A DNA stretch of 64,000 nt from positions 51,552 to 115,551 of IMG/VR virus record IMGVR_UViG_3300032286_001377. One strand, written 5' to 3'. The notes beneath the pieces are model-generated. The model ran no database searches. It was given only the letters and a program-made list of their open reading frames with translations, and was not told the origin of the DNA. Made by a program: the position numbers and the translations under genes. Positions 1 to 64,000 of the stretch are shown here, piece by piece; positions within the stretch are counted from its first letter, which is position 1; every line of letters starts with the position of its first letter. Source of the DNA: a virus.

Positions 1-1
1 A

Positions 2-3000
2 AAATCCATTACCATAAATATTGGACCAAGAAGACCTTAGATCTGATTCAGTTGTATACAATGCTGTCAAATCTTGACCCATATATTCTTTCTTCCAATC
101 AAACCAGCTACGCTTATTTGAAATATTAATAGTTTTCCAGAAGCTGCCACTTGAAACCGGTAATTCCCATACATCAAACTTTGAAATATCTGGATCTAAA
201 TTACCAACTCTAATTGAAGTAGAGTTATTCATCTTTACAGAAAAAATTGGATATATAGCTTTAAGAGGTAAATTAACTGGCTTAAAAAGCGTAGAAGTTT
301 TAGGGCCTATAAAATCATTACTGTTTTTAGTGTTTCCATCAGCATCGATAGCACACACGGAAATAAATATATTGCTAGGACCACGATCTATATATTCTAG
401 ATATAACATTGTTTTACCTAAAATCTCTTTTTTAGAAACATCGTAAAATCCGTATATTAAACCTTCTTTTTCCAATTTATTAGATACACTTAAAGTTCCA
501 TACCTAGCATCAATTTCTGATCTAAATTTTATATTAATTGAATCTATAGAATTTAATATATCAGAAGAAGTTGGAAATCCAAAATGCGCACCACTAGAAT
601 CACATAAAAGAAGTATACCATCAGTAATATCAACTGTATTAGTATTACTTGGATATAGTCTATTAGCAAGATTCTTTAATCTAAATCCAGAACTAAGTTT
701 GTTAACTTTAACATGCGCACCAGTTGTAGCATAATAAGAAACTGATGTATTAGCACTAATAATGAGACCATTATTACTTAAAGAAATAGTTGAAGTAGAC
801 AAAGATTTGCCCGCATCATTCACCAATACAACTGATCCAGAAGTATATGTTAACTTTACTCTTTTATTTCTATTTGTGAAATCAAAAGATGAATCATATT
901 TAAAAGATAACTCGTATGAACCATTACTATAGTCTGCCTTATCAAGAGATATAGGAGAACTTAAAGTTGGACGCAAAACCTGTCCATTAGGAAATGGAGA
1001 CCCTCTATCTATATTCCCCTGATAATCACAACCTATATATAGATCGGTAATATATGAACTTGTTGATGGTAAGTTGCTAGTAGAATATTCTTTTGTAAAT
1101 GGAGTAGAAACATTTATTCCTCTAAACGTATCCGTAACAGTCACCTTAGCTAAAGCCCATATATCATATGTGTCAACAACAGTAGTCGGAACATTAGATC
1201 CTGGAGTAGTAACAGTTTCCAATAGTTCACCATCAACTTGAATAGATGCAATAGAAAAACCTTCGGCATAACCGTAACCAGGTAAGCCTTTACCTCTAAT
1301 CTCTATCCACATATAGCGAGCTTTGTCGGCATTTATTCCATTTAGAGAAAGCTCCACCTGACCATTAACAGCCTCTCTGTTTGGTGCAAAGTTAGTTGTT
1401 TTAAAAATATCTTGATAATTTAAATCAGAATATCCATATTGATTAATAGAAAAGTCTTTCCAAGCGACAGCACTACTTGCTTTGATGATTATTTTATGAA
1501 CTTTTTTAATCTTAGAAGGAACTTTAAAGAAAATAAAATCTTCAGCTTGATTAGGGCCGTTAAATCCAGAAAAACTTATTTTCTTATAAGTCTTAGTTCC
1601 TATCTCCGACACTAATCCAATAGTATCAGTTGCATTAATGTACTTAACTACACTTGCAGTGCTTGGATTTCCGGCAGCCCATGCTTTAAGATCATTATAT
1701 CTACTAAGATTAGAAATCTTTAATTTTTTCCAAAAGAATGCCAAAAATGATTTAGTTTCGCTATCGACTGTTCCATCCAAATATCTTTGATTACCACTTA
1801 CCTGAAACTGTTTAACTGCAGCTGCAGTCTTCGCTCCATATAAGCCATCAATTTTCACACTAATACCCAACGCTGCAGCTACAGTATACTGAATATATTT
1901 AACATACTCGTGAGACATTCCAGACTTCCAAAGTCTTGCATCTTTGTGTATATCAATATCTCCAGAATACAAATACGCATTAAAAGAGCTCTTAGAAGAG
2001 GTTGCTTTCAACTTCAAATCATCAATTGTTGAAATAAAATCTTCACAATTAATTGTCGTTCTTACATAGTGAGTACTAGAAGTTGGAGGAGTCGTAACAT
2101 AGGTGACCGTTTTCCTTTTAGCTGTACCCTTCACTACCATATCAAAGTTTAAGTTAACCTTCGCATCAAGGAATGGGCTTTCCTCACTACCTACAGAGTA
2201 TGAATAACTGCTATATAAATCAAAAGGATATGATTTAAAAGAACTTAAAATGTTTAATTTATCATTTAAAACTTTTGTATTAGAAGAACTTATCGTCTTA
2301 TCAATAATAGCATACGGACCAATCCCATCAGGAATAGTTAAAGTAGGTGACTCCTTCGTTGTATATGCGAATGGTTTAATGTTATTATCATCAATTTTGA
2401 AAAGATAATAAGAACTAGCAATATTATCATTCTCACTAGAAAAATTAGAAGTGTCAATTTTAGTAGCATTAGATATCTCTACATCTGGATTAGTGACTTC
2501 AATAAAAAATTCTACCTTAGAAGTATTGAACCCAAAAACTTTATCTTTATGATGCTCTGGAAGTACAGACGACAATCCATTTTTATAAAAAGAATCTAAA
2601 GAATTAACAGATATCAAGTCTATACCAAGTTGATCCATATTAGGAATATCTTTAAAATATTTAGATTTTTCATCTGCAAGAAGTACATCTTGACTCATAA
2701 CCCAAGATGAATTCCAATCAGAAACATAATTAAAAAGAGAACTTTTAATATCTTTAACTCTACTCGCACTTATTCTACAGTAAGCTGCATAAGAAGCTAT
2801 ATTATACAATAGCTTAAATGGACCTTCAACTATGCCTGGATAAATGTTTGCTCCAAAAGTAATACTAGAATCAGTAGACCCAACATTCTCGTCAACAACA
2901 ATATCAGTTCCATCTATATTGTATATATCATTACAATAAGATAAAAGAGGAAAAGTTATAGCAATTATATTGCCCTTTACAAGCTCAGAGGCATTAGGTG

Positions 3001-4624
3001 ACATAACAGGAATTATCAATCCAAGACTGGATGTCGAACTAGAACTAGTTCCACCTTTTATAAAAGAGTTACCGGCAGGATATCCAGTAAATTTCATATA
3101 ACTTTTATATGTATTTGAACTAATAAATTTATTAGATCCAAAAATTCCATAATAATCTTTTTCAAATAAATCAGGATCCGATCTAAGATCCCATCCACCA
3201 TTTTTATTCGGATCAATTAAAACACTTGAGTCATTAATTTCCGTATAAGAACAGCGAGTAAGTGTTTTATTCAAATTTATATTAACACCGAGCAGCCCGG
3301 GATCAGCCCCATTCGATAGATCTAATAGTATTGTGCCATTATTTTTAGTGAATTCATGAATCTTTCTAGCTTGGGCAGATGTTATATTTGAAATAGGTGA
3401 CCAAACAACAAAATCAAATTCATTTAAATTTAAATCATCAGAGTCTATATCCAATTTCCAATAGCTTGCTTTTTTCTTATCCGGATTGGGACCAGATTCA
3501 TTGATTGGATTTATAAATCTATATTGTGTTAAATTAAATGGAGAATTATTTAATCTGTTAAAAACATATGGATTACAAGTAACATTCGTTTCGCCTGATT
3601 TTGAACTATATAAAACAGCAACCTTGAAAGTTTTGGCAATTATATTATGAATAGAATCGTATTCTGAACTATTATTTATTTCATTTAAATTAATAGAATT
3701 CTTAGTTCTAGCAATAAGTCTCCAGTTAAAAACCTCAAAATTTCGATTATCATCTAAACCTTTTGCTGGAGTAACTATTTGATACCCATTTTCTACTCTT
3801 TGACCAGAGATTAAATCAGAATATTTTTGATTAATTTTTTTAACAGCAAACTTGTTATCATTTCTATAATTAGGATCTATAACAAAAGCTTCTTCTGGAA
3901 CATCCTGAAATAATTGAACAGAATTAATTGACTCCTGATAATTTATTTGCATATTAAAAGAGTTACCCCTAGCATCGCATTCAACCTTATCGTAGATAAG
4001 TTTTAATCCACTAGGAGCAGTGCCATCTAAAAGAACAATTATCCTACATGGGAGTTCAGGTCTATTATAATTGATGCTAGTTTTAAATGGTTCTAAAAGT
4101 ATTCTATATTTCCTTCTACCAGTATTAGAATCAACATAGTCGTTACCATTTCTATCTACAACTTTTATCTTAATATTATTAAACTTTTCAGGAGTTTCAT
4201 ATTGCTTTAAAGAAGTAAAGGTAAACGCATAGGATACTACGGTGAAAAATCTACTTATATAATAATTATGAACAAAATCGTTTGGATTTACAGAACCAAT
4301 ATCTACTGCTCCAGTTGTAGTTGCTTTACTCATAAAAATATTTGAAATACTAACATTATCACTATTAAAAGTATAGCTACCATCAAGCGTTCTAAGAAAT
4401 CCAAGCTCGTCCGCATAAGCCAAAAATGCTTCATTGTCAGACTGAACAAATGTACTTCTATTTTCTAAAATAGTTTCTGATAAATCAACCATAACAACAT
4501 TATTGGATGGAGAAATTTCTTTAGTAGAAAACCAAGATAAACCGATAGATCCACTTGGTACCGTATTACCAATTTTAAAAGCTTTTTCTTTTAAACCTGA
4601 TGTTATGTTTACAAATTTTTCCAT
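2..4624 (-). CDS. Large putative virion/baseplate-associated protein, >1541 aa, 3' end beyond the window (not in the ORF track)
   Basis: ATG at 4624-4622 lies 1 nt after the TAA of the 2224-aa gene, with GGGGAAG upstream. It reads MEKFVNITSGLKEKAFKIGNTVPSGSIGLSWFSTKE... and the same frame is open at the left edge (...SDLRSSWSNIYGNGF). I checked both ends, not every codon. Function is inferred from position only. Confidence 0.8.
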   Translation of the reverse strand, partial: MEKFVNITSGLKEKAFKIGNTVPSGSIGLSWFSTKEISPSNNVVMVDLSETILENRSTFVQSDNEAFLAYADELGFLRTLDGSYTFNSDNVSISNIFMSKATTTGAVDIGSVNPNDFVHNYYISRFFTVVSYAFTFTSLKQYETPEKFNNIKIKVVDRNGNDYVDSNTGRRKYRILLEPFKTSINYNRPELPCRIIVLLDGTAPSGLKLIYDKVECDARGNSFNMQINYQESINSVQLFQDVPEEAFVIDPNYRNDNKFAVKKINQKYSDLISGQRVENGYQIVTPAKGLDDNRNFEVFNWRLIARTKNSINLNEINNSSEYDSIHNIIAKTFKVAVLYSSKSGETNVTCNPYVFNRLNNSPFNLTQYRFINPINESGPNPDKKKASYWKLDIDSDDLNLNEFDFVVWSPISNITSAQARKIHEFTKNNGTILLDLSNGADPGLLGVNINLNKTLTRCSYTEINDSSVLIDPNKNGGWDLRSDPDLFEKDYYGIFGSNKFISSNTYKSYMKFTGYPAGNSFIKGGTSSSSTSSLGLIIPVMSPNASELVKGNIIAITFPLLSYCNDIYNIDGTDIVVDENVGSTDSSITFGANIYPGIVEGPFKLLYNIASYAAYCRISASRVKDIKSSLFNYVSDWNSSWVMSQDVLLADEKSKYFKDIPNMDQLGIDLISVNSLDSFYKNGLSSVLPEHHKDKVFGFNTSKVEFFIEVTNPDVEISNATKIDTSNFSSENDNIASSYYLFKIDDNNIKPFAYTTKESPTLTIPDGIGPYAIIDKTISSSNTKVLNDKLNILSSFKSYPFDLYSSYSYSVGSEESPFLDAKVNLNFDMVVKGTAKRKTVTYVTTPPTSSTHYVRTTINCEDFISTIDDLKLKATSSKSSFNAYLYSGDIDIHKDARLWKSGMSHEYVKYIQYTVAAALGISVKIDGLYGAKTAAAVKQFQVSGNQRYLDGTVDSETKSFLAFFWKKLKISNLSRYNDLKAWAAGNPSTASVVKYINATDTIGLVSEIGTKTYKKISFSGFNGPNQAEDFIFFKVPSKIKKVHKIIIKASSAVAWKDFSINQYGYSDLNYQDIFKTTNFAPNREAVNGQVELSLNGINADKARYMWIEIRGKGLPGYGYAEGFSIASIQVDGELLETVTTPGSNVPTTVVDTYDIWALAKVTVTDTFRGINVSTPFTKEYSTSNLPSTSSYITDLYIGCDYQGNIDRGSPFPNGQVLRPTLSSPISLDKADYSNGSYELSFKYDSSFDFTNRNKRVKLTYTSGSVVLVNDAGKSLSTSTISLSNNGLIISANTSVSYYATTGAHVKVNKLSSGFRLKNLANRLYPSNTNTVDITDGILLLCDSSGAHFGFPTSSDILNSIDSINIKFRSEIDARYGTLSVSNKLEKEGLIYGFYDVSKKEILGKTMLYLEYIDRGPSNIFISVCAIDADGNTKNSNDFIGPKTSTLFKPVNLPLKAIYPIFSVKMNNSTSIRVGNLDPDISKFDVWELPVSSGSFWKTINISNKRSWFDWKKEYMGQDLTALYTTESDLRSSWSNIYGNGF

Positions 4625-4625
4625 T

Positions 4626-7600
4626 TTATTCTTCCCCAGAATCTGGACGTATATTGCTGTAATTAACTATATAATTTGGAGTAGTTCCAAAGAGTCCCAT
4701 CTGATACTGTTGTAGTCTATTTAAAGGAACCCAAGATGGAGGAATCCAATTTGGAGTACTGTTAACCGAGTAAACATCAATGCTATTATAATGCTTAACA
4801 ACAAAATTTGGAGTAGCAATAGGATTAGAATTCAACTGCGTTGCTGGCATAAAAGCCGAAGGCAATGCTGAAGCTTCGTTCGCATAGTGTATATTGTCAT
4901 ATTTTTCATTCCAATAAGCTATATCACCAGTTATAGTAATGTTAGAAGCCAAAACAGTTTCCCCTAATGCAGCCAGTTTTGTCTGTATCTGGTTTGCTGT
5001 TTCATTTATTTCAACGGAAACAAACCATATTCCTGGATCACTTGCATCGCTATAGCTATTTATAGTTTCAAAAATATTAAAATATCCATTTGAGTCAGTT
5101 TGAGTATACGAGTAGCTTGCAGTGTTGAAAAGGTCATAGAGAGTTCTAGCTTTTCTATATTTGATAGCAACAGAAGCCAATAGTGGATTATCTTTCCAAT
5201 AAATTTTTCCAACTATTGCAAGCTTGCTAATTCCATCTGTATCTACAGTAAATCTAAGTGGAGCCGCTTTAACTTTAAGATCAAAGGTTTTATCACGTAT
5301 AATCTTATATGTTAACTGCTGAGAATAGCCTTGAGTCATACTATTGGCCGAGCTATTAGGAGTGCTGTTGGATAGCCCATTGGGTGTAGCAGAGCCGATT
5401 CCAGAAATATTAATTGTTCCACTAGAAGTTGTTGACAATATAGAACCATTATATCTAACAGTTGTTTTAGCAAAACCATTATCATTAGTTGTCACATAAG
5501 GATCTGCTACCAAAATATCATTGCCACTAATATAGAAAGTTTGACCTGGTTTTAAGTTTCCATTTGTATCATAAGAGATAATAGATAGGTACATTAAATC
5601 ATTAGAGGAATCAGTAATAAAATTGGGAGACAGATAAGCGGAGATTGAACTGAAATTGAACTCATCTTTGGTAAGATAAACATATCCTTCACTAATTGGT
5701 GAGTCAATCTGACTTAAATTCAATCCACTATCAATAAAGTTATCCTTATATGAATTCTCATAAGTCACATAATAATATGAATTAGTTGAAGGCGTTGTAC
5801 TAAAGTACGCTTTGGACTGGTAGTCATCTATTGAACTATTATAAACATCATTCTCAACGTAGAATGCATCATTCACATAATAAACAACTTCATATTCTCT
5901 ATCTACAACAGATGGAGTTGCCTGACTAAAAGGCGAAATAACATTCGTACTGGAAGATAAGTTGCTAAATAACCGCTTACCAGTATATACATCAGTGACT
6001 GAAGCATTCTTGATATTTTGGTAAGACAGATAAAGAGAATTACTCTTTCGACCCAAAACTGTTTCCGTATTATAGAATGATCCATTACCTGGAGTAGATG
6101 AGTCCTCGAATACAAGATTTCTATACTCCTTACCTCCAACATTAGCGATAATGGGTGCACCTTTTCTTGGAGAATTTGGTAGAGTTAAATCAAAGAATCT
6201 TCCATTATATGTTGCTGTCTCAGGATTAACATAAATGTATTGATCTTTTTCCTTAATATAAATCCAACCAGCATTAACGCCTAATCTATAATCATTTCGT
6301 CTAACTTCATCTGCTTCTGAATATATATCAACTTCAACATTATTTAAGTCACTATCACCCAAACTAGGAACTATACCATCTACCAGATATTCTTTAACTA
6401 TTTTAATTTCTTGATCAGTTAAAACTCTTCTCCATATTGCCACGGCAGCCAATTCCATATCAGCATATCCTGAGTTGTTATAATACTGAGAGCCAATAGT
6501 CAGAGGAGTGTTACTGCTTAAAGTCCCTATAGTTGAGTCTGTAGCAGGGACGCCCATTGTTGTATTAGCGTAAACATAGGTAGTGTCTTTTGAAACATTT
6601 CTTATACCAGTATGTGCCATTAGTGACCCAGCAACATAACCTGGGTTAGATGCCCCTCCAGAACCACCTGCGCCTGATACGAAGTTTAGAGCAGCTACGC
6701 CAGTGTTTGCTTTAGAGAGGTAGTATCCACCAGTCGGATCCCACTTCATAATAAAGCGTTGATCTGTTGCAGGCACTGACCAAGATCTTGCTACAGCCAT
6801 AAGTGTAAATGAATCATTTAAACCGAAGTTCACAAGGTCATTATTGGGAATAATAAAATAATCTGCCGCACCAGCGTCTGCGCCAAAAATCCAAACAGAT
6901 CTACCACCATTAGCCTTAGATGGCATAACTACCATTCTACGACCAGTAGTTCCTCTATTCATAGTTACTAATTGGCCGGTATTGCAAGTAAAACTAACCT
7001 GTGCCGGATAAGTGATTGAATCAAAGTCAACATCTAAAACTGGATTACCAGCAAAAGAATCTGTATTCCAAATTTTTGCCCGATAATACTTTCCCTCAGG
7101 TCCAGCTAAGCCCGTATTAGAAGCTGCTATATAATTAAACGCAGCGTTCGAACGCAAAGACAATGCCGTACCACCAGGGTTAGCTGTTACAACAGTATCA
7201 AAAAGTGTCCAGTTTACGCCATCTAATGAAGTATAAAATTTCACGGTATGCTGGAAAGTTGTATTGTTTATTGTGAGGGTAGCGCCAAACCACGCCTTAG
7301 TTCCAATTGGAATATTATGACCCTTAGTGGCGTAAACTAAACGAGAAGTTGTATCCGCACTAGAGGTGTAAGAGAAAAACATATTAGGACCAGGGGGTGT
7401 GCCTCCATTAAATCCTATTGAGTAGTTAGTAACCGAACTATCTACGCCCGATTGTCTCTTTCCTATAAGAGCTTTAGGACTAGCTACATATGTCTCAAAA
7501 GGTCTAATCTGCACGGCTAATGCAATATTGCCAGTAATATCAGTAGACGACCCCACTGCTGATGGTATTGTGGCACCATTAGTGCCAGCTGAGATACTAG

Positions 7601-10600
7601 GTTGATAGAAATACCCTTTGTCCTCAACATCCAATAAGGTTGGATCAGTGTTAATCACATTGGTGCCATTAATCGTTACGACACTCTTATATATTGAATC
7701 TTCATTGAACTCAATTGTCCAATCTTTTTGCTTAGAAAAATCTGCATCAAAGACGGTAGGACCACCAATTCCGCCACGAATAATGACTCTATACAAAGAG
7801 CCATTAATTACACCGGCACCGCTGTCACGAGATCCAATTTCCAAATTACCCGTTGATGCAGGTAACGAAACTGTTGGATTTAAAGTTGTTGTTCCAACTA
7901 ATATCCAAGAATTCGGCTCTAAATCTTGACTTGAATAATTAGCATAAAAATTAACAATACCTGTACTTCTAACTCTAGTAATTTTTATCCACTGAGTTTT
8001 TCCAGCGATGATAGCTCCACTATATGTATCTATCTCTGACCAAAAACTTCCAGTCCAATATCCAAATTTAACCTTACTAGGATCTGGATTAGCAAGAAGG
8101 ACCCTATATGCTCCACTCTTTGAGAGAATGCTAACATCTGAAGTTAATGTATTTAAGTTTAATTTGAAAACTATTTCAATATCACCAGTAACATCAAGTC
8201 CATTATGATCATAAACACCTGCATAGTTGGATGTAATTCCAGGAAGATTAAGTGCACCATTTCGAATATGTGCTGAGCCAACATAAGACATAGAGCCAAC
8301 CTGTGCGTCTAATACTGTGCCACCAGTACCAAGGTTGCTTATCATCTGAGCATTAAATGAAGCCGACTTAGCGTCTAGGTAGAGGACCGCATCTTTAAGT
8401 GGCGTAACCTTATGGCTCAATGAATTAGGATCTGCGGCAAAAGCTGTATTCAAATCAGAAACAATTGCATCATTGCTATAGGTAAAAGAATCTATATAGT
8501 TAGGTGTAGTATTGAATTTAACCGAATCTACAATATAAGGAGTTGCAGCAGCTAGACCAAATGAGTTTCTATTTAAAGTAACTGTTTCTAAAAATTTATC
8601 TTCCAACAAGAATGAATTATTATATTCTTCCTCGTTCTTAAATACTCTATTATTTTCGTCCAAGAAACCATAGAAGGTATTAGGTGCGGTTTCTGCTTCA
8701 AAATGTTCATAATTAGTTCTAACAAAAGGATATAAAACGCTATCTTTTGTATAGACATCAATATAATAAGGAGTAGATGAGAAGTTGATAGTAGCTTGAT
8801 CAAAATAATCAGGACTTGCACTAACAGCTCCAGATAGATTACGAGGCTGCCATAAAATATTTGGAGAAGAAGGCACCAAATAGGTATCATCACTAATCGG
8901 ATCTGTCGAATAGCCACCAGTAGCCTCAACATTTGAAGAGCTACCATATGTAGGATATGATTTAATTTTATTAGGAGAAATAAATAAATACTGCGGAGTC
9001 GCCTTTTGATGCTTTAAAACTGTTTGCTTAACAAGTTCTTCTATTTGAATAAGCGCATTAGAAACTCCGCCAACATTTAAAGTATTTGGAGTATTTAAAG
9101 CAATAGTGCCTTTATAAGTGTCAGAATTAAAAGACGCCTGCTTAGTTACGTAAACATTTGAACCTAAATACAGACCCGCATTATATCTATCCAGATTAGG
9201 GGTAGACAAAGTCATCGTTGTACCAATTGTTGGATTAGATTTCCATATAGGTGTAGAACGACTAAAGTCTATCTTATAATTACCAACTGAAAGATTAGTA
9301 TATGTTGGACTAACGCCTGTTGTAGTTAATGACCTTCCAAAAATAACATTAATTGAAGCGGCCTCTGCAATATTAATGCTATTCTGCTTAGAAGTCCTTG
9401 TTGAATTGTAGTATCTCTGATTGAAAACCTTATCCCTGAATTCTAATTCAGCCAAAGTCATCCCTTGCTGATCAAATATTGGGATATAAGTGTACTCAGG
9501 GCTTGTTGGACTATTGGAAAGAAATTGATTACCTACAATAAAATCACTTCTATTATTATAGTTTAAATTTGCATAGAATGTAGATGGTGTAGCATAGTTG
9601 CCGTGGTTAGGCATGCTGATCTCATACACGACACCTGCTTGAACCTTTGACGAATCATAATCTGCAACTGTAGCAAGATAATTGAAATACCAAGTATAAT
9701 CTACTACTACTGGAGCATAAATTGTATTCGTGCTAATTGCTTTAAATCCAGAAATTTTAATGTTTCCAGAAAAAGAAACGGTTGAAGCTTCAGCTGGATA
9801 TATGTCCACCATCGCATCATCAAAGTCTCCAACTCCAGGCTGATAAAATGAACCCAATGGACTTGAAGCCTCATCATATACAGCTGGAATTCGAGAAACG
9901 CCCTCGCCATTTAACCCGGCATAATCCCAAAGTCCTTCATCCCACTTTACATAGCCAATGTTAGATGGATATTTAAAGTTGAGATCTTCAACTAACTGTC
10001 TGAACTGCTGGGTGGGTTGTCCTGCATCAGTGAAATATGGTGTAGAGTTTTCAATATCTGATATCTCTAATATTTCTGGAGTCGCACCTGAGTAATCTGA
10101 ATTTGGAGTAGCGCCATATGCTCTCCAAATGTCTAACTCTCGCCGCAGAGTACGCTTAAGAGCCTCATTTGATACCCCCGGCATATTTTTAGTTACATCT
10201 AAAATCCTTTTCTTATAATTAGAGTTAGATTCTAAATAAAGTCTTGGCAAGCTGACTCTTGCGCCAAACTCGTCAAAGTCATTAAAAATATTAATTGCTT
10301 CTTGGGTATATGAAATATCATTGACTTTAAGAGATGAAAACTGACGAAGAGTAAAAAGCTGTCTATCAACAGGACTATAATAGAAAGAATAATCGGTTGA
10401 TCTACCATCCATTAGATCTGCGAAAGATCCAACCCTGGCAAGCTGGACACTATCTCCTGATATTAAATTTATATTTTGAGGCACATTATATGCAACAAAC
10501 ATCCACGCAGTCATATCTTCATCTGCGCTAGCTATAAAAGAATCAATTGAATTTAATTCAACATCTGACTGATAATCGTCAAGACTTTCTTGTAGAATTG

Positions 10601-11300
10601 CAGTCAAAAACTTTCCACCAACAGACTGTGGAATAGCTAAAGAAGGAGTAGCAGGTTCGACAGAATCTTCAAAGATAGAAGTCCAGCTCGGAAATCTTTT
10701 TAATACGCTTCTAACAGAAGAGGAAATAACAGGTGAAACTGGATCATAAATTCCAACTTCTAAATAGAACAATAAACCAACTGAACTTAAATCAACATCT
10801 TGAGTAAAAATCTCTAGTTCAATCTTAACAAACGGTTTTGCATTCTTGATAAAAACAATATTAGAATCTGAAGAAACAGAAGATCTTAACCAGGGTCCAG
10901 CACTTGAATCGGATTCATAAAAGCTTATAGTAAAAGAAGGAACAATCACACCTGGAAGATTAGTGAAAGTATGACGATATGTAAGAATATCTATCCTGGA
11001 AGTAGTGTCAATAAATCTTCTCAATGAAGGAGTAGCTGGTTCGTAAATAACCTCACCAACATCTGTCTTATGAGTAACATTAGAACTATACGGAGTTGCA
11101 TGAATTCCAGTGTAAGACGGTGAAGTTACTTCAGTCCCAACATATGTTCTATCCCCTATAAGATTAAGACCATAAGCTGATCTGCTATAGGAATAGTTTT
11201 TAAATTGTGAATTTGAATATAGGTTAATAGGATTACTAGTCCAAATATTATTTGATTTACTAAAATCTGAACTTTTAAGCAGTAATAAATATTGCTTCAT
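4626..11300 (-). CDS. Giant baseplate (wedge-like) structural protein, 2224 aa, with inserted LamG/ConA-like domains
   Basis: FNDFDEFGARVSLPRLYLESNSNYKKRIL resembles the baseplate-wedge D-x-x-G...R...E-x-x-x-x-Y-x-x-R motif. The central ~6350-8430 segment has beta-sandwich repeats, and an Ig-like segment (YVTTNDNGFAKT) lies near the C terminus. It follows baseplate J. Confidence 0.65.
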   Translation of the reverse strand: MKQYLLLLKSSDFSKSNNIWTSNPINLYSNSQFKNYSYSRSAYGLNLIGDRTYVGTEVTSPSYTGIHATPYSSNVTHKTDVGEVIYEPATPSLRRFIDTTSRIDILTYRHTFTNLPGVIVPSFTISFYESDSSAGPWLRSSVSSDSNIVFIKNAKPFVKIELEIFTQDVDLSSVGLLFYLEVGIYDPVSPVISSSVRSVLKRFPSWTSIFEDSVEPATPSLAIPQSVGGKFLTAILQESLDDYQSDVELNSIDSFIASADEDMTAWMFVAYNVPQNINLISGDSVQLARVGSFADLMDGRSTDYSFYYSPVDRQLFTLRQFSSLKVNDISYTQEAINIFNDFDEFGARVSLPRLYLESNSNYKKRILDVTKNMPGVSNEALKRTLRRELDIWRAYGATPNSDYSGATPEILEISDIENSTPYFTDAGQPTQQFRQLVEDLNFKYPSNIGYVKWDEGLWDYAGLNGEGVSRIPAVYDEASSPLGSFYQPGVGDFDDAMVDIYPAEASTVSFSGNIKISGFKAISTNTIYAPVVVDYTWYFNYLATVADYDSSKVQAGVVYEISMPNHGNYATPSTFYANLNYNNRSDFIVGNQFLSNSPTSPEYTYIPIFDQQGMTLAELEFRDKVFNQRYYNSTRTSKQNSINIAEAASINVIFGRSLTTTGVSPTYTNLSVGNYKIDFSRSTPIWKSNPTIGTTMTLSTPNLDRYNAGLYLGSNVYVTKQASFNSDTYKGTIALNTPNTLNVGGVSNALIQIEELVKQTVLKHQKATPQYLFISPNKIKSYPTYGSSSNVEATGGYSTDPISDDTYLVPSSPNILWQPRNLSGAVSASPDYFDQATINFSSTPYYIDVYTKDSVLYPFVRTNYEHFEAETAPNTFYGFLDENNRVFKNEEEYNNSFLLEDKFLETVTLNRNSFGLAAATPYIVDSVKFNTTPNYIDSFTYSNDAIVSDLNTAFAADPNSLSHKVTPLKDAVLYLDAKSASFNAQMISNLGTGGTVLDAQVGSMSYVGSAHIRNGALNLPGITSNYAGVYDHNGLDVTGDIEIVFKLNLNTLTSDVSILSKSGAYRVLLANPDPSKVKFGYWTGSFWSEIDTYSGAIIAGKTQWIKITRVRSTGIVNFYANYSSQDLEPNSWILVGTTTLNPTVSLPASTGNLEIGSRDSGAGVINGSLYRVIIRGGIGGPTVFDADFSKQKDWTIEFNEDSIYKSVVTINGTNVINTDPTLLDVEDKGYFYQPSISAGTNGATIPSAVGSSTDITGNIALAVQIRPFETYVASPKALIGKRQSGVDSSVTNYSIGFNGGTPPGPNMFFSYTSSADTTSRLVYATKGHNIPIGTKAWFGATLTINNTTFQHTVKFYTSLDGVNWTLFDTVVTANPGGTALSLRSNAAFNYIAASNTGLAGPEGKYYRAKIWNTDSFAGNPVLDVDFDSITYPAQVSFTCNTGQLVTMNRGTTGRRMVVMPSKANGGRSVWIFGADAGAADYFIIPNNDLVNFGLNDSFTLMAVARSWSVPATDQRFIMKWDPTGGYYLSKANTGVAALNFVSGAGGSGGASNPGYVAGSLMAHTGIRNVSKDTTYVYANTTMGVPATDSTIGTLSSNTPLTIGSQYYNNSGYADMELAAVAIWRRVLTDQEIKIVKEYLVDGIVPSLGDSDLNNVEVDIYSEADEVRRNDYRLGVNAGWIYIKEKDQYIYVNPETATYNGRFFDLTLPNSPRKGAPIIANVGGKEYRNLVFEDSSTPGNGSFYNTETVLGRKSNSLYLSYQNIKNASVTDVYTGKRLFSNLSSSTNVISPFSQATPSVVDREYEVVYYVNDAFYVENDVYNSSIDDYQSKAYFSTTPSTNSYYYVTYENSYKDNFIDSGLNLSQIDSPISEGYVYLTKDEFNFSSISAYLSPNFITDSSNDLMYLSIISYDTNGNLKPGQTFYISGNDILVADPYVTTNDNGFAKTTVRYNGSILSTTSSGTINISGIGSATPNGLSNSTPNSSANSMTQGYSQQLTYKIIRDKTFDLKVKAAPLRFTVDTDGISKLAIVGKIYWKDNPLLASVAIKYRKARTLYDLFNTASYSYTQTDSNGYFNIFETINSYSDASDPGIWFVSVEINETANQIQTKLAALGETVLASNITITGDIAYWNEKYDNIHYANEASALPSAFMPATQLNSNPIATPNFVVKHYNSIDVYSVNSTPNWIPPSWVPLNRLQQYQMGLFGTTPNYIVNYSNIRPDSGEE

Positions 11301-11315
11301 CTATAATCCTTTAAA

Positions 11316-12527
11316 TTAATCTAACCAAATTGAATACTCTGAAGTAACACCTTGCTCAGGGTGAATGTACATTAAATGTTGAGATGGACGACTCATTGAA
11401 TTAAAATACTCTTGAGCATACGTATTATAACTTTCTGGGGACCCAGAAACTCTCAAAACAGTAGTACCAATAGACATTTTAAAACTCTGATGATAGTGAC
11501 CCATGAAAACATCATCAAAATGCTCGGGGATGGCACCATCTTTCCATCCAAAGATTCTTTTATAGTAACCACTGACAGAGCTAGGATGAGGTAATTGATC
11601 CCCATGGATTAAAAGTGTTTTATAATTACCTATCGCATCCACTGCATACCAATTTCTTTCTCCTCTTCCATCAGGAATGTTGAAAGTTATTCTAGGTTCT
11701 TTTGTGAAAATTAAATTGACAATCTTATATAAGAGCCTATCCATATTAGTTTCAGGATCATACTGTCGCCTATTTCTTCCACCTACTGAACCATGGTTGC
11801 CAATCACCCCAGTAACATGAACATGTTCGAAGTTCTCTAACGCAGTACTTAAAAAGTTGCCTAATATTTCAGGACCATTAACACCAACTTGACGATACAA
11901 GCCAGAATCAATAAGATGACTCTGACCAGGAAAAATTTCTTCACCCTCAACAATATCGCCTAACAGCCAAACATGTAAATCATTTACAGGATGATGAGCT
12001 CTTTGAATCTCAGTGATCTCTAATAATTTTTCAGTATATTGCTCAATTCTCTGGGCAGCTACTTCAGAATTGTAATCAGGAGTAACTTTCCCCAGTTGCC
12101 AATCAGCAAAAACTGCAACAGCTGTCTCTGAAGCTTTTGAACTTTTTGGAAAAGAAGGTCTTTTAATCTTAGGCAGATCAAAATTACTAAACGCATCAAA
12201 CGCTGCACGATACACTGCAAAAGAAGCTTCTGTATTTACGTTCTTATAACGATCTGCCAATCTGCCAAGTCTTTTATTCTCTGCTCTAAGAAAATCAACA
12301 GTAGAAACTTCTTTAATATCCGCTTCAACTAGATCTTCTTGATCAATTTCATCAGCCCACTTTTCTAGAACATAGGCCCTATCTTCGTTAGACGCACCTT
12401 CTTCAATTGAGGAAAGTGAATCTAATAAATCACCAACACCATCTAAACCCTCGACTATTTTTCTAGCTTCCACCATATTTGGGGCGCGAACAATTGATTT
12501 CTGTACAATAGTGTACATCTTAGTCAT
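11316..12527 (-). CDS. Calcineurin-like metallophosphoesterase with N-terminal coiled coil
   Basis: Ordered motifs FADWQLG (DxH variant), LLGDIVEG, IGNHG, IHGD, MGHYH. Confidence 0.88.
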   Translation of the reverse strand: MTKMYTIVQKSIVRAPNMVEARKIVEGLDGVGDLLDSLSSIEEGASNEDRAYVLEKWADEIDQEDLVEADIKEVSTVDFLRAENKRLGRLADRYKNVNTEASFAVYRAAFDAFSNFDLPKIKRPSFPKSSKASETAVAVFADWQLGKVTPDYNSEVAAQRIEQYTEKLLEITEIQRAHHPVNDLHVWLLGDIVEGEEIFPGQSHLIDSGLYRQVGVNGPEILGNFLSTALENFEHVHVTGVIGNHGSVGGRNRRQYDPETNMDRLLYKIVNLIFTKEPRITFNIPDGRGERNWYAVDAIGNYKTLLIHGDQLPHPSSVSGYYKRIFGWKDGAIPEHFDDVFMGHYHQSFKMSIGTTVLRVSGSPESYNTYAQEYFNSMSRPSQHLMYIHPEQGVTSEYSIWLD

Positions 12528-12541
12528 AATTCACCTATCTA

Positions 12542-13711
12542 TCAGTAGTTAGATGTACCTATTATAACAGCATAAATGTTAACATTTCCAGCTGCAGCAT
12601 AACGTTTTACAGTATTTAAATCAAAATCTTTAAGTGGCAGCTCTCCGCCATCTGCGTTGAAGCCGCTTATAGTAACATTTCTAATTAGATCAGAAGAAAG
12701 CTTTATCTGTTGTTCGATAGTGGCAATAGAAACAACATCTCCAATTGATAAAGAATTTAGATATCTTTTAACAAAAAGTTCCGCTTGTCTTCTTACTCCA
12801 GTTATCATATTGGTTGTATTTCCACTTGGAACAGTAATAGTAGCTGAAAGGTTTATCGACACCTTTTCAGCTATGCGAACATTAAATCTCACACCAACTG
12901 GCTTAACTGCATAAATAGCAGAAAGTATTGCTTCTGGCAAAGGGCGGAGAGCAACAGAAGCTTCCGGCACAACAATAATATCGCAAGAGCCTATACCATA
13001 GCTTGCTTCTCTAATCCTAACATCTCTTACGCCCTTAACTGCCAGGGCAGCAAAGCGAATAGATTCTGCAGTTCCTGCTGATTTAGATTTAAGTGAAGCG
13101 ATAATTCTTCTGCGATAGTTTGAATCAGACTCAGAATTAGGGTCAGCATAAATTTCTTTTGGATTTGAACAGAAAACTACAACAGCAGATGGCCCAATAT
13201 AATTATGTTTAGTTAAACTGCCAACTGGAGCAACGTAAGAATTATCGGTAAAATTAGGCTCAACCCTTCCATAAGCCTTAAGCGTACCTGCTGTTATAAC
13301 AATGGGTCCAGAAAGCTTAAAACTGTATTGCCTTATTGTGAAAGCTGAAACATCAGTATATATTAAAGTATCTTTTGGAATAGTTATATCTGTACTATGA
13401 ACTTTATCTAGAAAAAATTCAATATTATAAGATTGTCTCTCTTGAGAAACTACAGATGTAACAGATTTTCTTGGTATGCCATAAAGATCTCCAATTAAAT
13501 CTAAATTTCTACCCATTGCAGTACTAAGATTATTTTGATTAATAGAATATCTCAGAGCCTCATATAGGTCAGAAACTTCTGAACTAAATGCTTCTGCAAA
13601 AGCTCTAGCAATAGAACCAGGATGAGTAGCAGTGATGCCTGCATTTTTTTCTAGATTATTAAGAACAGAAACTAAAACATCTGACTTACTTTTAACTCCA
13701 TAGACTGGCAA
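12542..13711 (-). CDS. Baseplate J-like (gp6/gp47) wedge protein
   Basis: TAMGRNLDLIGDLYGIPRK, ESDSNYRRRI, AGTAESIRFAALAVKGVRDV, VKPVGV are typical of baseplate J. TTG start with AGGAG RBS. Confidence 0.88.
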   Translation of the reverse strand: MPVYGVKSKSDVLVSVLNNLEKNAGITATHPGSIARAFAEAFSSEVSDLYEALRYSINQNNLSTAMGRNLDLIGDLYGIPRKSVTSVVSQERQSYNIEFFLDKVHSTDITIPKDTLIYTDVSAFTIRQYSFKLSGPIVITAGTLKAYGRVEPNFTDNSYVAPVGSLTKHNYIGPSAVVVFCSNPKEIYADPNSESDSNYRRRIIASLKSKSAGTAESIRFAALAVKGVRDVRIREASYGIGSCDIIVVPEASVALRPLPEAILSAIYAVKPVGVRFNVRIAEKVSINLSATITVPSGNTTNMITGVRRQAELFVKRYLNSLSIGDVVSIATIEQQIKLSSDLIRNVTISGFNADGGELPLKDFDLNTVKRYAAAGNVNIYAVIIGTSNY

Positions 13712-13712
13712 T

Positions 13713-14093
13713 TTAGTCTCCTAATGTTTGTGTTACAGAAAGTGTTATGGGCTGATCTATATCAGATATAACATGAACGTCGAATCTAATAGTATCCCTA
13801 CTTGTAGGAATTGCATCAATTCTAATATCCCTGCCTTTAAACAATCCTTCTCTTTGAAGGCCTGTTCTAATTAATCTTTTTCCAAATTCGCCAGTCTCTG
13901 GAGTTTGTGGCATCCCATATAATAACGAAAGATCAATACCAAGCTGAGGATAAATGTAGAAATCGCCAGGTTCAGTCATGAGCCTTAAATACACCTGCTG
14001 AATATCTGACTGAAGCGATGAATTAACCATTGCGATATCCATGTTTCCATTTATTACAATATCACCAGTTAATGTAAAGTATAAATCACTCAT
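13713..14093 (-). CDS. gp25-like baseplate wedge / sheath-initiator protein
   Basis: LRLMTEPGDFYIYPQLGIDL is a gp25-type signature, and the gene sits directly before J. Start moved to MSDLY (14093), which has an AAGGA RBS. Confidence 0.8.
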   Translation of the reverse strand: MSDLYFTLTGDIVINGNMDIAMVNSSLQSDIQQVYLRLMTEPGDFYIYPQLGIDLSLLYGMPQTPETGEFGKRLIRTGLQREGLFKGRDIRIDAIPTSRDTIRFDVHVISDIDQPITLSVTQTLGD

Positions 14094-14721
14094 TAGTTTC
14101 CTTTGAAGCCTGCGCATGTGCCTGATCAAAACTTAAACCTTGTCTTAAATGCTTCACAATAAGAGCGATATGCAACTCGGAATAAGAAGATGCATAAGCT
14201 TCCAGAAGACCAATCTCTTCAAAGCTTAAATCTGATATATCATAATCGGACACATATTTTTGTTGAGGAATAGTTTCTCTTGTAGAGAATTTGTTCTCAG
14301 CTAATATAGTAATTGGTTTCTGTTTTTCTTCCCGTTCAATCATACTTACAGTATCAAGATAGTAAGATGCTCCGTTTTGTGCGGTATGAATATCTTTCAA
14401 ATTTATTTTAACTAAAGTAGGCTCAGAAAAAGAAGAAGCTGAATAATTAAAATAATAGCTATTCCACTTCAATCCATCTTCTTTGCAACTGAATTTAATT
14501 GTATCCGCAAAAAAAGATATACTTTTGGACTTCGCACTAATAACAATACCAATACCTGGAGTAGCAAAAATTTCAATATCACCTTGATCATTTAGTCTCA
14601 TAAAAGATTCATTATCAGGATGATTAAATCCAACTTCTCTTTCCGAAAATTTTCTTCTTTTGGAAAGTTCTTTCTCTACAGGTATTTCTCTTCTAAAAAC
14701 TGCATTTTTGTTAACATCCAT
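14086..14721 (-). CDS. Putative baseplate spike, beta-strand portion
   Basis: FNHPDNESFMRLNDQGDIEIF resembles the H.sGs.i.i...G.i.i repeats of gpV/gp45 spikes. It lies between an OB-fold gene and gp25. Confidence 0.5.
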   Translation of the reverse strand: MDVNKNAVFRREIPVEKELSKRRKFSEREVGFNHPDNESFMRLNDQGDIEIFATPGIGIVISAKSKSISFFADTIKFSCKEDGLKWNSYYFNYSASSFSEPTLVKINLKDIHTAQNGASYYLDTVSMIEREEKQKPITILAENKFSTRETIPQQKYVSDYDISDLSFEEIGLLEAYASSYSELHIALIVKHLRQGLSFDQAHAQASKETNE

Positions 14722-15089
14722 CAGTGCACCATAAATCTAGGAATTCCAGTACGCATAATTGAATTATGGAAACTGTTTGTTCTTGTATCAGAATCGTCAA
14801 AATAATTTAAAACATATGGATTAGATTCATTATTGTCTCGAAATCCAACTAAACACCGTGTACCTATGGTTGGAGAAACGACTTGTACACCCCTTATAGA
14901 TGGGCACGGTACTGAACGAATTACATTACCGGGAGAGTTAGTGAATTGTTCATCTAATATTATGGTGGCTAAATTAGTAGAACTGTCATATCCCATTATT
15001 GTGCCAGGTCTAGTTTTTGAAGACTTATATAGAGAGTTATCTATCTGCTCTTGTATTTTTTTATCAAACTTTGGATAATTAACTGGCAT
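14721..15089 (-). CDS. Baseplate spike OB-fold domain protein (gp5 N-terminal/gpV-like)
   Basis: GTIMGYDSSTNLATI...VPCP..GVQVVSPTIGTRCLVGFRDNNESNPYV matches the spike OB-fold pattern. Confidence 0.7.
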   Translation of the reverse strand: MPVNYPKFDKKIQEQIDNSLYKSSKTRPGTIMGYDSSTNLATIILDEQFTNSPGNVIRSVPCPSIRGVQVVSPTIGTRCLVGFRDNNESNPYVLNYFDDSDTRTNSFHNSIMRTGIPRFMVH

Positions 15090-15145
15090 TATGCTCTCCT
15101 AACTTTACGTAATTGTGTATGAAATAAACGATTTACTAACATTAT

Positions 15146-17551
15146 TTAAACCCTGAATTCTTCACCTTCAAGCCATCTAGCCGCATATGGAGCTGCCTTA
15201 GAGTTTTTGCCTGAGGTCTGAAACATTTTTAAAACCCAATCTTTAAGTTGCTGCTCTGTTTTACCTAAAGATACATATAGATCTCTTGCTATTGAAAACT
15301 TAATATTACTAAGAAATCCATAAGTTGGACCTCCACCATAATCGCCCCATGGCTTAAATACATATCCAGTCTCAGCAGTTAGGCCTAATTTAGTTCCGCT
15401 AAAAATGGTACCGCCAGTAGCTACAGTATAGGTTATATAAGCTTGGTTAATGGGTATCCACATTCTTGAATCAAAAAGAGACCATCGATCACCCTTAGAA
15501 AGTGCCTTAGCTTTAGGTAATGCTTTGGCATTAAAATTACTTAAGTCTACATCATCTTTATCCCAATCCTTATAGCCTATTTGCCAACCAGCCATTTGAG
15601 TCTGACTAGGAAGAGGAATGAAAAATGTATGCCCACCATTGGCCCCAGGAAGGAGATTGCATTGAAACATTCCACCAGACCAGTCACCAGTGACATCTGA
15701 CACATTGCAGGCACGAGGTTGCAAGCCGCCCTCTCTAGTAGCAATAGAGCAGAATATGGCAGCCGCCTCATCAGACATGACAGTAAGCCTCAGAAGAGCA
15801 AAAACTTCTTCTCTAGACAACTTGCCATTAGGTTCAGTTGAATAACCTTTACTAAACTTAGCATCACTTAAATCTGTTGGGGTTACAAATTCTCCAGTCA
15901 CGCCGGAAGAAATGGTAGTAGAAGTGGGAGAAGTACGATTTGTATTAGGTGGATAGAAAGGGCTATTACTTCTAGTTTCCCTATGATATGTAGCAAAATC
16001 TAAACCTGCGGGATCAGAAGTGGTATCGGATGGAGTAGGTGTCACCGTATCTACGGGAACATCTGGTTCACCAGAATCCACAATACTGCCTGCAGGAGGT
16101 GTCACTGCAGTAATGTTGCTTCTCTGCCTAGATGCACTATCCTCATTTTTATCTGGAGCACGATTTACGGTAGTGCGAGTACCGGCTCCTCCCATTTGTC
16201 CACCTGGACCAGTATATATCCCTGATCTGACTCCACTGAAACTCATATGAATGTGAGTTCTATGAACCTCATCTGCAGAAAAGTTTGCATACTTGATAGC
16301 AGGATACATAGTTTTCATTTTACAGGTGTCTGGTTCAAAACCTTTAGTTTGAATTCCAAACTCTTGAGCTAAGTCTATCGATATAGCAAAATGATCAGGG
16401 ATTAAATGAATAGGAGCATCCGAAAAGGCTTCCATTAACGTAGTTAGGGCAATTAGATACCTATTTCTATTTCCGCCCTCTTTCCCTAAAATTACTCTAT
16501 TAGGAGAATTTGAACTATTAAGTGGACCAATAACATCTATATCAAATGCCCTACCGAGAGCATGATCAGTTATTGTGCCACCTTCTGTTAGTGATGAAAG
16601 ATTTGGACCTTGTGTATTCTGATTCTCTCCACGTTCCCAACCAAATCCGCCACGAATCTCTATTTTACTATTAAGATACAACATAAGCTCAATCATCGCC
16701 GGACAAATATATGCTTTTTGACTAGGTTGATCAATCAACTCTTTTGACACTTTGTTGCTTCCGGTAATCCCAGGATAATTACTCCCAGTTGTATCTAAAT
16801 CATTAAATTTATTATTAATGTCAAAATTATAACCATATGTAAGAACACTAGAACTATAAGTTGTGTTTAAATTTTTTAAAGTCATCGACCTATCTAAAAG
16901 CCAACCTTTTTCCTCTGGAGATAATGTTGATTCTACTGTAATCACCCTTGAGCCAGCGCTAGGATTAGAAGAATCTCCAGTATAAGTACCAGGGTTAGTG
17001 CCAGCACTATTGCCTGCGCCATTATCAATATTGCCACTAGGCTGACCAGGAACTCCACCAGGTGGTTCATCAGGATAAGATAACTTAATGCTATAATCAG
17101 CTGAAATGCTTTCAGCAGCATTTAAAACAAAATCGGAAGCGGCTTTTTTACCAGCAACACTGTCAACATAATGCCGAGCTGTAGCAGACCCTCCTTTAAG
17201 TTCTGTTTTACCAATTCCATCTTCTGGATTATCAATCTTGTATGTATCGTTTGTAGTGTTTGCTGCAGCAGATACTGTTCCTAAAACGTTATTTAAAGAT
17301 GGTATCAAAGTAGAGTTATAAAAATTTTGACTATAAACCGGACTTCTATAAAGAACATCTCCAGACATCGCACGAGATAAACTGGTTGAAGAAAGAGTTT
17401 TCTCTCTGCTTATCTTGTTCCCATATTCCTTAGAATAATAAGAAGTATTACGTATTACTACTTCACCTGCAGGATAATAGCTTCCGTGAATGGAATTTGC
17501 AATAGTCGCAAAATCAGAAACTGTCTCATTATTAAAATTAAAATTAGACAT
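15146..17551 (-). CDS. Tail-associated peptidoglycan hydrolase: Zn-peptidase (M15/LAS-type) plus SLT-like lytic transglycosylase
   Basis: HALGRAFD (H-x6-D) and HIH Zn ligands; Pro/Thr linker; then IATREGG...GGMFQCN...FKPW, the SLT pattern with catalytic Glu. Confidence 0.75.
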   Translation of the reverse strand: MSNFNFNNETVSDFATIANSIHGSYYPAGEVVIRNTSYYSKEYGNKISREKTLSSTSLSRAMSGDVLYRSPVYSQNFYNSTLIPSLNNVLGTVSAAANTTNDTYKIDNPEDGIGKTELKGGSATARHYVDSVAGKKAASDFVLNAAESISADYSIKLSYPDEPPGGVPGQPSGNIDNGAGNSAGTNPGTYTGDSSNPSAGSRVITVESTLSPEEKGWLLDRSMTLKNLNTTYSSSVLTYGYNFDINNKFNDLDTTGSNYPGITGSNKVSKELIDQPSQKAYICPAMIELMLYLNSKIEIRGGFGWERGENQNTQGPNLSSLTEGGTITDHALGRAFDIDVIGPLNSSNSPNRVILGKEGGNRNRYLIALTTLMEAFSDAPIHLIPDHFAISIDLAQEFGIQTKGFEPDTCKMKTMYPAIKYANFSADEVHRTHIHMSFSGVRSGIYTGPGGQMGGAGTRTTVNRAPDKNEDSASRQRSNITAVTPPAGSIVDSGEPDVPVDTVTPTPSDTTSDPAGLDFATYHRETRSNSPFYPPNTNRTSPTSTTISSGVTGEFVTPTDLSDAKFSKGYSTEPNGKLSREEVFALLRLTVMSDEAAAIFCSIATREGGLQPRACNVSDVTGDWSGGMFQCNLLPGANGGHTFFIPLPSQTQMAGWQIGYKDWDKDDVDLSNFNAKALPKAKALSKGDRWSLFDSRMWIPINQAYITYTVATGGTIFSGTKLGLTAETGYVFKPWGDYGGGPTYGFLSNIKFSIARDLYVSLGKTEQQLKDWVLKMFQTSGKNSKAAPYAARWLEGEEFRV

Positions 17552-17563
17552 AAAATTTACCTT

Positions 17564-20500
17564 TTAATTAGATACTGATGTCGGCATTGGTAGAGAATCA
17601 TTGGCATCAATAACGGAAGATGACTCTTTTTGTAAATCTTTCACAAAGACTTTTGCTAAGTTGTTGACAACTAACTCCCAATTTAAAGTAACGGGATGTC
17701 CATCAGGGAAATATTCATCCCAACTTACCCTAGGCCATTCGGATGCTTTGTCATATATTTCTTCTAGTACTTTAAAATAAACAAATCTAGAATAAAGTTT
17801 CCTTTGATCATCTGTAAGTAAATATAGACTATCCGCATCATTTTGAATATTAAAATATTCGTCATTAATTATTGACTCTACGCTTTCAAAAATTGAATCA
17901 AACTTTGTGAAGAAAGCTGATTTGTCATAGATGTCATTTTTTAGCTTGTCTTTAATTGATTCAAGAGCTGTCAAATTAGATCTAAACAAATTAGCAACGT
18001 ACGACAAAATATTGTCAATTTTTTCTTGAGGCAAATAATAAAATATGGTTGCCATAACACGTGATCCAGTTACATCGCCCTCATTTTCCCTGTCTCCACT
18101 ACCAAAAATATCTAGCTGATAATTTTGAATTGTATTAAGTTGACTTCCGGCTTCGAAATCTTGTTCAAGTACAGCTTTTCCGCCAATTGCATTGGAGCCT
18201 TCAGTTCTAGTCTGATTTATTCTTAAAACAATTAATTTATTTTCTAAAGCTTTCTTTACGAAAACTTTTGCTTTACCACCAGGAGTAGAAATATCTAAGA
18301 AGCTCAAATTTGTTGGATTTGTACTACTAGGATAATCAACTGTACCTTGTATTGTATTTGTTTCTGCTGCGTTAATACCATCAAAGCGAACTCTAAAATT
18401 TACCCCAGATATAATATCCGTGACATCGATTGTGTCACCGTCTAAAACTGAGTTAACTTGACAGATAACTCTGAATTGCCATTCAAAACCAGCTTTTTCT
18501 GGACCAAGACCAGATAACTTAAGAACCTGCGCATGAACTAGTGCTGACTCATAACTAATGTGTCTGTAGATATCATTAATAGCTACCTCATTCCAACCAA
18601 GGCTCTTAAATAGATCGTCACTTCTAATAAATGAATTCCCTTCTGGAGTTCTAGCTTTTACTCTTGTTCCAAGAATTCCAGGGAGAAGCGCCTTACTATG
18701 ATGCTGGCCTACCACCATTCCTTGATTATAGGACAATCCAGCGTCCATAGGCTGACCGTTCTTATTGAGATATTGTACATAACACCCATGTTGGTCAAGC
18801 ACATTATCTCTCACCCATTTCCAACCCTTCCAAACAAGTTGACCAATTCCAGGAAGCACTTGAGCCATAATGGCAAAAGTTGGAACTCCACCACCCTCTT
18901 CTTGACCTGCAGCATTGAGAAGTGAGCTATTGACGCCTGGAGCAATCATTGCTGTTTGATTTGCCATTATGTCTTTAACAAGGGCTGACGAACCATGGGT
19001 AAATTGGAATCCGCCAACAATTTGAGTAGTTAATATTTCACCTAATCTATCAACAGAAATATTTCCGCCAAAAGATAAACCTGAATTAGCATTTCTAATA
19101 TTGTCAATATAAATTCTGGCGTCATTTCTAACATTCTGAACGTGCATCCAAGACTGCATCCAGGATGTCATAAACCATCTTGCAGGATCATTAACAGTAA
19201 CTAAAGCATTAGGTGTAATAGAGGTAATGAATCCAAGTTCAGGAGTGAAATGATGAATGACTTGTTCTACTTCAAAAATCCCATACATTCTTTCATACAC
19301 ATCAGAAAGATACACTAAGTCGTGAGGCCTAATGTCACCATTCCCTATAACTAATAGCTCTCCACCATAAATATCTTTAATTGATTCCTTAAGGTGCGAT
19401 AATGCAACTCTTCTAGCACTCAGTTCATCTGGAGCACCTTGAATAGCTTTTGCTACACCTCTAAAGGTTTCCATCGGATGCATAAGTGGATGTAAAAACC
19501 CAGTAAAACCAGATCCAACTATATTATCAAAATAAAGACCAGTTTCTACTGTTTTTTCAACCTGCCTTTCAGCAGGCGCGCCTTTATCTAAAGCTACTGT
19601 CACTGGATATTTTCCATCAGATACGGCTGTTATTTGTGTCGCCACATTATTTAAATTTTCTTGAATCTGATTAGATAAAATATGAGAAAAAGAACTGATG
19701 TAATGAATTCTTTGAAATGGCTCTCTAATTTCAACTACTGGCTCACCGTATTCGCGAGTGAAAGGATTATCTACAGCTCTTAGAAGTGTTCCTGGTCGAC
19801 CAAGAGAATAATAAATAGAATCATTTAATGCTTTGTTTAAAATATTTGCTTGCTTTTTAAAGTTTCCAACTTCAGACAATGCATAACCCAACTGTTGCAT
19901 CGTTGTTTTGAACATTGATATTAAACCAGAAAGTGCATCACCGACAGCAGAAACGATTGGACCAATGGTTCTTGATGCAAATTCGGAAACATCTGAAACT
20001 ACTTCAGAAAAATAAGTATTAGAACTATTACCCTCCCCTCTAGTGCTGACTAATAGTTGCAAAAACTTTGCTTTCTTACTTGGCTTTGCATAGTCTGAAT
20101 TGGGATCAATATACGCTCTAAATACTTTATCTACAGGCTTAAAAGACCATCCGTCATCAGCGCTAAACCAACCGGCTTTCTTATCTGGCTTCAAAACCAA
20201 CCATGCTCGCGCATATGGGTCTTCCCACAGTCTCTGCCTAAATAATCCAACCATTAAAAGGAATAACTGTTTTGGTGTTTTAATATTCTTTTTTAATATA
20301 TCTGAAACATCAATAACCGCATTATCGTCTTTATTTGAAGCTTCTATACTAAAATGTAAAACACTTAAAACACTTTCTCCAGCAAAAAAACTTTCATAAA
20401 TTTTAGCTAAATTTTTAGAAAAAATATTATTAAAATAAGATAAGAGACCACCTTCATCCAAGGGTGCGTCTATATAATTTTTTCTCATAAATTCAATGGC

Positions 20501-23500
20501 TTCTGAATAATCTTTACTAGGATTAGAAGAACTAGAGCCACCGCCACCACCATAGTCTGAGCCAAATAATATCGCAAATTCATCTTGGGCGCTATTATTT
20601 CCTGCCCCAAAGTACTTAAATGGATCATTAACATCTTGACCAGATATCATGTTACTAAATTCTGGTGGAAATTCTTCTTCTAAATCTGGATCTAATCCAT
20701 AAACATCAAAAAATATTCTTTTAACACTTTCATAGTTATGATATTCAGCCCTGAAATAGTCCCATATATCTTGCGCTTCTCTATTTGTTCTACCATTACC
20801 GGCAATAACGCTAACGCTAGTGTCAAAATTTTCGTCAAAATAACTTCTTGCCTGAATACTAACAATATCTGAAGGATCATAAACGGCAGAGAAGGACGTT
20901 CTTACATCCTCTGCTTCTCTCCTCTTTTTAAGCTCTTCTGATGTCAGAGATGCAGTATCTTTATCTATTGCTAGTTGAAAATAACTTTTACCATCTTTAA
21001 CATTTAAAGCATTTCCGCCAAACGCAAGAGCATCTATCGCAGATTGAAATTCTGAATTATAGGGAGCATACCAATCAAAAACACTATTTGATTTACCTAT
21101 TGCATTAACTACATCTATTGCTTCGCTGCCTATTTCTCTAGCAATATAATCTTGTCCCTCATTGATTTTAAAATTTCCAAACCCAACTATATACATACTT
21201 TCACTTTCCGCTACAGTATCCAACTGATCTTCAGTAGCGGCATTTTGTAATTTAAACTTATTAATAGGAAGAACTGTAGTGCTTATGACTCCGACTGGAA
21301 TATCATCTGGAACAAATGAGAACATACATTCTTGAGGTATAGGTGCAGTCCTATATCCTGAATCTAGCTCTGCAAAAAATTTAATTCTATTAAAACCATT
21401 GACATTAAATGTCGCCTCATCTGCTTGTAACATTGGGAAATTCAATGCATCAAGTGTAGAATCACTTTTCTCTAAAAGTCTTTTTGCTTCAGCAGAGGTA
21501 TAAGTTATAACACTTAAATAGAACGCTGCATCGGGGGAGACTAAAGCCGATAATTCATTGCCATCAATGTAGTTTGCATCAGAATTAGGAATAACGGCTT
21601 GAATATCTGAAGTGAGATTTTCTTTACCCCACATGAAATATGCTGGCTTGCAAACAACAGCTCTACCATTGTTAGGGTTATAGACAAGAACTTTACGTTT
21701 TTTATAATCTTCTGCAGTACCGTATAGATTAGTGAATCCATATTCTGATTTAAATTTACTTAGTGTGGCATCGTCTGCTTCGCCAGAAGGATTGTATGGC
21801 CATTTCATAGCAATGTAGAATTGTTCATCTTCAGGAGTTTCTGGAGCGCCCCACTCTCGATATGTTAGCTCTCCATAATTGTCTTTTTGATATTCAAAAC
21901 TAAATGAATCTGGATCATCATTAATCTGTTGAATAGATATATTACCACTTAAACCACCTTCAGACGTAAGACCTATCTGTGGTAGTGGCATAATAATTTT
22001 TTGATCCTCAATTTGAATAATGCCCTCTATCTGATCATAGAGCGGAGAAAAATCCAATGGTGAATCAAAGTTCACAGTACCCTCTATATCCCCTCCGACA
22101 GAGGGCATCAGTGAGAACTTAGTTTTTGCATAGAAGTCTAACTCTAAATTAATAACATCATCTAAACCATGATAAGTATTAGCGTTAACCCCCTCTTGCA
22201 ACACTACCCACCCCTGCCTCATTTTAACTGTGCTGGAGTTCTCTAATTTATATTTTTCAGTTACCGTAAAAAATGGAAAACCATACCTTGGTGGCAAATT
22301 GCCTATCTGCTTGTGTAAAGTCTTTTGACTTTCCATAGTAGATTCTGTAAAGAAGGCCTCACTATTTGAAGCTTTCATGTCCCTAGTTATAATTGGAAGG
22401 TGAGGGCCAATGCCAACCATACCTTTGCTAACTGGAAGTCTTGCAGATATTTTTGCTCCAGATTCTAAATCAAAATATTGATAAGCCTGTGGAGAATAAA
22501 AGTTAATTAATCTACCAGTAAAAAATTTAGTAGGAGAATAAATACCAGTAGATTCTGTTATCGCTTTTGAAACAGTTTGAAATGATTCATTAGGTTCAAA
22601 TGACTGAAAGAACTTCGCGTAATCTGCCAAAGGATTACTATCCTTATTTATTGTTTCTAAAATAGTATTTAGAACTTCATCTGGCCCTAGAGGTCTTGGC
22701 CCTGAAGAGGTTCCATCTTCTCTAGCTTTTTTCTCTCCAGAAAAACCAGTAGTCACTGGAACTACACCTGAAGTGTAAAGCCAATGTGGTTTACCATAGA
22801 ATACGGTAGACCTATCCTCAAATGGGCGTACCGCAACAATATAATTAGGAAGTAATCTTGCACAAATTTGGAACATATCCCAAACAGTTCTCATATATGT
22901 TTGTGCCCTAAATGATACCTCGTCAAATCCTGGAAGATCATCATCAGCATTAGGTGCAAGTATGCCCATTGTTTTAAAAATACTAGTTCCACCACGACCG
23001 CTCAACACTCCAAGTAGGCCAAGACCAGCAAGTGCGCCAGCAGCTGGGCCAGCTAAAGCTGCAGTTATGCCAGTCATACCAATACCTATCGCACCCTGAA
23101 CAAGGCCCGACCTGCCCTGAGCTTGAATTAGCTTATTGGATGCTGTTAAGTTTTCAATTGTTTCTTTGGCTGAAGAATCATTTTGCTGATACTTTTCCAT
23201 CAACTTATTATAGGTTATATCGGTTAACCTACCGAGATATCCTTCAGTTCTATCATTATATGATTCTTCGGGAACTAAAGATGATGCCGTAGACCAGCCA
23301 TCATCAATATCCCCTCCCATGAACTGTGCAATTCCGAGACCGTTTCCAGCATAGATGTTTCTCTTAAATATCTCAAGATCTGTTTGAGCGCTGAAGTTAG
23401 CCCACAATTGTCCAATAAGAGGAACAATGCCACCTCTTAAATTTGAAGAAAATCCCTCTGGTACAGACTGGCCACCACCAATATAGGTGAATGCTGCGCC

Positions 23501-26500
23501 AACTTTTTCTCTAATCCCGGCATTTTTGGCTGCTTCATCAGGATTTAATGGCTCATAAAGAACATTTCCAAAGTGTTTAATGCCAAACTTGTTTTCAGAA
23601 AAAATAGTTCCCCTAGTTGCATGAGCGAAAGCTTCTCTAGTTCTAGACGAACCCATAGACAGCAGTCTAACCATTAGATCTCTTGGCTCAGACATATACA
23701 TTCCAGTGTCTACGCCACCATCTATTTTTCCACTATCGCCTTTTTGCTTAGTTGAGTTAATCACGGCACCAAGTTCAATCGCATCAGATTGAGCTGTAAC
23801 TGTAACTATTTCTCCCTGCTCAACATTTGTAATAACACCATTAAATAATGTCTGCAGGGAGTTAGGATTAGCTCCGTATCCACCCCTTAAGTGAACTCGT
23901 ACTCCAGGCTTTAGTCTAATGTTAGCTATATCAACAATGTACTCATTTCTTAATCCAGATAAAACATTTCTGGACATATTAATAGCTCGCTCTACGATAC
24001 CTTGAAGCCCCTCAGATAAACTTAGTGAGTCAGTATTCATAGAATCGCCATCTGTAGAAAATATCGATGATGATTCTTTTTTTGTTAATTTAGAATAAAG
24101 ATTAGAAAGTCTAAATATTAAAGTGTCACCCAAAAGGTCTTCAGAAGATACTACAGAAAAATCTATAATAGATTGTAATCCATAGAAATTATCAAACATT
24201 TTAACGCCAGCAAAATATCCACCCTCATCAATAAGCCACAACATATAAGTAGGGAAAGCTCTAATCATTCTTCCAGATATATCCCTATATCTAGTATCTA
24301 CTAACATTGTCTCCCAATGAGTATATGCATTCTTGTTATGCGGTTTCTGATATCCTGACAAAGGAGTCACTCCACCAACTCCGGTAGTAGACTGTGTTGT
24401 GCCTTTATCTGGGGTTTGGGTATCTTCAATAAGATTAGCTTTAAGCTTATAACTAGATGTATTTGACCCACTGGTTACATTATCTCCAGCCAATGTTAAA
24501 TAGAATCTTCCAGTAGTCTTATCAATATATCCAAAATGAGTACCCAATGCTGTATGCATAATGGCGGGCATTCTGTTCGGTGATTCATTATTGGGATCAG
24601 AAGAAGGAATGATAAATATCTGCTTATGGAAATCTACCTCATCAGGATGAAAACTCACCTCATCCTCAACAGCAACCACTTGTTCGTTGCTATCATATAT
24701 TTGCTGATTATACTTACCTTCTAATGCGGCCTCTATTGAAGATAGCATCGCATAGTCATTAGGAGACACGTTTCCTACTTGATATGACGCAGGATTGACT
24801 TCCAGCATAAAAAAGGGATCATCCTCACCATTAGCTGGGTCTAAAGATATAAAATCAGTTAAAAGTTTTAGTTCAGTATCTTTATTGGCTTTACTTTCTT
24901 CTCTATTTATAATTTTATAAAAAATTCTAACAAAATCTTTTTTAGATATATTTTCAACTTTAAGATAATCAACCATCTGATCCAATAAATCAGCATTACT
25001 TCGAAGTGTGGCGGAATCGTTCGGATCTATATTATAAAGTCTTATAAAATCTAAAATTTTATTTGAGATTTGGCTTTCTTTTGCAGCCCTAGCAGGGCCG
25101 TCCATTCCATCCATTCCAGTCAAACTTGGATCTTCAAAATAATAATCTTGAATTTTTGGAGTCTGATCAGTAATGTTATTGATAACATCATTGTCAAACA
25201 TTTCAAAACTTCTAAAGTAGAAATCTGGATCTAGACATCCTACAGTTTCACCTACGTCATTTTTAATAAAAAGTGGAAAATCCGGATAAGCATTAAACGA
25301 TCCCCAGAGCTGCTTTATTCTTAAGAATGGATTCTTCTTAGTTCCAAATTCTTCAACCAATTGCGCCTGTTGTCTGCTACTTAATTCTTCTCTCTTTTGT
25401 TGGAAGATATCAAAATCTATCAAAGTAAGCTCAACATCATATATATGAGGAAAATTAGGCTTAGTGCTTACATTATAAGTGAGCGGCATTACATACTTAA
25501 TACCAGCTAAAGCTGTTATAATATTTTTAATCCCTAGAAATCCAATAACACCGGAGGCGTGTTCTAATCTAGCTAAGCCAGAGATGTGATCAAAAAGACT
25601 TCTAAATTTGATTAACTCTTTTTCGCCAACAACAGTCATTGATATATTTATAAAGCTATCTTTACCGCCAATATGCTGATAGGTTGGCTCATCTTGCATC
25701 TGGACTTGTAGCTTAACAAGATTATTTGCCAAAGAAACAGTAACACCATTAATAATTACTGCCTCTGGATCAAGATCCATTCTCACCATTGGAACTTCCC
25801 ACTCATTAAATTGGAAAGCCCCTGTTCGTGCTCTTGCAGCTTCCATTAGCGATTGAATTGGTCCACTCTGGAAGAATCTCTGATATATAGCTACATTAAA
25901 TGCGCGTGAAACTTCACCTTTGACCGTATCTCTATCTGGATATTTGCCATTTCTATAATATTGATCATTATATTGCTTATCTACTAGATAATTTAGATAC
26001 TCCTGAGGATTATTGGAAATAGCTTGGAAACCTCTTTTAATTGAATTTAAAGAAGTACTATCAATAAACTTTCCTTGAAAGCGATATAATTTTGTTTGCG
26101 GATACTGAGTTGTATCCGAATTTTTATTCTTTAACCACTCTTTTTCTTCATCAGTTAAAGTATTCTCTCCAATAAAATTAGCAATCAAGAAATCGTAAGA
26201 CTTATCTTCCATTGATTGAGAGTTAGATCCGGCGGTAATCATGTTTATTTCATCTAATATAATCTTATTAATAGATTTTGAATAAGAATTATTCAATGAA
26301 ATATCAATAGTTTCCGCCAATGAAATACCATAAGAAGCTGTTTGATTAATATCAATACCGATAGAATTCAGCAACCCCTCCCATGCAGACTGTCCAAGAT
26401 CGGTAAACATCTTTTCTTGCTCAGTTCTAAATGAAGAGGTACTAGGAAGAAATAGTTTAGTCTGAGATTCGGCGGGTGCAAATAAAGTTAGGTGATTGCC

Positions 26501-28588
26501 ATCTTTCCATTGATCAATAATATTTGTGGTAAGTGTTCCAGAAATTACATCATCTGAAGCATTAGTTGTTGGAGCAGGTGGCGGCGGAGGAATATAGGCA
26601 GTATCTCCAGGACCAAGCGCTCCCACAGGGCGATACTCAAAACCATTATAAACAACCTGATTAGAACTTAAATTGGCATCTTCGATAGTAGTTTGACCAG
26701 TTTGATCAATCTCCTTTACATCAGAAGTTTTTAATAAAAATTCTTCATTAACATATTGATTAAGCTGACCAGCTGCCTTACCCATATATTGTCTATATTT
26801 ACCCCAATGTATAGCCTGATTAAAATCAGATATCATCGGTAGAAATGGTTTGTGATTATAGTTAAGCAATTCTAGATCTACTGAAAGTGCAAAAGGGAAA
26901 TTTGGTATAGTTGAAATAGTCATATTGGCTAAACCGACTGCTGTAATACCATGCACCGAGTTAAGATAATGGCTCTTTACCGGAAGAATTGGCGAATATT
27001 TAAAGGCTGCAATGAGACCTCTTAAAGATGATAAAAATTTATCAACTTTTTCTTCTGAATCGCCATTCATTTTAAAATCAATTTTGAATTCTTCATTTAA
27101 TTTCAACGTAGCTGCATTATCTATTGATATTCCCCAAATCTCTTCGTAGTTAGGGAAAAATAATCTCATTCTAATTGTAGTTTCACGATATCCAGAATTA
27201 AACTTTGGACTATTCTTTTGACGAATAGCTCCAGGCATCATCGATCCAGCTTTAAAAGATGAGTTTACATCTATGGATACTGGAGGAACATAGAAATTAG
27301 CGGCTCCTAATCTTAGATGAAATATATCCGGATTTTCTGGAGAAATATTTGGTCTAAAAGGAGACTTTCTAAGAACTTCTTCTATTCTTTTTGATGTCTG
27401 CATACCTCTAAAAGCCAAGGTAAAAGAAGCTTTTCCATCGGCACCAACGCCGAATGCCCTTTCTAAAGAATCAAGAAAAGCTTCCTCATTATTAACTATA
27501 TCCTCCTGTCCACCACCTTTTCCATAATTTGAATAATCTCCAACTAAAGCTAGCGCATCAAAAATAAAAGTAACTAAACTTGGAAAATAATAATTTAGAT
27601 TGGCAAAGAAGATAGAATCTCTTTTTAAAAAAGTTATAATTTCATTAAGCAGTAAAAGCCATGGTGTGTCAGCAGTTTCTGAAATTGAATCAGCTGCAGA
27701 TTTTTTTATAGTAGCAAGATTTGCTGTTCGCCTTTTTCCATAACTAGCAATATCTGCTGCATACCCGGCGAGCGTTAATATTCCTATTTCTTCCATTTTC
27801 TGAAAAAGAGAATTTGTAGAAGCATTGCTTAATCCACCCGCTTCGGCAGGATTGATTACTGCTGCATTAACTTTTTGAAATACTCTGAAAAAAGAATTAG
27901 TCTGAGCTGCTGTGGGATCTCCATTAGGGAATGCTGTTGCATAAATATCATAAAAGTAACTTCTATCTACTGAATCATATTTAGAACCAAATGATTTTGC
28001 ATAGAAGGCGAGAACATTTGCTTCACCGACAATACTAGGAGTAAGATCAACCGAACTAGTTACTGGATTCTCAGATTGAGCAACTACTTCTTGAGTAATA
28101 AGTTCATCTATATTGAATTCAACGAATTTACTACCGAGATAGTAGTCTCTCCAAATTTTCAACCGCAAAGATGCTCTAACGCCATACACTCCAATTGATG
28201 CACTATCGGTGAAGATATAGCGATTGTTATAAAAGTCAGACCTTACTTCAGCTAAGGTAGATGGAGTAATGTTTCTATTATAAGAAGTCTTTACTTTTGA
28301 AATATAAGCAGAAATTATAGCTGGAGATATAATTGGATCACTAACAAATACTGATAAGCAGGCGTTAATAGCATCTACTGCGAACGCATCATTTTCATCG
28401 AGCTGAATAACCTCACTCCCGGTAAACCCATAAAGATCGGGGATATCAGAGGTACCATTAATGAATGATAAAAGATCAGATTCCTTATATGGAACATCCA
28501 GCATATAGAGCGCGAATACTTTATTATACAGAATATCCGCGCTGACAAAGTTAACTAGGAAACCTTTTGTAGTGTTATTTATCGACAT
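17564..28588 (-). CDS. Giant baseplate hub protein (gp27/GpD-like), 3674 aa, with C-terminal thermonuclease-like domain
   Basis: LKPGVRVHLRGGYG...LFNGVIT and GELLVIGNGDIRPHDLVYL...GIFEVEQVIHHF..GFITSI are hub motifs. VLDGDTI...RVRFDGINAAE is an SNase motif. It precedes the hydrolase and spike genes. Confidence 0.72.
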   Translation of the reverse strand: MSINNTTKGFLVNFVSADILYNKVFALYMLDVPYKESDLLSFINGTSDIPDLYGFTGSEVIQLDENDAFAVDAINACLSVFVSDPIISPAIISAYISKVKTSYNRNITPSTLAEVRSDFYNNRYIFTDSASIGVYGVRASLRLKIWRDYYLGSKFVEFNIDELITQEVVAQSENPVTSSVDLTPSIVGEANVLAFYAKSFGSKYDSVDRSYFYDIYATAFPNGDPTAAQTNSFFRVFQKVNAAVINPAEAGGLSNASTNSLFQKMEEIGILTLAGYAADIASYGKRRTANLATIKKSAADSISETADTPWLLLLNEIITFLKRDSIFFANLNYYFPSLVTFIFDALALVGDYSNYGKGGGQEDIVNNEEAFLDSLERAFGVGADGKASFTLAFRGMQTSKRIEEVLRKSPFRPNISPENPDIFHLRLGAANFYVPPVSIDVNSSFKAGSMMPGAIRQKNSPKFNSGYRETTIRMRLFFPNYEEIWGISIDNAATLKLNEEFKIDFKMNGDSEEKVDKFLSSLRGLIAAFKYSPILPVKSHYLNSVHGITAVGLANMTISTIPNFPFALSVDLELLNYNHKPFLPMISDFNQAIHWGKYRQYMGKAAGQLNQYVNEEFLLKTSDVKEIDQTGQTTIEDANLSSNQVVYNGFEYRPVGALGPGDTAYIPPPPPAPTTNASDDVISGTLTTNIIDQWKDGNHLTLFAPAESQTKLFLPSTSSFRTEQEKMFTDLGQSAWEGLLNSIGIDINQTASYGISLAETIDISLNNSYSKSINKIILDEINMITAGSNSQSMEDKSYDFLIANFIGENTLTDEEKEWLKNKNSDTTQYPQTKLYRFQGKFIDSTSLNSIKRGFQAISNNPQEYLNYLVDKQYNDQYYRNGKYPDRDTVKGEVSRAFNVAIYQRFFQSGPIQSLMEAARARTGAFQFNEWEVPMVRMDLDPEAVIINGVTVSLANNLVKLQVQMQDEPTYQHIGGKDSFINISMTVVGEKELIKFRSLFDHISGLARLEHASGVIGFLGIKNIITALAGIKYVMPLTYNVSTKPNFPHIYDVELTLIDFDIFQQKREELSSRQQAQLVEEFGTKKNPFLRIKQLWGSFNAYPDFPLFIKNDVGETVGCLDPDFYFRSFEMFDNDVINNITDQTPKIQDYYFEDPSLTGMDGMDGPARAAKESQISNKILDFIRLYNIDPNDSATLRSNADLLDQMVDYLKVENISKKDFVRIFYKIINREESKANKDTELKLLTDFISLDPANGEDDPFFMLEVNPASYQVGNVSPNDYAMLSSIEAALEGKYNQQIYDSNEQVVAVEDEVSFHPDEVDFHKQIFIIPSSDPNNESPNRMPAIMHTALGTHFGYIDKTTGRFYLTLAGDNVTSGSNTSSYKLKANLIEDTQTPDKGTTQSTTGVGGVTPLSGYQKPHNKNAYTHWETMLVDTRYRDISGRMIRAFPTYMLWLIDEGGYFAGVKMFDNFYGLQSIIDFSVVSSEDLLGDTLIFRLSNLYSKLTKKESSSIFSTDGDSMNTDSLSLSEGLQGIVERAINMSRNVLSGLRNEYIVDIANIRLKPGVRVHLRGGYGANPNSLQTLFNGVITNVEQGEIVTVTAQSDAIELGAVINSTKQKGDSGKIDGGVDTGMYMSEPRDLMVRLLSMGSSRTREAFAHATRGTIFSENKFGIKHFGNVLYEPLNPDEAAKNAGIREKVGAAFTYIGGGQSVPEGFSSNLRGGIVPLIGQLWANFSAQTDLEIFKRNIYAGNGLGIAQFMGGDIDDGWSTASSLVPEESYNDRTEGYLGRLTDITYNKLMEKYQQNDSSAKETIENLTASNKLIQAQGRSGLVQGAIGIGMTGITAALAGPAAGALAGLGLLGVLSGRGGTSIFKTMGILAPNADDDLPGFDEVSFRAQTYMRTVWDMFQICARLLPNYIVAVRPFEDRSTVFYGKPHWLYTSGVVPVTTGFSGEKKAREDGTSSGPRPLGPDEVLNTILETINKDSNPLADYAKFFQSFEPNESFQTVSKAITESTGIYSPTKFFTGRLINFYSPQAYQYFDLESGAKISARLPVSKGMVGIGPHLPIITRDMKASNSEAFFTESTMESQKTLHKQIGNLPPRYGFPFFTVTEKYKLENSSTVKMRQGWVVLQEGVNANTYHGLDDVINLELDFYAKTKFSLMPSVGGDIEGTVNFDSPLDFSPLYDQIEGIIQIEDQKIIMPLPQIGLTSEGGLSGNISIQQINDDPDSFSFEYQKDNYGELTYREWGAPETPEDEQFYIAMKWPYNPSGEADDATLSKFKSEYGFTNLYGTAEDYKKRKVLVYNPNNGRAVVCKPAYFMWGKENLTSDIQAVIPNSDANYIDGNELSALVSPDAAFYLSVITYTSAEAKRLLEKSDSTLDALNFPMLQADEATFNVNGFNRIKFFAELDSGYRTAPIPQECMFSFVPDDIPVGVISTTVLPINKFKLQNAATEDQLDTVAESESMYIVGFGNFKINEGQDYIAREIGSEAIDVVNAIGKSNSVFDWYAPYNSEFQSAIDALAFGGNALNVKDGKSYFQLAIDKDTASLTSEELKKRREAEDVRTSFSAVYDPSDIVSIQARSYFDENFDTSVSVIAGNGRTNREAQDIWDYFRAEYHNYESVKRIFFDVYGLDPDLEEEFPPEFSNMISGQDVNDPFKYFGAGNNSAQDEFAILFGSDYGGGGGSSSSNPSKDYSEAIEFMRKNYIDAPLDEGGLLSYFNNIFSKNLAKIYESFFAGESVLSVLHFSIEASNKDDNAVIDVSDILKKNIKTPKQLFLLMVGLFRQRLWEDPYARAWLVLKPDKKAGWFSADDGWSFKPVDKVFRAYIDPNSDYAKPSKKAKFLQLLVSTRGEGNSSNTYFSEVVSDVSEFASRTIGPIVSAVGDALSGLISMFKTTMQQLGYALSEVGNFKKQANILNKALNDSIYYSLGRPGTLLRAVDNPFTREYGEPVVEIREPFQRIHYISSFSHILSNQIQENLNNVATQITAVSDGKYPVTVALDKGAPAERQVEKTVETGLYFDNIVGSGFTGFLHPLMHPMETFRGVAKAIQGAPDELSARRVALSHLKESIKDIYGGELLVIGNGDIRPHDLVYLSDVYERMYGIFEVEQVIHHFTPELGFITSITPNALVTVNDPARWFMTSWMQSWMHVQNVRNDARIYIDNIRNANSGLSFGGNISVDRLGEILTTQIVGGFQFTHGSSALVKDIMANQTAMIAPGVNSSLLNAAGQEEGGGVPTFAIMAQVLPGIGQLVWKGWKWVRDNVLDQHGCYVQYLNKNGQPMDAGLSYNQGMVVGQHHSKALLPGILGTRVKARTPEGNSFIRSDDLFKSLGWNEVAINDIYRHISYESALVHAQVLKLSGLGPEKAGFEWQFRVICQVNSVLDGDTIDVTDIISGVNFRVRFDGINAAETNTIQGTVDYPSSTNPTNLSFLDISTPGGKAKVFVKKALENKLIVLRINQTRTEGSNAIGGKAVLEQDFEAGSQLNTIQNYQLDIFGSGDRENEGDVTGSRVMATIFYYLPQEKIDNILSYVANLFRSNLTALESIKDKLKNDIYDKSAFFTKFDSIFESVESIINDEYFNIQNDADSLYLLTDDQRKLYSRFVYFKVLEEIYDKASEWPRVSWDEYFPDGHPVTLNWELVVNNLAKVFVKDLQKESSSVIDANDSLPMPTSVSN

Positions 28589-28596
28589 TAGTTACC

Positions 28597-29037
28597 TTAA
28601 AATAATGAGTTATTTCTAATAATGTTAGATAATCTATCACTAGAGGAATTTTCAGAAGTAATAGAACTGTAATTATTCATTATACTATATTTGTTATTTG
28701 AAGTAAATGATTTATTAGAAAAAGAATGACTATTATTTGAAATATGTTTATCACTAAATCTAGCTATCTGATTTTTCTTTGAATCATATCCAACATTCTT
28801 AAACTGCAAAATAGTACTTGAACTGGCATGATAGCCTTCTAATGATCCTCTAGGAACTTTTTTTGTTTGCTTAGATGCTTGACCGCGAGATTCAGCTAAA
28901 ACTTGCTTATTCGTCATCTTGGATGAAGAGATTTTCGCAGAATACTTTTGAGAATCAGCGTTACGAGAAGATGTATCTTTTGGTGTTTTACCGGCTTCGC
29001 TTAAAGATTTATTCTGATCAACAATATTACCAATCAT
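28597..29037 (-). CDS. Small basic Ser/Lys/Asn-rich hypothetical protein
   Basis: Fills the gap between two large genes in the same orientation with tight spacing. No recognisable motif. Confidence 0.65.
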   Translation of the reverse strand: MIGNIVDQNKSLSEAGKTPKDTSSRNADSQKYSAKISSSKMTNKQVLAESRGQASKQTKKVPRGSLEGYHASSSTILQFKNVGYDSKKNQIARFSDKHISNNSHSFSNKSFTSNNKYSIMNNYSSITSENSSSDRLSNIIRNNSLF

Positions 29038-29049
29038 CTAATTCCAATC

Positions 29050-32000
29050 TCAATAAGACGACGCCAAAGAACCATAAGGATTACGGCCAACATCAGCAAT
29101 CCTGTTATACATAGTAGTGGAAATATTACCGTTAACGAGTCCACCAGCTTGTTTGTTAAATTCTGAAACTGATTTCCTATCACCATATAAAGATACATTA
29201 TAATTTATACCAGGATTATACCCACCCATATCTGGAGATCCAAGATTCGGGATCCTAGTTGGCATCCCACCTTCATAGGCTGAACCTCCAGGCAATAACG
29301 GTGGACCAGACATGTCATCATGAGTCCTATTCTTATAGGCCTTATATGCAAAGCTACCAACTATTAAAGCTGACATGCCAATAAGTCCTTTCTTCATTCC
29401 AGGACTACTAATTAAATCAAAATATTTGCCACCTTCTTGAATATCCTTAAGGGCAAATCTTTTATATTTTGCGGGAGTAAACATAGTTGGAACTGCGGAC
29501 TCCCCTATGCCAACAGATTCAATCATTTCTTTTTCAATACGAGCAAGATCTGGAGCACCGACTGTTTGCGCTAAGTCTGAAATAGTCCCTTGCGCATCAA
29601 GCCTCTGAGATACACTAGCTAAATCTTCCGCTACATCAGAAAAAGGAGATTTGATCCCTTCTGCAGAAAGTCTTTCGTATTCAAGCCTAGCTCTTACAAC
29701 ATCCGCTTGCTGAACAGCTTGTTGACGGGCGGCATTATCAGTTATCTCAGAACTTCTTTCCGAAAGAGCCTTCAATGTATTTGACTGAAGATCCGTCAAA
29801 GTAGTACCAGAACCTGGAGCTATCAATGCGTCAGCAACATCTTTAAGATTGTCAGCTTTAAGTTTATTAGCTGGACCGTGACCCATAATTGACAAAACAC
29901 TTTGTGCATTGGCTTGATCCAAACTACGAAGATGATCCAATCTTCGCAACTGCCTATTTGCCATAATATCAAAATGTGTCGCAGCCGCCGTATCACTCAT
30001 GGAATCAACGCCTACTGCTTCTGCGACAAACCTTAACGCACCAATATCAAAACCGGCCTCTGCACCAAGTTTATCCAAAGCGTTAAAAAGACCTTTCTTT
30101 TCAACACCTGAAACCTGAGAAGCTGCATGGATATCACCAAGAACATTTTCTCCAATCTGATTTATCTTAGCAGTCCAGTTATACAACTCTAAAGCCGAAC
30201 CCTCCTTCAGAACCTTAGATGTCATTGCTGAAACGGTAGCTAGATCTTGTCCGTGCTTCTGAACAATATACCTAGCTAAAGAATCTTCTGCCACAGATGA
30301 CTGGGCTAATGCAAGCACTGGATTAGATTTTAGGCCAGTAAGCCCCTTTTTTCTTATAGTATCTAAATATACATCAGTCTGCCTTGCCAGATAATCTAGT
30401 TTAGATAAACTAGCAAAAGCGTGATCTCTAGAGAGAGCAACATTTTTCATTAAAACATCTTCTATTTGTTTATCATCTCCAACTAAAGCCTTTTTGTACT
30501 GCTGCAACTCTGCTTCAATATCGGCCCTAGCTGCTACAGCTTGAAAAGCGCCAGAAGAAGTGCCTTGCATAGCATCTTCCATTCCGGCAATAATATCTTC
30601 CAAAAGCCGTTGTCTATCTCCAGCGTTCATTTTATTCTTAAGAAGAAATTCGTCAATCCCGGCAATGGTGTTCTGATTTGTGGAACCAATAGCTCTAGTA
30701 AAGCCAATTCTCCTTCCAAGAGAAGAGATTGCAGCTTCGCCAATCGTATTCAAACTCACGGCAGATTTTGTGCCAGCTGTTTTATATAAATCAAGAATCG
30801 CCTTACTAACTTTAGTTTCATCCAAAACTCCCATATTGTTAGTAAGATATTGTTGAACTCCAAGATTGACAGTTTTAGAAGTAGACAAGTTAACTGTTAA
30901 GTCAATGCCTTCTTCCTGAGCAATCAGACCTGCACTATAATTTATATTCTCTGGATTTAAAAGATAGTCACGCACAGATTGGCTAGCATTCTCCAGAAAG
31001 GCAGAATACTGATCCAGTGTTGACCCAACAATCCCAGATCTATTAACATACATTCCAAGGTTGCCGGAATTTTGTTCTATTTTTTTCAAAGTCATTTTAT
31101 CTAACGCCGAAGCAATCAATGCGCTAGATTCTCTACTGTCGGAATGATTCGCCAAGACCTCTAGCATAGAGTTGAAATCAGTAGCGGAACTAAGGCTTGA
31201 TCTTAATTCATTGCTGATATTAGGTGATGCAAGTAAGCTTTGAATATCTTCTGACATATCAAACTTCGCACCAGACTCTAAAAATGCCTTATATACACCT
31301 CTTTGAGTATACTCTGGTATAATTTTTTTTCCAGATTTATCAACCAAATCTGTTAACATCAAAGTAGAACTACCCGACTCAGCGAACCTGGCCATTCCTT
31401 CTCTAGTTAAAGTGTATGAATTTCCAACTCTTTCAGATACTGCCACAATAGCTGACTCAATTTCATCTGGATTTTTTATTCGGAGAGTTCTATTTCCTTT
31501 TGTTGGAGTGAATTCTATAACATCTTGCAACTGTGCGAATTTTGCTGCATCAGCGCCAGTAATATTATTTTGAGCATTTTCTTGCATGATGGCTGCTAAT
31601 GCATTTTTAAACCTATCATTACCAAACATACTTTTGATTGATTCTTGGTCCATATTCATTCTCATAAAAATAAATTCTTCTGGACCTGATGGTTGACGGA
31701 AAGATAGAAATCCAAGTCTTTTCATTCCAGCGCTATCTTCAAATGTAACAGTTCTTGCTATACCTTTATCGTCTAGGTCGAATCCACCAAGAGAGTGATG
31801 GAATTGACCAACAGCTATATTAGGAATAAACATTGTATGACCTTTAATTCTAAACTTTAGAGCATCTGTGGACATCCTGTTTCCGCCACTTCCAAATAAA
31901 TCTAAAGTCTCAAAACCATATGAACCATTTCTGCTATTTCCTAAAAGATACCCTGCATCCGTGGTGCCCATCAGTCCTCTTTCGGTATTGATGGCAAACC

Positions 32001-34035
32001 TATGTGTCTCAGGAAGTGCTGGCTCAAAAAAGGACACACCGTTACCATATCCTTTTTCTTTGAAAGCCATAGTAGCAGTTGCTGTATGTAGCAAACTCAT
32101 CAAATATGGAGAATCCTTTGGACTGGCTCCAGAGTGGAGCATGTCCATAATAGATTGGGCAAACTCTTTATTTCTAGCTCCAGAAAGTCTCTTGCTCACT
32201 GGAAGAGATTCAATATCAGCGGATGCCTGATATTCTAACATTTTTCTTAACTTTTCCGGAACAATTCCACTTTCAATCGACTCTCTGAATTGTTGAACAA
32301 CCTCATCTTGATTTCGTTTAATTATATCTATGCTTCCAGGATCAGTGAAAAGTTGAGCATTAAAAGCTGCAGCAACGGGATCTACATAAACAGTTTCATT
32401 TTTTCTACCAATACCACTTAATATAAGACTTTCTATATCACCAGCTATTCCAGATTCACCCTTTACGGAATGTCTGCTTATAACCATTGCGTAACCTTCA
32501 AGATTTGGATCAAATTTACTATCTAATCCAAAAGCGTTTTTGATATTAAGAAACCTATCCACTGCTCCAGTATAAGTTCTTCCTCTGCCAGTCACCTGAG
32601 AATAATCGCCAGATGAAAGTCTGGCTATTTTATCATCTAACTCACTCATTATCGCTAGAGCTTTTTGCTTTTTGTGCGCATCAGAAGTAGATCCAAGCTG
32701 TGTGGCTATATCCTTTTTTTGAGCTCTTAATTGAGCTATGTATGTATTTAAGAATTTTTTATTCATTATATCTGCACCATCGAAAGACTTTTCAATACTC
32801 TCAAAAAGACCTTCAATAGCTGCAGAACGAGTAGCAGATCTGCTAGGATCAGAAACAGCAAAACCTGCTTTTAAATGCTCTTTAAGTTCCTTGCCTAAAA
32901 ATTTGTTTCCAGTACCACCAGGAAAATTAGTTATTGCTTGTTGAAGTTCAGATGTCTCAGATTGAGTAAGTGCATTTTCGGTAAAACTACCTAAAATACC
33001 TCTAACCTCTTTATCTGCGTTCATGCTCTTATAATAGGCTTGCAAAGCTTTATTGCCATCAAAATTATAATGTCTTCCATGAGCAAACTTTTTCAAAATT
33101 TCATATTCAGGATCAACAAATAAAGTTATATCCGATAACCTGCCTGATTGACCTAGTTTTGATTTAGTGCTTTTAGAAAATTTTTTAACCAAATCAGAGA
33201 GTTCATCTCCGGCCAAAGATATCTCTCTTGGGGCCAAATATGCTCTTTGTCTCTTTCCTATTTTTTCTACCATTTTAGCCAAAGCTTCACCAGTTCTTTC
33301 GCCAGTTGAACTAGGCCCCAGAGCATCAAGAAGATCTCCTTCATCATAAAATCCGTGACCGGTCATTGATAAAATAAGATTTGTTTGATATGTATCTAAA
33401 GATTTTCCACCATTAACTAAACTCAATATTCTCGCACCTTCATCGTCTGGCATAACAATTCCATCAACCATTCCAGATTGTTGCATTCTTTGAATTTGAG
33501 CAATTAACTCTGATGGAGAACCCTTCTTCTCCATTGTGTAAAGTCTTAGTTCAAGGTCTGAAAGATCTCCAACATTTATATTCGCTTTTCTTAAAACTTC
33601 TAAGTCATCAGAAGAAAGACTCCGCAGCTTTGTATGCATGTCTTCAAATATATTTCTTGCCGCACCATAGTTATCTGAAGATCGCGATGCTCTTTCCATG
33701 GCTTTACTTAAAGAGTCTGGAACGAAAGAAGTTCTCTTTCCAAAAACTTTTACATCAGCGATAGCCATCTGATTCACCTCATCGACGGCGTCTTCCATTG
33801 TATCCATTTTTTGACCTGTTGTGGCTATAACAAATTTAATCTTAGAACCAGGATCTGTTGACTCTGGTTCCAGTTTAATAAGACCACCTCTACCGTATGG
33901 AGTAAGTTTAAGTGCAGCTTCTGCTGCAGACATCCTTTTAGCTAAAGTATCATAAACTGTATTCACATTAAAAACAGGATTACTCAACCGTTCTCTTTTG
34001 CGAAATTCTCTAATAACATCTTTAATATCTCTCAT
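29050..34035 (-). CDS. Tape-measure-region protein, 1661 aa; candidate divergent single-chain two-barrel (virion) RNA polymerase
   Basis: Motif series FDG(419), QVTGR..K(499), SVK(525), MLHSGASPKDSPYL(632-645), GGFDLDD(750-756), FRQP(779-782), NLGMYVN(992-998), GID(1045); C-terminal hydrophobic helix. The CDS itself is certain; the confidence refers to the RNAP call. Confidence 0.55.
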   Translation of the reverse strand: MRDIKDVIREFRKRERLSNPVFNVNTVYDTLAKRMSAAEAALKLTPYGRGGLIKLEPESTDPGSKIKFVIATTGQKMDTMEDAVDEVNQMAIADVKVFGKRTSFVPDSLSKAMERASRSSDNYGAARNIFEDMHTKLRSLSSDDLEVLRKANINVGDLSDLELRLYTMEKKGSPSELIAQIQRMQQSGMVDGIVMPDDEGARILSLVNGGKSLDTYQTNLILSMTGHGFYDEGDLLDALGPSSTGERTGEALAKMVEKIGKRQRAYLAPREISLAGDELSDLVKKFSKSTKSKLGQSGRLSDITLFVDPEYEILKKFAHGRHYNFDGNKALQAYYKSMNADKEVRGILGSFTENALTQSETSELQQAITNFPGGTGNKFLGKELKEHLKAGFAVSDPSRSATRSAAIEGLFESIEKSFDGADIMNKKFLNTYIAQLRAQKKDIATQLGSTSDAHKKQKALAIMSELDDKIARLSSGDYSQVTGRGRTYTGAVDRFLNIKNAFGLDSKFDPNLEGYAMVISRHSVKGESGIAGDIESLILSGIGRKNETVYVDPVAAAFNAQLFTDPGSIDIIKRNQDEVVQQFRESIESGIVPEKLRKMLEYQASADIESLPVSKRLSGARNKEFAQSIMDMLHSGASPKDSPYLMSLLHTATATMAFKEKGYGNGVSFFEPALPETHRFAINTERGLMGTTDAGYLLGNSRNGSYGFETLDLFGSGGNRMSTDALKFRIKGHTMFIPNIAVGQFHHSLGGFDLDDKGIARTVTFEDSAGMKRLGFLSFRQPSGPEEFIFMRMNMDQESIKSMFGNDRFKNALAAIMQENAQNNITGADAAKFAQLQDVIEFTPTKGNRTLRIKNPDEIESAIVAVSERVGNSYTLTREGMARFAESGSSTLMLTDLVDKSGKKIIPEYTQRGVYKAFLESGAKFDMSEDIQSLLASPNISNELRSSLSSATDFNSMLEVLANHSDSRESSALIASALDKMTLKKIEQNSGNLGMYVNRSGIVGSTLDQYSAFLENASQSVRDYLLNPENINYSAGLIAQEEGIDLTVNLSTSKTVNLGVQQYLTNNMGVLDETKVSKAILDLYKTAGTKSAVSLNTIGEAAISSLGRRIGFTRAIGSTNQNTIAGIDEFLLKNKMNAGDRQRLLEDIIAGMEDAMQGTSSGAFQAVAARADIEAELQQYKKALVGDDKQIEDVLMKNVALSRDHAFASLSKLDYLARQTDVYLDTIRKKGLTGLKSNPVLALAQSSVAEDSLARYIVQKHGQDLATVSAMTSKVLKEGSALELYNWTAKINQIGENVLGDIHAASQVSGVEKKGLFNALDKLGAEAGFDIGALRFVAEAVGVDSMSDTAAATHFDIMANRQLRRLDHLRSLDQANAQSVLSIMGHGPANKLKADNLKDVADALIAPGSGTTLTDLQSNTLKALSERSSEITDNAARQQAVQQADVVRARLEYERLSAEGIKSPFSDVAEDLASVSQRLDAQGTISDLAQTVGAPDLARIEKEMIESVGIGESAVPTMFTPAKYKRFALKDIQEGGKYFDLISSPGMKKGLIGMSALIVGSFAYKAYKNRTHDDMSGPPLLPGGSAYEGGMPTRIPNLGSPDMGGYNPGINYNVSLYGDRKSVSEFNKQAGGLVNGNISTTMYNRIADVGRNPYGSLASSY

Positions 34036-37000
34036 CGCACTCCAGCAGAAACGCTAATTTGTTGCGAGCCGAATGGAGTACTCACAGGCGTAATGGTTCC
34101 AGTAACCCCGGTTCCAGCCATCAGTCTTTCCAATCTAGCCCTAATATCTCCTCTACTACTAGTACCAAAGAAATCTGGATAACTGGCATTTGCGAGATTT
34201 GCTTCCTTGATTTGCTGCGGATAATATCCCATTTGAGACATATCCAATCCCATATGCTGGCCTGTTTTAATTTTGACTTGATCTAAGTTAGTATTAGGAT
34301 TCCAGCCTTCCCAATCTTCACTGGGGAGTTCATGACTAGTAAAGTATTCATCCAAATCAGGAAGTTTTTCAACATCCATACCCCAAGCTGCTTCGTACAT
34401 TCTTCTCTCAAGTCTTCCAGCGGTTGAAAGTATTTTTCCTCTTTCCTGAACTGGTGCGTCCATCATTGCCTTAAAATGTTCTCTTTTACGTTTTGGTAAA
34501 GCGAATGATAGATTTTCAACATTAGGATTATCAATATTTGCACCATACATGGTACGTCTAGCAGCAGATCTAAACTGAGTGGCAGCTGCCATATCACCAG
34601 AAGCTGAAGCCATATTAGCAAGTCGGGTGTTCTTAACATAACTTAAGATATCAGAATATTCCTCAAGAGCTAATTCTTCTTTCCTTTTCTTTGGAATATA
34701 TCTTTCTCCAGAAATAAACTCCTGAACCTTTCCGCCAGTTGATGACAAAGCACCCGCTGCACCTCCGACAACAGTACCAAAAAGTTTTGCTCTTGGAGTT
34801 CTACCGAAAAAGGCACCCGTTGTTGCTAACGCTGCAGATGCAAGAAGTGGATTCCTTTGAGTACTTTCTTGCAACATTGGTTTAATGTAACTTTCTACCG
34901 GATTCTGCCATTGCGGGAAAGTAGTTCCATAAACGTTGCTTCTCTCCCAATCCTCTAAGGCCGTTCTTTTTCCAATAGCTTTTGTTAAGATAAAGTTATC
35001 GGAGTGAGCTAGCATCTCCCCAATTCTTCCCATCCCAAATTTAATTGGATGCATCGCAGCTTCTTCTGGGCTTGAATACTTATATTTATATTCAGAAAAA
35101 TCATGACGTACAGTCGTATCTTCAGCTTGCTGTCTAATTGTAGCAACTTCGACTTTTTCCTCTGGAGTTAAAGCCTTTTTATTTATTAAAGAATTAACTC
35201 GTTTGAACTGCTGCGAATATGGTGCAACATCACCAAGAATATTTAACTGATCTATTAATCCATATCTTCCAGTTTCATCTGGATGTAATTTATTAAATCT
35301 TTCATAAGCTACACCAGGAAGTCTTAATTCGCCTTCTTGAACTTTAGTAAAAGGGTCTCCAGTTCTAAAGTTCATATAATACTCTGCGCCAGGAAGCCAT
35401 GGATTTTCTTTACCCATCCTATTTTGAATAGGATTTAAGTAATCTACACCAGTTCTATCTTTTGGAATAAATCTTCTAACTATTTCAGAAAATTCAATAT
35501 TACCAATACCTTCAGATCCGCCAATTGGAACGTCACCTAAACCACCAAGATTTAAATCCCAGAATGCTCTAGATGAGCCATAAGCTTTACTAGCAGACTG
35601 TAAGACTGCTCTTTGTGGATCTAAATCAGATTTTCCAAAACCCAAACTTTCACGAGCAGATCCGAAAGCAAAACCATAAATACCTAACATTTCTTGAGCG
35701 CGATATCCTGCTTCGGTTGCTTGAAATTCACTTCTTCCCGGCATGAGGGGGGTTCCGGAAGGTACAATTCTAGGATTCATAACCTTAGAAACTTTAGGTG
35801 GACCATAGGCTAGTTGTGAATATCCAGAGTTTATGTCTGAAATCTTATTTCTTGTCATGCCTCTTGCCATAAACGTGCTACCGGCACGTGATGCCATATC
35901 ACTATTGTATTGTCCTTGGTATCCGCCACCGCCAAATCCAGACGATCCACCACCAAAGCCAAATCCACCTCCATATCCACCACCTCCATATCCGCCACCG
36001 CCGCCATATCCTCCGACTTGCGTGCTAGATGTATACGCAGTAGCATCATATGCTCCAAACTGACCTGCAGGAGCATAAGAAGCTAATCCTGCTGTTAATT
36101 CTTCTCCGTGCATGATCTTTTGTGGTTTTAGTATTCTTCCTAATGTAGCATTTGCGATAGGCACGAGGGGTCCAAATGGGCCAGAAAAATATTCTCCAGT
36201 TACAGGATATGGTCTATCTTCATAATGCTTGCGTTCAAATCTATAAGGATCTAATGGTCTCAATGGAGAAATATCATTATCGAACAAGAATTTTTCAGCC
36301 GGACTACCATATGTATCGCTGGTAAACATGGCTCCACCTTGAAGTTTTCGATACCAAGATGGGCGATAATACATAATCTTTCCGCCCTTAAAAGGAGTAT
36401 TTCCCAATGGCCAGAAGCGACCTTGCCGAATTGGAACCTCTCCCTCAACTAACTGTTCTCTTTTTTCCTGATAGCTCATTCCACCAGGAATAAGTCCAGC
36501 TGCAGCAGCGTGAGCTTCCACTCCAACCTTTGCAGCGGTGCCAAGAACAAGTGGAGAATATACCCTTTCTCCATTTTCATCTTTTTCATTGACCATTCCT
36601 CCCATTGTTCTGTCTATTGTCATAGCTGCGGTACCTGCCGCATATAATGGGAGAACTCTCTTTCCAGCCATTCCTCTAGCGAATAAATCTAGAGGACCAT
36701 TAAACTTGGATACATCTAACTGCATACCTAAAGTTCCGAAGTACCTGTTTAATCTTTCTACACCCTGAGACGCTGGAACGCTAGCTAATGAAAATGATTC
36801 TGGATCAGAATAAGTTGTAAGCCCTAACGCACTCTTTATTGCGCCCTGTGGATTTCTTCCAAATACTGTACCAAAGGTTGGAACTAAAGTAGTATATTGT
36901 CCAGACCCTAATGGATCAGTAGTCATGCTATCTGGCCTATATGGAGCCGTTCCAAATGCTCTTTTAGCTGGCGTTAAAAGAGGCGAAAATCTTTTTCGAA

Positions 37001-40000
37001 TCGATCCACCAATTTGAGCTATATCACCCTTAATGAATGGGTCATACAAACTTTTTGCACCGGGCGCTGAACTCAAACCCATAGCCTGAGTAATAGCTAG
37101 ACGGGCACTTTGAATGTTAGAGTCCCCCTGCTTATAGCTCATATAAGAACTAAGATTGAAAAGAGTACCCAACCCAGCAGCTTGTGCTTCAGTTCTCTGA
37201 GCTGGACTAATCGCACCAGACTTAACAAGATCATCTACTGCTGTCTGAATCTTTATAAAGATTTCATCTTTATTAACACTACCAGAAGTTAACTGATTTG
37301 ATTGAGCAATATATCTAAAAATTTCATTTTTTAATTCATCATATTTAGTAGAAATAGTAGGAGATTTTTGAGCCATCATCGAAACAGCACTTAGGTCAGC
37401 CTCATCCATTAGTCTACTCATTCTGGAAGCTGAAGAAAGAATTGGTGTTGGATCTTGCCCTGACGATCTCAATTGCCTAGCTAACTGAGACTGAGTTTTT
37501 TCAATTTGCCTACCAAAATCAATTAAATCCTGATGACTCTGTATCTCAGAAACGCCTTTGCCTCTAAAAGTAAATAAATCTGGAGTCTTATCTTCAAGCT
37601 CTTTCATCAACTTAACTGGCATCCCGGCTTCAGATAGTGTTCTATCTCTTAATGACGAATACGCCCTTATTAAATCAGCCTCCTGGAATCCAGAGATTAT
37701 ATTATTAGATCTATCTACAAGAGAAATAGATCCATCCGGCATCGTGGTCAACCGTCCCGAAGTTTTAGCAGCACCTCTCGCTCCTGGTATTGCAATTTCT
37801 TCTCCAGCCAACAATCTTGACATAACTTCAGGATTATATGGATCATAATTTCTTCTTCTAAATCGAGATAACTGACCAAAAATAGAATTAGGCTGATCTG
37901 AACTAACCGCCATTCTATCTCTAATCTTCAACATCCTATCTTGACCAGAAGGACTTAGTATTCTATTCAAAAAATTAGAATTTAATTCCTCCCTAATCTG
38001 CTCAGGATTCGCACCCTGCAGATCAGAGGCATAACGTGTATGCCTGGTCAGTAAATCCATAGCATTAGTCGGCAATGCGCGATAAGAACCCTTAAGAGTT
38101 TCACTAACTAACTCTCCAGTATTTTCATCAGTCCTAAAAGCAGTAACAGCGCCTTTCAATCCTTTAGTTCTATTGAACATATAGAAGTCAGGACGCACTG
38201 CCCCTTCTTCCAAAAATGGTTGCACAGATCTGGAAGAAATATATTGAACAGATGGTCTTCTATACATCTCTTTAAAAGAATTGTATCCAACAAGATCTGT
38301 TGGATTAAAACCTAAAATAGGAATCTTAAACTCTGATGCTAAAAAGTTACCAATACTAGACGCCGTTGACCTAAGAGCAGTGAAGTCAAGTATTTCACCA
38401 CGACCGCTCTTATAGACGCCATCTAATCTACTTAAGCCTATTGACTTTGAAACAGGGTCCTGAATAGCCATTCTTCCAGCAAGCTGTCGAATGATGGCCT
38501 GGTCTTCATCGGGAATATGTTTGAACATTCCACGATCTTGCGCCTCGTCAATTGTAACTTGCTGTAATCCAAAAAGATTTTGACCACCACTAAAAACACC
38601 TGATGTCATCTTCTTATTCTTAATCAAGAATGCACGCAAATCAGTAAAATTACTAGGATCTATACCACGATTTCTAAGCTGATCAAGAACCATATCATTG
38701 GTAACCATTTGACCATTTTGATGCGTCAGTTTAATACCTAATGTTTCAGCAGTTTTTCTCTGCATGAACTCTAGCTTTGCGTCGGTTGGCTCGCCAATGA
38801 AATCTTGATAAAGAGCTTTCTTTGGCTTTAAAATCCCGCCTGCAGCTTGATGCAGATCTTCTCTTTGGAACTTATTCCAAGAATTTGCAATACGATTATT
38901 TAAACGCTTTTGAAACTCCGTACTAGTGAAAGCATTTCTTGATCTTTCTATTGCATCAGCTAAAGCATCAGCGTTAAAGTTTGGATTCTCTACAAGATTT
39001 TTACTACCTTTTATTTGACTATATCTTTTGATTATCTGACCAAAAAAATCTTCAGATTCAGACTTAGCTGTCGAACCCTGCTCTAATATCTGAGCTTTTC
39101 CAATAGAAACAATCTTAGTCATATCGCTAGTTGACCCAGGTATAGATACCTCTAAATGCGCAATAAATCGTTCCGCGTCACGCTTATTGATACCTTTATT
39201 AATTAACTGTTTTTCAAGTAAATCTTTATAGGCGTCCGTTTGCATGCCATTATTAAATTGGCTCTTAGCAAATGTTTCAGAACCAGGGCCTCCACCACCA
39301 AGTATTCTAATATCTTTAGCTAAATTAGACAATCTTGATGAGTGCTGAGACTGAATCTTTTTAATAGATTCCGCTAAAGCATTCTGCCCATTATTGCCAG
39401 TAAAAATTCTAGAATTATCAATAACCTTCTTAAATGCCATAGGACTTTGCATGGCATCATAAGCCTCACCAAGGCCCTTAAATTCCTTTACGCCGACTGA
39501 TATAGCAGAACTGGTACCCCTGAAGGCGGGAATGAGGTCTATTGCTGAACCGTATTTTTGCTGTCCATCAGAATATCCTGTAAAAAGATTTTTAAATTGA
39601 GTCTTCCTCAACTCCGCTTTAGAGGAGTTGGTCAACAAAGCCTTCTCTTGAGCCTTATCCCACCCCGCCCTCAGGTTATGCAAGGTTTGAACAAAACCTG
39701 ATTCTTGCGTTCTAAATTCAGTAGCGGCAGCATTGAAAGCGCCAGATGTTTGAGCACCTTTTTTCAAAAGTTTATTTGTCAGAGAAGCAAAATCGTGACC
39801 AACTTCAGCGAGAACTTCAGATACGTTAACAAAATTCTGATGGAGCTTTTGCCTAGCCGGTGTTAAACTTCTAATATCAGACTCTGCATACTTGAGTGTA
39901 TGAATAGAACTTTTTAAAGTAGTTCCCGCCGCGCCTGCTGCCTCAAATGGAAGAATCATTGTAGTCATGGACTTTACTGATTCAGTAGTAAAGTCAGCAA

Positions 40001-40673
40001 CAACATCTACAGGATTATACCATTTTGTTTTAGGCTTTCCCTCTTCACGCTTACCAAAAACGGGATCTACAATAGCTTTTTGGCCAATATAAAAAGCCGG
40101 TAACTCATACGGCATTCTTCTTCCAGCTCTAACTAACCTTTGCTGAAGTTCATCCCTATATTGCCAAACTGCTGTTGGTGAACCAAATCCACTTTTATTG
40201 CCAGCTAATCGACGTTCTTCTTTGGTTAAAAATCCAAAACCAAATCTTTCACTAGATACACCATCATATCCTGTTGTTAATTTATCCGTACCATAAACTA
40301 ACTTGCTATATGGATTGCTCTCACCATCAACATATCTACTTACGCCTTCAAGTTCATCAAGGTGTCTGCGAATTTGCTTTCCAGTTTGCACTGCTCTAGT
40401 AACAACATCTGGAGCAGTCTTGTTCGCAACTTTTTCTTCTGCAAACTTGACTAACTTAAGACCGCCCTCTTTTACCACCTTAGAGAGTACTGCTGCGACA
40501 GCCATTGTTGCCGCCGATGTAGCAACAAAGCGCATAAGGGGATGGTCGTTTAGAGCTCTTGATATAAAACCAGAATTAGGTGCATCGCCCTCATCTTCGC
40601 CCTCCTGTATAGGGACATCGCGAGACATGACGCCATTACCTAAATTATATAAAGGTCCAGGATCTCTTATCAA
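34032..40673 (-). CDS. Probable tape-measure / ejected internal tail protein, 2213 aa
   Basis: Directly follows the tail chaperones; helical, Ala/Gly/Lys-rich, with hydrophobic helices near both ends and a Gly-rich tract. Confidence 0.6.
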   Translation of the reverse strand: MIRDPGPLYNLGNGVMSRDVPIQEGEDEGDAPNSGFISRALNDHPLMRFVATSAATMAVAAVLSKVVKEGGLKLVKFAEEKVANKTAPDVVTRAVQTGKQIRRHLDELEGVSRYVDGESNPYSKLVYGTDKLTTGYDGVSSERFGFGFLTKEERRLAGNKSGFGSPTAVWQYRDELQQRLVRAGRRMPYELPAFYIGQKAIVDPVFGKREEGKPKTKWYNPVDVVADFTTESVKSMTTMILPFEAAGAAGTTLKSSIHTLKYAESDIRSLTPARQKLHQNFVNVSEVLAEVGHDFASLTNKLLKKGAQTSGAFNAAATEFRTQESGFVQTLHNLRAGWDKAQEKALLTNSSKAELRKTQFKNLFTGYSDGQQKYGSAIDLIPAFRGTSSAISVGVKEFKGLGEAYDAMQSPMAFKKVIDNSRIFTGNNGQNALAESIKKIQSQHSSRLSNLAKDIRILGGGGPGSETFAKSQFNNGMQTDAYKDLLEKQLINKGINKRDAERFIAHLEVSIPGSTSDMTKIVSIGKAQILEQGSTAKSESEDFFGQIIKRYSQIKGSKNLVENPNFNADALADAIERSRNAFTSTEFQKRLNNRIANSWNKFQREDLHQAAGGILKPKKALYQDFIGEPTDAKLEFMQRKTAETLGIKLTHQNGQMVTNDMVLDQLRNRGIDPSNFTDLRAFLIKNKKMTSGVFSGGQNLFGLQQVTIDEAQDRGMFKHIPDEDQAIIRQLAGRMAIQDPVSKSIGLSRLDGVYKSGRGEILDFTALRSTASSIGNFLASEFKIPILGFNPTDLVGYNSFKEMYRRPSVQYISSRSVQPFLEEGAVRPDFYMFNRTKGLKGAVTAFRTDENTGELVSETLKGSYRALPTNAMDLLTRHTRYASDLQGANPEQIREELNSNFLNRILSPSGQDRMLKIRDRMAVSSDQPNSIFGQLSRFRRRNYDPYNPEVMSRLLAGEEIAIPGARGAAKTSGRLTTMPDGSISLVDRSNNIISGFQEADLIRAYSSLRDRTLSEAGMPVKLMKELEDKTPDLFTFRGKGVSEIQSHQDLIDFGRQIEKTQSQLARQLRSSGQDPTPILSSASRMSRLMDEADLSAVSMMAQKSPTISTKYDELKNEIFRYIAQSNQLTSGSVNKDEIFIKIQTAVDDLVKSGAISPAQRTEAQAAGLGTLFNLSSYMSYKQGDSNIQSARLAITQAMGLSSAPGAKSLYDPFIKGDIAQIGGSIRKRFSPLLTPAKRAFGTAPYRPDSMTTDPLGSGQYTTLVPTFGTVFGRNPQGAIKSALGLTTYSDPESFSLASVPASQGVERLNRYFGTLGMQLDVSKFNGPLDLFARGMAGKRVLPLYAAGTAAMTIDRTMGGMVNEKDENGERVYSPLVLGTAAKVGVEAHAAAAGLIPGGMSYQEKREQLVEGEVPIRQGRFWPLGNTPFKGGKIMYYRPSWYRKLQGGAMFTSDTYGSPAEKFLFDNDISPLRPLDPYRFERKHYEDRPYPVTGEYFSGPFGPLVPIANATLGRILKPQKIMHGEELTAGLASYAPAGQFGAYDATAYTSSTQVGGYGGGGGYGGGGYGGGFGFGGGSSGFGGGGYQGQYNSDMASRAGSTFMARGMTRNKISDINSGYSQLAYGPPKVSKVMNPRIVPSGTPLMPGRSEFQATEAGYRAQEMLGIYGFAFGSARESLGFGKSDLDPQRAVLQSASKAYGSSRAFWDLNLGGLGDVPIGGSEGIGNIEFSEIVRRFIPKDRTGVDYLNPIQNRMGKENPWLPGAEYYMNFRTGDPFTKVQEGELRLPGVAYERFNKLHPDETGRYGLIDQLNILGDVAPYSQQFKRVNSLINKKALTPEEKVEVATIRQQAEDTTVRHDFSEYKYKYSSPEEAAMHPIKFGMGRIGEMLAHSDNFILTKAIGKRTALEDWERSNVYGTTFPQWQNPVESYIKPMLQESTQRNPLLASAALATTGAFFGRTPRAKLFGTVVGGAAGALSSTGGKVQEFISGERYIPKKRKEELALEEYSDILSYVKNTRLANMASASGDMAAATQFRSAARRTMYGANIDNPNVENLSFALPKRKREHFKAMMDAPVQERGKILSTAGRLERRMYEAAWGMDVEKLPDLDEYFTSHELPSEDWEGWNPNTNLDQVKIKTGQHMGLDMSQMGYYPQQIKEANLANASYPDFFGTSSRGDIRARLERLMAGTGVTGTITPVSTPFGSQQISVSAGVR

Positions 40674-40686
40674 TTTAAAATCCTAT

Positions 40687-41316
40687 CTATTTCATTCCCC
40701 ATAGTTTTTGAGCGATTGGGTCCTCATATGCTGCTTCGCCTTCTTTCTTAGAAAGGTTATGCCGAGCTGCTCGTACCTTCTCTTTTTCTTCTTCTTCTTC
40801 AGGATCAATTAACTGCAAAGTAAGATCAGTGGACTGAATGCCATTAATTCCCTGTTTAATTTCTATAATCTTTTCTGCAAGAGCGACTTTTTCAGCCAGT
40901 TCACTAAAAGTCATATTCTCTAAATCCTCTGGAGAATAAGAAGCAATAGCTGCCAACACAAAAGCCTTCATAATATTTTTAACTTCAGATGCTTCAGCTC
41001 TTTTTAAGTCTAATGTTTGCTTAGCAATCTTTGCTGAAGTTATTCCAGATAAATCTAAAATATCTTGAGCAAGCGAGGAAACATTGCCGGGTGGAATTTT
41101 ATATATATCAAAATCTTCTGGATAGATAATTCCAAAAGATAAAATTAAATCTTCTAAATCGGCAGAAGAGGAATCATCTAGATCTTGATATGACAATACC
41201 TGACTATATTCTTTAAAGGTCAACTCTCTAAAAATAAGAGTAATATTCTTTATATCTACAGAATATATATTTCCATACTTTTTCTTAAAATTAAAAATTA
41301 ATTCAGAATCAATCAT
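40687..41316 (-). CDS. Tail assembly chaperone-like protein 2
   Basis: Lies between the tube genes and the tape measure. FKKKYGNIY..FRELTFKEY..IIYP..PGNVSSLAQDILDLSG parallels the upstream gene. Confidence 0.65.
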   Translation of the reverse strand: MIDSELIFNFKKKYGNIYSVDIKNITLIFRELTFKEYSQVLSYQDLDDSSSADLEDLILSFGIIYPEDFDIYKIPPGNVSSLAQDILDLSGITSAKIAKQTLDLKRAEASEVKNIMKAFVLAAIASYSPEDLENMTFSELAEKVALAEKIIEIKQGINGIQSTDLTLQLIDPEEEEEKEKVRAARHNLSKKEGEAAYEDPIAQKLWGMK

Positions 41317-41318
41317 TT

Positions 41319-41849
41319 CTACAATTGTCTTACCTCAAGAGCTACGAAACCTGAAGCCTCTAAAACCTCTTGCGAAATCAAAGAAGGTAGGCCAGCCATG
41401 GCTCCCGATAAAGATCCACCATCAAGCTTGGGGTAAAGAATGCACAACTCCGCAATAGCTTCTTCGTTCCACATGTTTGCTTCAGCAGAACTCAACTGTC
41501 CACCCTGAATAAGCTGTTCCATCTTCTTAACAATCTGCTTATATTCCAATCTTGACAAGACTCTCCATACCACATGCTTATCAAATGTGATTGAAGTAAC
41601 ATATACGTCCTCATACTGCTGCTTCCATGCCTTAATCATTCCAGCCGTAGGACCACCATCCCATATTAATTCATCATCATCTAGATCTTCAACAGACTGT
41701 GCTTGATCGTCATCAAAATCACTGTCATCGCCAACCTGCACCTCTACAGTGCCATCATCTGACATTGTAAAACTAGCAATGTCGTCATACTCTAACTTAT
41801 CTGCAGCCTCAGGAGTATCTACTACTGAAACTTTTCTTTGATTAGCCAT
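41319..41849 (-). CDS. Tail assembly chaperone-like protein 1
   Basis: WKQQYEDVY..WRVLSRLEY..ILYP..AGLPSLISQEVLEASGF; acidic N terminus; AGGAG RBS; position after the tube genes. Confidence 0.68.
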   Translation of the reverse strand: MANQRKVSVVDTPEAADKLEYDDIASFTMSDDGTVEVQVGDDSDFDDDQAQSVEDLDDDELIWDGGPTAGMIKAWKQQYEDVYVTSITFDKHVVWRVLSRLEYKQIVKKMEQLIQGGQLSSAEANMWNEEAIAELCILYPKLDGGSLSGAMAGLPSLISQEVLEASGFVALEVRQL

Positions 41850-41905
41850 TATTATCTCCTAAAATATTTTTTTATTATACATGATATCAAAAACACATAA
41901 TTTAA

Positions 41906-42823
41906 TCAACTCTTAAACCCAGTAACAGTAGAGCCAGTGCTTGTATTGGTCGGCGCATCACTATCTGAATTATTTCTTGCTTGCAAACTCTTAACAAAAC
42001 CAAGATCTGCTTGACTATAATAGTAGTCTCTAGCGATGAATTGATAACTCTCAGCTAATGGCTGTCCACCAGGGGTGTAAGCTGTAGCCATACTCATCAA
42101 CTGCACTTGTTGCAATATTATTTTCATTGGACTAACAATATTATCAACCCTAACACTGCGCTCGTTTACGTCAGAATAGATCATTCTATCCAAATCGTCT
42201 GTTATCACATAAGACTCTGATTTAAGTGAATTAAAAGGAGTAAGTGCAGTTTCTTCAACTCCATACAAGATCACAAAATTAAAAGGCGGATGCGCACTAA
42301 ATATATTTTTTTCTCCACCAGATCCTGCTGGATCTAAAGTAATTCTATCTAATTGGTTATATGCCCAGTATTTTTGTATATTCTTTTCATCATCAGTAGA
42401 GCCGTATTGTGACCCCAACTTAGAAACTATTGACTGATCACTACTTCTATCAGATGGATTAGTAGCCCTAGCTTTTGCTGCTCTTTCTAAAAAGTCTGTC
42501 ATTCTTCTGGGATATCTACTAAAAATAGTGAATTCTCCAGAAATTAATCTTGTACCATACATGATGGCATCATAATTGTACGACCAAAATCCATAAAGTG
42601 GTTGCTTCTCTTGTTTAATCGTATAAGCAAACGAAGCTAAATCTAATTCATCTTCTGGATTAAAAAGTCCATCTATAAACACCTTAACATCTTCACCACT
42701 AAAATAATAGTCATAATAATTACTAAAACGAGTATCGTTATCAGATGCTGTGCCAGCCCATTTAAGATCTATGTCTTTATCTAATGGATTGAAAATAGGG
42801 GGAGTAGGTTTTTTATTAGCCAT
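41906..42823 (-). CDS. Tail tube paralogue 3 (tube initiator/baseplate-proximal)
   Basis: YFSGEDV..YTIKQEKQPLYGF..GTRLISGEFTI..PPFNFVI shared with the tube protein. Confidence 0.7.
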   Translation of the reverse strand: MANKKPTPPIFNPLDKDIDLKWAGTASDNDTRFSNYYDYYFSGEDVKVFIDGLFNPEDELDLASFAYTIKQEKQPLYGFWSYNYDAIMYGTRLISGEFTIFSRYPRRMTDFLERAAKARATNPSDRSSDQSIVSKLGSQYGSTDDEKNIQKYWAYNQLDRITLDPAGSGGEKNIFSAHPPFNFVILYGVEETALTPFNSLKSESYVITDDLDRMIYSDVNERSVRVDNIVSPMKIILQQVQLMSMATAYTPGGQPLAESYQFIARDYYYSQADLGFVKSLQARNNSDSDAPTNTSTGSTVTGFKS

Positions 42824-42824
42824 G

Positions 42825-43571
42825 TTACGGTTTTACAATCTCATCCACAGTATTGAACTGATAAAGCTTAGCAAGATTTGTCATAACCTTATCTCCAAAT
42901 ACATTCTGCATGTTTTTAGATATTTGTATATTTCTATCTTTTAACGCAGGATCCAAAGTAGAAGAATCAGCGTCTTTGCCTGGATCCATTTTCACCATCG
43001 GCTGTATTCCTCTTGCCATATACGTATATGTTTGTTCTGTTATTAAGTCATCAATAGATATTGTTTGACCTTCATCGACAATTGTTACTCCAAAAATTTT
43101 CATCTTTGAACCTTGACCATATTCATTGAAAAAGCTAACAACGATATCAAAAGGAGGCAACATGTCGGCAAGCGGTGCAAAGAAGCCATTTTTCTTTGCT
43201 AGGTAATCTTGATATTGAGATATCCTATAGAATACATATTCATTAAAAACAGTAAAAATTAAACTGCCAGCAATAGTTCTTCCACCCTTAATAAAACCAC
43301 GAGGATTCACATGGCCTAAAGTTCGAACAGGAGAATTCTCTCTGTGAATAGAATAAGACAAAGTTTGAAGTTCGCCCAATACCAGTGTCTCTCCAGTACC
43401 AGTCATCTTTCCATCTTGTCCAAAATTTGGAATAATAATTGTAGCTACCGCATCAACACCAGAAAATGAAATATTCTTTAAAGCGTAAGCTGGATTATAG
43501 TTACCCTTTTCCTCAACTTGTTCAGGGGGAGGAATTGTTTGAGTAGGTTTACCAATGAAAATCTTTGCCAT
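42825..43571 (-). CDS. Tail tube paralogue 2
   Basis: SFSGVDA..LSYSIHRENSPVRTLG..GGRTIAGSLIFTVF..ADMLPPFDI..NEYGQ..IFGV..DEG..SIDD..EQTYTYMAR aligns with the tube protein. Confidence 0.75.
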   Translation of the reverse strand: MAKIFIGKPTQTIPPPEQVEEKGNYNPAYALKNISFSGVDAVATIIIPNFGQDGKMTGTGETLVLGELQTLSYSIHRENSPVRTLGHVNPRGFIKGGRTIAGSLIFTVFNEYVFYRISQYQDYLAKKNGFFAPLADMLPPFDIVVSFFNEYGQGSKMKIFGVTIVDEGQTISIDDLITEQTYTYMARGIQPMVKMDPGKDADSSTLDPALKDRNIQISKNMQNVFGDKVMTNLAKLYQFNTVDEIVKP

Positions 43572-43580
43572 ATTTCACCT

Positions 43581-43625
43581 ATAAAAAATAATACGCACGA
43601 GAGCATTTGCCCCCGTGCGTATTAT
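43581..43625 (-). terminator. Intrinsic terminator after the tail tube gene
   Basis: Minus strand ATAATACGCACG-GGGGCAAATGCTCT-CGTGCGTATTAT followed by TTTTT: a perfect 12-bp outer stem extended by G-C and G-U pairs. Confidence 0.85.
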
Positions 43626-43644
43626 AGTAACGATTAAGCTAGTA

Positions 43645-44319
43645 TTATGGTCTAATTATCTCAGGATTTAGACCAGCTGGCTGAATATTGGTAAGATTGG
43701 CTCCAGCCTGAACATCAAGCAAGGAGTCAGTATTGATGGTATACATTGGGCCAAGTTCTCTGGCTACATATGTCATTGTCTCTTCGATAACAATGTCATC
43801 CATCGAAGCGCCAGAGCCTTCATTCAAAAGCTCTACGCCATAGATGGAACGTACTGCAGACTGACCATATTCGTTCACAAAAGTTATTGTGATATCGAAT
43901 GGTGGAATCTGGTCAGCGTAGTACGGAACCTTCTTAGAAACACTCACGCCATCAGTATTTACATCGGCTATACCGCGAGACTTGAACGTGGTATCGCCAG
44001 GTAGGGCGTTATGTGATCTGGTGTAGAACCATTGCTGAGTATCGCCACTCTGGTGATTCACTTCCAACATCTTATAAAGTGCTGGACGATCAAATACGGT
44101 GAAGATGAGAGATCCAGCTATACCACGCTTACCTCTTGAGAAGGAACGAGGATTAGGTGAACCCATTGTGTAGATAGGGGCCTTTTCTCTTGTTACAGAG
44201 AAAGTAATTCCAGAAAGCGCACCAATCGATACACCACCAAAGGTAGCTACGATATCGGCTCCTGAAAATGTAGTATAAGTATTAAGATACTTATTTACTG
44301 GTGAATAGTCATCTGCCAT
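43645..44319 (-). CDS. Major tail tube protein
   Basis: Directly after the sheath; TFSGADI..SVTREKAPIYTMG..GKRGIAGSLIFTVF; GGAGG RBS; higher GC like other abundant proteins; followed by a terminator. Confidence 0.8.
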   Translation of the reverse strand: MADDYSPVNKYLNTYTTFSGADIVATFGGVSIGALSGITFSVTREKAPIYTMGSPNPRSFSRGKRGIAGSLIFTVFDRPALYKMLEVNHQSGDTQQWFYTRSHNALPGDTTFKSRGIADVNTDGVSVSKKVPYYADQIPPFDITITFVNEYGQSAVRSIYGVELLNEGSGASMDDIVIEETMTYVARELGPMYTINTDSLLDVQAGANLTNIQPAGLNPEIIRP

Positions 44320-44347
44320 TTTTATTTACCCTCCAATCGGTATTAAA

Positions 44348-45619
44348 TTACAATGTAATGGCGACCTGGACTTCGATTGTCTTAAGTTCGAAGGCAGGAG
44401 TTAAAACGAGGTCAATTATTGCCTTGTTTTGTGATGGCACATATGTGACATTAAAGTCACTGCCAAGCAGGGCTCCTAATAATTGCATTCCTCTCAGACC
44501 AGAAGTAATTGCAGTCTCCATTGAGTTACGAATCTCAATCGTTGAAGGCTGACCAATGTACTTCTGGCACTGCTGACGGACTACTAAAGTAGCCTCATCA
44601 ACAATTCGCTTAGTAGAAAGTCTAGTATAGTCAGAGGTAGACTGACCGAAAGTAAGACCTTCGCCAAAGACTGGAATCTTGTTAAAGTTAACGATGACAG
44701 TATTGACGCCCTTATTTGAAAGATCTGTCTGCTGGGTTCTAGTTGGAGCATAGCGGATCTGATCAACGTTATAGAGCGGCTTGTTAACAATTGAAGTATA
44801 GGAAGGAAGTCTGCTCATAGTGGCGGCCAAGAAGGCAGCACCATTTGTATATCCAAAACTATTAGAAGGAGTTGCGCTATTACCATTAACATAGTTAACA
44901 GGCATAACTTCACCAGCAACAATGGTGACATAAGGACCAACTGTAGCCCACACAGAGTTGCCATCTCTTACTGGAAGGTTAGGCAAAGCCAGATGAGTAG
45001 AGACCTGAGTAGGAGTCATTCTATCGGAAACATTAGCAACGTTGATATATGGCTTAATTCCCATAACTGCTATGCAAGGGTTGGTGCTCTCTGCAATAGC
45101 CTTTGTTGCAACAGCTGTCTTGTATGCCCAGTTATTAAGCGCGACAGAAGTATTGTCTGCATGGAAACCTAATTCTAGGTTATCGTTAGCAGGTGTAGCT
45201 GGACTTTCCCACTCTACCGGACTGCCACCACGACCCCATGGAATAATGATGTCAGGAATAGCGGCTTCAGCTGCTGCGAAAGCGGCGTTGAAGATATCTC
45301 CACCAGCGCTGACGCTAGTGAGTCCACCGGTTAAGTGAGCGAAAACAGTGTCACTAGGAAGCGGCACCAAGAACACTCTCTCCGCACCAGCGATTACCAG
45401 CTCAAGAAAAGCTCTATGAAGATCTGAACTAGCGCCAAAAGCGCTAATTACATCAGCCTCATTAGTAGCTCTTACAACGTCGAGATCTGCGATCCCTCCG
45501 GTATTATTAGCAGTAGACCGCTTAGCGATAGCCACGATACGAGGACCAACAGGAGCATCCTGTCTAGATACCGTATAAAAACGATCTTTAATTATTGTTG
45601 TTACTCCAGGTATAGCCAT
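44348..45619 (-). CDS. Contractile tail sheath protein
   Basis: N-terminal IPGV; C-terminal LSNKGVNT..YTRLSTKRIVD..YIGQP..IDLVLTPAFELKTIEVQV is the sheath C-domain pattern. Confidence 0.9.
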   Translation of the reverse strand: MAIPGVTTIIKDRFYTVSRQDAPVGPRIVAIAKRSTANNTGGIADLDVVRATNEADVISAFGASSDLHRAFLELVIAGAERVFLVPLPSDTVFAHLTGGLTSVSAGGDIFNAAFAAAEAAIPDIIIPWGRGGSPVEWESPATPANDNLELGFHADNTSVALNNWAYKTAVATKAIAESTNPCIAVMGIKPYINVANVSDRMTPTQVSTHLALPNLPVRDGNSVWATVGPYVTIVAGEVMPVNYVNGNSATPSNSFGYTNGAAFLAATMSRLPSYTSIVNKPLYNVDQIRYAPTRTQQTDLSNKGVNTVIVNFNKIPVFGEGLTFGQSTSDYTRLSTKRIVDEATLVVRQQCQKYIGQPSTIEIRNSMETAITSGLRGMQLLGALLGSDFNVTYVPSQNKAIIDLVLTPAFELKTIEVQVAITL

Positions 45620-45664
45620 GTTATTTTAGGACCTCCGACTATGGAATCTATTAAGGAATCTTTG

Positions 45665-45681
45665 TTTATAGTAACTATAAA
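45665..45681 (-). promoter_or_regulatory. Candidate late promoter (TACTAT) inside the palindrome TTTATAGT-A-ACTATAAA, upstream of the sheath
   Basis: Recurring intergenic hexamer at 45668-45673, about 49 nt before the ATG, with GGAGG RBS downstream. Confidence 0.5.
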
Positions 45682-45738
45682 GTTATAAAAACAACTATAG
45701 TGTACTTTTATCGAATTAAATATATATAAGATAATATA

Positions 45739-46590
45739 TCAACTGTTTGGTGTTGCTGTCTGATTCAAGTCAACTATGTCAATAGTAATGCCTTCATAAT
45801 TGGGAGTAGCTAAAGAAGTAAGTAATTCTTTTTCATAAGCCATCCAAGTTCTTGCATCAACAGCGATCTGATTTATTCTTTCATTTCTAATTGCAAATGT
45901 CTTTTCAGTAGTCAACATATAAGTAATGACTCTTTTATGGACATCTTTATTTTCTCTACTGACCTCAGAATCAGAGAGTCTTCTTGAATAGACTAACTCT
46001 GAAGCCCCAGCGGCTTTGAAAATTGGGGTATATTCAATCATGAAATCCTCAAAAGCTTCAGCGATCTGATCACAGAGCACAGCGGCATCAAGATCATCTC
46101 TAGTTGTTGTTGTGTCACTATCCTGAAACACTCCAACTTTAGACATAATAGAAAAAGATACTATATTTTGAAACTTTTGACCATATATAGTAACAGAATT
46201 AGATAGTATGTTTTGTCTCATTCTTGGCTTTGGCTCAATAGTATGAGCCTTTCTAAGTTCAAGAGAATATCCAATAATTACAGGAAATTCATCTAATCCA
46301 CTAAAACGAGGAGATTGAGTAATCTGATCCAAGCCTAAATTAGAAGTATTTGTATCAGGATATGTATAAATCGTTTCTTTATTCGCACCTAGGGGGAAAA
46401 TTGGAATGGCAGGAAAACTCTCTTCCCACAGCTTTTTTACTAAGGCAATGAACTCTAGATAGGTAAGATTGCCAGAATAAATTTCTTCAACGCCATTATG
46501 ATCCAGCCTTCTATAACCTGGAGATTGAAGCGGTTCACCAAATCTTGTGTTATTACTTAAAATTGGAAAATTTCTATTTATAAAAGACAT
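45739..46590 (-). CDS. Putative tail completion/terminator (neck) protein
   Basis: Position between neck genes and sheath; size and alpha/beta pattern are compatible. No diagnostic motif. Confidence 0.45.
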   Translation of the reverse strand: MSFINRNFPILSNNTRFGEPLQSPGYRRLDHNGVEEIYSGNLTYLEFIALVKKLWEESFPAIPIFPLGANKETIYTYPDTNTSNLGLDQITQSPRFSGLDEFPVIIGYSLELRKAHTIEPKPRMRQNILSNSVTIYGQKFQNIVSFSIMSKVGVFQDSDTTTTRDDLDAAVLCDQIAEAFEDFMIEYTPIFKAAGASELVYSRRLSDSEVSRENKDVHKRVITYMLTTEKTFAIRNERINQIAVDARTWMAYEKELLTSLATPNYEGITIDIVDLNQTATPNS

Positions 46591-46592
46591 TG

Positions 46593-49500
46593 TTAAACTC
46601 CAGGTCCAGTAGATATTGCAAAATTAATTTGTCTTAATCCAAGTGCTGCTAAAAGTTCAATATGAAAAATTAGTTTCCCTGATGTTTCTTGACTAACCTC
46701 AACATTAAAAGCAAAATCTAAAATTATATTATTTTGTCTTAAAGAATTTAGATAATCCCTAACCCTAGATACAACTTTATCATATCCAAATTTCCCAATT
46801 GCCTCATAAGAGAATCCTCTGACCTCACTAACAACTCTTGCAACTAATCTCATTTGAGATGCTTTTGATAAGGTTGATAAACTGCTAGCCATCGTGTTTT
46901 CATTGCTAACATAGACTTCAAAAGGAACGGATCTTCTAGTCTTCTTTCCTCTATAAACAGTATTGATTCCCAATGAATCAAGTCTGTTCATTTCTATCTG
47001 AGCAAGATCGGCACCAAAGACTGCCGTAGCTCCTTTTACTCTAGTTCTAATCAATCCCATATTCATTGGAGCAGCTGATAGCATCCCAGCAAAAGCTGCA
47101 GCCATCGAAGATGGATATGAACGCTTTAATTGCGCATGCTGATATATAACTTCTCCATATATTGGAATTACAAACCTTCCAATATCAGAAGTAATATTTC
47201 CATCAAGAGGACTATATTGTGTGAACTTATTAACAAAAAGTGGATTAGAAGCTAACTCTTCAACATCAGAAGAAGATATTCCATTAGACCTAGAACCAAT
47301 AACTCCAAGCTGCACGTAGCCAGTATCATTATGGAAACTACTAAGATAATTAGCTAGCTGTGTAATAAAGTCAACCCCACCCGTAGCTAAAATTGAGGCT
47401 TCTAGTGGAACAACATAATCGACAAAATCTAATTCACCAATCACTGAATACGTCGCAGCCAAACGTTGATAGTATTTTTGATAGAAAGTATAACTAGCAG
47501 GTGTCGCAGCTGCTAAGTCAAATAAAATAGTAGAAGAAATCCTATCAGCTGGTTTATAAACATACTCAGACATAGGCGCAACTGCACAAATAATAATATC
47601 TCTTGCACCAGCCTCATACGCATCAAATACACCACGTAGAAGAGGACTATCTAAATCGGCTCCAAGCAAATCGATTGCACTTTGAACAGACCTAATCCTA
47701 ACCGGATCATTAAGCCCAATCCCATCAGCGTGCCCCAGTAAAAGCACCGTGCTAGTATTAGACTGATTTAACTCTTGATAAAGAGGTTTGTAATTAATTA
47801 CGGCAGACTTGTTCGACCCAGCAATGCTGGGAGACAAGGTGGCTACCGAGCCTTTAACCTGAAATTGTGAGACAATATTAATATCAGTTAGATCGGTAGT
47901 TGTTTGTGCAATAATTGAATAGTTTGCTTCAAAAAAAGTTGTTGGAACTGTATAATTTAAAGTAAATTCGTATTTATTTGTTCTCTCAATAAGAGATGTG
48001 GCCCTAGATGAAGGAGCTATTGCCGCAGAACCCCTTAGAGTCCAAGTATTATTGTATTGATCAACATAAGAAGTCTTACCAAAACTATATTGATACGGAG
48101 CAAAATCTGCAACAGTTGGTCCATCAATTCCATTTCTAATAATCGCCCTATACATTTTGCCATTCATAAAATATTGAGTAGCGTTGTTGAAGCCACCTAT
48201 TTCCACTTGTGCTGTTCCAGGAAATAGACTAAGCGAATATGTGCCAATGGCGTCAGTTAAAAGAGTCCATGATACAGGCTCATCGGTCTGATCCTGCGCA
48301 TAATAAAACTTTACCCTATACCCACCAGTTGAGTCCCTGGATGCAAGTGTGGCCTTAATCCAATATGTTCTACCATCAATGAAAGTGTTAGCCATAGTTC
48401 CAGCTGGAATTGCTGCTGAGAATAGATTCTGTCCATCATAAGATAAAAATAGTCTTATAACACTTGACTCCATAGCTAATAAATAAGATCTTAAAGGAGT
48501 AGCATTATAATACTTTCCTATAAAAGTTTGATTAGTAGTTGGATTTGTCCAATCTGTTAGAGAAGCTCTAACTACTAATTCAAGATCTCTATTTCTTTCA
48601 ATTCGTGCGACTGTGCCAAGTGTATTTACTGTAAGGTTGTTTCCAGAATTTTCAATAAAAGAAGTTGCAAATTGTATCTGCCTAGTAAAATTGACATCAA
48701 GAACTTTAGTGCCACTACTAAATGCGTTTCGTGCAATTACCCGATAAAATCTTCCTGAAGACGCATATCCGTTAGCTTGTTCCGAATAGGCGCCAATGAC
48801 AAAAGGCGTATCACTATTGTATAGTGTGCCAGATGTTCCAGGAATAGCGCCGCCAACATTGGTCCATGTTGTTGGTTCTACTTCTTGATCTGCTGCATAG
48901 TCGAAAAACCACTGTCCAGAAGATGAATTCCTTCGATACCTGAACCAATAAGTCTTCCCATTCACAAATGGAGATACTGTTGCTCCCCAGTTTGGCGTTA
49001 AAATTGTACTATTATCAATAGTATAACTGGCAAACATTTTTCCAGCTGTGTCGATACCTAAAAGGTATGATCTACTAGGACCGGTATTTGTGTATTTTCC
49101 AACAAAACACTGATTAGAAGCATTAACGTATTTATCTAATGTAGCCCTTATAGTTACCTCAAAATCAGATAAATCCAAATAGCTTAGACTTGGAGCGGTA
49201 GCATTATCGGTAACGGACCATCCACCAGCAACTGTGACGCCTGTCCGAGTACCATATGTTGTCCCATCAACAATTTTAGCTATTGAACCGGAAACTGTAA
49301 CAGTTTTTCCTGTCGACTCCGAGAAAGATGATGATCCGATAGTCTTTGAGGTAAAGTCAATATCAACTATCTCTGCACCATCGATGCCGTTTCTTACTAT
49401 TGCTCTATAAAATTTTCCTGAACTAAAGTTTGAAGAACCAGAAAAAGCTGAACCAACTTCAACTGGTGCAGTTGCATTATAAATTGATGTTATAAAACCT

Positions 49501-50186
49501 AGAGCAGCAGGTTGAGCACCAAGATCATTCCATGTGGTAGGTTCTGTCTCACTGTCTGGTGCATAATAAAATTTTACCTGACATCCTCCAGAATTATTAT
49601 TTATATCTAAAGTAACCTTTAACCAATAGGCAACTCCGTCACCAAGAGGTATGAGTGGAGTACATGATCTACTTTGTGCTGATGCAACAGATCCAGTTGG
49701 CCACCACTCAAAAATGTGAATGCCATTAGTTTGTACACTCCACCTGAATTTCCTATTAGGATCAGATTGAGTCGCAGCAATTAGGCAATTGCTAATAGAA
49801 GAAGGAGTCCAGTCATCTAAGGCTACCCTACAAACAAGCTCTATATCACCAGCAACATTTAACGCAGTAGAATGTGGGACTGACACATAATTTCCAGTCA
49901 CTCCAGGAAGACTCAAGAATTTAATACCTTCAGCACCATTGATATCAAGAAAATTTGAATCTGGCGCAGAAATATAACTACCAGAAATACCAGGTAAAAC
50001 TGCGTATGAATCCTGCTTAATAAATGAAAATGGTCCATCAACAATAGGACCATTCCCGTTATCGCCTCTTACTACAGAAAAATAAATATCCGAAGCCTCT
50101 GTGCCGCCAGTTGGATCGTAAACTTGACTATCTGATGTAAATATAAACTTAAATTTTGCTGTTTGACCTTTATTTAAAATTAACAT
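46593..50186 (-). CDS. Tail-sheath paralogue fused to an Ig-like domain and three LamG/ConA-like domains
   Basis: The C-terminal ~390 aa mirrors the sheath (SPLLRGVFDAYEAGARDI vs SDLHRAFLELVIAGAERV; LDSLGINTV vs LSNKGVNTV). Three D(I/F/L)E..R..LD..YW....FYYA.D..EP..W..G..YR.I.RN repeats. Start placed at MLILNK, coupled to the upstream stop (ORF track gives 50210). Confidence 0.72.
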   Translation of the reverse strand: MLILNKGQTAKFKFIFTSDSQVYDPTGGTEASDIYFSVVRGDNGNGPIVDGPFSFIKQDSYAVLPGISGSYISAPDSNFLDINGAEGIKFLSLPGVTGNYVSVPHSTALNVAGDIELVCRVALDDWTPSSISNCLIAATQSDPNRKFRWSVQTNGIHIFEWWPTGSVASAQSRSCTPLIPLGDGVAYWLKVTLDINNNSGGCQVKFYYAPDSETEPTTWNDLGAQPAALGFITSIYNATAPVEVGSAFSGSSNFSSGKFYRAIVRNGIDGAEIVDIDFTSKTIGSSSFSESTGKTVTVSGSIAKIVDGTTYGTRTGVTVAGGWSVTDNATAPSLSYLDLSDFEVTIRATLDKYVNASNQCFVGKYTNTGPSRSYLLGIDTAGKMFASYTIDNSTILTPNWGATVSPFVNGKTYWFRYRRNSSSGQWFFDYAADQEVEPTTWTNVGGAIPGTSGTLYNSDTPFVIGAYSEQANGYASSGRFYRVIARNAFSSGTKVLDVNFTRQIQFATSFIENSGNNLTVNTLGTVARIERNRDLELVVRASLTDWTNPTTNQTFIGKYYNATPLRSYLLAMESSVIRLFLSYDGQNLFSAAIPAGTMANTFIDGRTYWIKATLASRDSTGGYRVKFYYAQDQTDEPVSWTLLTDAIGTYSLSLFPGTAQVEIGGFNNATQYFMNGKMYRAIIRNGIDGPTVADFAPYQYSFGKTSYVDQYNNTWTLRGSAAIAPSSRATSLIERTNKYEFTLNYTVPTTFFEANYSIIAQTTTDLTDINIVSQFQVKGSVATLSPSIAGSNKSAVINYKPLYQELNQSNTSTVLLLGHADGIGLNDPVRIRSVQSAIDLLGADLDSPLLRGVFDAYEAGARDIIICAVAPMSEYVYKPADRISSTILFDLAAATPASYTFYQKYYQRLAATYSVIGELDFVDYVVPLEASILATGGVDFITQLANYLSSFHNDTGYVQLGVIGSRSNGISSSDVEELASNPLFVNKFTQYSPLDGNITSDIGRFVIPIYGEVIYQHAQLKRSYPSSMAAAFAGMLSAAPMNMGLIRTRVKGATAVFGADLAQIEMNRLDSLGINTVYRGKKTRRSVPFEVYVSNENTMASSLSTLSKASQMRLVARVVSEVRGFSYEAIGKFGYDKVVSRVRDYLNSLRQNNIILDFAFNVEVSQETSGKLIFHIELLAALGLRQINFAISTGPGV

Positions 50187-50187
50187 A

Positions 50188-50559
50188 TCACTTCTCTCTT
50201 GATGCGCCAACAGTCCAAAAAACTATTTTTCCCAACTTACCTCTAACCGCAGAAACAGCATTAATTCTATACATTGTATAATTTTTATGATTTTTCATAG
50301 AATAATTTTCATATATCCTATCCCCTTCTTTAGGGTAAATCTCTGCTTCAAAATAATAAACAGCATCATATTTAGTAATAAGACCATCTGCTTGCTCTTT
50401 TGTAGAAAGTGTATTAGCTATACCAGATTGGCCAACCTGTCTTGTGGTAACTCTTTCCAAAGAATTTGAATGATTTCCATTTGCTAACACCCTCTGAATA
50501 TGAACATCGTGACCCCAATCACGCATAATTTTCCTAAAAGATCTTTTCGCATCAATCAT
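50188..50559 (-). CDS. Putative head closure/stopper protein
   Basis: 123-aa beta-rich protein (WGHDVHIQR..YYF..PKEGDRI..YRI..V) following the adaptor-like gene. Confidence 0.6.
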   Translation of the reverse strand: MIDAKRSFRKIMRDWGHDVHIQRVLANGNHSNSLERVTTRQVGQSGIANTLSTKEQADGLITKYDAVYYFEAEIYPKEGDRIYENYSMKNHKNYTMYRINAVSAVRGKLGKIVFWTVGASREK

Positions 50560-51454
50560 ACTTTCTCAGACCTCTTCTCGGCATCGGGTCATCTTTTACT
50601 GTTGACTTTCTACCAGGACCATAAATGTCTCTATCGGAAAGATAAACAATTCTTCCAGTTTCAGGATCAACGACTTTTCCAGAAAAGTTTCCACTTGGAA
50701 GACCTTTTGGTTGCATTGAAGTTGGTCCAACTTTCTTTGAAAGCATTTCTTTTCTCATGGCCGCAGCAATCTGACACCAAGTCGTGGCATTATCTCTTGA
50801 TACAGAATTTCTAGGTATTGACTTATTAGTGACACTAAAGTCTCCAAGATTTAATGACATTTCATCATCTCCACCAAATCCATATGTGCGACTCAACTCA
50901 CATGCAGTGGCAGATTTAATGTATTCAAGAACATTAAAAGAAAGATTTGATCCATCTTCATCATCTAATAAGCTATAGATATCTTTTACTTCTAAAGAGT
51001 AATTATACACTATTTCCGCTATCTCAAGCGGAGATGCATCGGGGAAATATGCTAATAAGGACTCTGGATCAATATAAAGTGGTGATATATCCGCAGCAAA
51101 AACTATTGTTTCATCGCTACCTAAAAGTACAGTAGGATGATACTCAGTTTGAGTAGAAGAAACGTAAAGCTTCTGCTCAATGAGAATTAATTTTGCCGTT
51201 GGACCTTCGTAATAAGTGCCAGTAAATTTTATTGAGTATGTATCTGGAACTGTTGGGGTAAAAATGTAATAATAAACAGAAGAGGTTACAGATATTATCT
51301 GATTTTGATCAATAGTTAAAGATGTCCCGTCAGATTTTTTGATCTCTAAACTTATAGCATTAATCGCAATATCTACGTCATTTCCATTGGAATCAATATC
51401 TTTAAATTTTACTGTTAATTTAACAGAATCATTTACAACTACATTTTCCGACAT
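50552..51454 (-). CDS. Putative head-tail adaptor with N-terminal Ig-like domain
   Basis: N-terminal beta-sandwich (VYYYIFTPTVPDTYSIKF); C-terminal helical domain with SLNLGDFSVT, typical of adaptors; neck position. Confidence 0.55.
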   Translation of the reverse strand: MSENVVVNDSVKLTVKFKDIDSNGNDVDIAINAISLEIKKSDGTSLTIDQNQIISVTSSVYYYIFTPTVPDTYSIKFTGTYYEGPTAKLILIEQKLYVSSTQTEYHPTVLLGSDETIVFAADISPLYIDPESLLAYFPDASPLEIAEIVYNYSLEVKDIYSLLDDEDGSNLSFNVLEYIKSATACELSRTYGFGGDDEMSLNLGDFSVTNKSIPRNSVSRDNATTWCQIAAAMRKEMLSKKVGPTSMQPKGLPSGNFSGKVVDPETGRIVYLSDRDIYGPGRKSTVKDDPMPRRGLRKYD

Positions 51455-51466
51455 AAATTCCCCTTA

Positions 51467-51796
51467 TTAAACGTTTGATATTATAGTAATAGACAAAGAA
51501 CCAGCTGGTCCAAAGTCGGCTCCATTATTCATATCAATCACCGCATGAGCACCGTCTTTATCTATAGTTATACTTGCATTACCTATCGAATATGGATCAT
51601 CTTTTAATGAGGAAAGCGCATAAGCGGCAATGTTGAAAAGATCAGTCGTAGAGGTGCCAAACGCTGGAATATTAACTAATTCTAAAGTTGATACAGTCTC
51701 TGAGTTAACAACCAATTCCTCAGAGATAACAATAACTATACCATTATAAGTTACAAGAGGCTGGTTATACTTAATGATATCGTTATAAAATTTCAT
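51467..51796 (-). CDS. Hypothetical virion protein
   Basis: Tightly packed in the structural operon; YN repeats at the N terminus. Confidence 0.6.
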   Translation of the reverse strand: MKFYNDIIKYNQPLVTYNGIVIVISEELVVNSETVSTLELVNIPAFGTSTTDLFNIAAYALSSLKDDPYSIGNASITIDKDGAHAVIDMNNGADFGPAGSLSITIISNV

Positions 51797-51798
51797 TA

Positions 51799-52014
51799 TT
51801 AAAATGTACCACCATCAATTGTTCCATTAGCAAATCTATCCGCAACGGTAATGTGAGTCCCAGATGGATTAGCCCCAAGCTCAGTCTCGATTGCTTCGAT
51901 TGCATCATTGGCATTAGTGTGTTGCAAATTGTGCGGAACAACAACAGAGTCTAAAAGATCGCTGGCTTCTGGATTGTTAAAATTGTCTATTGAGTTAGGA
52001 TAATTTGTAGGCAT
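51799..52014 (-). CDS. Small virion protein resembling a fibre N-terminal attachment module
   Basis: MPTNYPNSID..H...H..ANDAIEAIETELG resembles a common N-terminal motif of phage fibre proteins; ends in IDGGTF. Confidence 0.55.
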   Translation of the reverse strand: MPTNYPNSIDNFNNPEASDLLDSVVVPHNLQHTNANDAIEAIETELGANPSGTHITVADRFANGTIDGGTF

Positions 52015-52787
52015 CAGATTCCAACCTCGGCAGAAACTATAACTTTATATTTGTAACCAGATTCAAAATAATCCTTACCGTCTATATAATAGACTGGAGT
52101 CGCTTCTATCGACGGAAAATCAATATAAACTATAGGCCTCCAAGAATGCATAGAGATCTGAGTCTCAACTTTTTCCCAACGGGCTGGAGTCTTTTGAATT
52201 TTTTTTCGAAGTACCTTGAAATATTGAGAAGTCATAAAGTTTGATGCTGGTCTAACATTGAAACTAATTATTACTCTTCCATTATTTTCATCTTGATTTA
52301 TATAAAATTCTCCAGAACTAGGAGAGACTGATTCAATATAAAAGTTAGGATTTTTTGCTAAAATTTGATATCCGGTTTCGATGCCCGATCTTACAGATTT
52401 ATCCTCAATAAGTACTTCATTAACAATTGTACCTTTTTGCCCCTCCAGTTGAGTTGGGGTAGCAGATTCGACAGCTGAAGTAAATTTAATTTTCTCTTCA
52501 TCAACAACATAGCCTGAAGAGTCAACTATATTAACTGCCCTAATAACATAACTAGTGTTACTTGCTAAAATAGCGTTCCAGTATAGAGTTAATGTACGAT
52601 TAATCTGATTATAATCAGTTAATGTTTGGATTGTTTTAAACGGAGAAGATATTTGCGAAGGAGTTGCAGAATCGGTTTGAACTATAAAATTAGCATTAAC
52701 GAGGGACGATATCTTAACCGTTCGTCCAAATTTTATGACAACAGTGTTAGTGCTAACTATTGCATTATCGATAAGATATAAAGCCAT
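52014..52787 (-). CDS. Ig-like domain virion protein (head/neck decoration)
   Basis: Two beta-sandwich segments (VVIKF..NFIV..TLTL..LASNTSYVI; IESVSP..VIISFN..YKYKVIVS); follows the MCP terminator. Confidence 0.55.
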   Translation of the reverse strand: MALYLIDNAIVSTNTVVIKFGRTVKISSLVNANFIVQTDSATPSQISSPFKTIQTLTDYNQINRTLTLYWNAILASNTSYVIRAVNIVDSSGYVVDEEKIKFTSAVESATPTQLEGQKGTIVNEVLIEDKSVRSGIETGYQILAKNPNFYIESVSPSSGEFYINQDENNGRVIISFNVRPASNFMTSQYFKVLRKKIQKTPARWEKVETQISMHSWRPIVYIDFPSIEATPVYYIDGKDYFESGYKYKVIVSAEVGI

Positions 52788-52804
52788 TTGATCTCCAAAC
52801 TAAT

Positions 52805-52820
52805 AACTATATAAATAGTA
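52805..52820 (-). promoter_or_regulatory. Candidate late promoter TACTATTTATATAGTT (copy 1)
   Basis: Identical 16-mer at 59229-59244. In both copies TACTAT lies the same distance from the ATG, with a GGAG RBS between. Confidence 0.6.
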
Positions 52821-52834
52821 ATTAGACTTAATAG

Positions 52835-52877
52835 AAAGCAAAAGGGACGGCAGAATTGCTTCTACCGTCCCTTCGCT
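52835..52877 (-). terminator. Strong intrinsic terminator after the major capsid gene
   Basis: Minus strand AAGGGACGGTAGAA-GCAA-TTCTGCCGTCCCTT (14-bp stem, GNRA loop) running into a T-rich tail. Confidence 0.9.
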
Positions 52878-52923
52878 TCAGGGTGTTAATCGTAACTATA
52901 ACGCCCTAAGGTTTTGCTATTGA

Positions 52924-53997
52924 TCAGAGGCCACCAGCGGTTGCTTCGTTTGTAAGCTGAACTTCGTAGTTACGAACCAGTCTAACATTCTTAGCCACAG
53001 TAATACCTTCACCATCACCTAGCATGACGATGTCATACCGCTCCTTCATCTTCAGCTGACGGATATCACGGCTAGGATCATCAAACTGATCTGTGCTCAT
53101 GTCATCCTTCACAAGAAGACTGCCAACCTCATTGCGGTCGATAAGGAATACGTCAGACTTAGCGGCTAGTTCAAAACCTGTTCCACTCTTAGCAGTAAAG
53201 CTTACGAATGGAGAAACTAGAACGTTAAGACCCATAGGTGCAGTAGCATTTAGTACTCCATCCTTTGAAGTTGGACGGAGACCCCAGCTAACATTAGCTG
53301 AAGCGCCTTCTGCATGGAAGATTGCGTCCTTAAGGAAGAGTGACCACATTAGTGGGTGAAGTATGAAATCGGTGGGGACATGGTTTTCAGCCATTAGTAC
53401 AGCTGCCATATCCACGATGTCATCCCATGTGATGGTCTTGTTAAATGCACCGGTTAGATCACGGCCGGTAGTGTCATCATAGCTGCCACTGTCATTGTCA
53501 TAAACAATGCTAGCAGCATCCTTGAAGCGTGAAAGAGCGATCTGCTCCTTAAGACGAGCCATTGCCCGCCCAGCAGCACGTACGTGCATGCCAACAATGT
53601 CCCAAAGGGAGTCAGCAATTACTTCTTCAGTGAAAGCTAACTTTACACCTTTCTTAGAGACCTTGCCTTCAATTTGCTTTGCAAAGGCGAGTGCCTGTTC
53701 TGGATATTCTTGTCCTTCGGGAATCTCTGCTGCTTGAATTGCATTGACTGCTGGGAACTCCAATGAGCGCCCCTTGCCGAGGCGAACCACTGAGAGAAGA
53801 GGAGTCACCAGTAATTGTGGCTCAGCCGCTTCTCTTAGAGTGCGTGAAATAACCTTGGGGAACAGCGCTGCTGCATCAGGTGATGCAAAAGCTTCTTTAA
53901 TTGTTACCCGGTTATCTACGTCGATGTACCCGTCCTCAGTCAGTGCAGTCTCCCAAGCAGGGAGACCCGAGAGGAGCTCTTGGATTGTTTTACTCAT
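52924..53997 (-). CDS. Major capsid protein (HK97 fold)
   Basis: AAEIPEGQEYP..KKGVKLAFTEEVIADSLWDI..AGRAMARLKEQ..ILHP..KERYD is an HK97-type pattern; GGAGG RBS; higher GC; strong terminator downstream. Confidence 0.92.
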   Translation of the reverse strand: MSKTIQELLSGLPAWETALTEDGYIDVDNRVTIKEAFASPDAAALFPKVISRTLREAAEPQLLVTPLLSVVRLGKGRSLEFPAVNAIQAAEIPEGQEYPEQALAFAKQIEGKVSKKGVKLAFTEEVIADSLWDIVGMHVRAAGRAMARLKEQIALSRFKDAASIVYDNDSGSYDDTTGRDLTGAFNKTITWDDIVDMAAVLMAENHVPTDFILHPLMWSLFLKDAIFHAEGASANVSWGLRPTSKDGVLNATAPMGLNVLVSPFVSFTAKSGTGFELAAKSDVFLIDRNEVGSLLVKDDMSTDQFDDPSRDIRQLKMKERYDIVMLGDGEGITVAKNVRLVRNYEVQLTNEATAGGL

Positions 53998-54031
53998 CTT
54001 AGGATTAATCCTCCTGTGTTATATTTGTTTA

Positions 54032-54802
54032 TCAGAGTGTGAGATTGACACGGAATGCGCCAATAACATTTGTTACGTCCAGGTTTGCACGAATACCAAG
54101 CTTGCCGCTGTAGGTACCGGTACGGGTTAGCTCATATACAGTCTTCAATGCACCTGGATCTGAAGGAAGCTGCATGTAGCTGAGTAAACCATCATCGAAA
54201 TTGGTAGCGAACTTCTCAACTTCAATGACCTTGCCAACCTGAATCCACGGATATGTGCCAGCATCGCTTGTGCTAAGTGCTACTGGACGACCCATGTTGT
54301 CGGCGCGGACTAGACTTCCAACGGCTACGTCAGCATTAATGCCGTTAACCATTGGATACTCTACGTATCCGTGAGTGATGAAACCAGCACCCTGGGAAGT
54401 GCCCTTATCAAAAGGACGGTAGAGATCATACTGTGCACAACCAATCGGCACTGAGTAGGCGGGAACGCCAGGGTTAACCTGATCTGTTGCGCCAGAAGAA
54501 TATGCCGGTGTAGCACCATTCATGGGATCCCATCCGGTAGCGTTACCGTTGTCGCCCCAAACCTTAGCAGTGCCGGTACCATTAGCTGGAACGATACGAG
54601 CATCGCCACTAGCGTCTGCATAGACAGAAAGAATGGTACCCTTTGGAATTACGATTTCAAAACGATCATCTTCACTGTCAAGATACCAGGTTGGAAGACC
54701 TGGGTGAGGCAGGAGGTAGGCGCTGGGGGCTGTACCCTCAGAGACTACAAACCGACCTGCACCAGTTTTTGTCCCAACTTTACGAAATTTTGCTAAACTC
54801 AT
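54032..54802 (-). CDS. Capsid decoration/cement protein
   Basis: Between scaffold and MCP, higher GC like MCP; VIPKGTI..PIG.A.YD..GSLVRADNMGR..QVGKVI is a beta-tulip-like pattern. Confidence 0.65.
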   Translation of the reverse strand: MSLAKFRKVGTKTGAGRFVVSEGTAPSAYLLPHPGLPTWYLDSEDDRFEIVIPKGTILSVYADASGDARIVPANGTGTAKVWGDNGNATGWDPMNGATPAYSSGATDQVNPGVPAYSVPIGCAQYDLYRPFDKGTSQGAGFITHGYVEYPMVNGINADVAVGSLVRADNMGRPVALSTSDAGTYPWIQVGKVIEVEKFATNFDDGLLSYMQLPSDPGALKTVYELTRTGTYSGKLGIRANLDVTNVIGAFRVNLTL

Positions 54803-54820
54803 TTGTTATCTCCTTAAATT

Positions 54821-56407
54821 TCAGAGTTTACGTCTGCCCATTAGGGCATCTACTAGAACTTGCTCGAGAGAATCAACCGGAGAAACCACTGCCTCTTCTT
54901 CGACCTTATCGATTGTTACTACATTCTCTTCCCCATTATTAGTTTCTGCCTCAGATGTAATCTCTGGCATAGAACTAAAATCAGAAATTCTCTTACCAGT
55001 CTTGGCAGGCATCTTTGCTAGATCTCTTAAAGAATCAGCTAAAGATGAGGCTGTACGAGTAACGTGTTCAGCTAAAAGCTTTTCACGATCTTCAACAGTC
55101 TCAATACCAAGACCAATCTTAGTGTCTATAACTCTTTCAACTAGAGTCATATGTAGTGCACTTTTAAGTCTAGTATTTTCTTCTTCAAGAAGAGCAATTC
55201 TTGCCATAAGTTCAGTAGCATCATGCTCAGGGCTTTCTTCAACCTTGAGATCACTGTGCTCCTGCGCTTCTTCTTGAACATCATCCTCAGTAGAGGATGA
55301 CTCTACTAACTCTTCAGCATTTTCGGACTCTACATCTTCCTGTACATCCGCCTCTTCTGAATTGTCAGTTGAGCTCTCTTCGACTTCCTCTTCGGAAGCC
55401 ACTTCTTCTGAAACTACTACTTCCTCTGTAGAATCTTCAGACTCTTCAGCATTAGCAGCGGCTGCAGCGATATTTGATAGATCTTCACTAAGGCCTGCAG
55501 CCACAGCTAGAATATCCTCATCCTTATTGACATCGTCCATATTTTGATTCTCCTTGGAATTAATAATGTCAGAATCTTCATTAGATAGTAATGAATCAGT
55601 CTTATGAATGTCACTTTCGCTCTCATGTAGAGCCAAAGCGCTCAGGAAAGCGCCCTTCAAATGAAGATAAGTTGGCTTAGATTCTTTTTTCTTCATATCC
55701 TTAAGAACAGACGTATTGTCCTCTACTGAGGTAATATCTTCCGTTTCCATATGAAGTATAAATGCAGCGCTTTTTGCAACCCAATCGCTATGAGCAATTT
55801 CAGAACCGCCATCACTAGCTAATTTGGTTGACCTAACACCAGACTTGCTATCTGCTGGTAGATTTACAAAAGAATATTCTTTGAAAGAAATATCCTGCAT
55901 ATCTATATATGCGACTTTACCTTTGTAAACTTTTCCACGCTTATACTTAGCCATCTTTGGTCTACCAGAGCCATCTTCTTGAGCAAGATCTTCTCCAGAT
56001 ATAGAACAAACGGCTTTTCCAGCCCTTCCTCCAACTGAACCAGTCAAATATCTTTTATCTAAAACTTTTTGCGCGGCAACTGGATCAGTAATAGCAACTT
56101 GGAGTCGAACAAAAGATGAACCATCTGGATCTTTGTCCATTTTTGCGGCAATCACTCTGCCAATAGCTTCTGAATTAAGATCATGATTTAGTATAATTGG
56201 CTTAGGATAAGGCTCAACCCAAGATTGGAGAGCTTTCTCAAGCTCAGTAGCAGTATAATGATTATAATTTGATGTCAACCCTTCATGGATTGCGGCAATC
56301 TCGATAATAAGTCCGTGCTTGGAATTAAAAGATTCAGAAAAATCAATATTTGACTCAGTAAAATCAGGTAGTAGTACTGTAAAGCTCTCTACGAAATCTA
56401 ATGACAT
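54821..56407 (-). CDS. Prohead protease fused to acidic scaffold
   Basis: AAIHEG..N..Y, PIILNHD, AIGRV, YLTGSVG, CSISG, EYSFVNLPAD; then a Glu-rich linker and coiled coil. Confidence 0.88.
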   Translation of the reverse strand: MSLDFVESFTVLLPDFTESNIDFSESFNSKHGLIIEIAAIHEGLTSNYNHYTATELEKALQSWVEPYPKPIILNHDLNSEAIGRVIAAKMDKDPDGSSFVRLQVAITDPVAAQKVLDKRYLTGSVGGRAGKAVCSISGEDLAQEDGSGRPKMAKYKRGKVYKGKVAYIDMQDISFKEYSFVNLPADSKSGVRSTKLASDGGSEIAHSDWVAKSAAFILHMETEDITSVEDNTSVLKDMKKKESKPTYLHLKGAFLSALALHESESDIHKTDSLLSNEDSDIINSKENQNMDDVNKDEDILAVAAGLSEDLSNIAAAAANAEESEDSTEEVVVSEEVASEEEVEESSTDNSEEADVQEDVESENAEELVESSSTEDDVQEEAQEHSDLKVEESPEHDATELMARIALLEEENTRLKSALHMTLVERVIDTKIGLGIETVEDREKLLAEHVTRTASSLADSLRDLAKMPAKTGKRISDFSSMPEITSEAETNNGEENVVTIDKVEEEAVVSPVDSLEQVLVDALMGRRKL

Positions 56408-56443
56408 TTTTTAATCCTTTAATTAAATTTAATCTCATGAATA

Positions 56444-56449
56444 ATAGTA
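56444..56449 (-). promoter_or_regulatory. Candidate late promoter TACTAT upstream of the protease-decoration-MCP unit
   Basis: Recurring hexamer, overlapped by a 10-bp inverted repeat TAAATTTGTT/AACAAATTTA. Confidence 0.5.
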
Positions 56450-56499
56450 AATTTGTTTTTATAACATTGAACAAATTTATATGAATTTATAATGGATTA

Positions 56500-57279
56500 T
56501 TAAGCCTCAAGTAATTGAGGATTATAATCTTTATGGCGAGGATCTCCCTCACTCAAAAATCTTGTATACATATTTTGTGACATGATATGAGGAGCATAAA
56601 TGTATGAAGCAGAAAAAAGCTTAAACCCCTGCTTCAAGCACTCGTGCGACCAACCGACATCTTCACCTTGTTCGTGAACAATATAGTCAACATTTTGATA
56701 CACTTTTTTAGACATCATCTTAGCGGCCATAATCACATCACTTTGGAAATAGCTGCCAATTGGATAGCGCTGTTCGCGATAAGCTTTGTTGCTCCCATCC
56801 TTACGCCAAGACATGACACTTGGATACATGTCATAGATAGGTGTCATAAACATAAGTGGACTAACCGCATCAGCGCCAGACTTAATATGTGCAATTAAAA
56901 GTTCAAGAGTATTTGGATTTTCCAAAAGAATATCAGAATCTAAACTAAAATAAAAATCTGGTTCAACTTCTCTTGCAGTTTGAAGAAGGGAATTTCGCAA
57001 TGAAACCATATTTTGATATTTTGACAAAGTCCACTGCCGAGTATTTTCCTCATGTTGAAAATGAGGGATATCACTTCTTATCTTAATATTAAAATAAGGA
57101 ATTTCTTTACTTATATTTTTCCATACTTTTAGAATCTCAATAGTTGAAGTATCATCGGGAGAAACTTCAAAAACAAAACCTATATCAGATAGATCAATAG
57201 ATTGAGCTAGAATATCTCTAATCCAATGATGAATAATCCATTCACGCTTATAAAGCGGACAACCTAATAATATCTTCAT
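56500..57279 (-). CDS. Glycosyltransferase, GT-A fold (GT2-like)
   Basis: N-terminal ILLGCP strand, LRN, FSLDSD (DxD), GEDVGW and a C-terminal His. Confidence 0.85.
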   Translation of the reverse strand: MKILLGCPLYKREWIIHHWIRDILAQSIDLSDIGFVFEVSPDDTSTIEILKVWKNISKEIPYFNIKIRSDIPHFQHEENTRQWTLSKYQNMVSLRNSLLQTAREVEPDFYFSLDSDILLENPNTLELLIAHIKSGADAVSPLMFMTPIYDMYPSVMSWRKDGSNKAYREQRYPIGSYFQSDVIMAAKMMSKKVYQNVDYIVHEQGEDVGWSHECLKQGFKLFSASYIYAPHIMSQNMYTRFLSEGDPRHKDYNPQLLEA

Positions 57280-57545
57280 ACTTCAACTACTTGCTCCTCA
57301 GTAGTTTTTGTAGACTTTACTTTTGTCTTTGGAGTTGAATCATTCTTCTCAAAAGAATCTATTGATTCAATTTTAGAAGCAAGCGTGTTAACATGATCAA
57401 TTAACTCATTTAGTAGTTCCGCTAAAATATCTAAAGAAAGTCGGGTCTGACCATTATTGACCGCATTATTAAATGCTAAGTGTGCATCATCTGTCCGCGT
57501 ATTGCTAATCAAATTTTCATTAGATAACTTAAACTTAAGTGACAT
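57276..57545 (-). CDS. Small coiled-coil hypothetical protein
   Basis: Coupled to the portal and the GT (ATGA overlap with the GT); AAGGA RBS. Confidence 0.7.
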   Translation of the reverse strand: MSLKFKLSNENLISNTRTDDAHLAFNNAVNNGQTRLSLDILAELLNELIDHVNTLASKIESIDSFEKNDSTPKTKVKSTKTTEEQVVEV

Positions 57546-57546
57546 T

Positions 57547-59211
57547 TCATTCCTTTACATCATTTTCTTTTGTATAGACAACAGTATAGTCTTTTTCTAA
57601 AAGATTTTCAACAGCATGGAGTAGATTATTATCAGATCTCTTAATGTCAGGAGAGTTCTTTCTGCCCTGCTGATTCGCAGGACGAGTAGCATTTCCTACT
57701 CCTCTTCTGTTGTTTGGAAGATTTCTTTGACCAGCTGGAGCAGATTGCTGCTTATCGCCATTCTTAGCGACATCATTCATCTGCGTTTGCTGATCTACTT
57801 TAATCATTTGCTTTGCTTGAATTTCCGACTGTGCAGCACTGATATCAATCTGAACTCTGCCCTGAATTGCTGCAAAAAGTTCTTTATCATCAAAATCTGG
57901 ATCTAGACCAAGTTCAATTCTTGCCTCAGGTAAAGTAATAACAGAATTAGTATACTTTTGAATAACATGAGTTTCTTTCTTAACCTGAGTATCAACATCA
58001 ATCTCATTGAACTTAAAGTAGCATCTATCAGAAATGGAATCCTCAAGTGGATTGGTAACAGGATCAAATCCACCCTCCAATAAAAGCTCATTCAATATAT
58101 GAACTCTCACCATTTCAGAAAACATTTTTTGATACTGCTTCACTTTGTCGTAGAGTGCAGTATCCAATCTATCTGTAACAGATCTGTTGCCTCCGTTCAT
58201 AACCATCCCAAGATGGTGAGGAGCGACACCTAAACCAACAGCGACTCTTTCTTTAAAATGTTCCAAATAAGACGACGCATCAAGACCAGCTTTGCCTGAG
58301 TTTACAACATCAATATTATGACGATGAGGAAGTATTAAACCGCCCTCCGCTCGCATATTTTCAATCTCCATCGCTGCATTCGTGATCTCATCAGGTTCTG
58401 CTGGCTGTTCCGGAGTTCCAATCGTATATTTGTATAATGGAAAAAGTTCTCTATGTACAAGATTTTGGATATCTTCTTCCATCTGACGAAGAGCTATAAC
58501 ATCATCTAATACTGAACTTAAAAATGGTGTACCAAATGCTCTGCCAGTTTTTTTATCAGAATAAAAATGAACAACTCTATCCGCATTCCAGACTGGATCT
58601 TTTTCTGAAGGAGAATAAGTCGCCGGATCAGTCATCTGCTGATAAGACTTAGGTCTATTAAATTTATCTCGCAATATTCTTACTTGCTCAGTTGGAATAA
58701 GATAATAACCGACAACAGGCATGACACCATTGATCGACTCTAGTTTTGACGGAAAAAACTGAGAGATATCACCACGAGCTTTAACTATAAACGCATTTGC
58801 GAATTTAAATAACTGATCAGATACCTCAGTTAAAAAATCTAGAAAAGGCCTCTTCATTGCCATTTCCATAAAGTCTATTCTTTGATAGAGATAAGATACA
58901 GCTTCAGGATTTTCTCCAACTATCTTCCAACCCTCTTTCCAAAAGAGTTCACGATACTTAGATAAAGCTTGCTTGACATAAGAATCAGTATCAGCAGCCT
59001 GCATAATGCGGTCAAAATCAAAAGGAGAAGGTTCAAAGGTAGCTCTAGTATTATAATAGTACGTTGACCCCTGAAAACCAAGGGCCAACGCAGCTACCTT
59101 CATAATTTTATTTATAGAACTAATCTCTTCAGGATCTAAAGCTTTAGCTACTATTGTTTGATTAGGATTGTCAACTTGCCTAAAAGGTATAAAATCTGAA
59201 AATTTGGCCAT
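57547..59211 (-). CDS. Portal protein
   Basis: FANAFI..YYLIP..VVHF..FGTPFLSSVLDD..GLGVAP..FKFNEID..ITLPEARIELGLDP is a portal pattern; upstream of the protease. Confidence 0.88.
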   Translation of the reverse strand: MAKFSDFIPFRQVDNPNQTIVAKALDPEEISSINKIMKVAALALGFQGSTYYYNTRATFEPSPFDFDRIMQAADTDSYVKQALSKYRELFWKEGWKIVGENPEAVSYLYQRIDFMEMAMKRPFLDFLTEVSDQLFKFANAFIVKARGDISQFFPSKLESINGVMPVVGYYLIPTEQVRILRDKFNRPKSYQQMTDPATYSPSEKDPVWNADRVVHFYSDKKTGRAFGTPFLSSVLDDVIALRQMEEDIQNLVHRELFPLYKYTIGTPEQPAEPDEITNAAMEIENMRAEGGLILPHRHNIDVVNSGKAGLDASSYLEHFKERVAVGLGVAPHHLGMVMNGGNRSVTDRLDTALYDKVKQYQKMFSEMVRVHILNELLLEGGFDPVTNPLEDSISDRCYFKFNEIDVDTQVKKETHVIQKYTNSVITLPEARIELGLDPDFDDKELFAAIQGRVQIDISAAQSEIQAKQMIKVDQQTQMNDVAKNGDKQQSAPAGQRNLPNNRRGVGNATRPANQQGRKNSPDIKRSDNNLLHAVENLLEKDYTVVYTKENDVKE

Positions 59212-59228
59212 CGTTTACTCCATATAAA

Positions 59229-59244
59229 AACTATATAAATAGTA
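59229..59244 (-). promoter_or_regulatory. Candidate late promoter TACTATTTATATAGTT (copy 2), upstream of portal
   Basis: Exact match to 52805-52820; overlapped by the palindrome TAGCTTTAAAGCTA. Confidence 0.6.
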
Positions 59245-59272
59245 GCTTTAAAGCTAAATTTTTATAAGTTAA

Positions 59273-59464
59273 TCAGTTCTTCTGAAGATCTGCTTTGTTA
59301 AAAGCATTCTTGATAATAAGATCTTTAACTGCTTCAAGCCAAAAAACTGTCTCAGCTTCATTGAAGTCACTCTTGTACTGCAAGTTCTGATCAGAAATCT
59401 TAATTGTAACAGTAAACTCTTTTGGCTCTTCGCTAGCTTCTGTTTCTACATTTACATCTGACAT
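59273..59464 (-). CDS. Small hypothetical protein
   Basis: AAGGAG RBS; abuts the upstream gene. Confidence 0.75.
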   Translation of the reverse strand: MSDVNVETEASEEPKEFTVTIKISDQNLQYKSDFNEAETVFWLEAVKDLIIKNAFNKADLQKN

Positions 59465-59629
59465 TTAATTCTCCTTAGATAAATTTTTTATTTCTTCTTC
59501 TAGATTTTCAATTCTAGAAGTTAACTGTTTAATCATTGTCTCTTTAACAACAACTTCATTGGTCAAAAGCGTTATTTTTTGACTATAGCTTTGAATCAAT
59601 AAATTAATATCAATATCTTCTTGTTCCAT
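59465..59629 (-). CDS. Small coiled-coil protein (possible fibre assembly chaperone)
   Basis: Heptad pattern. Start moved to MEQED (59629), which has AGGGG upstream. Confidence 0.6.
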   Translation of the reverse strand: MEQEDIDINLLIQSYSQKITLLTNEVVVKETMIKQLTSRIENLEEEIKNLSKEN

Positions 59630-59667
59630 GATACCCCTAATTAATTGTACCATATTTAATTATGATT

Positions 59668-59685
59668 TACTATTATATCATAGTA
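59668..59685. promoter_or_regulatory. Candidate bidirectional promoter TACTAT-N6-ATAGTA
   Basis: The only divergent junction in the window carries the motif on both strands; the minus strand also reads TGATATAAT (extended -10). Confidence 0.55.
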
Positions 59686-59697
59686 CGGAGGTAGAAA

Positions 59698-60411
59698 ATG
59701 CTCAAAGATCATTCAAGTATGGAATTACAAATCGGATATTTTCATAAAATTATAGGAATCGATGATACAAAAGGATTTTTTGGTTTTTCAAAACTTATAC
59801 AGCTACAAACAGATGATCGAAATCCATTTGAAGTTGCAAAAAGATGTGATGGAGGAAAATTTGGACCTTATGGATTTCATACTTGGAATGAACTAAGTGG
59901 AGAATGTTCTTGTGGATTGAACGAAATGCCAGATATTCATTTTGGACACCATGTAATAACAATGGAAAATTTAAAATCAGTTAGTCCAATAATAACATTT
60001 TATCCACATATAATGATTCTATATTTTGAACTTAATAATGAATTAGATGAAGAATTAAGTTGTAAAAATCCACATAGTGACTGTTGTAGGACTTTGCAGG
60101 AACTGTTTAGGCTTATAATTGAATGGCACTATGCCTATGAAATATATGGAAGCCGAGAAGAAGTAGCTATAGCTTGCCATAACGTAATTACAGATGAACT
60201 AATACCTGAAAATATTCAAAATTGGATTTTACAAACTGTCCCACCACAAAAGGTAGAACGATTTTTAATGGGAGATCAACAAGCTCGAAATAGACAAGAT
60301 ATAGAATTAATTCCAGATCTTTCTATTGAATTTGACAATTGGTTAGAAGATAAGATGCTTACTAGAGTAGAACTTGGAACTTTTGAAGAAAAGTTCAATT
60401 TTCCAACTTAG
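59698..60411 (+). CDS. Cys/His-rich hypothetical protein, the only plus-strand gene
   Basis: 237 aa in an otherwise empty gap with a GGAGG RBS; its 3' end overlaps the fibre gene by 17 nt. Confidence 0.8.
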   Translation: MLKDHSSMELQIGYFHKIIGIDDTKGFFGFSKLIQLQTDDRNPFEVAKRCDGGKFGPYGFHTWNELSGECSCGLNEMPDIHFGHHVITMENLKSVSPIITFYPHIMILYFELNNELDEELSCKNPHSDCCRTLQELFRLIIEWHYAYEIYGSREEVAIACHNVITDELIPENIQNWILQTVPPQKVERFLMGDQQARNRQDIELIPDLSIEFDNWLEDKMLTRVELGTFEEKFNFPT

Positions 60412-62494
60412 AAATTCTATGACTAAGATCTCTAACAATTGCAACTAGTGGTGCAATAAGTTTATCGTAGTTGACCGTTTCAGGAATTAGAATTGACTTA
60501 TCATTCTCGTCTTCAATTAAGTAAACAAATCTTTCATCTACTTCTAAAGCTTGTTCTGCTATAAACCCAATATTAACTATATCTTTAATGTCATTTTTGT
60601 ATTTAAAAGTTACAGGTTCAAGTTCTAATACCTTATAACATTCCTCAAGCGGAAGAGGGTAAACGTCTTTTTTATAGCGAATAGATGAACTTACCTTAGT
60701 GAATAGTCCACTAGAGTCAACGTGCACTGCAGTTGCTGATGCTGGGTTATTCCACGCATAGACAGATCTAAGAGGAACAAGATTCCCAAATGTAGCCCCA
60801 GTTGTACTAAGTTCTATCTGAGGAGAACCAGTATTTATCCTCGCAACAAAACCATTTGCTGCGCTAAGTGTAAAGTTTATTCCCGCATCATATGAAGTTG
60901 TGCTAGTCGTAAAATACAGCGTAGAGGATCCTAGTCCTACTGAATCACTTATTCTGACAACATTACTAAGATTTCTATCTATACTGATACCGGAAATTGT
61001 TCCAGTAATTTCTACATCAGAAGCTCTAACTGTACCTGGAAGTGATGAATTTAATGAAACAGTATCTAAAGAAAACGGTGCTGCTCTTCTTGCTGTTAAA
61101 GTATTAACTGTATACGCTCCAGTTGCACTGCTTGCAATTGCAAATTGATTAGCTGCAGGAACATGAGTAATTGTAGCATTAATCTTCGCATATGTTACAC
61201 TTCGTGTTGGATCTATACCGTATATACTAACTATTTGACCTACCGACCATCCATGATTAGATGCCAAAGTGTATCTTACATAACCTGCTGAGGGTGTTGC
61301 GGAAGATATTGAGTTGACTATGATCGCAGTAGTTCTTGTATTTGAACTAGGTGCACCGGATATTATGTTTCCACTTGGATCAATGTGAAGAGATCCCGCA
61401 TCCTGCCCTCCAACGTGAATTGCTCCAGTATTGTTAAGAACAAATGGTGCTGTAGCTTTATTTGCTGCAGTCGCTCCGACCCATACTTCACCAGTATTAT
61501 CTACATGGAAAGAAGTAACATCATTTCCACCGATATCAACCTGTCCATTAGATTGAACAATAAACTCTCCAGCACCTAATGACGTTCCAATATTAATTGC
61601 ACCATTATTATTGATAAAAAGTCTTGTACCGGTTGTATCACCTATCTGAACAATTCCGGTATTGGATATCTTAAATAGATTTGGGGATGTACCAATTTGG
61701 ACTGCTCCGTCACTTGCAACTTGAAATGGTCCAGTACCTGGAGATGTTCCGATATTAATTGCACCTTGATTGCTGATGAATAATCTGGTAGATCCAGTGT
61801 CTCCAATTTCAACATTACCATCACTTAATACTTGAAATTTATTAGGTGCAGTCCCGATATCAATAGTTCCTCTAACAATTGCGTTTGAAAACTCGGCGTT
61901 ACCATTACCATCGATTTGCCATCCAGAGCTACCAGCAGAATAATTAGAAGATTTCAATATTGAATTAATACCATTTAAAGTAATTGTATGTGCACCAATC
62001 GTTCCAGCTGTAATTTTAGAAGCAGTTAAGCTGCTAATATACTGCTCTGTTATTAGAGGTGTATCTTGATCAGTCTGTTGAAGAACAGTCCAAGGACCAG
62101 CGTTTCCCGTCGTATCAATAGCTCTTACTCTACCCCAATACGCCCTAACTATTGAATCTGTAGAGTTAGCAACAGAGATCGTAAAAACATTAGCTGCGGA
62201 AAAACCAGAAGAAATAGGTGTACCAGTACCAGAACTATTGTCATATAATTCATACTGGTAACGATCTAGATCGGCGTCACTATTGTAATCAAAAACAAAC
62301 ATTACTTTTTCAAAGTTTGCTAAAAGATGAAAATTTGTAATCCCATTAGGGATAGTAGAATCCTGTGGAACAGTAAATCTTACAGAATCAGAATATTCAG
62401 ATACAACGTTAATATCGGCATTCTTTGCACGCACAGTAACAAGATACTCTTTGCCGGGTCTTAAATTGTCTAATTTTTTTTTAATAATTGCCAT
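60395..62494 (-). CDS. Tail fibre/spike with FN3-like N terminus and C-terminal intramolecular chaperone (peptidase S74)
   Basis: LRPGKEYLVTVRA and WGRVRAIDTTGNAGPW (FN3); ASKITAGTI; beta repeats; SSIRYKKDV..PVTFKY..GFIAEQ..VNYDKLIAPLV (S74). Confidence 0.85.
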   Translation of the reverse strand: MAIIKKKLDNLRPGKEYLVTVRAKNADINVVSEYSDSVRFTVPQDSTIPNGITNFHLLANFEKVMFVFDYNSDADLDRYQYELYDNSSGTGTPISSGFSAANVFTISVANSTDSIVRAYWGRVRAIDTTGNAGPWTVLQQTDQDTPLITEQYISSLTASKITAGTIGAHTITLNGINSILKSSNYSAGSSGWQIDGNGNAEFSNAIVRGTIDIGTAPNKFQVLSDGNVEIGDTGSTRLFISNQGAINIGTSPGTGPFQVASDGAVQIGTSPNLFKISNTGIVQIGDTTGTRLFINNNGAINIGTSLGAGEFIVQSNGQVDIGGNDVTSFHVDNTGEVWVGATAANKATAPFVLNNTGAIHVGGQDAGSLHIDPSGNIISGAPSSNTRTTAIIVNSISSATPSAGYVRYTLASNHGWSVGQIVSIYGIDPTRSVTYAKINATITHVPAANQFAIASSATGAYTVNTLTARRAAPFSLDTVSLNSSLPGTVRASDVEITGTISGISIDRNLSNVVRISDSVGLGSSTLYFTTSTTSYDAGINFTLSAANGFVARINTGSPQIELSTTGATFGNLVPLRSVYAWNNPASATAVHVDSSGLFTKVSSSIRYKKDVYPLPLEECYKVLELEPVTFKYKNDIKDIVNIGFIAEQALEVDERFVYLIEDENDKSILIPETVNYDKLIAPLVAIVRDLSHRISKLEN

Positions 62495-62562
62495 AATATT
62501 TCCAATACAATAATTTAAAAACCAAGCTAATAGTTATCTATATTTGTTTAAATTTTAATATA

Positions 62563-62568
62563 ATAGTA
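62563..62568 (-). promoter_or_regulatory. Candidate promoter TACTAT upstream of the tail fibre
   Basis: Same hexamer in the TACTATTATAT context, also seen at 59668. Confidence 0.4.
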
Positions 62569-62611
62569 TTCAACTATCAATTAGATTTATATAAAGATAT
62601 AACAAACATAA

Positions 62612-64000
62612 TTATACTAATTCTGCTTTAAAACCAAGATAAGCTCCAGCAGTGTTAGCATAAAAATTAGTAGCACTACCGACAGTTAACGTGGCGCCAG
62701 TGGTAATTCCGATGTAAGCACTATTCGTCCATGCAGTAACAATACTGGGAACACTAGTCGCCACAGTCCCACTACCGGCAGCATTTGTCACTGCATAATC
62801 TCCAGCTGTTCCGGTAGTCTCTAATGGGCTAACTGGAGTATCTCGCATAGTTACAGGAAAATGAACCGGTACACGAGCTGTAGTTGTTGTTGGAGTAGCT
62901 CCACTACCAAATACTCCAGAAGAAACACCTGGTGCCATACGATAATAATATCTTTGACACCGACCAAGCTGCACATCATAAGGAAGAATTTCAAATGGCG
63001 TGGCAACAGACCCTTGTTCAAGTTGAAATCCCCAAAAATCAAAAGTTCCAGATTGCTGCCCAAGAGAGGCCGTACGTGTAGCGTATGTAGATCCAGCGTC
63101 CATCCAGAATATGACGCCGAGATAATCATCACCATTAGTTCCGAGAGTTTTACCACTGATTGAAGGTATAGTTACTGTGATAGATTTACGAACCCACGAA
63201 GTTGTCAGGGCAACAAGTTGCGAACCTATTGAATCCACTGTGGTTGAAGGAGTGCCTCCGTTTCCGAATGACTGCCCAAACTCCACAGCGATATTCTTTG
63301 ACGCATCAGCTTTAGCCCAGAAGGACAGTGTCACTGTCTGATTAGCAAATGTTCTGACACTTTCGATAGGGAAGAGGAACGATCCACGATTGGAAGCTCC
63401 TGCCACCGACGTGACCACTGCACGTAAATAATACGTCGGTTCATAACCGGCAATAGCATTACCGAGGGCAAACGACTGCCGCGTAATGGAACTAGTCGTT
63501 CCAGCATTCGATGACCGTACCCGATCTGCGGAATAGTCACTACCTCCAGCAAAGGCGCCAGCGCCTCGCTGCCACACCCTCAAGTCACCATTGGGAATTA
63601 CATTTTTAAATGAATCTCCAGAAGTAAAAGTAACACTTTCGCTTACTGAACTTGTTGTTATAGTCATTCCACTACCGGCAACAAACGTAACAGTGTCATT
63701 AGCAGTATTAGATGCCACGTTACTTTGTCCAGAAACTGCAATAATTCCGTAAGCACTAGAGACTGGGCCTGTTGGACCAGTTGGGCCGGTCACAGTTGAG
63801 GGTGCACCGGTAGCACCGGTAGGACCAGTAGTACCGGTTGGGCCAGTAACTGTCGAAGGAGCGCCAGTAGCACCAGTGGGACCTGTTGGACCAGTGGCAA
63901 GTGGGCCTGTTGGACCAGTTGGGCCGGTCACAGTTGAGGGTGCACCGGTAGCACCGGTAGGACCAGTAGTACCGGTTGGGCCAGTAACTGTCGAAGGAGC
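62612..64000 (-). CDS. Collagen-like fibre protein with C-terminal carbohydrate-binding-like head; 5' end beyond the window
   Basis: GPT/GAT triplets stay in frame to the window edge. [39 protein letters not shown] is a common phage fibre domain. Confidence 0.82.
63764..64000. repeat. 138-bp-period direct repeat in the collagen coding region
   Basis: 63764-63862 is identical to 63902-64000 (99 bp, cut by the window edge). Confidence 0.92.

Follow-up and report, generated by a model that had tools for sequence, protein, structure and literature searches.

In an uncultured phage of ~200 kb from water and in its relatives, the tripeptide Ala/Ser-Thr-Pro occurs 10 to 40 times above chance in a few virion proteins. 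Sequence comparisons mark [A>S>T]-Thr-Pro (hereafter the tag) as a short linear signal that purifying selection maintains in chosen virion proteins of one clade, the aquatic jumbo myophages related to 0305phi8-36. The analysis covered a 64,000-nt window of the phage (IMG/VR record IMGVR_UViG_3300032286_001377, positions 51,552–115,551; one strand), where the tagged set comprises the conserved core of a 2224-aa baseplate-distal protein, a 257-aa Ig-like protein, a 256-aa decoration protein, tail proteins of 283 and 1205 aa and, in part, the sheath (Table 1). The extended consensus is [D/E]-[S/G/A]-[A/S/T]-T-P-[N/S]-[aromatic/aliphatic]. The codons of the tag vary, with Ser encoded by both TCN and AGY, so that the tag is not a DNA repeat, bearing out an earlier note on this DNA that had proposed selection at the protein level.

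Table 1. Features of the window discussed in the text, in window coordinates
Feature	Position	Strand	Remarks
2224-aa baseplate-distal virion protein	4626..11300	-	21 [AST]-T-P sites
Three giant proteins (3674, 1661, 2213 aa)	17564..40673	-	Untagged controls
146-aa ORF	28597-29037	-	Between 3674-aa and 1661-aa genes
Tail sheath, 423 aa	44348..45619	-	Sheath PHROGs; ATP at aa 141, 249
283-aa virion structural protein	45739..46590	-	phrog_20284 match; ATP at aa 261, 279
1205-aa protein	46593..50210	-	Upstream of sheath; phrog_5313 match; ATP at aa 570, 902
257-aa protein, two Ig-like domains	52014..52787	-	Encoded beside major capsid protein (MCP)
ATP sites of 257-aa protein	aa 41 (52659-52667), aa 109 (52455-52463), aa 229 (52095-52103)	-	
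Major capsid protein	52924..53997	-	38-42% identical to MCPs of 0305phi8-36-like phages; 0 [AST]TP
256-aa protein	54032..54802	-	Between protease/scaffold and MCP; ATP at aa 97 (54506-54514)
528-aa protease/scaffold	54821..56407	-	By position; synteny with 0305phi8-36 gp123 and KLEB27-3 gp014; untagged control
259-aa GT-A type glycosyltransferase (GT)	56500..57279	-	Between portal and protease/scaffold
GT SLDSD (DxD)	aa 112-116 (56932-56946)	-	Invariant in alignment
Portal	57547..59211	-	phrog_9232; 0 [AST]TP in window; untagged control
Collagen-like fibre, (G-P-T)n repeats and CBM-like C-terminal part	62612..64000	-	Pfam Collagen, CBM_4_9; tail-fibre PHROGs

Enrichment of the tag in virion proteins

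The 2224-aa protein possesses 11 ATP (aa 68, 89, 217, 397, 406, 570, 767, 919, 1794, 1971, and 2162), seven STP (aa 419, 682, 699, 842, 1735, 1979, and 2181) and three TTP (aa 931, 1835, and 2206), and ATP, with 0.62 occurrences expected by composition, is its most enriched tripeptide. None of 2000 shuffles reached 11 ATP (Poisson P=7.6e-11), an enrichment that passes Bonferroni correction for 8000 tripeptides x 88 ORFs, and Ala, Ser or Thr, which together make up 26% of the residues, precede 21 of the 25 Thr-Pro pairs (P=2.9e-9). There is no internal repeat, as self-comparison of the protein returned no off-diagonal matches at E<=10. The sites lie in the conserved cores (aa 1-931 and about 1735-2224), while the LamG-like 803-aa insert between them (aa 932-1734) has none (P=7e-6 at core density).

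Each of the 114 homologues of the 2224-aa protein (identity as low as 29%, E<=2e-75) retains 7-26 [AST]TP, and these account together for 86% of all TP in the homologues. With the query's own record included (115 sequences), ATP was observed 1319 times versus 39.5 expected and A, S or T preceded 2155 of 2497 TP. The sites are conserved by position among the homologues, with a conservation of 0.66 for the motif Thr versus 0.30 for other Thr (p=0.0004). KLEB27-3 gp042, a homologue whose gene comes after baseplate J, aligns across the flanks of sites 397, 406, and 419 but is missing the sites themselves.

In the head region, the 257-aa protein, probably a head decoration or fibre with a model that matches the SbsC S-layer Ig domains (Foldseek), has three ATP versus 0.04 expected, a count equalled in none of 2000 shuffles. 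Across 121 sequences its sites retain A in 88-98%, T in 98-100% and P in 100%, compared to only 26-57% for the flanks, and ATP is 39x expectation family-wide (220 vs 5.6). The gene for the 256-aa protein occupies the position of 0305phi8-36 gp124, a head decoration protein (synteny). Its one ATP is not individually significant within the window; the site is present in 76 of 76 clade loci and also, as 'GATP', in divergent members, and in the family [AST]TP make up 97 of 102 TP and ATP reaches 9.5x expectation.

Both ATP of the 283-aa protein fall within its final 23 residues (p=0.0015 in the window) and are kept in 39/42 and 38/42 loci, with the family at 24x expectation. The 1205-aa protein, which the earlier note named a 'sheath paralogue', has two ATP in the window (p=0.042), of which site 902 is ATP in 40/45 loci; in its family ATP is 12.7x expectation and [AST]TP constitute 72% of TP. 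The sheath likewise has two (p=0.036 in the window; family 5.8x expectation): site 141 is ATP in 22/39 loci and DSP or SSP in nine, and site 249 is within an insertion confined to the window and locus L001. The two ATP of the collagen-like fibre (aa 310 and 345; p=0.07, not significant) lie outside the collagen part of this 439-aa ORF, which runs past the end of the window and contig. Proteins of 699 and 211 aa have a single ATP each.

Taken singly, the ATP of the 699-, 211-, 256-, and 439-aa proteins do not reach significance in the window, as would be expected if the enrichment were an artefact of chance or composition. For the enrichment as a whole this explanation has a next to negligible probability, and as the source of the core signal it is ruled out by the two P values (7.6e-11 and 2.9e-9) obtained within one protein; the signal is also repeated in the 114 homologues of the 2224-aa protein and in 120 relatives of the 257-aa protein, and the non-structural ORFs of the same genome are without it. 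A recount reproduced all tag counts of the earlier note and its zero counts (3674-, 2213-, and 1661-aa proteins, portal, protease, MCP, and tubes), and the enrichment persists against composition-matched nulls (shuffles, Poisson, and TP-conditioned).

Within the window no ATP occurs in the portal, protease, MCP or tube proteins, and no [AST]TP in the MCP and tube-region proteins. The three giant proteins have no ATP versus 1.4 expected, a zero that is itself not significant (P about 0.25), and A, S or T precedes only two of their 25 TP; the corresponding count for the 2224-aa protein is 21 of 25 (Fisher 7e-8). Across the clade, the portal has [AST]TP at 8 of 165 TP (ATP 0.2x expectation), ATP is 1.1x expectation in the protease/scaffold and 1.9x in the MCP, where single sites were gained in some lineages (L172, L173, L183, and L178), and the GT family itself has no [AST]TP among 107 TP. 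Against a family ATP baseline of 2x, the portal, the protease/scaffold, the GT, 'other' ORFs, and 48 non-structural ORFs are at or below that level. The tag is also absent from the fibre-region proteins of 2089 (LamG), 1835, 877, 734, and 713 aa that neighbour the 2224-aa protein; these proteins and the insert of the 2224-aa protein contradict the proposed divide between tagged outer and untagged internal proteins. As the MCP and tube proteins are without the tag, the virion is not 'coated' by it, as had been suggested.

Restriction to one clade and its glycosyltransferases

Wherever a clade locus extends to the portal, a GT with an invariant DxD lies in synteny between the portal and protease genes. 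None of five outgroup genomes has a member of PF00535, PF13704, PF00534 or the A4 family, the head-module GT is absent from them too, and all five are without the tag, as had been predicted for relatives lacking the GT. Head-module ATP is 5.7x expectation in loci with the GT versus 2.0x in those without, and homologues of the sheath and the 283-aa protein from GT-less lineages are at baseline. No clade members without the tag or without the GT were found. The anticipated co-occurrence of the tag and the head-module GT thus holds across the relatives, with the tag restricted to the GT-bearing clade, though it amounts effectively to one phylogenetic contrast, one clade versus the rest.

Within the clade the motif forms an island of conservation with flanks below the protein mean, and in one conservation comparison the motif Thr scored 0.99 versus 0.66 for other Thr (p=0.009). 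The main substitute for this Thr is Ser, such that the hydroxyl is kept. In divergent lineages the tag turns up at new positions and in non-homologous proteins, including a 1618-aa protein in L173 (11 ATP vs 0.83 expected), the site gained by the MCP in L172, and a homologue of the protein p300 in L182 with all three of its TP tagged. This distribution agrees with the proposal of a short signal on unrelated virion proteins, selected at the protein level and gained separately in different lineages.

The head-module GT is a candidate for the proposed tag-modifying enzyme. SLDSD is invariant in 15 clade sequences, as are GEDxGW and PHIM, and SLDSD is kept in nearly all of 40 family representatives inspected (SLDTD in a few), to about 29% identity. 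The enzyme matches the N-terminal GT-A domain of COLGALT1 (E about 3e-9; DSD aligned with DAD); its score to Pfam Anp1, 18.2 bits, is under the 28.8 cut-off, while seven of 15 members match Anp1 and one matches Glycos_transf_2 (E<=0.01), and the look-alike Atlas clusters are named GT25 N-terminal / Glyco_tranf_2_4 and carry PF13704. Three GT2 genes are encoded on the window's own contig and 3-5 in each of four large clade genomes. The earlier choice of the head-module GT as the best candidate enzyme is overstated: it is only one of at least four phage GTs, and distant homologues (27-35% identity) occur in phages without the enrichment. In 28 loci of other phages with such homologues there are nine ATP versus about 22 expected; the archaeal virus PhiF1 has a homologue that opens the head-gene block, as here, and no enrichment of the tag; and in locus L255 the homologue sits in a GT cluster among nucleotide-metabolism genes, so that these enzymes may have a different substrate. 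An equally good substrate for the head-module GT would be the (GPT)n collagen-like fibre.

Possible functions of the tag

O-glycosylation favours Thr/Ser beside Pro/Ala. A sugar-attachment signal is the most likely role of the tag, because only this clade also has sugar-transferase genes of its own, and we consider the chances that it serves as an acceptor signal for O-glycosylation to be evenly balanced. Modification of the Thr, its nature as a sugar and the choice of enzyme are all inferences. The tag Thr would be O-glycosylated in the host cytoplasm by phage-encoded GTs, either the head-module DxD GT-A, the three GT2 encoded elsewhere in the genome, or both, with one GT initiating and the others extending the chain. 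The more specific proposal, which we hold tentatively and on the doubtful side of even, is that the clade runs its own cytoplasmic sequon-directed O-glycosylation, in which one GT would read [A/S/T]-Thr-Pro in exposed loops and two or three would extend, so that each baseplate-distal protein would bear about 20 glycans, and the head-decoration and tail proteins several. That the most exposed modules (the insert of the 2224-aa protein and the 2089-, 1835-, 877-, 734-, and 713-aa proteins) lack the tag counts against glycosylation.

The sites were mapped on AF2 models, on which all 16 modelled sites fall in predicted loops, in line with the expected exposure: 13 of 13 in the N-terminal part of the 2224-aa protein (pLDDT 80.9) and three of three in the 257-aa protein (pLDDT 78.6). 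Of the 13 N-terminal sites, five coincide with the start of a beta-strand or precede it by up to three residues, and another two come immediately after a strand, making a structural strand-capping role conceivable. It is rather unlikely, but deserving of real weight, that the tag is an unmodified recognition or structural motif (a Ser/Thr-Pro loop-to-strand cap, or a docking peptide for an assembly partner, chaperone or decoration protein specific to the clade) and that the GTs act on the collagen-like fibre, DNA or host glycans. The aromatic or aliphatic residues at +3/+4 and the positional conservation of the sites, like that of structural residues, would fit such a motif, as would the distant GT homologues without the tag and the resemblance of the GT to a collagen glycosyltransferase domain in a phage with a (GPT)n fibre. 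However, the loops bearing the tag are in helical as well as beta domains of the model, and homologous folds do without it (KLEB27-3 gp042 and the sheath and 283-aa homologues of GT-less outgroups). A fold-specific structural motif would not spread to non-homologous proteins and new positions in different lineages, about 20 docking sites per chain have no obvious logic, and the interchange of Thr with Ser, next to a strictly small residue at -1, is reminiscent of enzyme specificity.

Modification may instead fall on the Pro, which is the most invariant position of the motif. Cytoplasmic Skp1 undergoes Thr-Pro hydroxylation and glycosylation, and plants have [A/S/T]-Pro glycomodules. Hydroxylation by a phage 2OG-Fe(II) oxygenase, with glycosylation of the resulting hydroxyproline, would draw on the two PF13640 (prolyl/lysyl-hydroxylase-type) genes that three of five clade genomes have near a GT2, at distances of about 1 and 5 kb; four of five outgroups have no PF13640. 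We regard this as improbable, as PF13640 was not found in two clade genomes (G000, 55% complete; G005, 75% complete), the T/S interchange that conserves the Thr hydroxyl would be left unexplained, and the oxygenases share an island of auxiliary genes with a Trp halogenase, such genes being common in aquatic phages. More improbable still is proline-directed Thr phosphorylation, or another small modification. The S/T-P core does match the classic proline-directed kinase motif, but the five clade genomes searched, of which two are 92% complete, yielded no Pkinase-family genes, such kinases are known neither from phages nor from their bacterial hosts, and the requirement for A/S/T at -1 would go unexplained.

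Should the tag prove to direct glycosylation, it would be the first sequon to be defined for the glycosylation of phage virions, as well as a portable glyco-tag of three residues, and glycosylated virion proteins would become predictable from sequence in a very abundant group of lake phages (hundreds of contigs). It would also offer a minimal enzyme-plus-tag pair for cytoplasmic glyco-engineering in bacteria, and would make roles of virion glycans outside animal immunity testable (protease protection, stickiness, and host-range tuning). If the tag is unmodified, a three-residue motif kept about 20 times in one protein is still striking and needs another explanation.

Comparison with known systems

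The general O-glycosylation of Bacteroidota uses the sequon D-(S/T)-(A/I/L/V/M/T) and is periplasmic, while virions assemble in the cytoplasm. This sequon was rejected for the tag, in which the Thr is invariably followed by Pro and preceded by A/S/T, and Asp is enriched at -3 only (16%). Mucin-type O-GalNAc is placed by eukaryotic secretory GT27 enzymes, without a strict sequon, on Thr that has a +1/+3 Pro and small neighbours. The tag shares an acceptor Thr flanked by Pro and Ala/Ser/Thr in exposed loops, but its +1 Pro is strict and the enzymes would act in the cytoplasm. In chlorovirus PBCV-1, Vp54 is glycosylated by virus-encoded cytoplasmic GTs at atypical sequons; virus-encoded, host-independent machinery and a short non-canonical sequon in a protein of the virion are features in common with the proposed system, whereas in PBCV-1 the glycans are N-linked and on the major capsid protein of a eukaryotic virus. 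COLGALT1 acts on collagen hydroxylysine, whereas neither the phage tag nor the (GPT)n fibre contains Lys. Among solved structures, COLGALT1/GLT25D1 (PDB 9evj, 9u7h, 8zgc) comes closest to the head-module GT, with the DxD aligned, but only about 100 residues align and the phage enzyme is a single 259-aa domain.

The 'Moraphages', jumbo phages whose core genes include four GT orthogroups (PMC12619734), are likewise aquatic and uncultured with several conserved GTs; that paper names virion glycosylation as one possibility and has no sequon or motif analysis. Among phages, experimental proof of virion glycosylation is known for only a few mycobacteriophages. PMC12363180 and PMC12619734 describe no sequence rule or tripeptide sequon for it. 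As recounted in these papers, Che8, Corndog, and Myrna O-glycosylate their virions with phage GTs (Freeman et al. 2023, Cell Host Microbe 31:1216), with the glycans on the C-termini of capsid and tail-tube subunits. The system proposed here differs in that it belongs to an unrelated phage lineage with hosts of an unrelated phylum, the MCP and tube proteins are untagged, and [A/S/T]-T-P is dispersed in predicted loops of a giant baseplate protein and of head-decoration proteins, with C-terminal tags only in the 283-aa protein. In both systems phage GTs are encoded in or near the structural genes (here a GT-A between portal and protease) and the virion proteins are presumed cytoplasmic substrates, and the two C-terminal sites of the 283-aa protein recall the glycans reported for the mycobacteriophages.

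Tag enrichment in the structural module

The window, the final 64 kb of a viral contig of 115.5 kb (~55% complete by CheckV), holds a myophage structural module, with all of the large window genes on the minus strand. The window's major capsid protein (MCP) is 38-42% identical to the MCPs of Bacillus phage 0305phi8-36, KLEB27-3, WH1, Edson, and Moorella phage MTATph1, which makes the phage distantly related to the 0305phi8-36-type jumbo-myophage lineage. Closer relatives are present on hundreds of metagenomic contigs. The baseplate module includes an exonuclease-like gene, located between those for the baseplate-J wedge and the 2224-aa protein, that matches phrog_284 'exonuclease' (E 8e-44); a 'DNA repair exonuclease' is likewise encoded in the structural region of MTATph1.

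Features of the structural module in the direction of transcription, followed by loci of relatives. Observed/expected ATP (Ala-Thr-Pro) and the fraction of Thr-Pro (TP) preceded by Ala, Ser, or Thr (tagged) are for unique ORFs of each family from 168 loci of the GT-carrying relatives (the clade); counts are phylogenetically redundant
Feature	Coordinates	Strand	ATP obs/exp	TP tagged
Collagen-like fibre (439 aa)	62612-64000	minus
Tail fibre (699 aa; p699)		minus	2.5x
Portal (554 aa)	57547-59211	minus	0.2x	8/165
89-aa ORF		minus
Glycosyltransferase (GT; 259 aa)	56500-57279	minus	0x	0/107
Protease/scaffold (528 aa)		minus	1.1x
Decoration protein (256 aa; p256)		minus	9.5x	97/102
MCP (357 aa)		minus	1.9x
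Ig protein (257 aa; p257)		minus	39.5x
Linker of Ig protein (aa 106-145)	52367-52472
Neck genes		minus
1205-aa protein (p1205)		minus	12.7x
283-aa protein (p283)		minus	24x
Sheath (423 aa)		minus	5.8x
Sheath ATP249	44867-44875
Tube-region genes		minus
Giant proteins (2213, 1661, 3674 aa)		minus
Baseplate genes, including baseplate-J wedge		minus
Exonuclease-like protein (403 aa)	11316-12527	minus
2224-aa protein	4626-11300	minus
p300			0.8x
All other ORFs (equal to baseline in GT-less lineages)			2.2x
p257 homologue of genome G005	L184 11280-12071
GT2 and oxygenase island of a near-complete relative	L169 (G002:C1:46000-58000)
GT homologue, Methanobacterium virus PhiF1 ORF15	L170 14903-15610
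Three-GT run of smaller phages	L255 10001-12849

The 2224-aa protein contains 11 ATP, seven STP, and three TTP, with 0.62 ATP expected by composition; none of 2000 shuffles had 11 ATP (Poisson P 7.6e-11), bearing out the excess that an earlier note had counted by eye, and in a ranking of all tripeptides ATP was the most enriched, followed by TPN and STP. Ala, Ser, or Thr, together 26% of the residues, precedes TP in 21 of 25 instances (P=2.9e-9). A composition artefact is ruled out by the residue shuffles, the Poisson test over all tripeptides, and the TP-conditioned binomial. The tag codons vary, with Ser encoded by both TCN and AGY, so the same note was right to place the signal at the protein level rather than in a DNA repeat, and the 2224-aa protein gave no off-diagonal self-match (E<=10) of the kind that internally repeated domains would produce.

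Elsewhere in the window, the 257-aa protein has three ATP (0.04 expected). Taken singly, the sheath and the 283- and 1205-aa proteins are marginal (p 0.0015-0.04), and single ATP sites in other proteins fall short of significance. ATP is absent from the three giants against 1.4 expected, a zero that by itself says little; of their 25 TP, however, just 2 are preceded by Ala, Ser, or Thr (Fisher 7e-8 versus the 2224-aa protein). The 48 non-structural ORFs of the contig are at baseline (two ATP versus 1.37 expected; 4/25 TP tagged).

Conservation, gain, and decay of sites

Each of the 114 homologues identified for the 2224-aa protein (identity as low as 29%, E<=2e-75) retains the tag, and the family, including the query's own record, has 1319 ATP against 39.5 expected, with 86% of TP following Ala, Ser, or Thr. 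A 115th match, the only tag-poor homologue, comes from a smaller phage of an unrelated type and was set aside as uninformative for contrast. Common to the family are an N-terminal core (query aa 1-931) and a C-terminal core (about 1735-2224), which hold all 21 sites of the 2224-aa protein, with none in its 803-aa insert (P=7e-6 at core density). Site positions are conserved, the Thr and Pro usually being the best-conserved residues locally, and in the 257-aa family (121 sequences) the three ATP are 88-100% conserved versus 26-57% for their flanks. Motif Thr are more conserved than other Thr of the same proteins (0.99 versus 0.66, p=0.009; 0.66 versus 0.30, p=0.0004), with Ser as the main substitute, and 2021 unique contexts give the consensus [D/E]-[S/G/A]-[A 65%, S 27%, T 8%]-T-P-[N/S]-[Y/F/L/I]-[L/V/I/F]. 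Searches of the tagged proteins against Pfam and NCBIfam returned no families. The enrichment is real, clade-wide, and maintained by selection.

In divergent members of the clade (MCP 65-79% and p257 27-40% identical), the tag occurs at new positions and on proteins without detectable homology to the tagged proteins of the window. A 1618-aa protein of locus L173 has 11 ATP (0.83 expected), the MCP of L172 has gained one, and in L182 all three TP of the p300 homologue are tagged and a small protein has two ATP. Sheath ATP249 lies in an insertion found only in the window phage and its closest relative (L001), and was therefore recently gained. Partial decay is seen in one protein, the p257 homologue of G005, a genome with the GT, where five of six TP have lost the Ala, Ser, or Thr at -1 (e.g., DATPVY to DDTPVY).

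Spread to non-homologous proteins and decay of this kind would be predicted for a signal recognized in trans, and not for a fold-specific structural element. The tag is best explained, with confidence about evenly balanced, as an acceptor signal for O-glycosylation by phage-encoded GTs. Second in rank, and considered rather unlikely, is an unmodified motif with a structural or docking role.

Tagged families and predicted structure around the sites

Enrichment across the clade is limited to certain families (table). In GT-less lineages about 30% of TP follow Ala, Ser, or Thr, and the near-absence of the tag from the GT and the portal may reflect avoidance, subject to the phylogenetic redundancy of the counts. 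The tag is also absent from the insert of the 2224-aa protein and from the 2089-, 1835-, 877-, 734-, and 713-aa proteins encoded just upstream of the window. With the insert untagged and the enrichment family-limited, the tag is not a general mark of the outer surface, and the division into tagged outer and untagged internal proteins drawn in the earlier note goes beyond the evidence.

AF2 modelling covered the 257-aa protein (pLDDT 78.6) and the first 1000 residues of the 2224-aa protein (pLDDT 80.9). None of the 16 sites in these models is within regular secondary structure, in agreement with the loop placement that had been anticipated; solvent exposure was judged from secondary structure and pLDDT. 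Sites of the 2224-aa protein are predicted in beta domains and in a helical region (217, 397, 406, 419), and of the 13 N-terminal sites, five are at or ≤3 residues before the start of a beta-strand and two more are just after a strand end. Foldseek returned no meaningful match for this N-terminal model (TM <= 0.07). The 257-aa protein is modelled as two Ig-like domains, best matched by the Ig domains of the S-layer protein SbsC. The linker between them starts with the ATP of aa 109; its sequence is highly conserved, its pLDDT is <50, and it probably becomes ordered only on capsid binding.

Candidate glycosyltransferases and known systems

The head-module GT has invariant SLDSD (DxD), GEDxGW, and PHIM motifs, and in a profile alignment it matches the N-terminal GT-A domain of COLGALT1, DxD included; Pfam gives only a sub-threshold match to Anp1, and its look-alikes in the Atlas are viral clusters named 'GT25 N-terminal / Glyco_tranf_2_4'. 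The gene is syntenic in every clade locus extending to the portal. Three more glycosyltransferase (GT2) genes are present on the contig outside the window, and four large clade genomes have 3-5 each. No PF00535, PF13704, PF00534, or A4-family GT was found in five outgroup genomes (four of them complete isolates), and the protease directly follows the portal in 4/4 annotated outgroup isolates.

As the earlier note had proposed, enrichment and GT co-occur, with head-module ATP at 5.7x expectation in 48 loci with the GT versus 2.0x in 62 loci without, which is essentially one contrast because all GT-carrying genomes are one clade; among 42 MCP-sampled loci, no tag-less or GT-less member was found inside it. 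KLEB27-3 gp042, which is homologous to the 2224-aa protein, aligns with it on either side of sites 397, 406, and 419 and has none of the three.

The GT family is large (948 representatives). The archaeal myovirus PhiF1 has a homologue (27% identical) where its head-gene block begins, upstream of the capsid gene, and no tag in 29 proteins, including three large fibre proteins; the placement suggests an old association of the family with head modules or convergent placement. Likewise, 28 loci from other phages, whose GTs are 28-35% identical, showed no tag (nine ATP versus about 22 expected). In L255, the one inspected, the GT is in a GT cluster among nucleotide-metabolism genes, with a ribonucleotide reductase gene and a thymidylate-synthase-like gene flanking three consecutive GTs, an arrangement that looks like a nucleotide or DNA-modification context. 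As the tag is absent from phages with distant GT homologues, it tracks the GT set of the clade and not the GT family.

The collagen-like fibre, whose ORF continues past the contig end, has (G-P-T)n repeats with interspersed GAPSTV, and its C-terminal part matches CBM_4_9 and tail-fibre PHROGs. Such (GPT)n repeats are the type O-glycosylated on Thr in Bacillus BclA, which makes this fibre a rival GT substrate. Given this rival, the three further GT2 genes, and the tag-less phages with GT homologues, the O-glycosylation idea of the earlier note is supported in part, and its assignment of the tag to the head-module GT exceeds the evidence.

A Ser/Thr kinase was rejected as the modifying enzyme, with no protein kinase in five clade genomes. 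Modification through hydroxyproline is retained at low probability, since in three clade genomes two PF13640 2OG-Fe(II) oxygenases are encoded close to a GT2 and a Trp halogenase, and PF13640 is missing from four of five outgroups. In L169, the island comprises GT2, both oxygenases, and the halogenase (E 1e-90).

Aquatic jumbo phages termed 'moraphages' are described in PMC12619734 as having four core GT orthogroups of unknown target. The closest known system to the proposed O-glycosylation of the tag, as summarized in two secondary accounts (PMC12363180, PMC12619734), is mycobacteriophage virion glycosylation by phage-encoded GTs, for which these accounts describe no sequon and locate the reported glycans on the C-terminal ends of the capsid and tail-tube subunits.

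Follow-up and report, generated by a model that had tools for sequence, protein, structure and literature searches.

The closest described system is that of phage P23-45. Its gp96 is an active RNA polymerase of the virion, which has its Asp loop at residue 779 and is joined to the N-terminus of the tape measure (Chaban et al. 2024, PMC10770324; PDB 8H2M/8H2N). P23-45 is a siphovirus with an 84-kb genome, and gp96 is a protein of 5002 aa that also has a metallopeptidase (PMC10770324). A single-chain two-barrel polymerase within a very large, ejected virion protein is also found in phi14:2, a crAss-like phage; this protein, gp66, is extremely divergent outside the Asp loop and differs from the protein described here in its DFDxD motif, in belonging to a podovirus and in its position, which is other than that of the tape measure (bioRxiv 10.1101/2020.03.07.982082). 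QDE-1, one of the RNA-dependent RNA polymerases (RdRPs) of RNAi, has the catalytic triad D1007/D1009/D1011 (PMC9508822). The virion RNA polymerases of N4-like phages are giant injected proteins that serve the early genes, much like the role proposed below, but their fold is the T7-like right hand, which is unrelated. To our knowledge, a tape-measure-fused virion RNA polymerase has so far been known only in the P23-45 group of Thermus siphoviruses.

Here, we analyzed a 64,000-nt stretch of DNA from an uncultured virus (the window), with a focus on an ORF of 1661 aa. This ORF probably encodes a virion protein in the tape-measure slot that includes an RNA polymerase core of the two-barrel type, with a DxDD loop, and resembles gp96 of P23-45, but belongs to contractile-tailed phages of ~200 kb. 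The likeness to gp96 concerns the placement of the core, putative in the ORF, within the first ~1100 residues of a tape-measure-position protein, the residue number of the Asp loop (779 in gp96 vs. 753), a hydrophobic segment further along both chains, and the proposed role as an ejected protein responsible for early transcription at the entry pore. In contrast, gp96 has a DFDGD loop with an RNP motif 38 residues before it, whereas the ORF has DLDD, with RQP after the loop, and the 5002 aa of gp96 and the 84-kb siphovirus genome compare with 1661 aa in a myovirus of ~200 kb. Furthermore, gp96 has a non-virion paralogue, gp64, whereas the gene is single-copy in the clade of the ORF, which also lacks a metallopeptidase domain.

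Results

The 1661-aa ORF occupies the tape-measure slot of the tail module

The ORF is a stop-free translation of positions 29050-34035 of the window on the (-) strand, as are all features described below. The motifs that the initial annotation had singled out were each found once, at the residues given there: KSFDGADIM at 416-424 (D419), QVTGRG at 480-485, IKNA at 498-501 (K499), MVISRHSVKG at 517-526 (K525), DMLHSGASPKDSPYLMSLL at 631-649, SLGGFDLDDK at 748-757 (GGFDLDD, nt 31768-31788), FLSFRQPSGPEE at 776-787 (R780), GNLGMYVNR at 991-999, LIAQEEGIDL at 1037-1046 (D1045) and GLIGMSALIVGSFAY at 1550-1564. The Asp loop indeed reads D-L-D-D, with R-Q-P 24 residues after it. Equally present in the sequence is the reported ATGA overlap (34032-34035), in which the stop codon of the upstream 2213-aa ORF lies over the start codon of the 1661-aa ORF, suggesting translational coupling of the two genes.

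The gene order of this region is that of the tail module of the Bacillus jumbo phage 0305phi8-36. For each of the genes gp139 to gp151 of this phage, with the exception of gp146, BLASTP found a homologue in the window, and the order is kept: the chaperones (homologues of gp143 and gp144) are followed by the gp145 homologue, the 1661-aa ORF, an ORF of 146 aa and the baseplate hub. Thus, the ORF has the tail assembly chaperones on one side and the baseplate hub on the other, in the slot of gp146. In 0305phi8-36, gp146 is the annotated tape measure protein, and it has been detected in virions by mass spectrometry (PMC2147016). The upstream 2213-aa ORF (34032-40673) is homologous to gp145 (BLASTP 2e-29, several colinear segments), and the downstream 3674-aa hub (17564-28588) to gp147 (BLASTP). 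The initial annotation had taken the 2213-aa ORF for the probable tape measure. This assignment is not supported: gp145 is a virion protein but is not annotated as a tape measure, and the gp146 slot is that of the 1661-aa ORF. By contrast, the proposed location of the 1661-aa protein in the tail of the virion agrees with the gene-for-gene synteny, from which it appears likely that the protein is packaged.

The protein's C-terminal part is also consistent with this position. The C-terminal half (residues 1100-1545; 29401-30738), a putative tape-measure-like part, is less conserved and is predicted to be helical up to residue 1160. More precisely, in the models of residues 380-1160 and 470-830 described below, residues 797-1160 are predicted to be helical and residues ~476-793 to be beta-rich and globular. 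The hydrophobic helix GLIGMSALIVGSFAY (residues 1550-1564; 29344-29388), noted previously, is flanked by lysines and conserved in the family alignment, with A1556, L1557, G1560, S1561 and Y1564 nearly invariant. It is followed by the most conserved segment of the family alignment (residues 1570-1661; 29053-29328), which reads GPPLLPGGSAYE ... YNPG..Y.V.LYG ... NTTMY ... ASS[FY]. In its layout, this C-terminus is similar to that of gp146: in both proteins, the hydrophobic helix lies some 115-120 aa before the end and is followed by a linker rich in G/P and a short conserved tail (Y.V..G...N.NIS..[FY]NR). However, gp146 comprises 2537 aa, lacks DxDxD and DxDD, and has no significant sequence similarity to the ORF; an HMM of the C-terminal part scored 3.6 bits against gp146, about rank 10 of 500 shuffles. 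No match to known tape-measure families was found in Pfam or PHROGs, and the family HMMs did not match gp145, gp146 or gp99 of 0305phi8-36.

Invariant residues in a divergent protein family

An exhaustive profile search revealed a family of about 222 protein clusters (50% identity) with a common architecture. One subclade has a frame break at a conserved site, which is a candidate for +1 frameshifting. Conservation was counted in 118 full-length representatives of the family (clustered at ≤50% identity), for which the mean column identity of the alignment is 34-38%. D753, D755, D756, R780, P782, E787 and D1045 are unchanged in all 118 representatives; N998 and G420 are conserved in 117, K525 in 116, and K499, D419, G750 and G994 in 115 of them. 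The conservation of the motifs exceeds chance, and the residues chosen by the initial annotation are exactly the invariant ones in the family alignment, including the acidic residues of the DLDD loop and the Arg and Pro of RQP, whose conservation among homologues had been named as a check. Invariant Asp, Arg, Pro and Glu together with near-invariant Lys, Asn and D-G at ~35% identity would represent conservation of the type seen in enzymes. The idea that the protein is a repurposed, inactive enzyme is unlikely because the acidic and basic residues are absolutely conserved.

In the N-terminal region (residues 1-469; 32629-34035), the basic residues K258/K261/R262 form a conserved patch; the invariant D419-G420 is also located here and leads into a helical hairpin at ~421-474.

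Order and spacing of the motifs in the polymerase-like core

The first beta region (residues 476-545; 32401-32610), a putative DPBB-B, carries Q480, R484-G485, K499 and K525 and has strands in the model. In the fold comparison, its alignment starts at residue 723 of QDE-1 and at residue 518 of gp96. Thus, in the model, two conserved basic residues of the putative first barrel, K499 and K525, are found in the beta region that matches QDE-1 from 723; their spacing is 26 vs. 24 in QDE-1 (K743/K767, PMC9508822). A helical connector (residues 553-657; 32065-32379) with the conserved motif LHxSGxSPKDSP (G636, P643) leads to the second beta domain (residues 658-793; 31657-32064), a putative DPBB-A with R679, F728-R729, the Asp loop and RQPSGPEE, for which the pLDDT is 75-90. 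The colinear alignments to two-barrel RNA polymerases end in this domain.

The putative metal-binding loop, G750-G751-F-D753-L-D755-D756-K757 (31765-31788), contains the three invariant Asp residues. The canonical DxDxD triad does not occur in the family: all 118 members have DxDD, in which the third Asp comes one residue sooner than that of MGGADTDGDK or DFDGD. Downstream of the second domain, the secondary structure of the first model shows a helical insertion (residues 797-966; 31138-31647) between the second barrel and a long helix of 39 residues (967-1005; 31021-31137). This helix is a candidate bridge helix and carries the L-G994-x-Y-V-N998-R motif. The Q-E1041-x-x-I1044-D1045 motif (30901-30918), around which the pLDDT is below 50, follows 47 residues after N998.

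The same succession is seen in the gp99 family, which is YonO-like and bona fide PF05183. The residues R293, K298, K349, D573/D575/D577, G632-N636 and I681-D682 of this family are colinear with R484, K499, K525, D753/D755/D756, G994-N998 and I1044-D1045 of the ORF, and the spacings are similar: 224 vs. 228 from K to D, 4 vs. 4 from G to N, and 46 vs. 47 from N to D. The motif IGEITN of the gp99 family parallels LGxYVN of the ORF, with the same distance between G and N, and QGxxID682, 46 residues after N636, parallels Q-E-x-x-I-D1045. There are also differences. The loop LGGFDLDDK of the ORF is one residue shorter than MGGADTDGDK; the ~170-aa helical insertion before the bridge-like helix sets the ORF apart from the PF05183 polymerases; and the RSP motif, which precedes the Asp loop by 44 residues in the gp99 family, has its counterpart RxP displaced downstream in the ORF. 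Moreover, gp99 is a non-structural gene of the early region, whereas the ORF is part of the tail module and has a tape-measure-like C-terminus.

Structure prediction and database searches

Two AlphaFold2 models were analyzed, one of residues 380-1160 (pLDDT 65) and one of residues 470-830 (pLDDT 77, pTM 0.72); the K499-K525 region has low confidence in the first. The second model was compared with 48,161 PDB representatives, and the 50 best matches were listed. QDE-1 of Neurospora (7y7p_A) was the sole match at Z≥5 among the 48,161 (Z 5.3, rmsd 5.2, 227 aligned residues), with positions 1-296 of the model aligned to residues 723-1020 of the chain. Also among the 50 best matches were ZmRDR2 (Z 4.6, 209 aligned), gp62 of P74-26 (Z 4.5, 188 aligned) and gp96 of P23-45 (Z 3.9, 133-135 aligned, chain residues 518-794 to residues 470-773), so that two RNAi RdRPs, QDE-1 and RDR2, are the best structural matches of the core. 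For all of the two-barrel polymerases, the alignment proceeds colinearly from the beta region with the lysines up to the Asp loop; these alignments are the longest among the 50 matches listed, and they span both beta regions and the connector. They stop just beyond the Asp loop of the ORF and past D1007-D1011 of QDE-1 and DFDGD 779-783 of gp96 (PMC9508822, PMC10770324). The remaining matches listed are short and helical, and phi14:2 gp66 is absent from the 50.

These scores, Z 3.9-5.3 at an rmsd of ~5 Å, are in a range that the best matches of unrelated models often exceed. Foldseek found no match in the PDB for the first model and none at E≤0.001 for the second. In a VIA alignment of the first model, the helical hairpin dominated the matches, and a second look with VIA at the top 1000 of Foldseek for the second model yielded helical matches and a weak match of the second beta domain to the double-psi barrel of UFD1 (Z 2.6). 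A BFVD search retrieved three uncharacterized phage proteins (E 1e-7 to 2e-4), which are uninformative on function. The ESM Atlas contained no usable match.

Sequence-level searches were silent as well. Neither Pfam (E≤0.1, including PF05183) nor PHROGs matched the ORF; phmmer and profile searches of PDB sequences with the protein and the family alignments A1 and A3 returned noise only; and tblastn against 50,697 phage records gave no match. When A3 and A1 were aligned with 21 gp99-like (YonO-like) proteins by hhalign, the probability was 0.2, with no colinear sub-optimal matches. When the motif segments were aligned singly, hhalign matched LGGFDLD to MGGADTD and QExAID to QGxxID, with scores within the null range. 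The Smith-Waterman comparison with gp96 was not significant (p = 0.08-0.9), and a second register, in conflict with the first, also emerged (TVYVDP vs. TVIVDP). Because of this alternative register, motif matching by eye is ambiguous. Taken together, the proposal of a two-barrel polymerase found partial support: QDE-1 ranked first among the 48,161 chains, with RDR2, gp62 and gp96 in the top 50, but the Z scores of 3.9-5.3 are low, Foldseek found nothing, and sequence homology to polymerases was not significant.

Discussion

Alternative explanations

One departure from known two-barrel polymerases is the RxP...E motif, R780-Q-P782-S-G-P-E-E787 (31675-31698), in which R780, P782 and E787 are invariant. 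RQPSGPEE resembles FRSPLIHxSE of the gp99 family, TFRNP of gp96 and RNPxxHPGD of RdRPs, all of which precede their Asp loops, whereas the invariant FRQPSGPEE of the ORF lies 24 residues past the loop. No conserved RxP is found 35-45 residues upstream of the loop in the family alignment, where the region is variable and gapped. The position of RQP after the loop had led to the proposal that the catalytic barrel is circularly permuted, with the RxP-bearing half placed after the Asp-loop half. Such a permutation is improbable: the alignments to four polymerases are colinear from the first barrel to the Asp loop, and the order in the model (a strand of 12 aa, strand, helix, Asp loop, strand) is the local order of canonical barrels. 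In addition, the upstream invariant arginines R679 and R729 could fill the canonical role, and RQP comes after the second strand past the loop, whereas a simple swap of the halves predicts another position. The look-alike RxP is truly downstream, and the barrel itself appears to be in canonical order.

The displaced RxP and a metal loop one residue shorter than in all characterized members would also fit a protein that derives from two-barrel polymerases but does not transcribe, for instance, a primase or DNA polymerase-like enzyme, a maker of short RNAs, or a nucleic-acid-binding motor or guide that helps to pull in or thread the 200-kb genome, with DxDD adapted to a modified chemistry. The superfamily does include RNA-dependent enzymes as well as the DNA polymerase PolD (PMC10770324, PMC9508822), the ~170-aa helical insertion separates the second barrel from the bridge-like helix, and the 115-kb contig showed no long promoter motif specific to the phage. 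Nevertheless, we regard this as quite unlikely. Activity as a nucleotidyl transferase requires the three Asp and the two Lys, and these are absolutely conserved (at the counts given above for the lysines); the closest precedent in a similar genomic position, gp96, is an active DNA-dependent RNA polymerase (PMC10770324); and the clade has no other recognizable polymerase for phage transcription.

A more conventional reading is that of an ordinary, if unusual, tape measure or ejection protein, in which the conserved residues belong to a cell-wall or membrane domain or to a metal site for assembly, and the likeness to polymerases is spurious. The slot and the C-terminus are those of a tape measure. 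Double-psi barrels are known from lytic transglycosylases as well, among them MltA and RlpA. Tape measures often carry hydrolase domains. The metallopeptidase of P23-45 gp96 is a case in point (PMC10770324). All structural Z scores are ≤5.3, Foldseek was silent, and no sequence similarity to polymerases was found. This reading is unlikely as well. The best of the 48,161 chains belongs to the family named beforehand, with four more members in the top 50 and the longest alignments listed. Pfam, PHROGs and the fold search did not retrieve any hydrolase family; specifically, double-psi-barrel peptidoglycan hydrolases (MltA/3D, RlpA-like) had no Pfam match and were absent from the fold-search matches listed. 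Furthermore, the invariant order of two Lys, three Asp, G...N and ID is colinear with that of a bona fide polymerase family, with matching spacings.

A possible role at the entry pore

Under the favored interpretation of a polymerase-bearing protein in the tape-measure slot, the 1661-aa ORF would encode a tail-lumen virion protein of an uncultured contractile-tailed phage of ~200 kb from the 0305phi8-36 lineage. Residues ~400-1100 would be the core of a highly divergent RNA polymerase of the single-chain, double-psi beta-barrel type, composed of the K499/K525 barrel, the helical connector, the GGFD-L-D-D-K barrel, the LGxYVN bridge-like helix and QExAID. The C-terminal third, with its helical region, the hydrophobic helix and the conserved tail, would be tape-measure-like and serve as an anchor in the tail and at the membrane. 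Upon infection, the protein would be ejected before the DNA, held at the envelope by its C-terminal part, and would transcribe the incoming genome's first genes, a mechanism like that proposed for gp96 of P23-45. The analysis itself shows the conservation of the residues, the likeness of the predicted fold and the synteny; packaging, ejection, polymerase activity and template specificity are properties that we infer for the protein. With a polymerase core in the tape-measure-slot protein, the phage may thus inject its own transcription enzyme.

The distribution of polymerase genes in the clade was compared with this proposal. Four genomes of the clade, 92-100% complete, each have one copy of the 1661-aa ORF gene, and a search for a paralogue that might serve as a non-virion polymerase in five genomes recovered this single copy only. 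In the four near-complete genomes, gp99, PF00623, PF00562 and sigma-70 region 2 were not found. PF05183 and PF00940 were likewise absent from these genomes, but these two absences are weak evidence because the controls for both gave no signal anywhere; with this proviso for the silent PF00940 control, the clade contrasts with the N4-like virion RNA polymerases. Conversely, 0305phi8-36 encodes gp99 as a separate polymerase, and neither DxDxD nor DxDD is present in its gp146, so that the genomes surveyed point to a complementary distribution of gp99 and the 1661-aa family between the lineages. A k-mer search of the 115-kb contig revealed no long phage-specific promoter and only a short motif of the TTACTATAA type.

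It is possible, if far from assured, that a large, widespread clade of contractile-tailed phages of ~200 kb has an unrecognized family of two-barrel polymerases in the tape-measure slot, characterized by a rewired active site, a DxDD loop with RxP...E behind it, which has assumed the role filled by the YonO-like gp99 in the sister lineage of 0305phi8-36 and would work at the entry pore, where it would link transcription to delivery of the genome. If so, tape-measure-fused virion polymerases would also occur in jumbo-type myoviruses, across a large clade from the environment, and the two-barrel superfamily would gain a new family, the loop of which breaks the "universal" DxDxD signature and bears on the variation allowed in a two-metal site. 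This would also explain how transcription starts in these phages, which have no recognizable polymerase gene, and would make them a direct test case for transcription-coupled DNA entry via a contractile tail. The family comprises the ~222 clusters and 73 IMG/VR loci, and its proteins are currently all annotated as hypothetical.

The focal ORF in the tape-measure slot

The window belongs to a 115.5-kb IMG/VR virus contig (estimated completeness 55%), the portal, protease, capsid, sheath, tube and baseplate proteins of which are related to those of the Bacillus jumbo myophage 0305phi8-36. BLASTP searches showed that all genes from gp139 (sheath) to gp151 (gpJ-like) of this phage, except gp146, have homologues in the same order in the focal genome, and that the gp146 slot is occupied by the focal ORF (29050-34035, minus strand, 1661 residues). 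In 0305phi8-36, gp146 is the assigned tape measure and was detected in virions by mass spectrometry (PMC2147016). No significant similarity was found between the focal protein and gp146; the two are alike in their C-terminal layout: some 115-120 residues before the end lies a hydrophobic helix, followed by a linker rich in G and P and by a short tail motif. By HMM, this likeness scores just 3.6 bits, which places it near rank 10 among 500 shuffles.

The start of the focal ORF indeed overlaps the stop codon of the upstream 2213-aa ORF (34032-40673, minus strand) in an ATGA configuration. This upstream ORF, which the initial annotation took for the probable tape measure, is instead a homologue of gp145, a virion protein of 0305phi8-36; BLASTP aligns the two in several colinear segments (best 2e-29). 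Its product has a single N-terminal hydrophobic helix (45-67), varies very little in length within the clade (about 2130-2250 aa) and could be the actual length ruler.

Downstream, a 146-aa ORF (28597-29037, minus strand; 22% Ser, 12% Asn, 11% Lys; no family match) separates the focal gene from the gene for a 3674-aa hub protein (17564-28588, minus strand). The hub is homologous to gp147 (3e-22), matches phrog_20474 ('endolysin', 2e-119) and, weakly near its C-terminus, an endonuclease PHROG, and contains several glycine-zipper-like hydrophobic segments. The paralogous genes at 42825-43571 and 43645-44319 (minus strand) match phrog_9206, labeled 'major head protein', and are homologues of the 0305phi8-36 tail tube protein gp140 and its paralogue gp141 (1e-44 and 2e-39); judged by these matches, the label looks wrong. 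The contig upstream of the window (G000:C1:1-51551) is also nearly all minus-strand, with further giant ORFs of 2089, 1835, 1107 and 877 aa, and only a short TTACTATAA-type motif is recurrent in its intergenic gaps.

A conserved family with an active-site-like pattern

The focal ORF has no match in Pfam, PHROGs, the PDB sequences or 50,697 phage records. A word-indexed search yielded 52 relatives of similar length (25-85% identity), and when the core domain was used in an exhaustive profile search, 222 clusters matched (E≤0.001), in all of which this domain lies at about residues 430-830 of proteins of 1500-2100 residues. In IMG/VR, the family is present at 73 distinct loci on contigs of up to 216 kb, all with a single gene order: an ORF of about 2200 aa, the focal ORF of about 1600 aa, a small gene and an ORF of at least 3100 aa.

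Each of the polymerase-like motifs reported in the initial annotation occurs once in the protein, at the residue given there; the GGFDLDD loop corresponds to nt 31768-31788. Across 118 full-length representatives, D753, D755, D756, R780, P782, E787 and D1045 are invariant, and K499, K525, D419, G420, G750, G994 and N998 nearly so, with a mean column identity across the family of just 34-38%. Judged from the alignment, this pattern is of the active-site type, not of the ruler-protein type. That the protein serves as a tape measure or in ejection, with a conserved domain of an unrelated kind, is a reading compatible with the slot and the C-terminal layout, but it appears unlikely to us.

Comparison with the YonO-like polymerase gp99

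In 0305phi8-36, a YonO-like polymerase of the PF05183 family, gp99, is encoded by a separate gene (PMC7824862, PMC2147016). We gathered 36 gp99 homologues, all PF05183, and aligned 21 of them. The first-barrel arginine (R293 in the gp99 family, R484 in the focal family), the first lysine (K298, K499), the second lysine (K349, K525), the Asp triad (D573, D575, D577; D753, D755, D756), the G...N motif (G632...N636; G994...N998) and the I-D motif (I681-D682; I1044-D1045) are colinear in the two families. The spacings are 224 and 228 residues from the second lysine to the first aspartate, 4 in both families from G to N, and 46 and 47 from N to D; the Asp loop is one residue longer in the gp99 family (MGGADTDGDK vs LGGFDLDDK).

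At the sequence level, none of these parallels reaches statistical significance: hhalign of the two families gave a probability of 0.2, segment hhalign paired the expected motifs yet scored within the null range, and a Smith-Waterman comparison with gp96, the tape-measure-fused virion RNAP of P23-45, was not significant and also offered a second register. According to the P23-45 authors, two-barrel families generally lack similarity outside the Asp loop (PMC10770324). Therefore, the negative result counts against homology without refuting it.

Predicted fold of the core domain

A first AF2 model (residues 380-1160) was mediocre (pLDDT 65), and fold searches with it were swamped by a helical hairpin. 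A second model, of residues 470-830, made from an alignment of 46 sequences cut from IMG/VR loci, reached a pLDDT of 77 and a pTM of 0.72. It begins with a beta region bearing K499 and K525, continues with four helices and ends in a beta domain of nine strands. Leading up to the Asp loop in this last domain are a 12-residue strand, a short strand and a helix; three strands come after the loop. With this model, Foldseek found no match in the PDB. Among 48,161 representatives compared by VIA-align, QDE-1 (7y7p_A) was the sole match with Z≥5 (Z 5.3, rmsd 5.2, 227 residues, model residues 1-296 vs chain residues 723-1020); ZmRDR2 (Z 4.6, 209 residues), the non-virion RNAP gp62 of P74-26 (Z 4.5, 188 residues) and P23-45 gp96 (Z 3.9, 133-135 residues, chain residues 518-794) also matched, and the rows other than two-barrel polymerases were short helical matches. 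VIA-align Z values are low here, and by the tool's own notes unrelated models often score higher; thus, the significance of the result does not lie in the Z scores. Its weight lies in the identity and extent of the matches: five of the top 50, the first-ranked one among them, belong to a small family named beforehand, and the alignments to these polymerases are the longest in the list and stop just beyond the catalytic aspartates of the targets (D1007-D1011 in QDE-1, 779-783 in gp96; PMC9508822, PMC10770324).

Three uncharacterized proteins of uncultured Caudovirales in BFVD (A0A6J5MEC6, A0A6J5M9G6 and A0A6J5NTF7; 851-1141 aa, 14-15% identity) also match the core model (Foldseek E 1e-7 to 2e-4, TM-score ≤0.55), and may be remoter members bridging to the canonical polymerases.

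Position of the RxP element

In the gp99 family, an invariant RxP...E (R529, P531, E537) precedes the Asp loop, whereas its focal counterpart (R780, P782, E787) follows it. The invariant FRQPSGPEE of the focal family, 24 residues past the loop, resembles FRSPLIHxSE of the gp99 family and TFRNP of gp96, but these precede their loops by 44 and 38 residues, respectively. Because the focal alignment contains no conserved RxP upstream of the loop, the reversed motif order is real. The circularly permuted barrel proposed to explain it gained no support: the structural alignments to polymerases are colinear from the first barrel through the Asp loop, and the local strand-strand-helix-loop-strand order of the second model is canonical, so that a swap of barrel halves is unsupported. 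A relocated or convergent RxP element, or use of R679/R729 instead, would fit the model better.

Distribution and overall reading

Exactly one copy of the focal gene, and no paralogue, is present in each of four clade genomes rated 92-100% complete. Searches of these genomes for gp99, T7-type RNAP (PF00940), PF05183 and multisubunit RNAP domains gave no match; the PF05183 and PF00940 controls were silent everywhere, so that those two absences are weak. gp99 (L078:36027-39683) and the 36 homologues of it from metagenomes, which lie on contigs of 205-215 kb, fall in the 0305phi8-36 lineage; gp146 of 0305phi8-36 itself contains neither DxDxD nor DxDD. The YonO-like gene and the polymerase-like module are thus distributed in a complementary manner between the two lineages and appear, from gene content, to be mutually exclusive, a pattern that is no more than suggestive.

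We consider it rather probable that the focal protein is a virion protein in the tape-measure slot, the first approximately 1100 residues of which form a two-barrel RNA polymerase that is highly diverged and has a DxDD metal loop, and the C-terminal third of which is tape-measure-like. By analogy with the proposal for P23-45 gp96, such a protein would be ejected and begin transcription at the site of entry. The original proposal of a virion RNA polymerase in the tail module is thus partly supported. Of the textbook features of two-barrel polymerases, the family lacks DxDxD and an RxP upstream of the loop, and it has no profile match. Therefore, we do not call it a demonstrated two-barrel member; the protein probably works like, and descended from, these polymerases. 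A polymerase-derived protein with a different activity would share the fold likeness and accommodate the atypical loop, and with the triad invariant we regard this as unlikely.

In one subclade, represented in at least four independent samples, the gene is broken at one shared position, about 35 residues past RQPSGPEE (L025:12239-12325, L027:12200-12289, L033:12236-12364 and L036:12272-12358). The first ORF ends in ...LSNARR[LF] at a TGA, and the protein resumes in the +1 frame (GDSEAGRLLLAL...) without an obvious start codon. Either programmed +1 frameshifting or division of the protein into a barrel part (about 770 aa) and a tape-measure-like part (about 815 aa) could account for this break.
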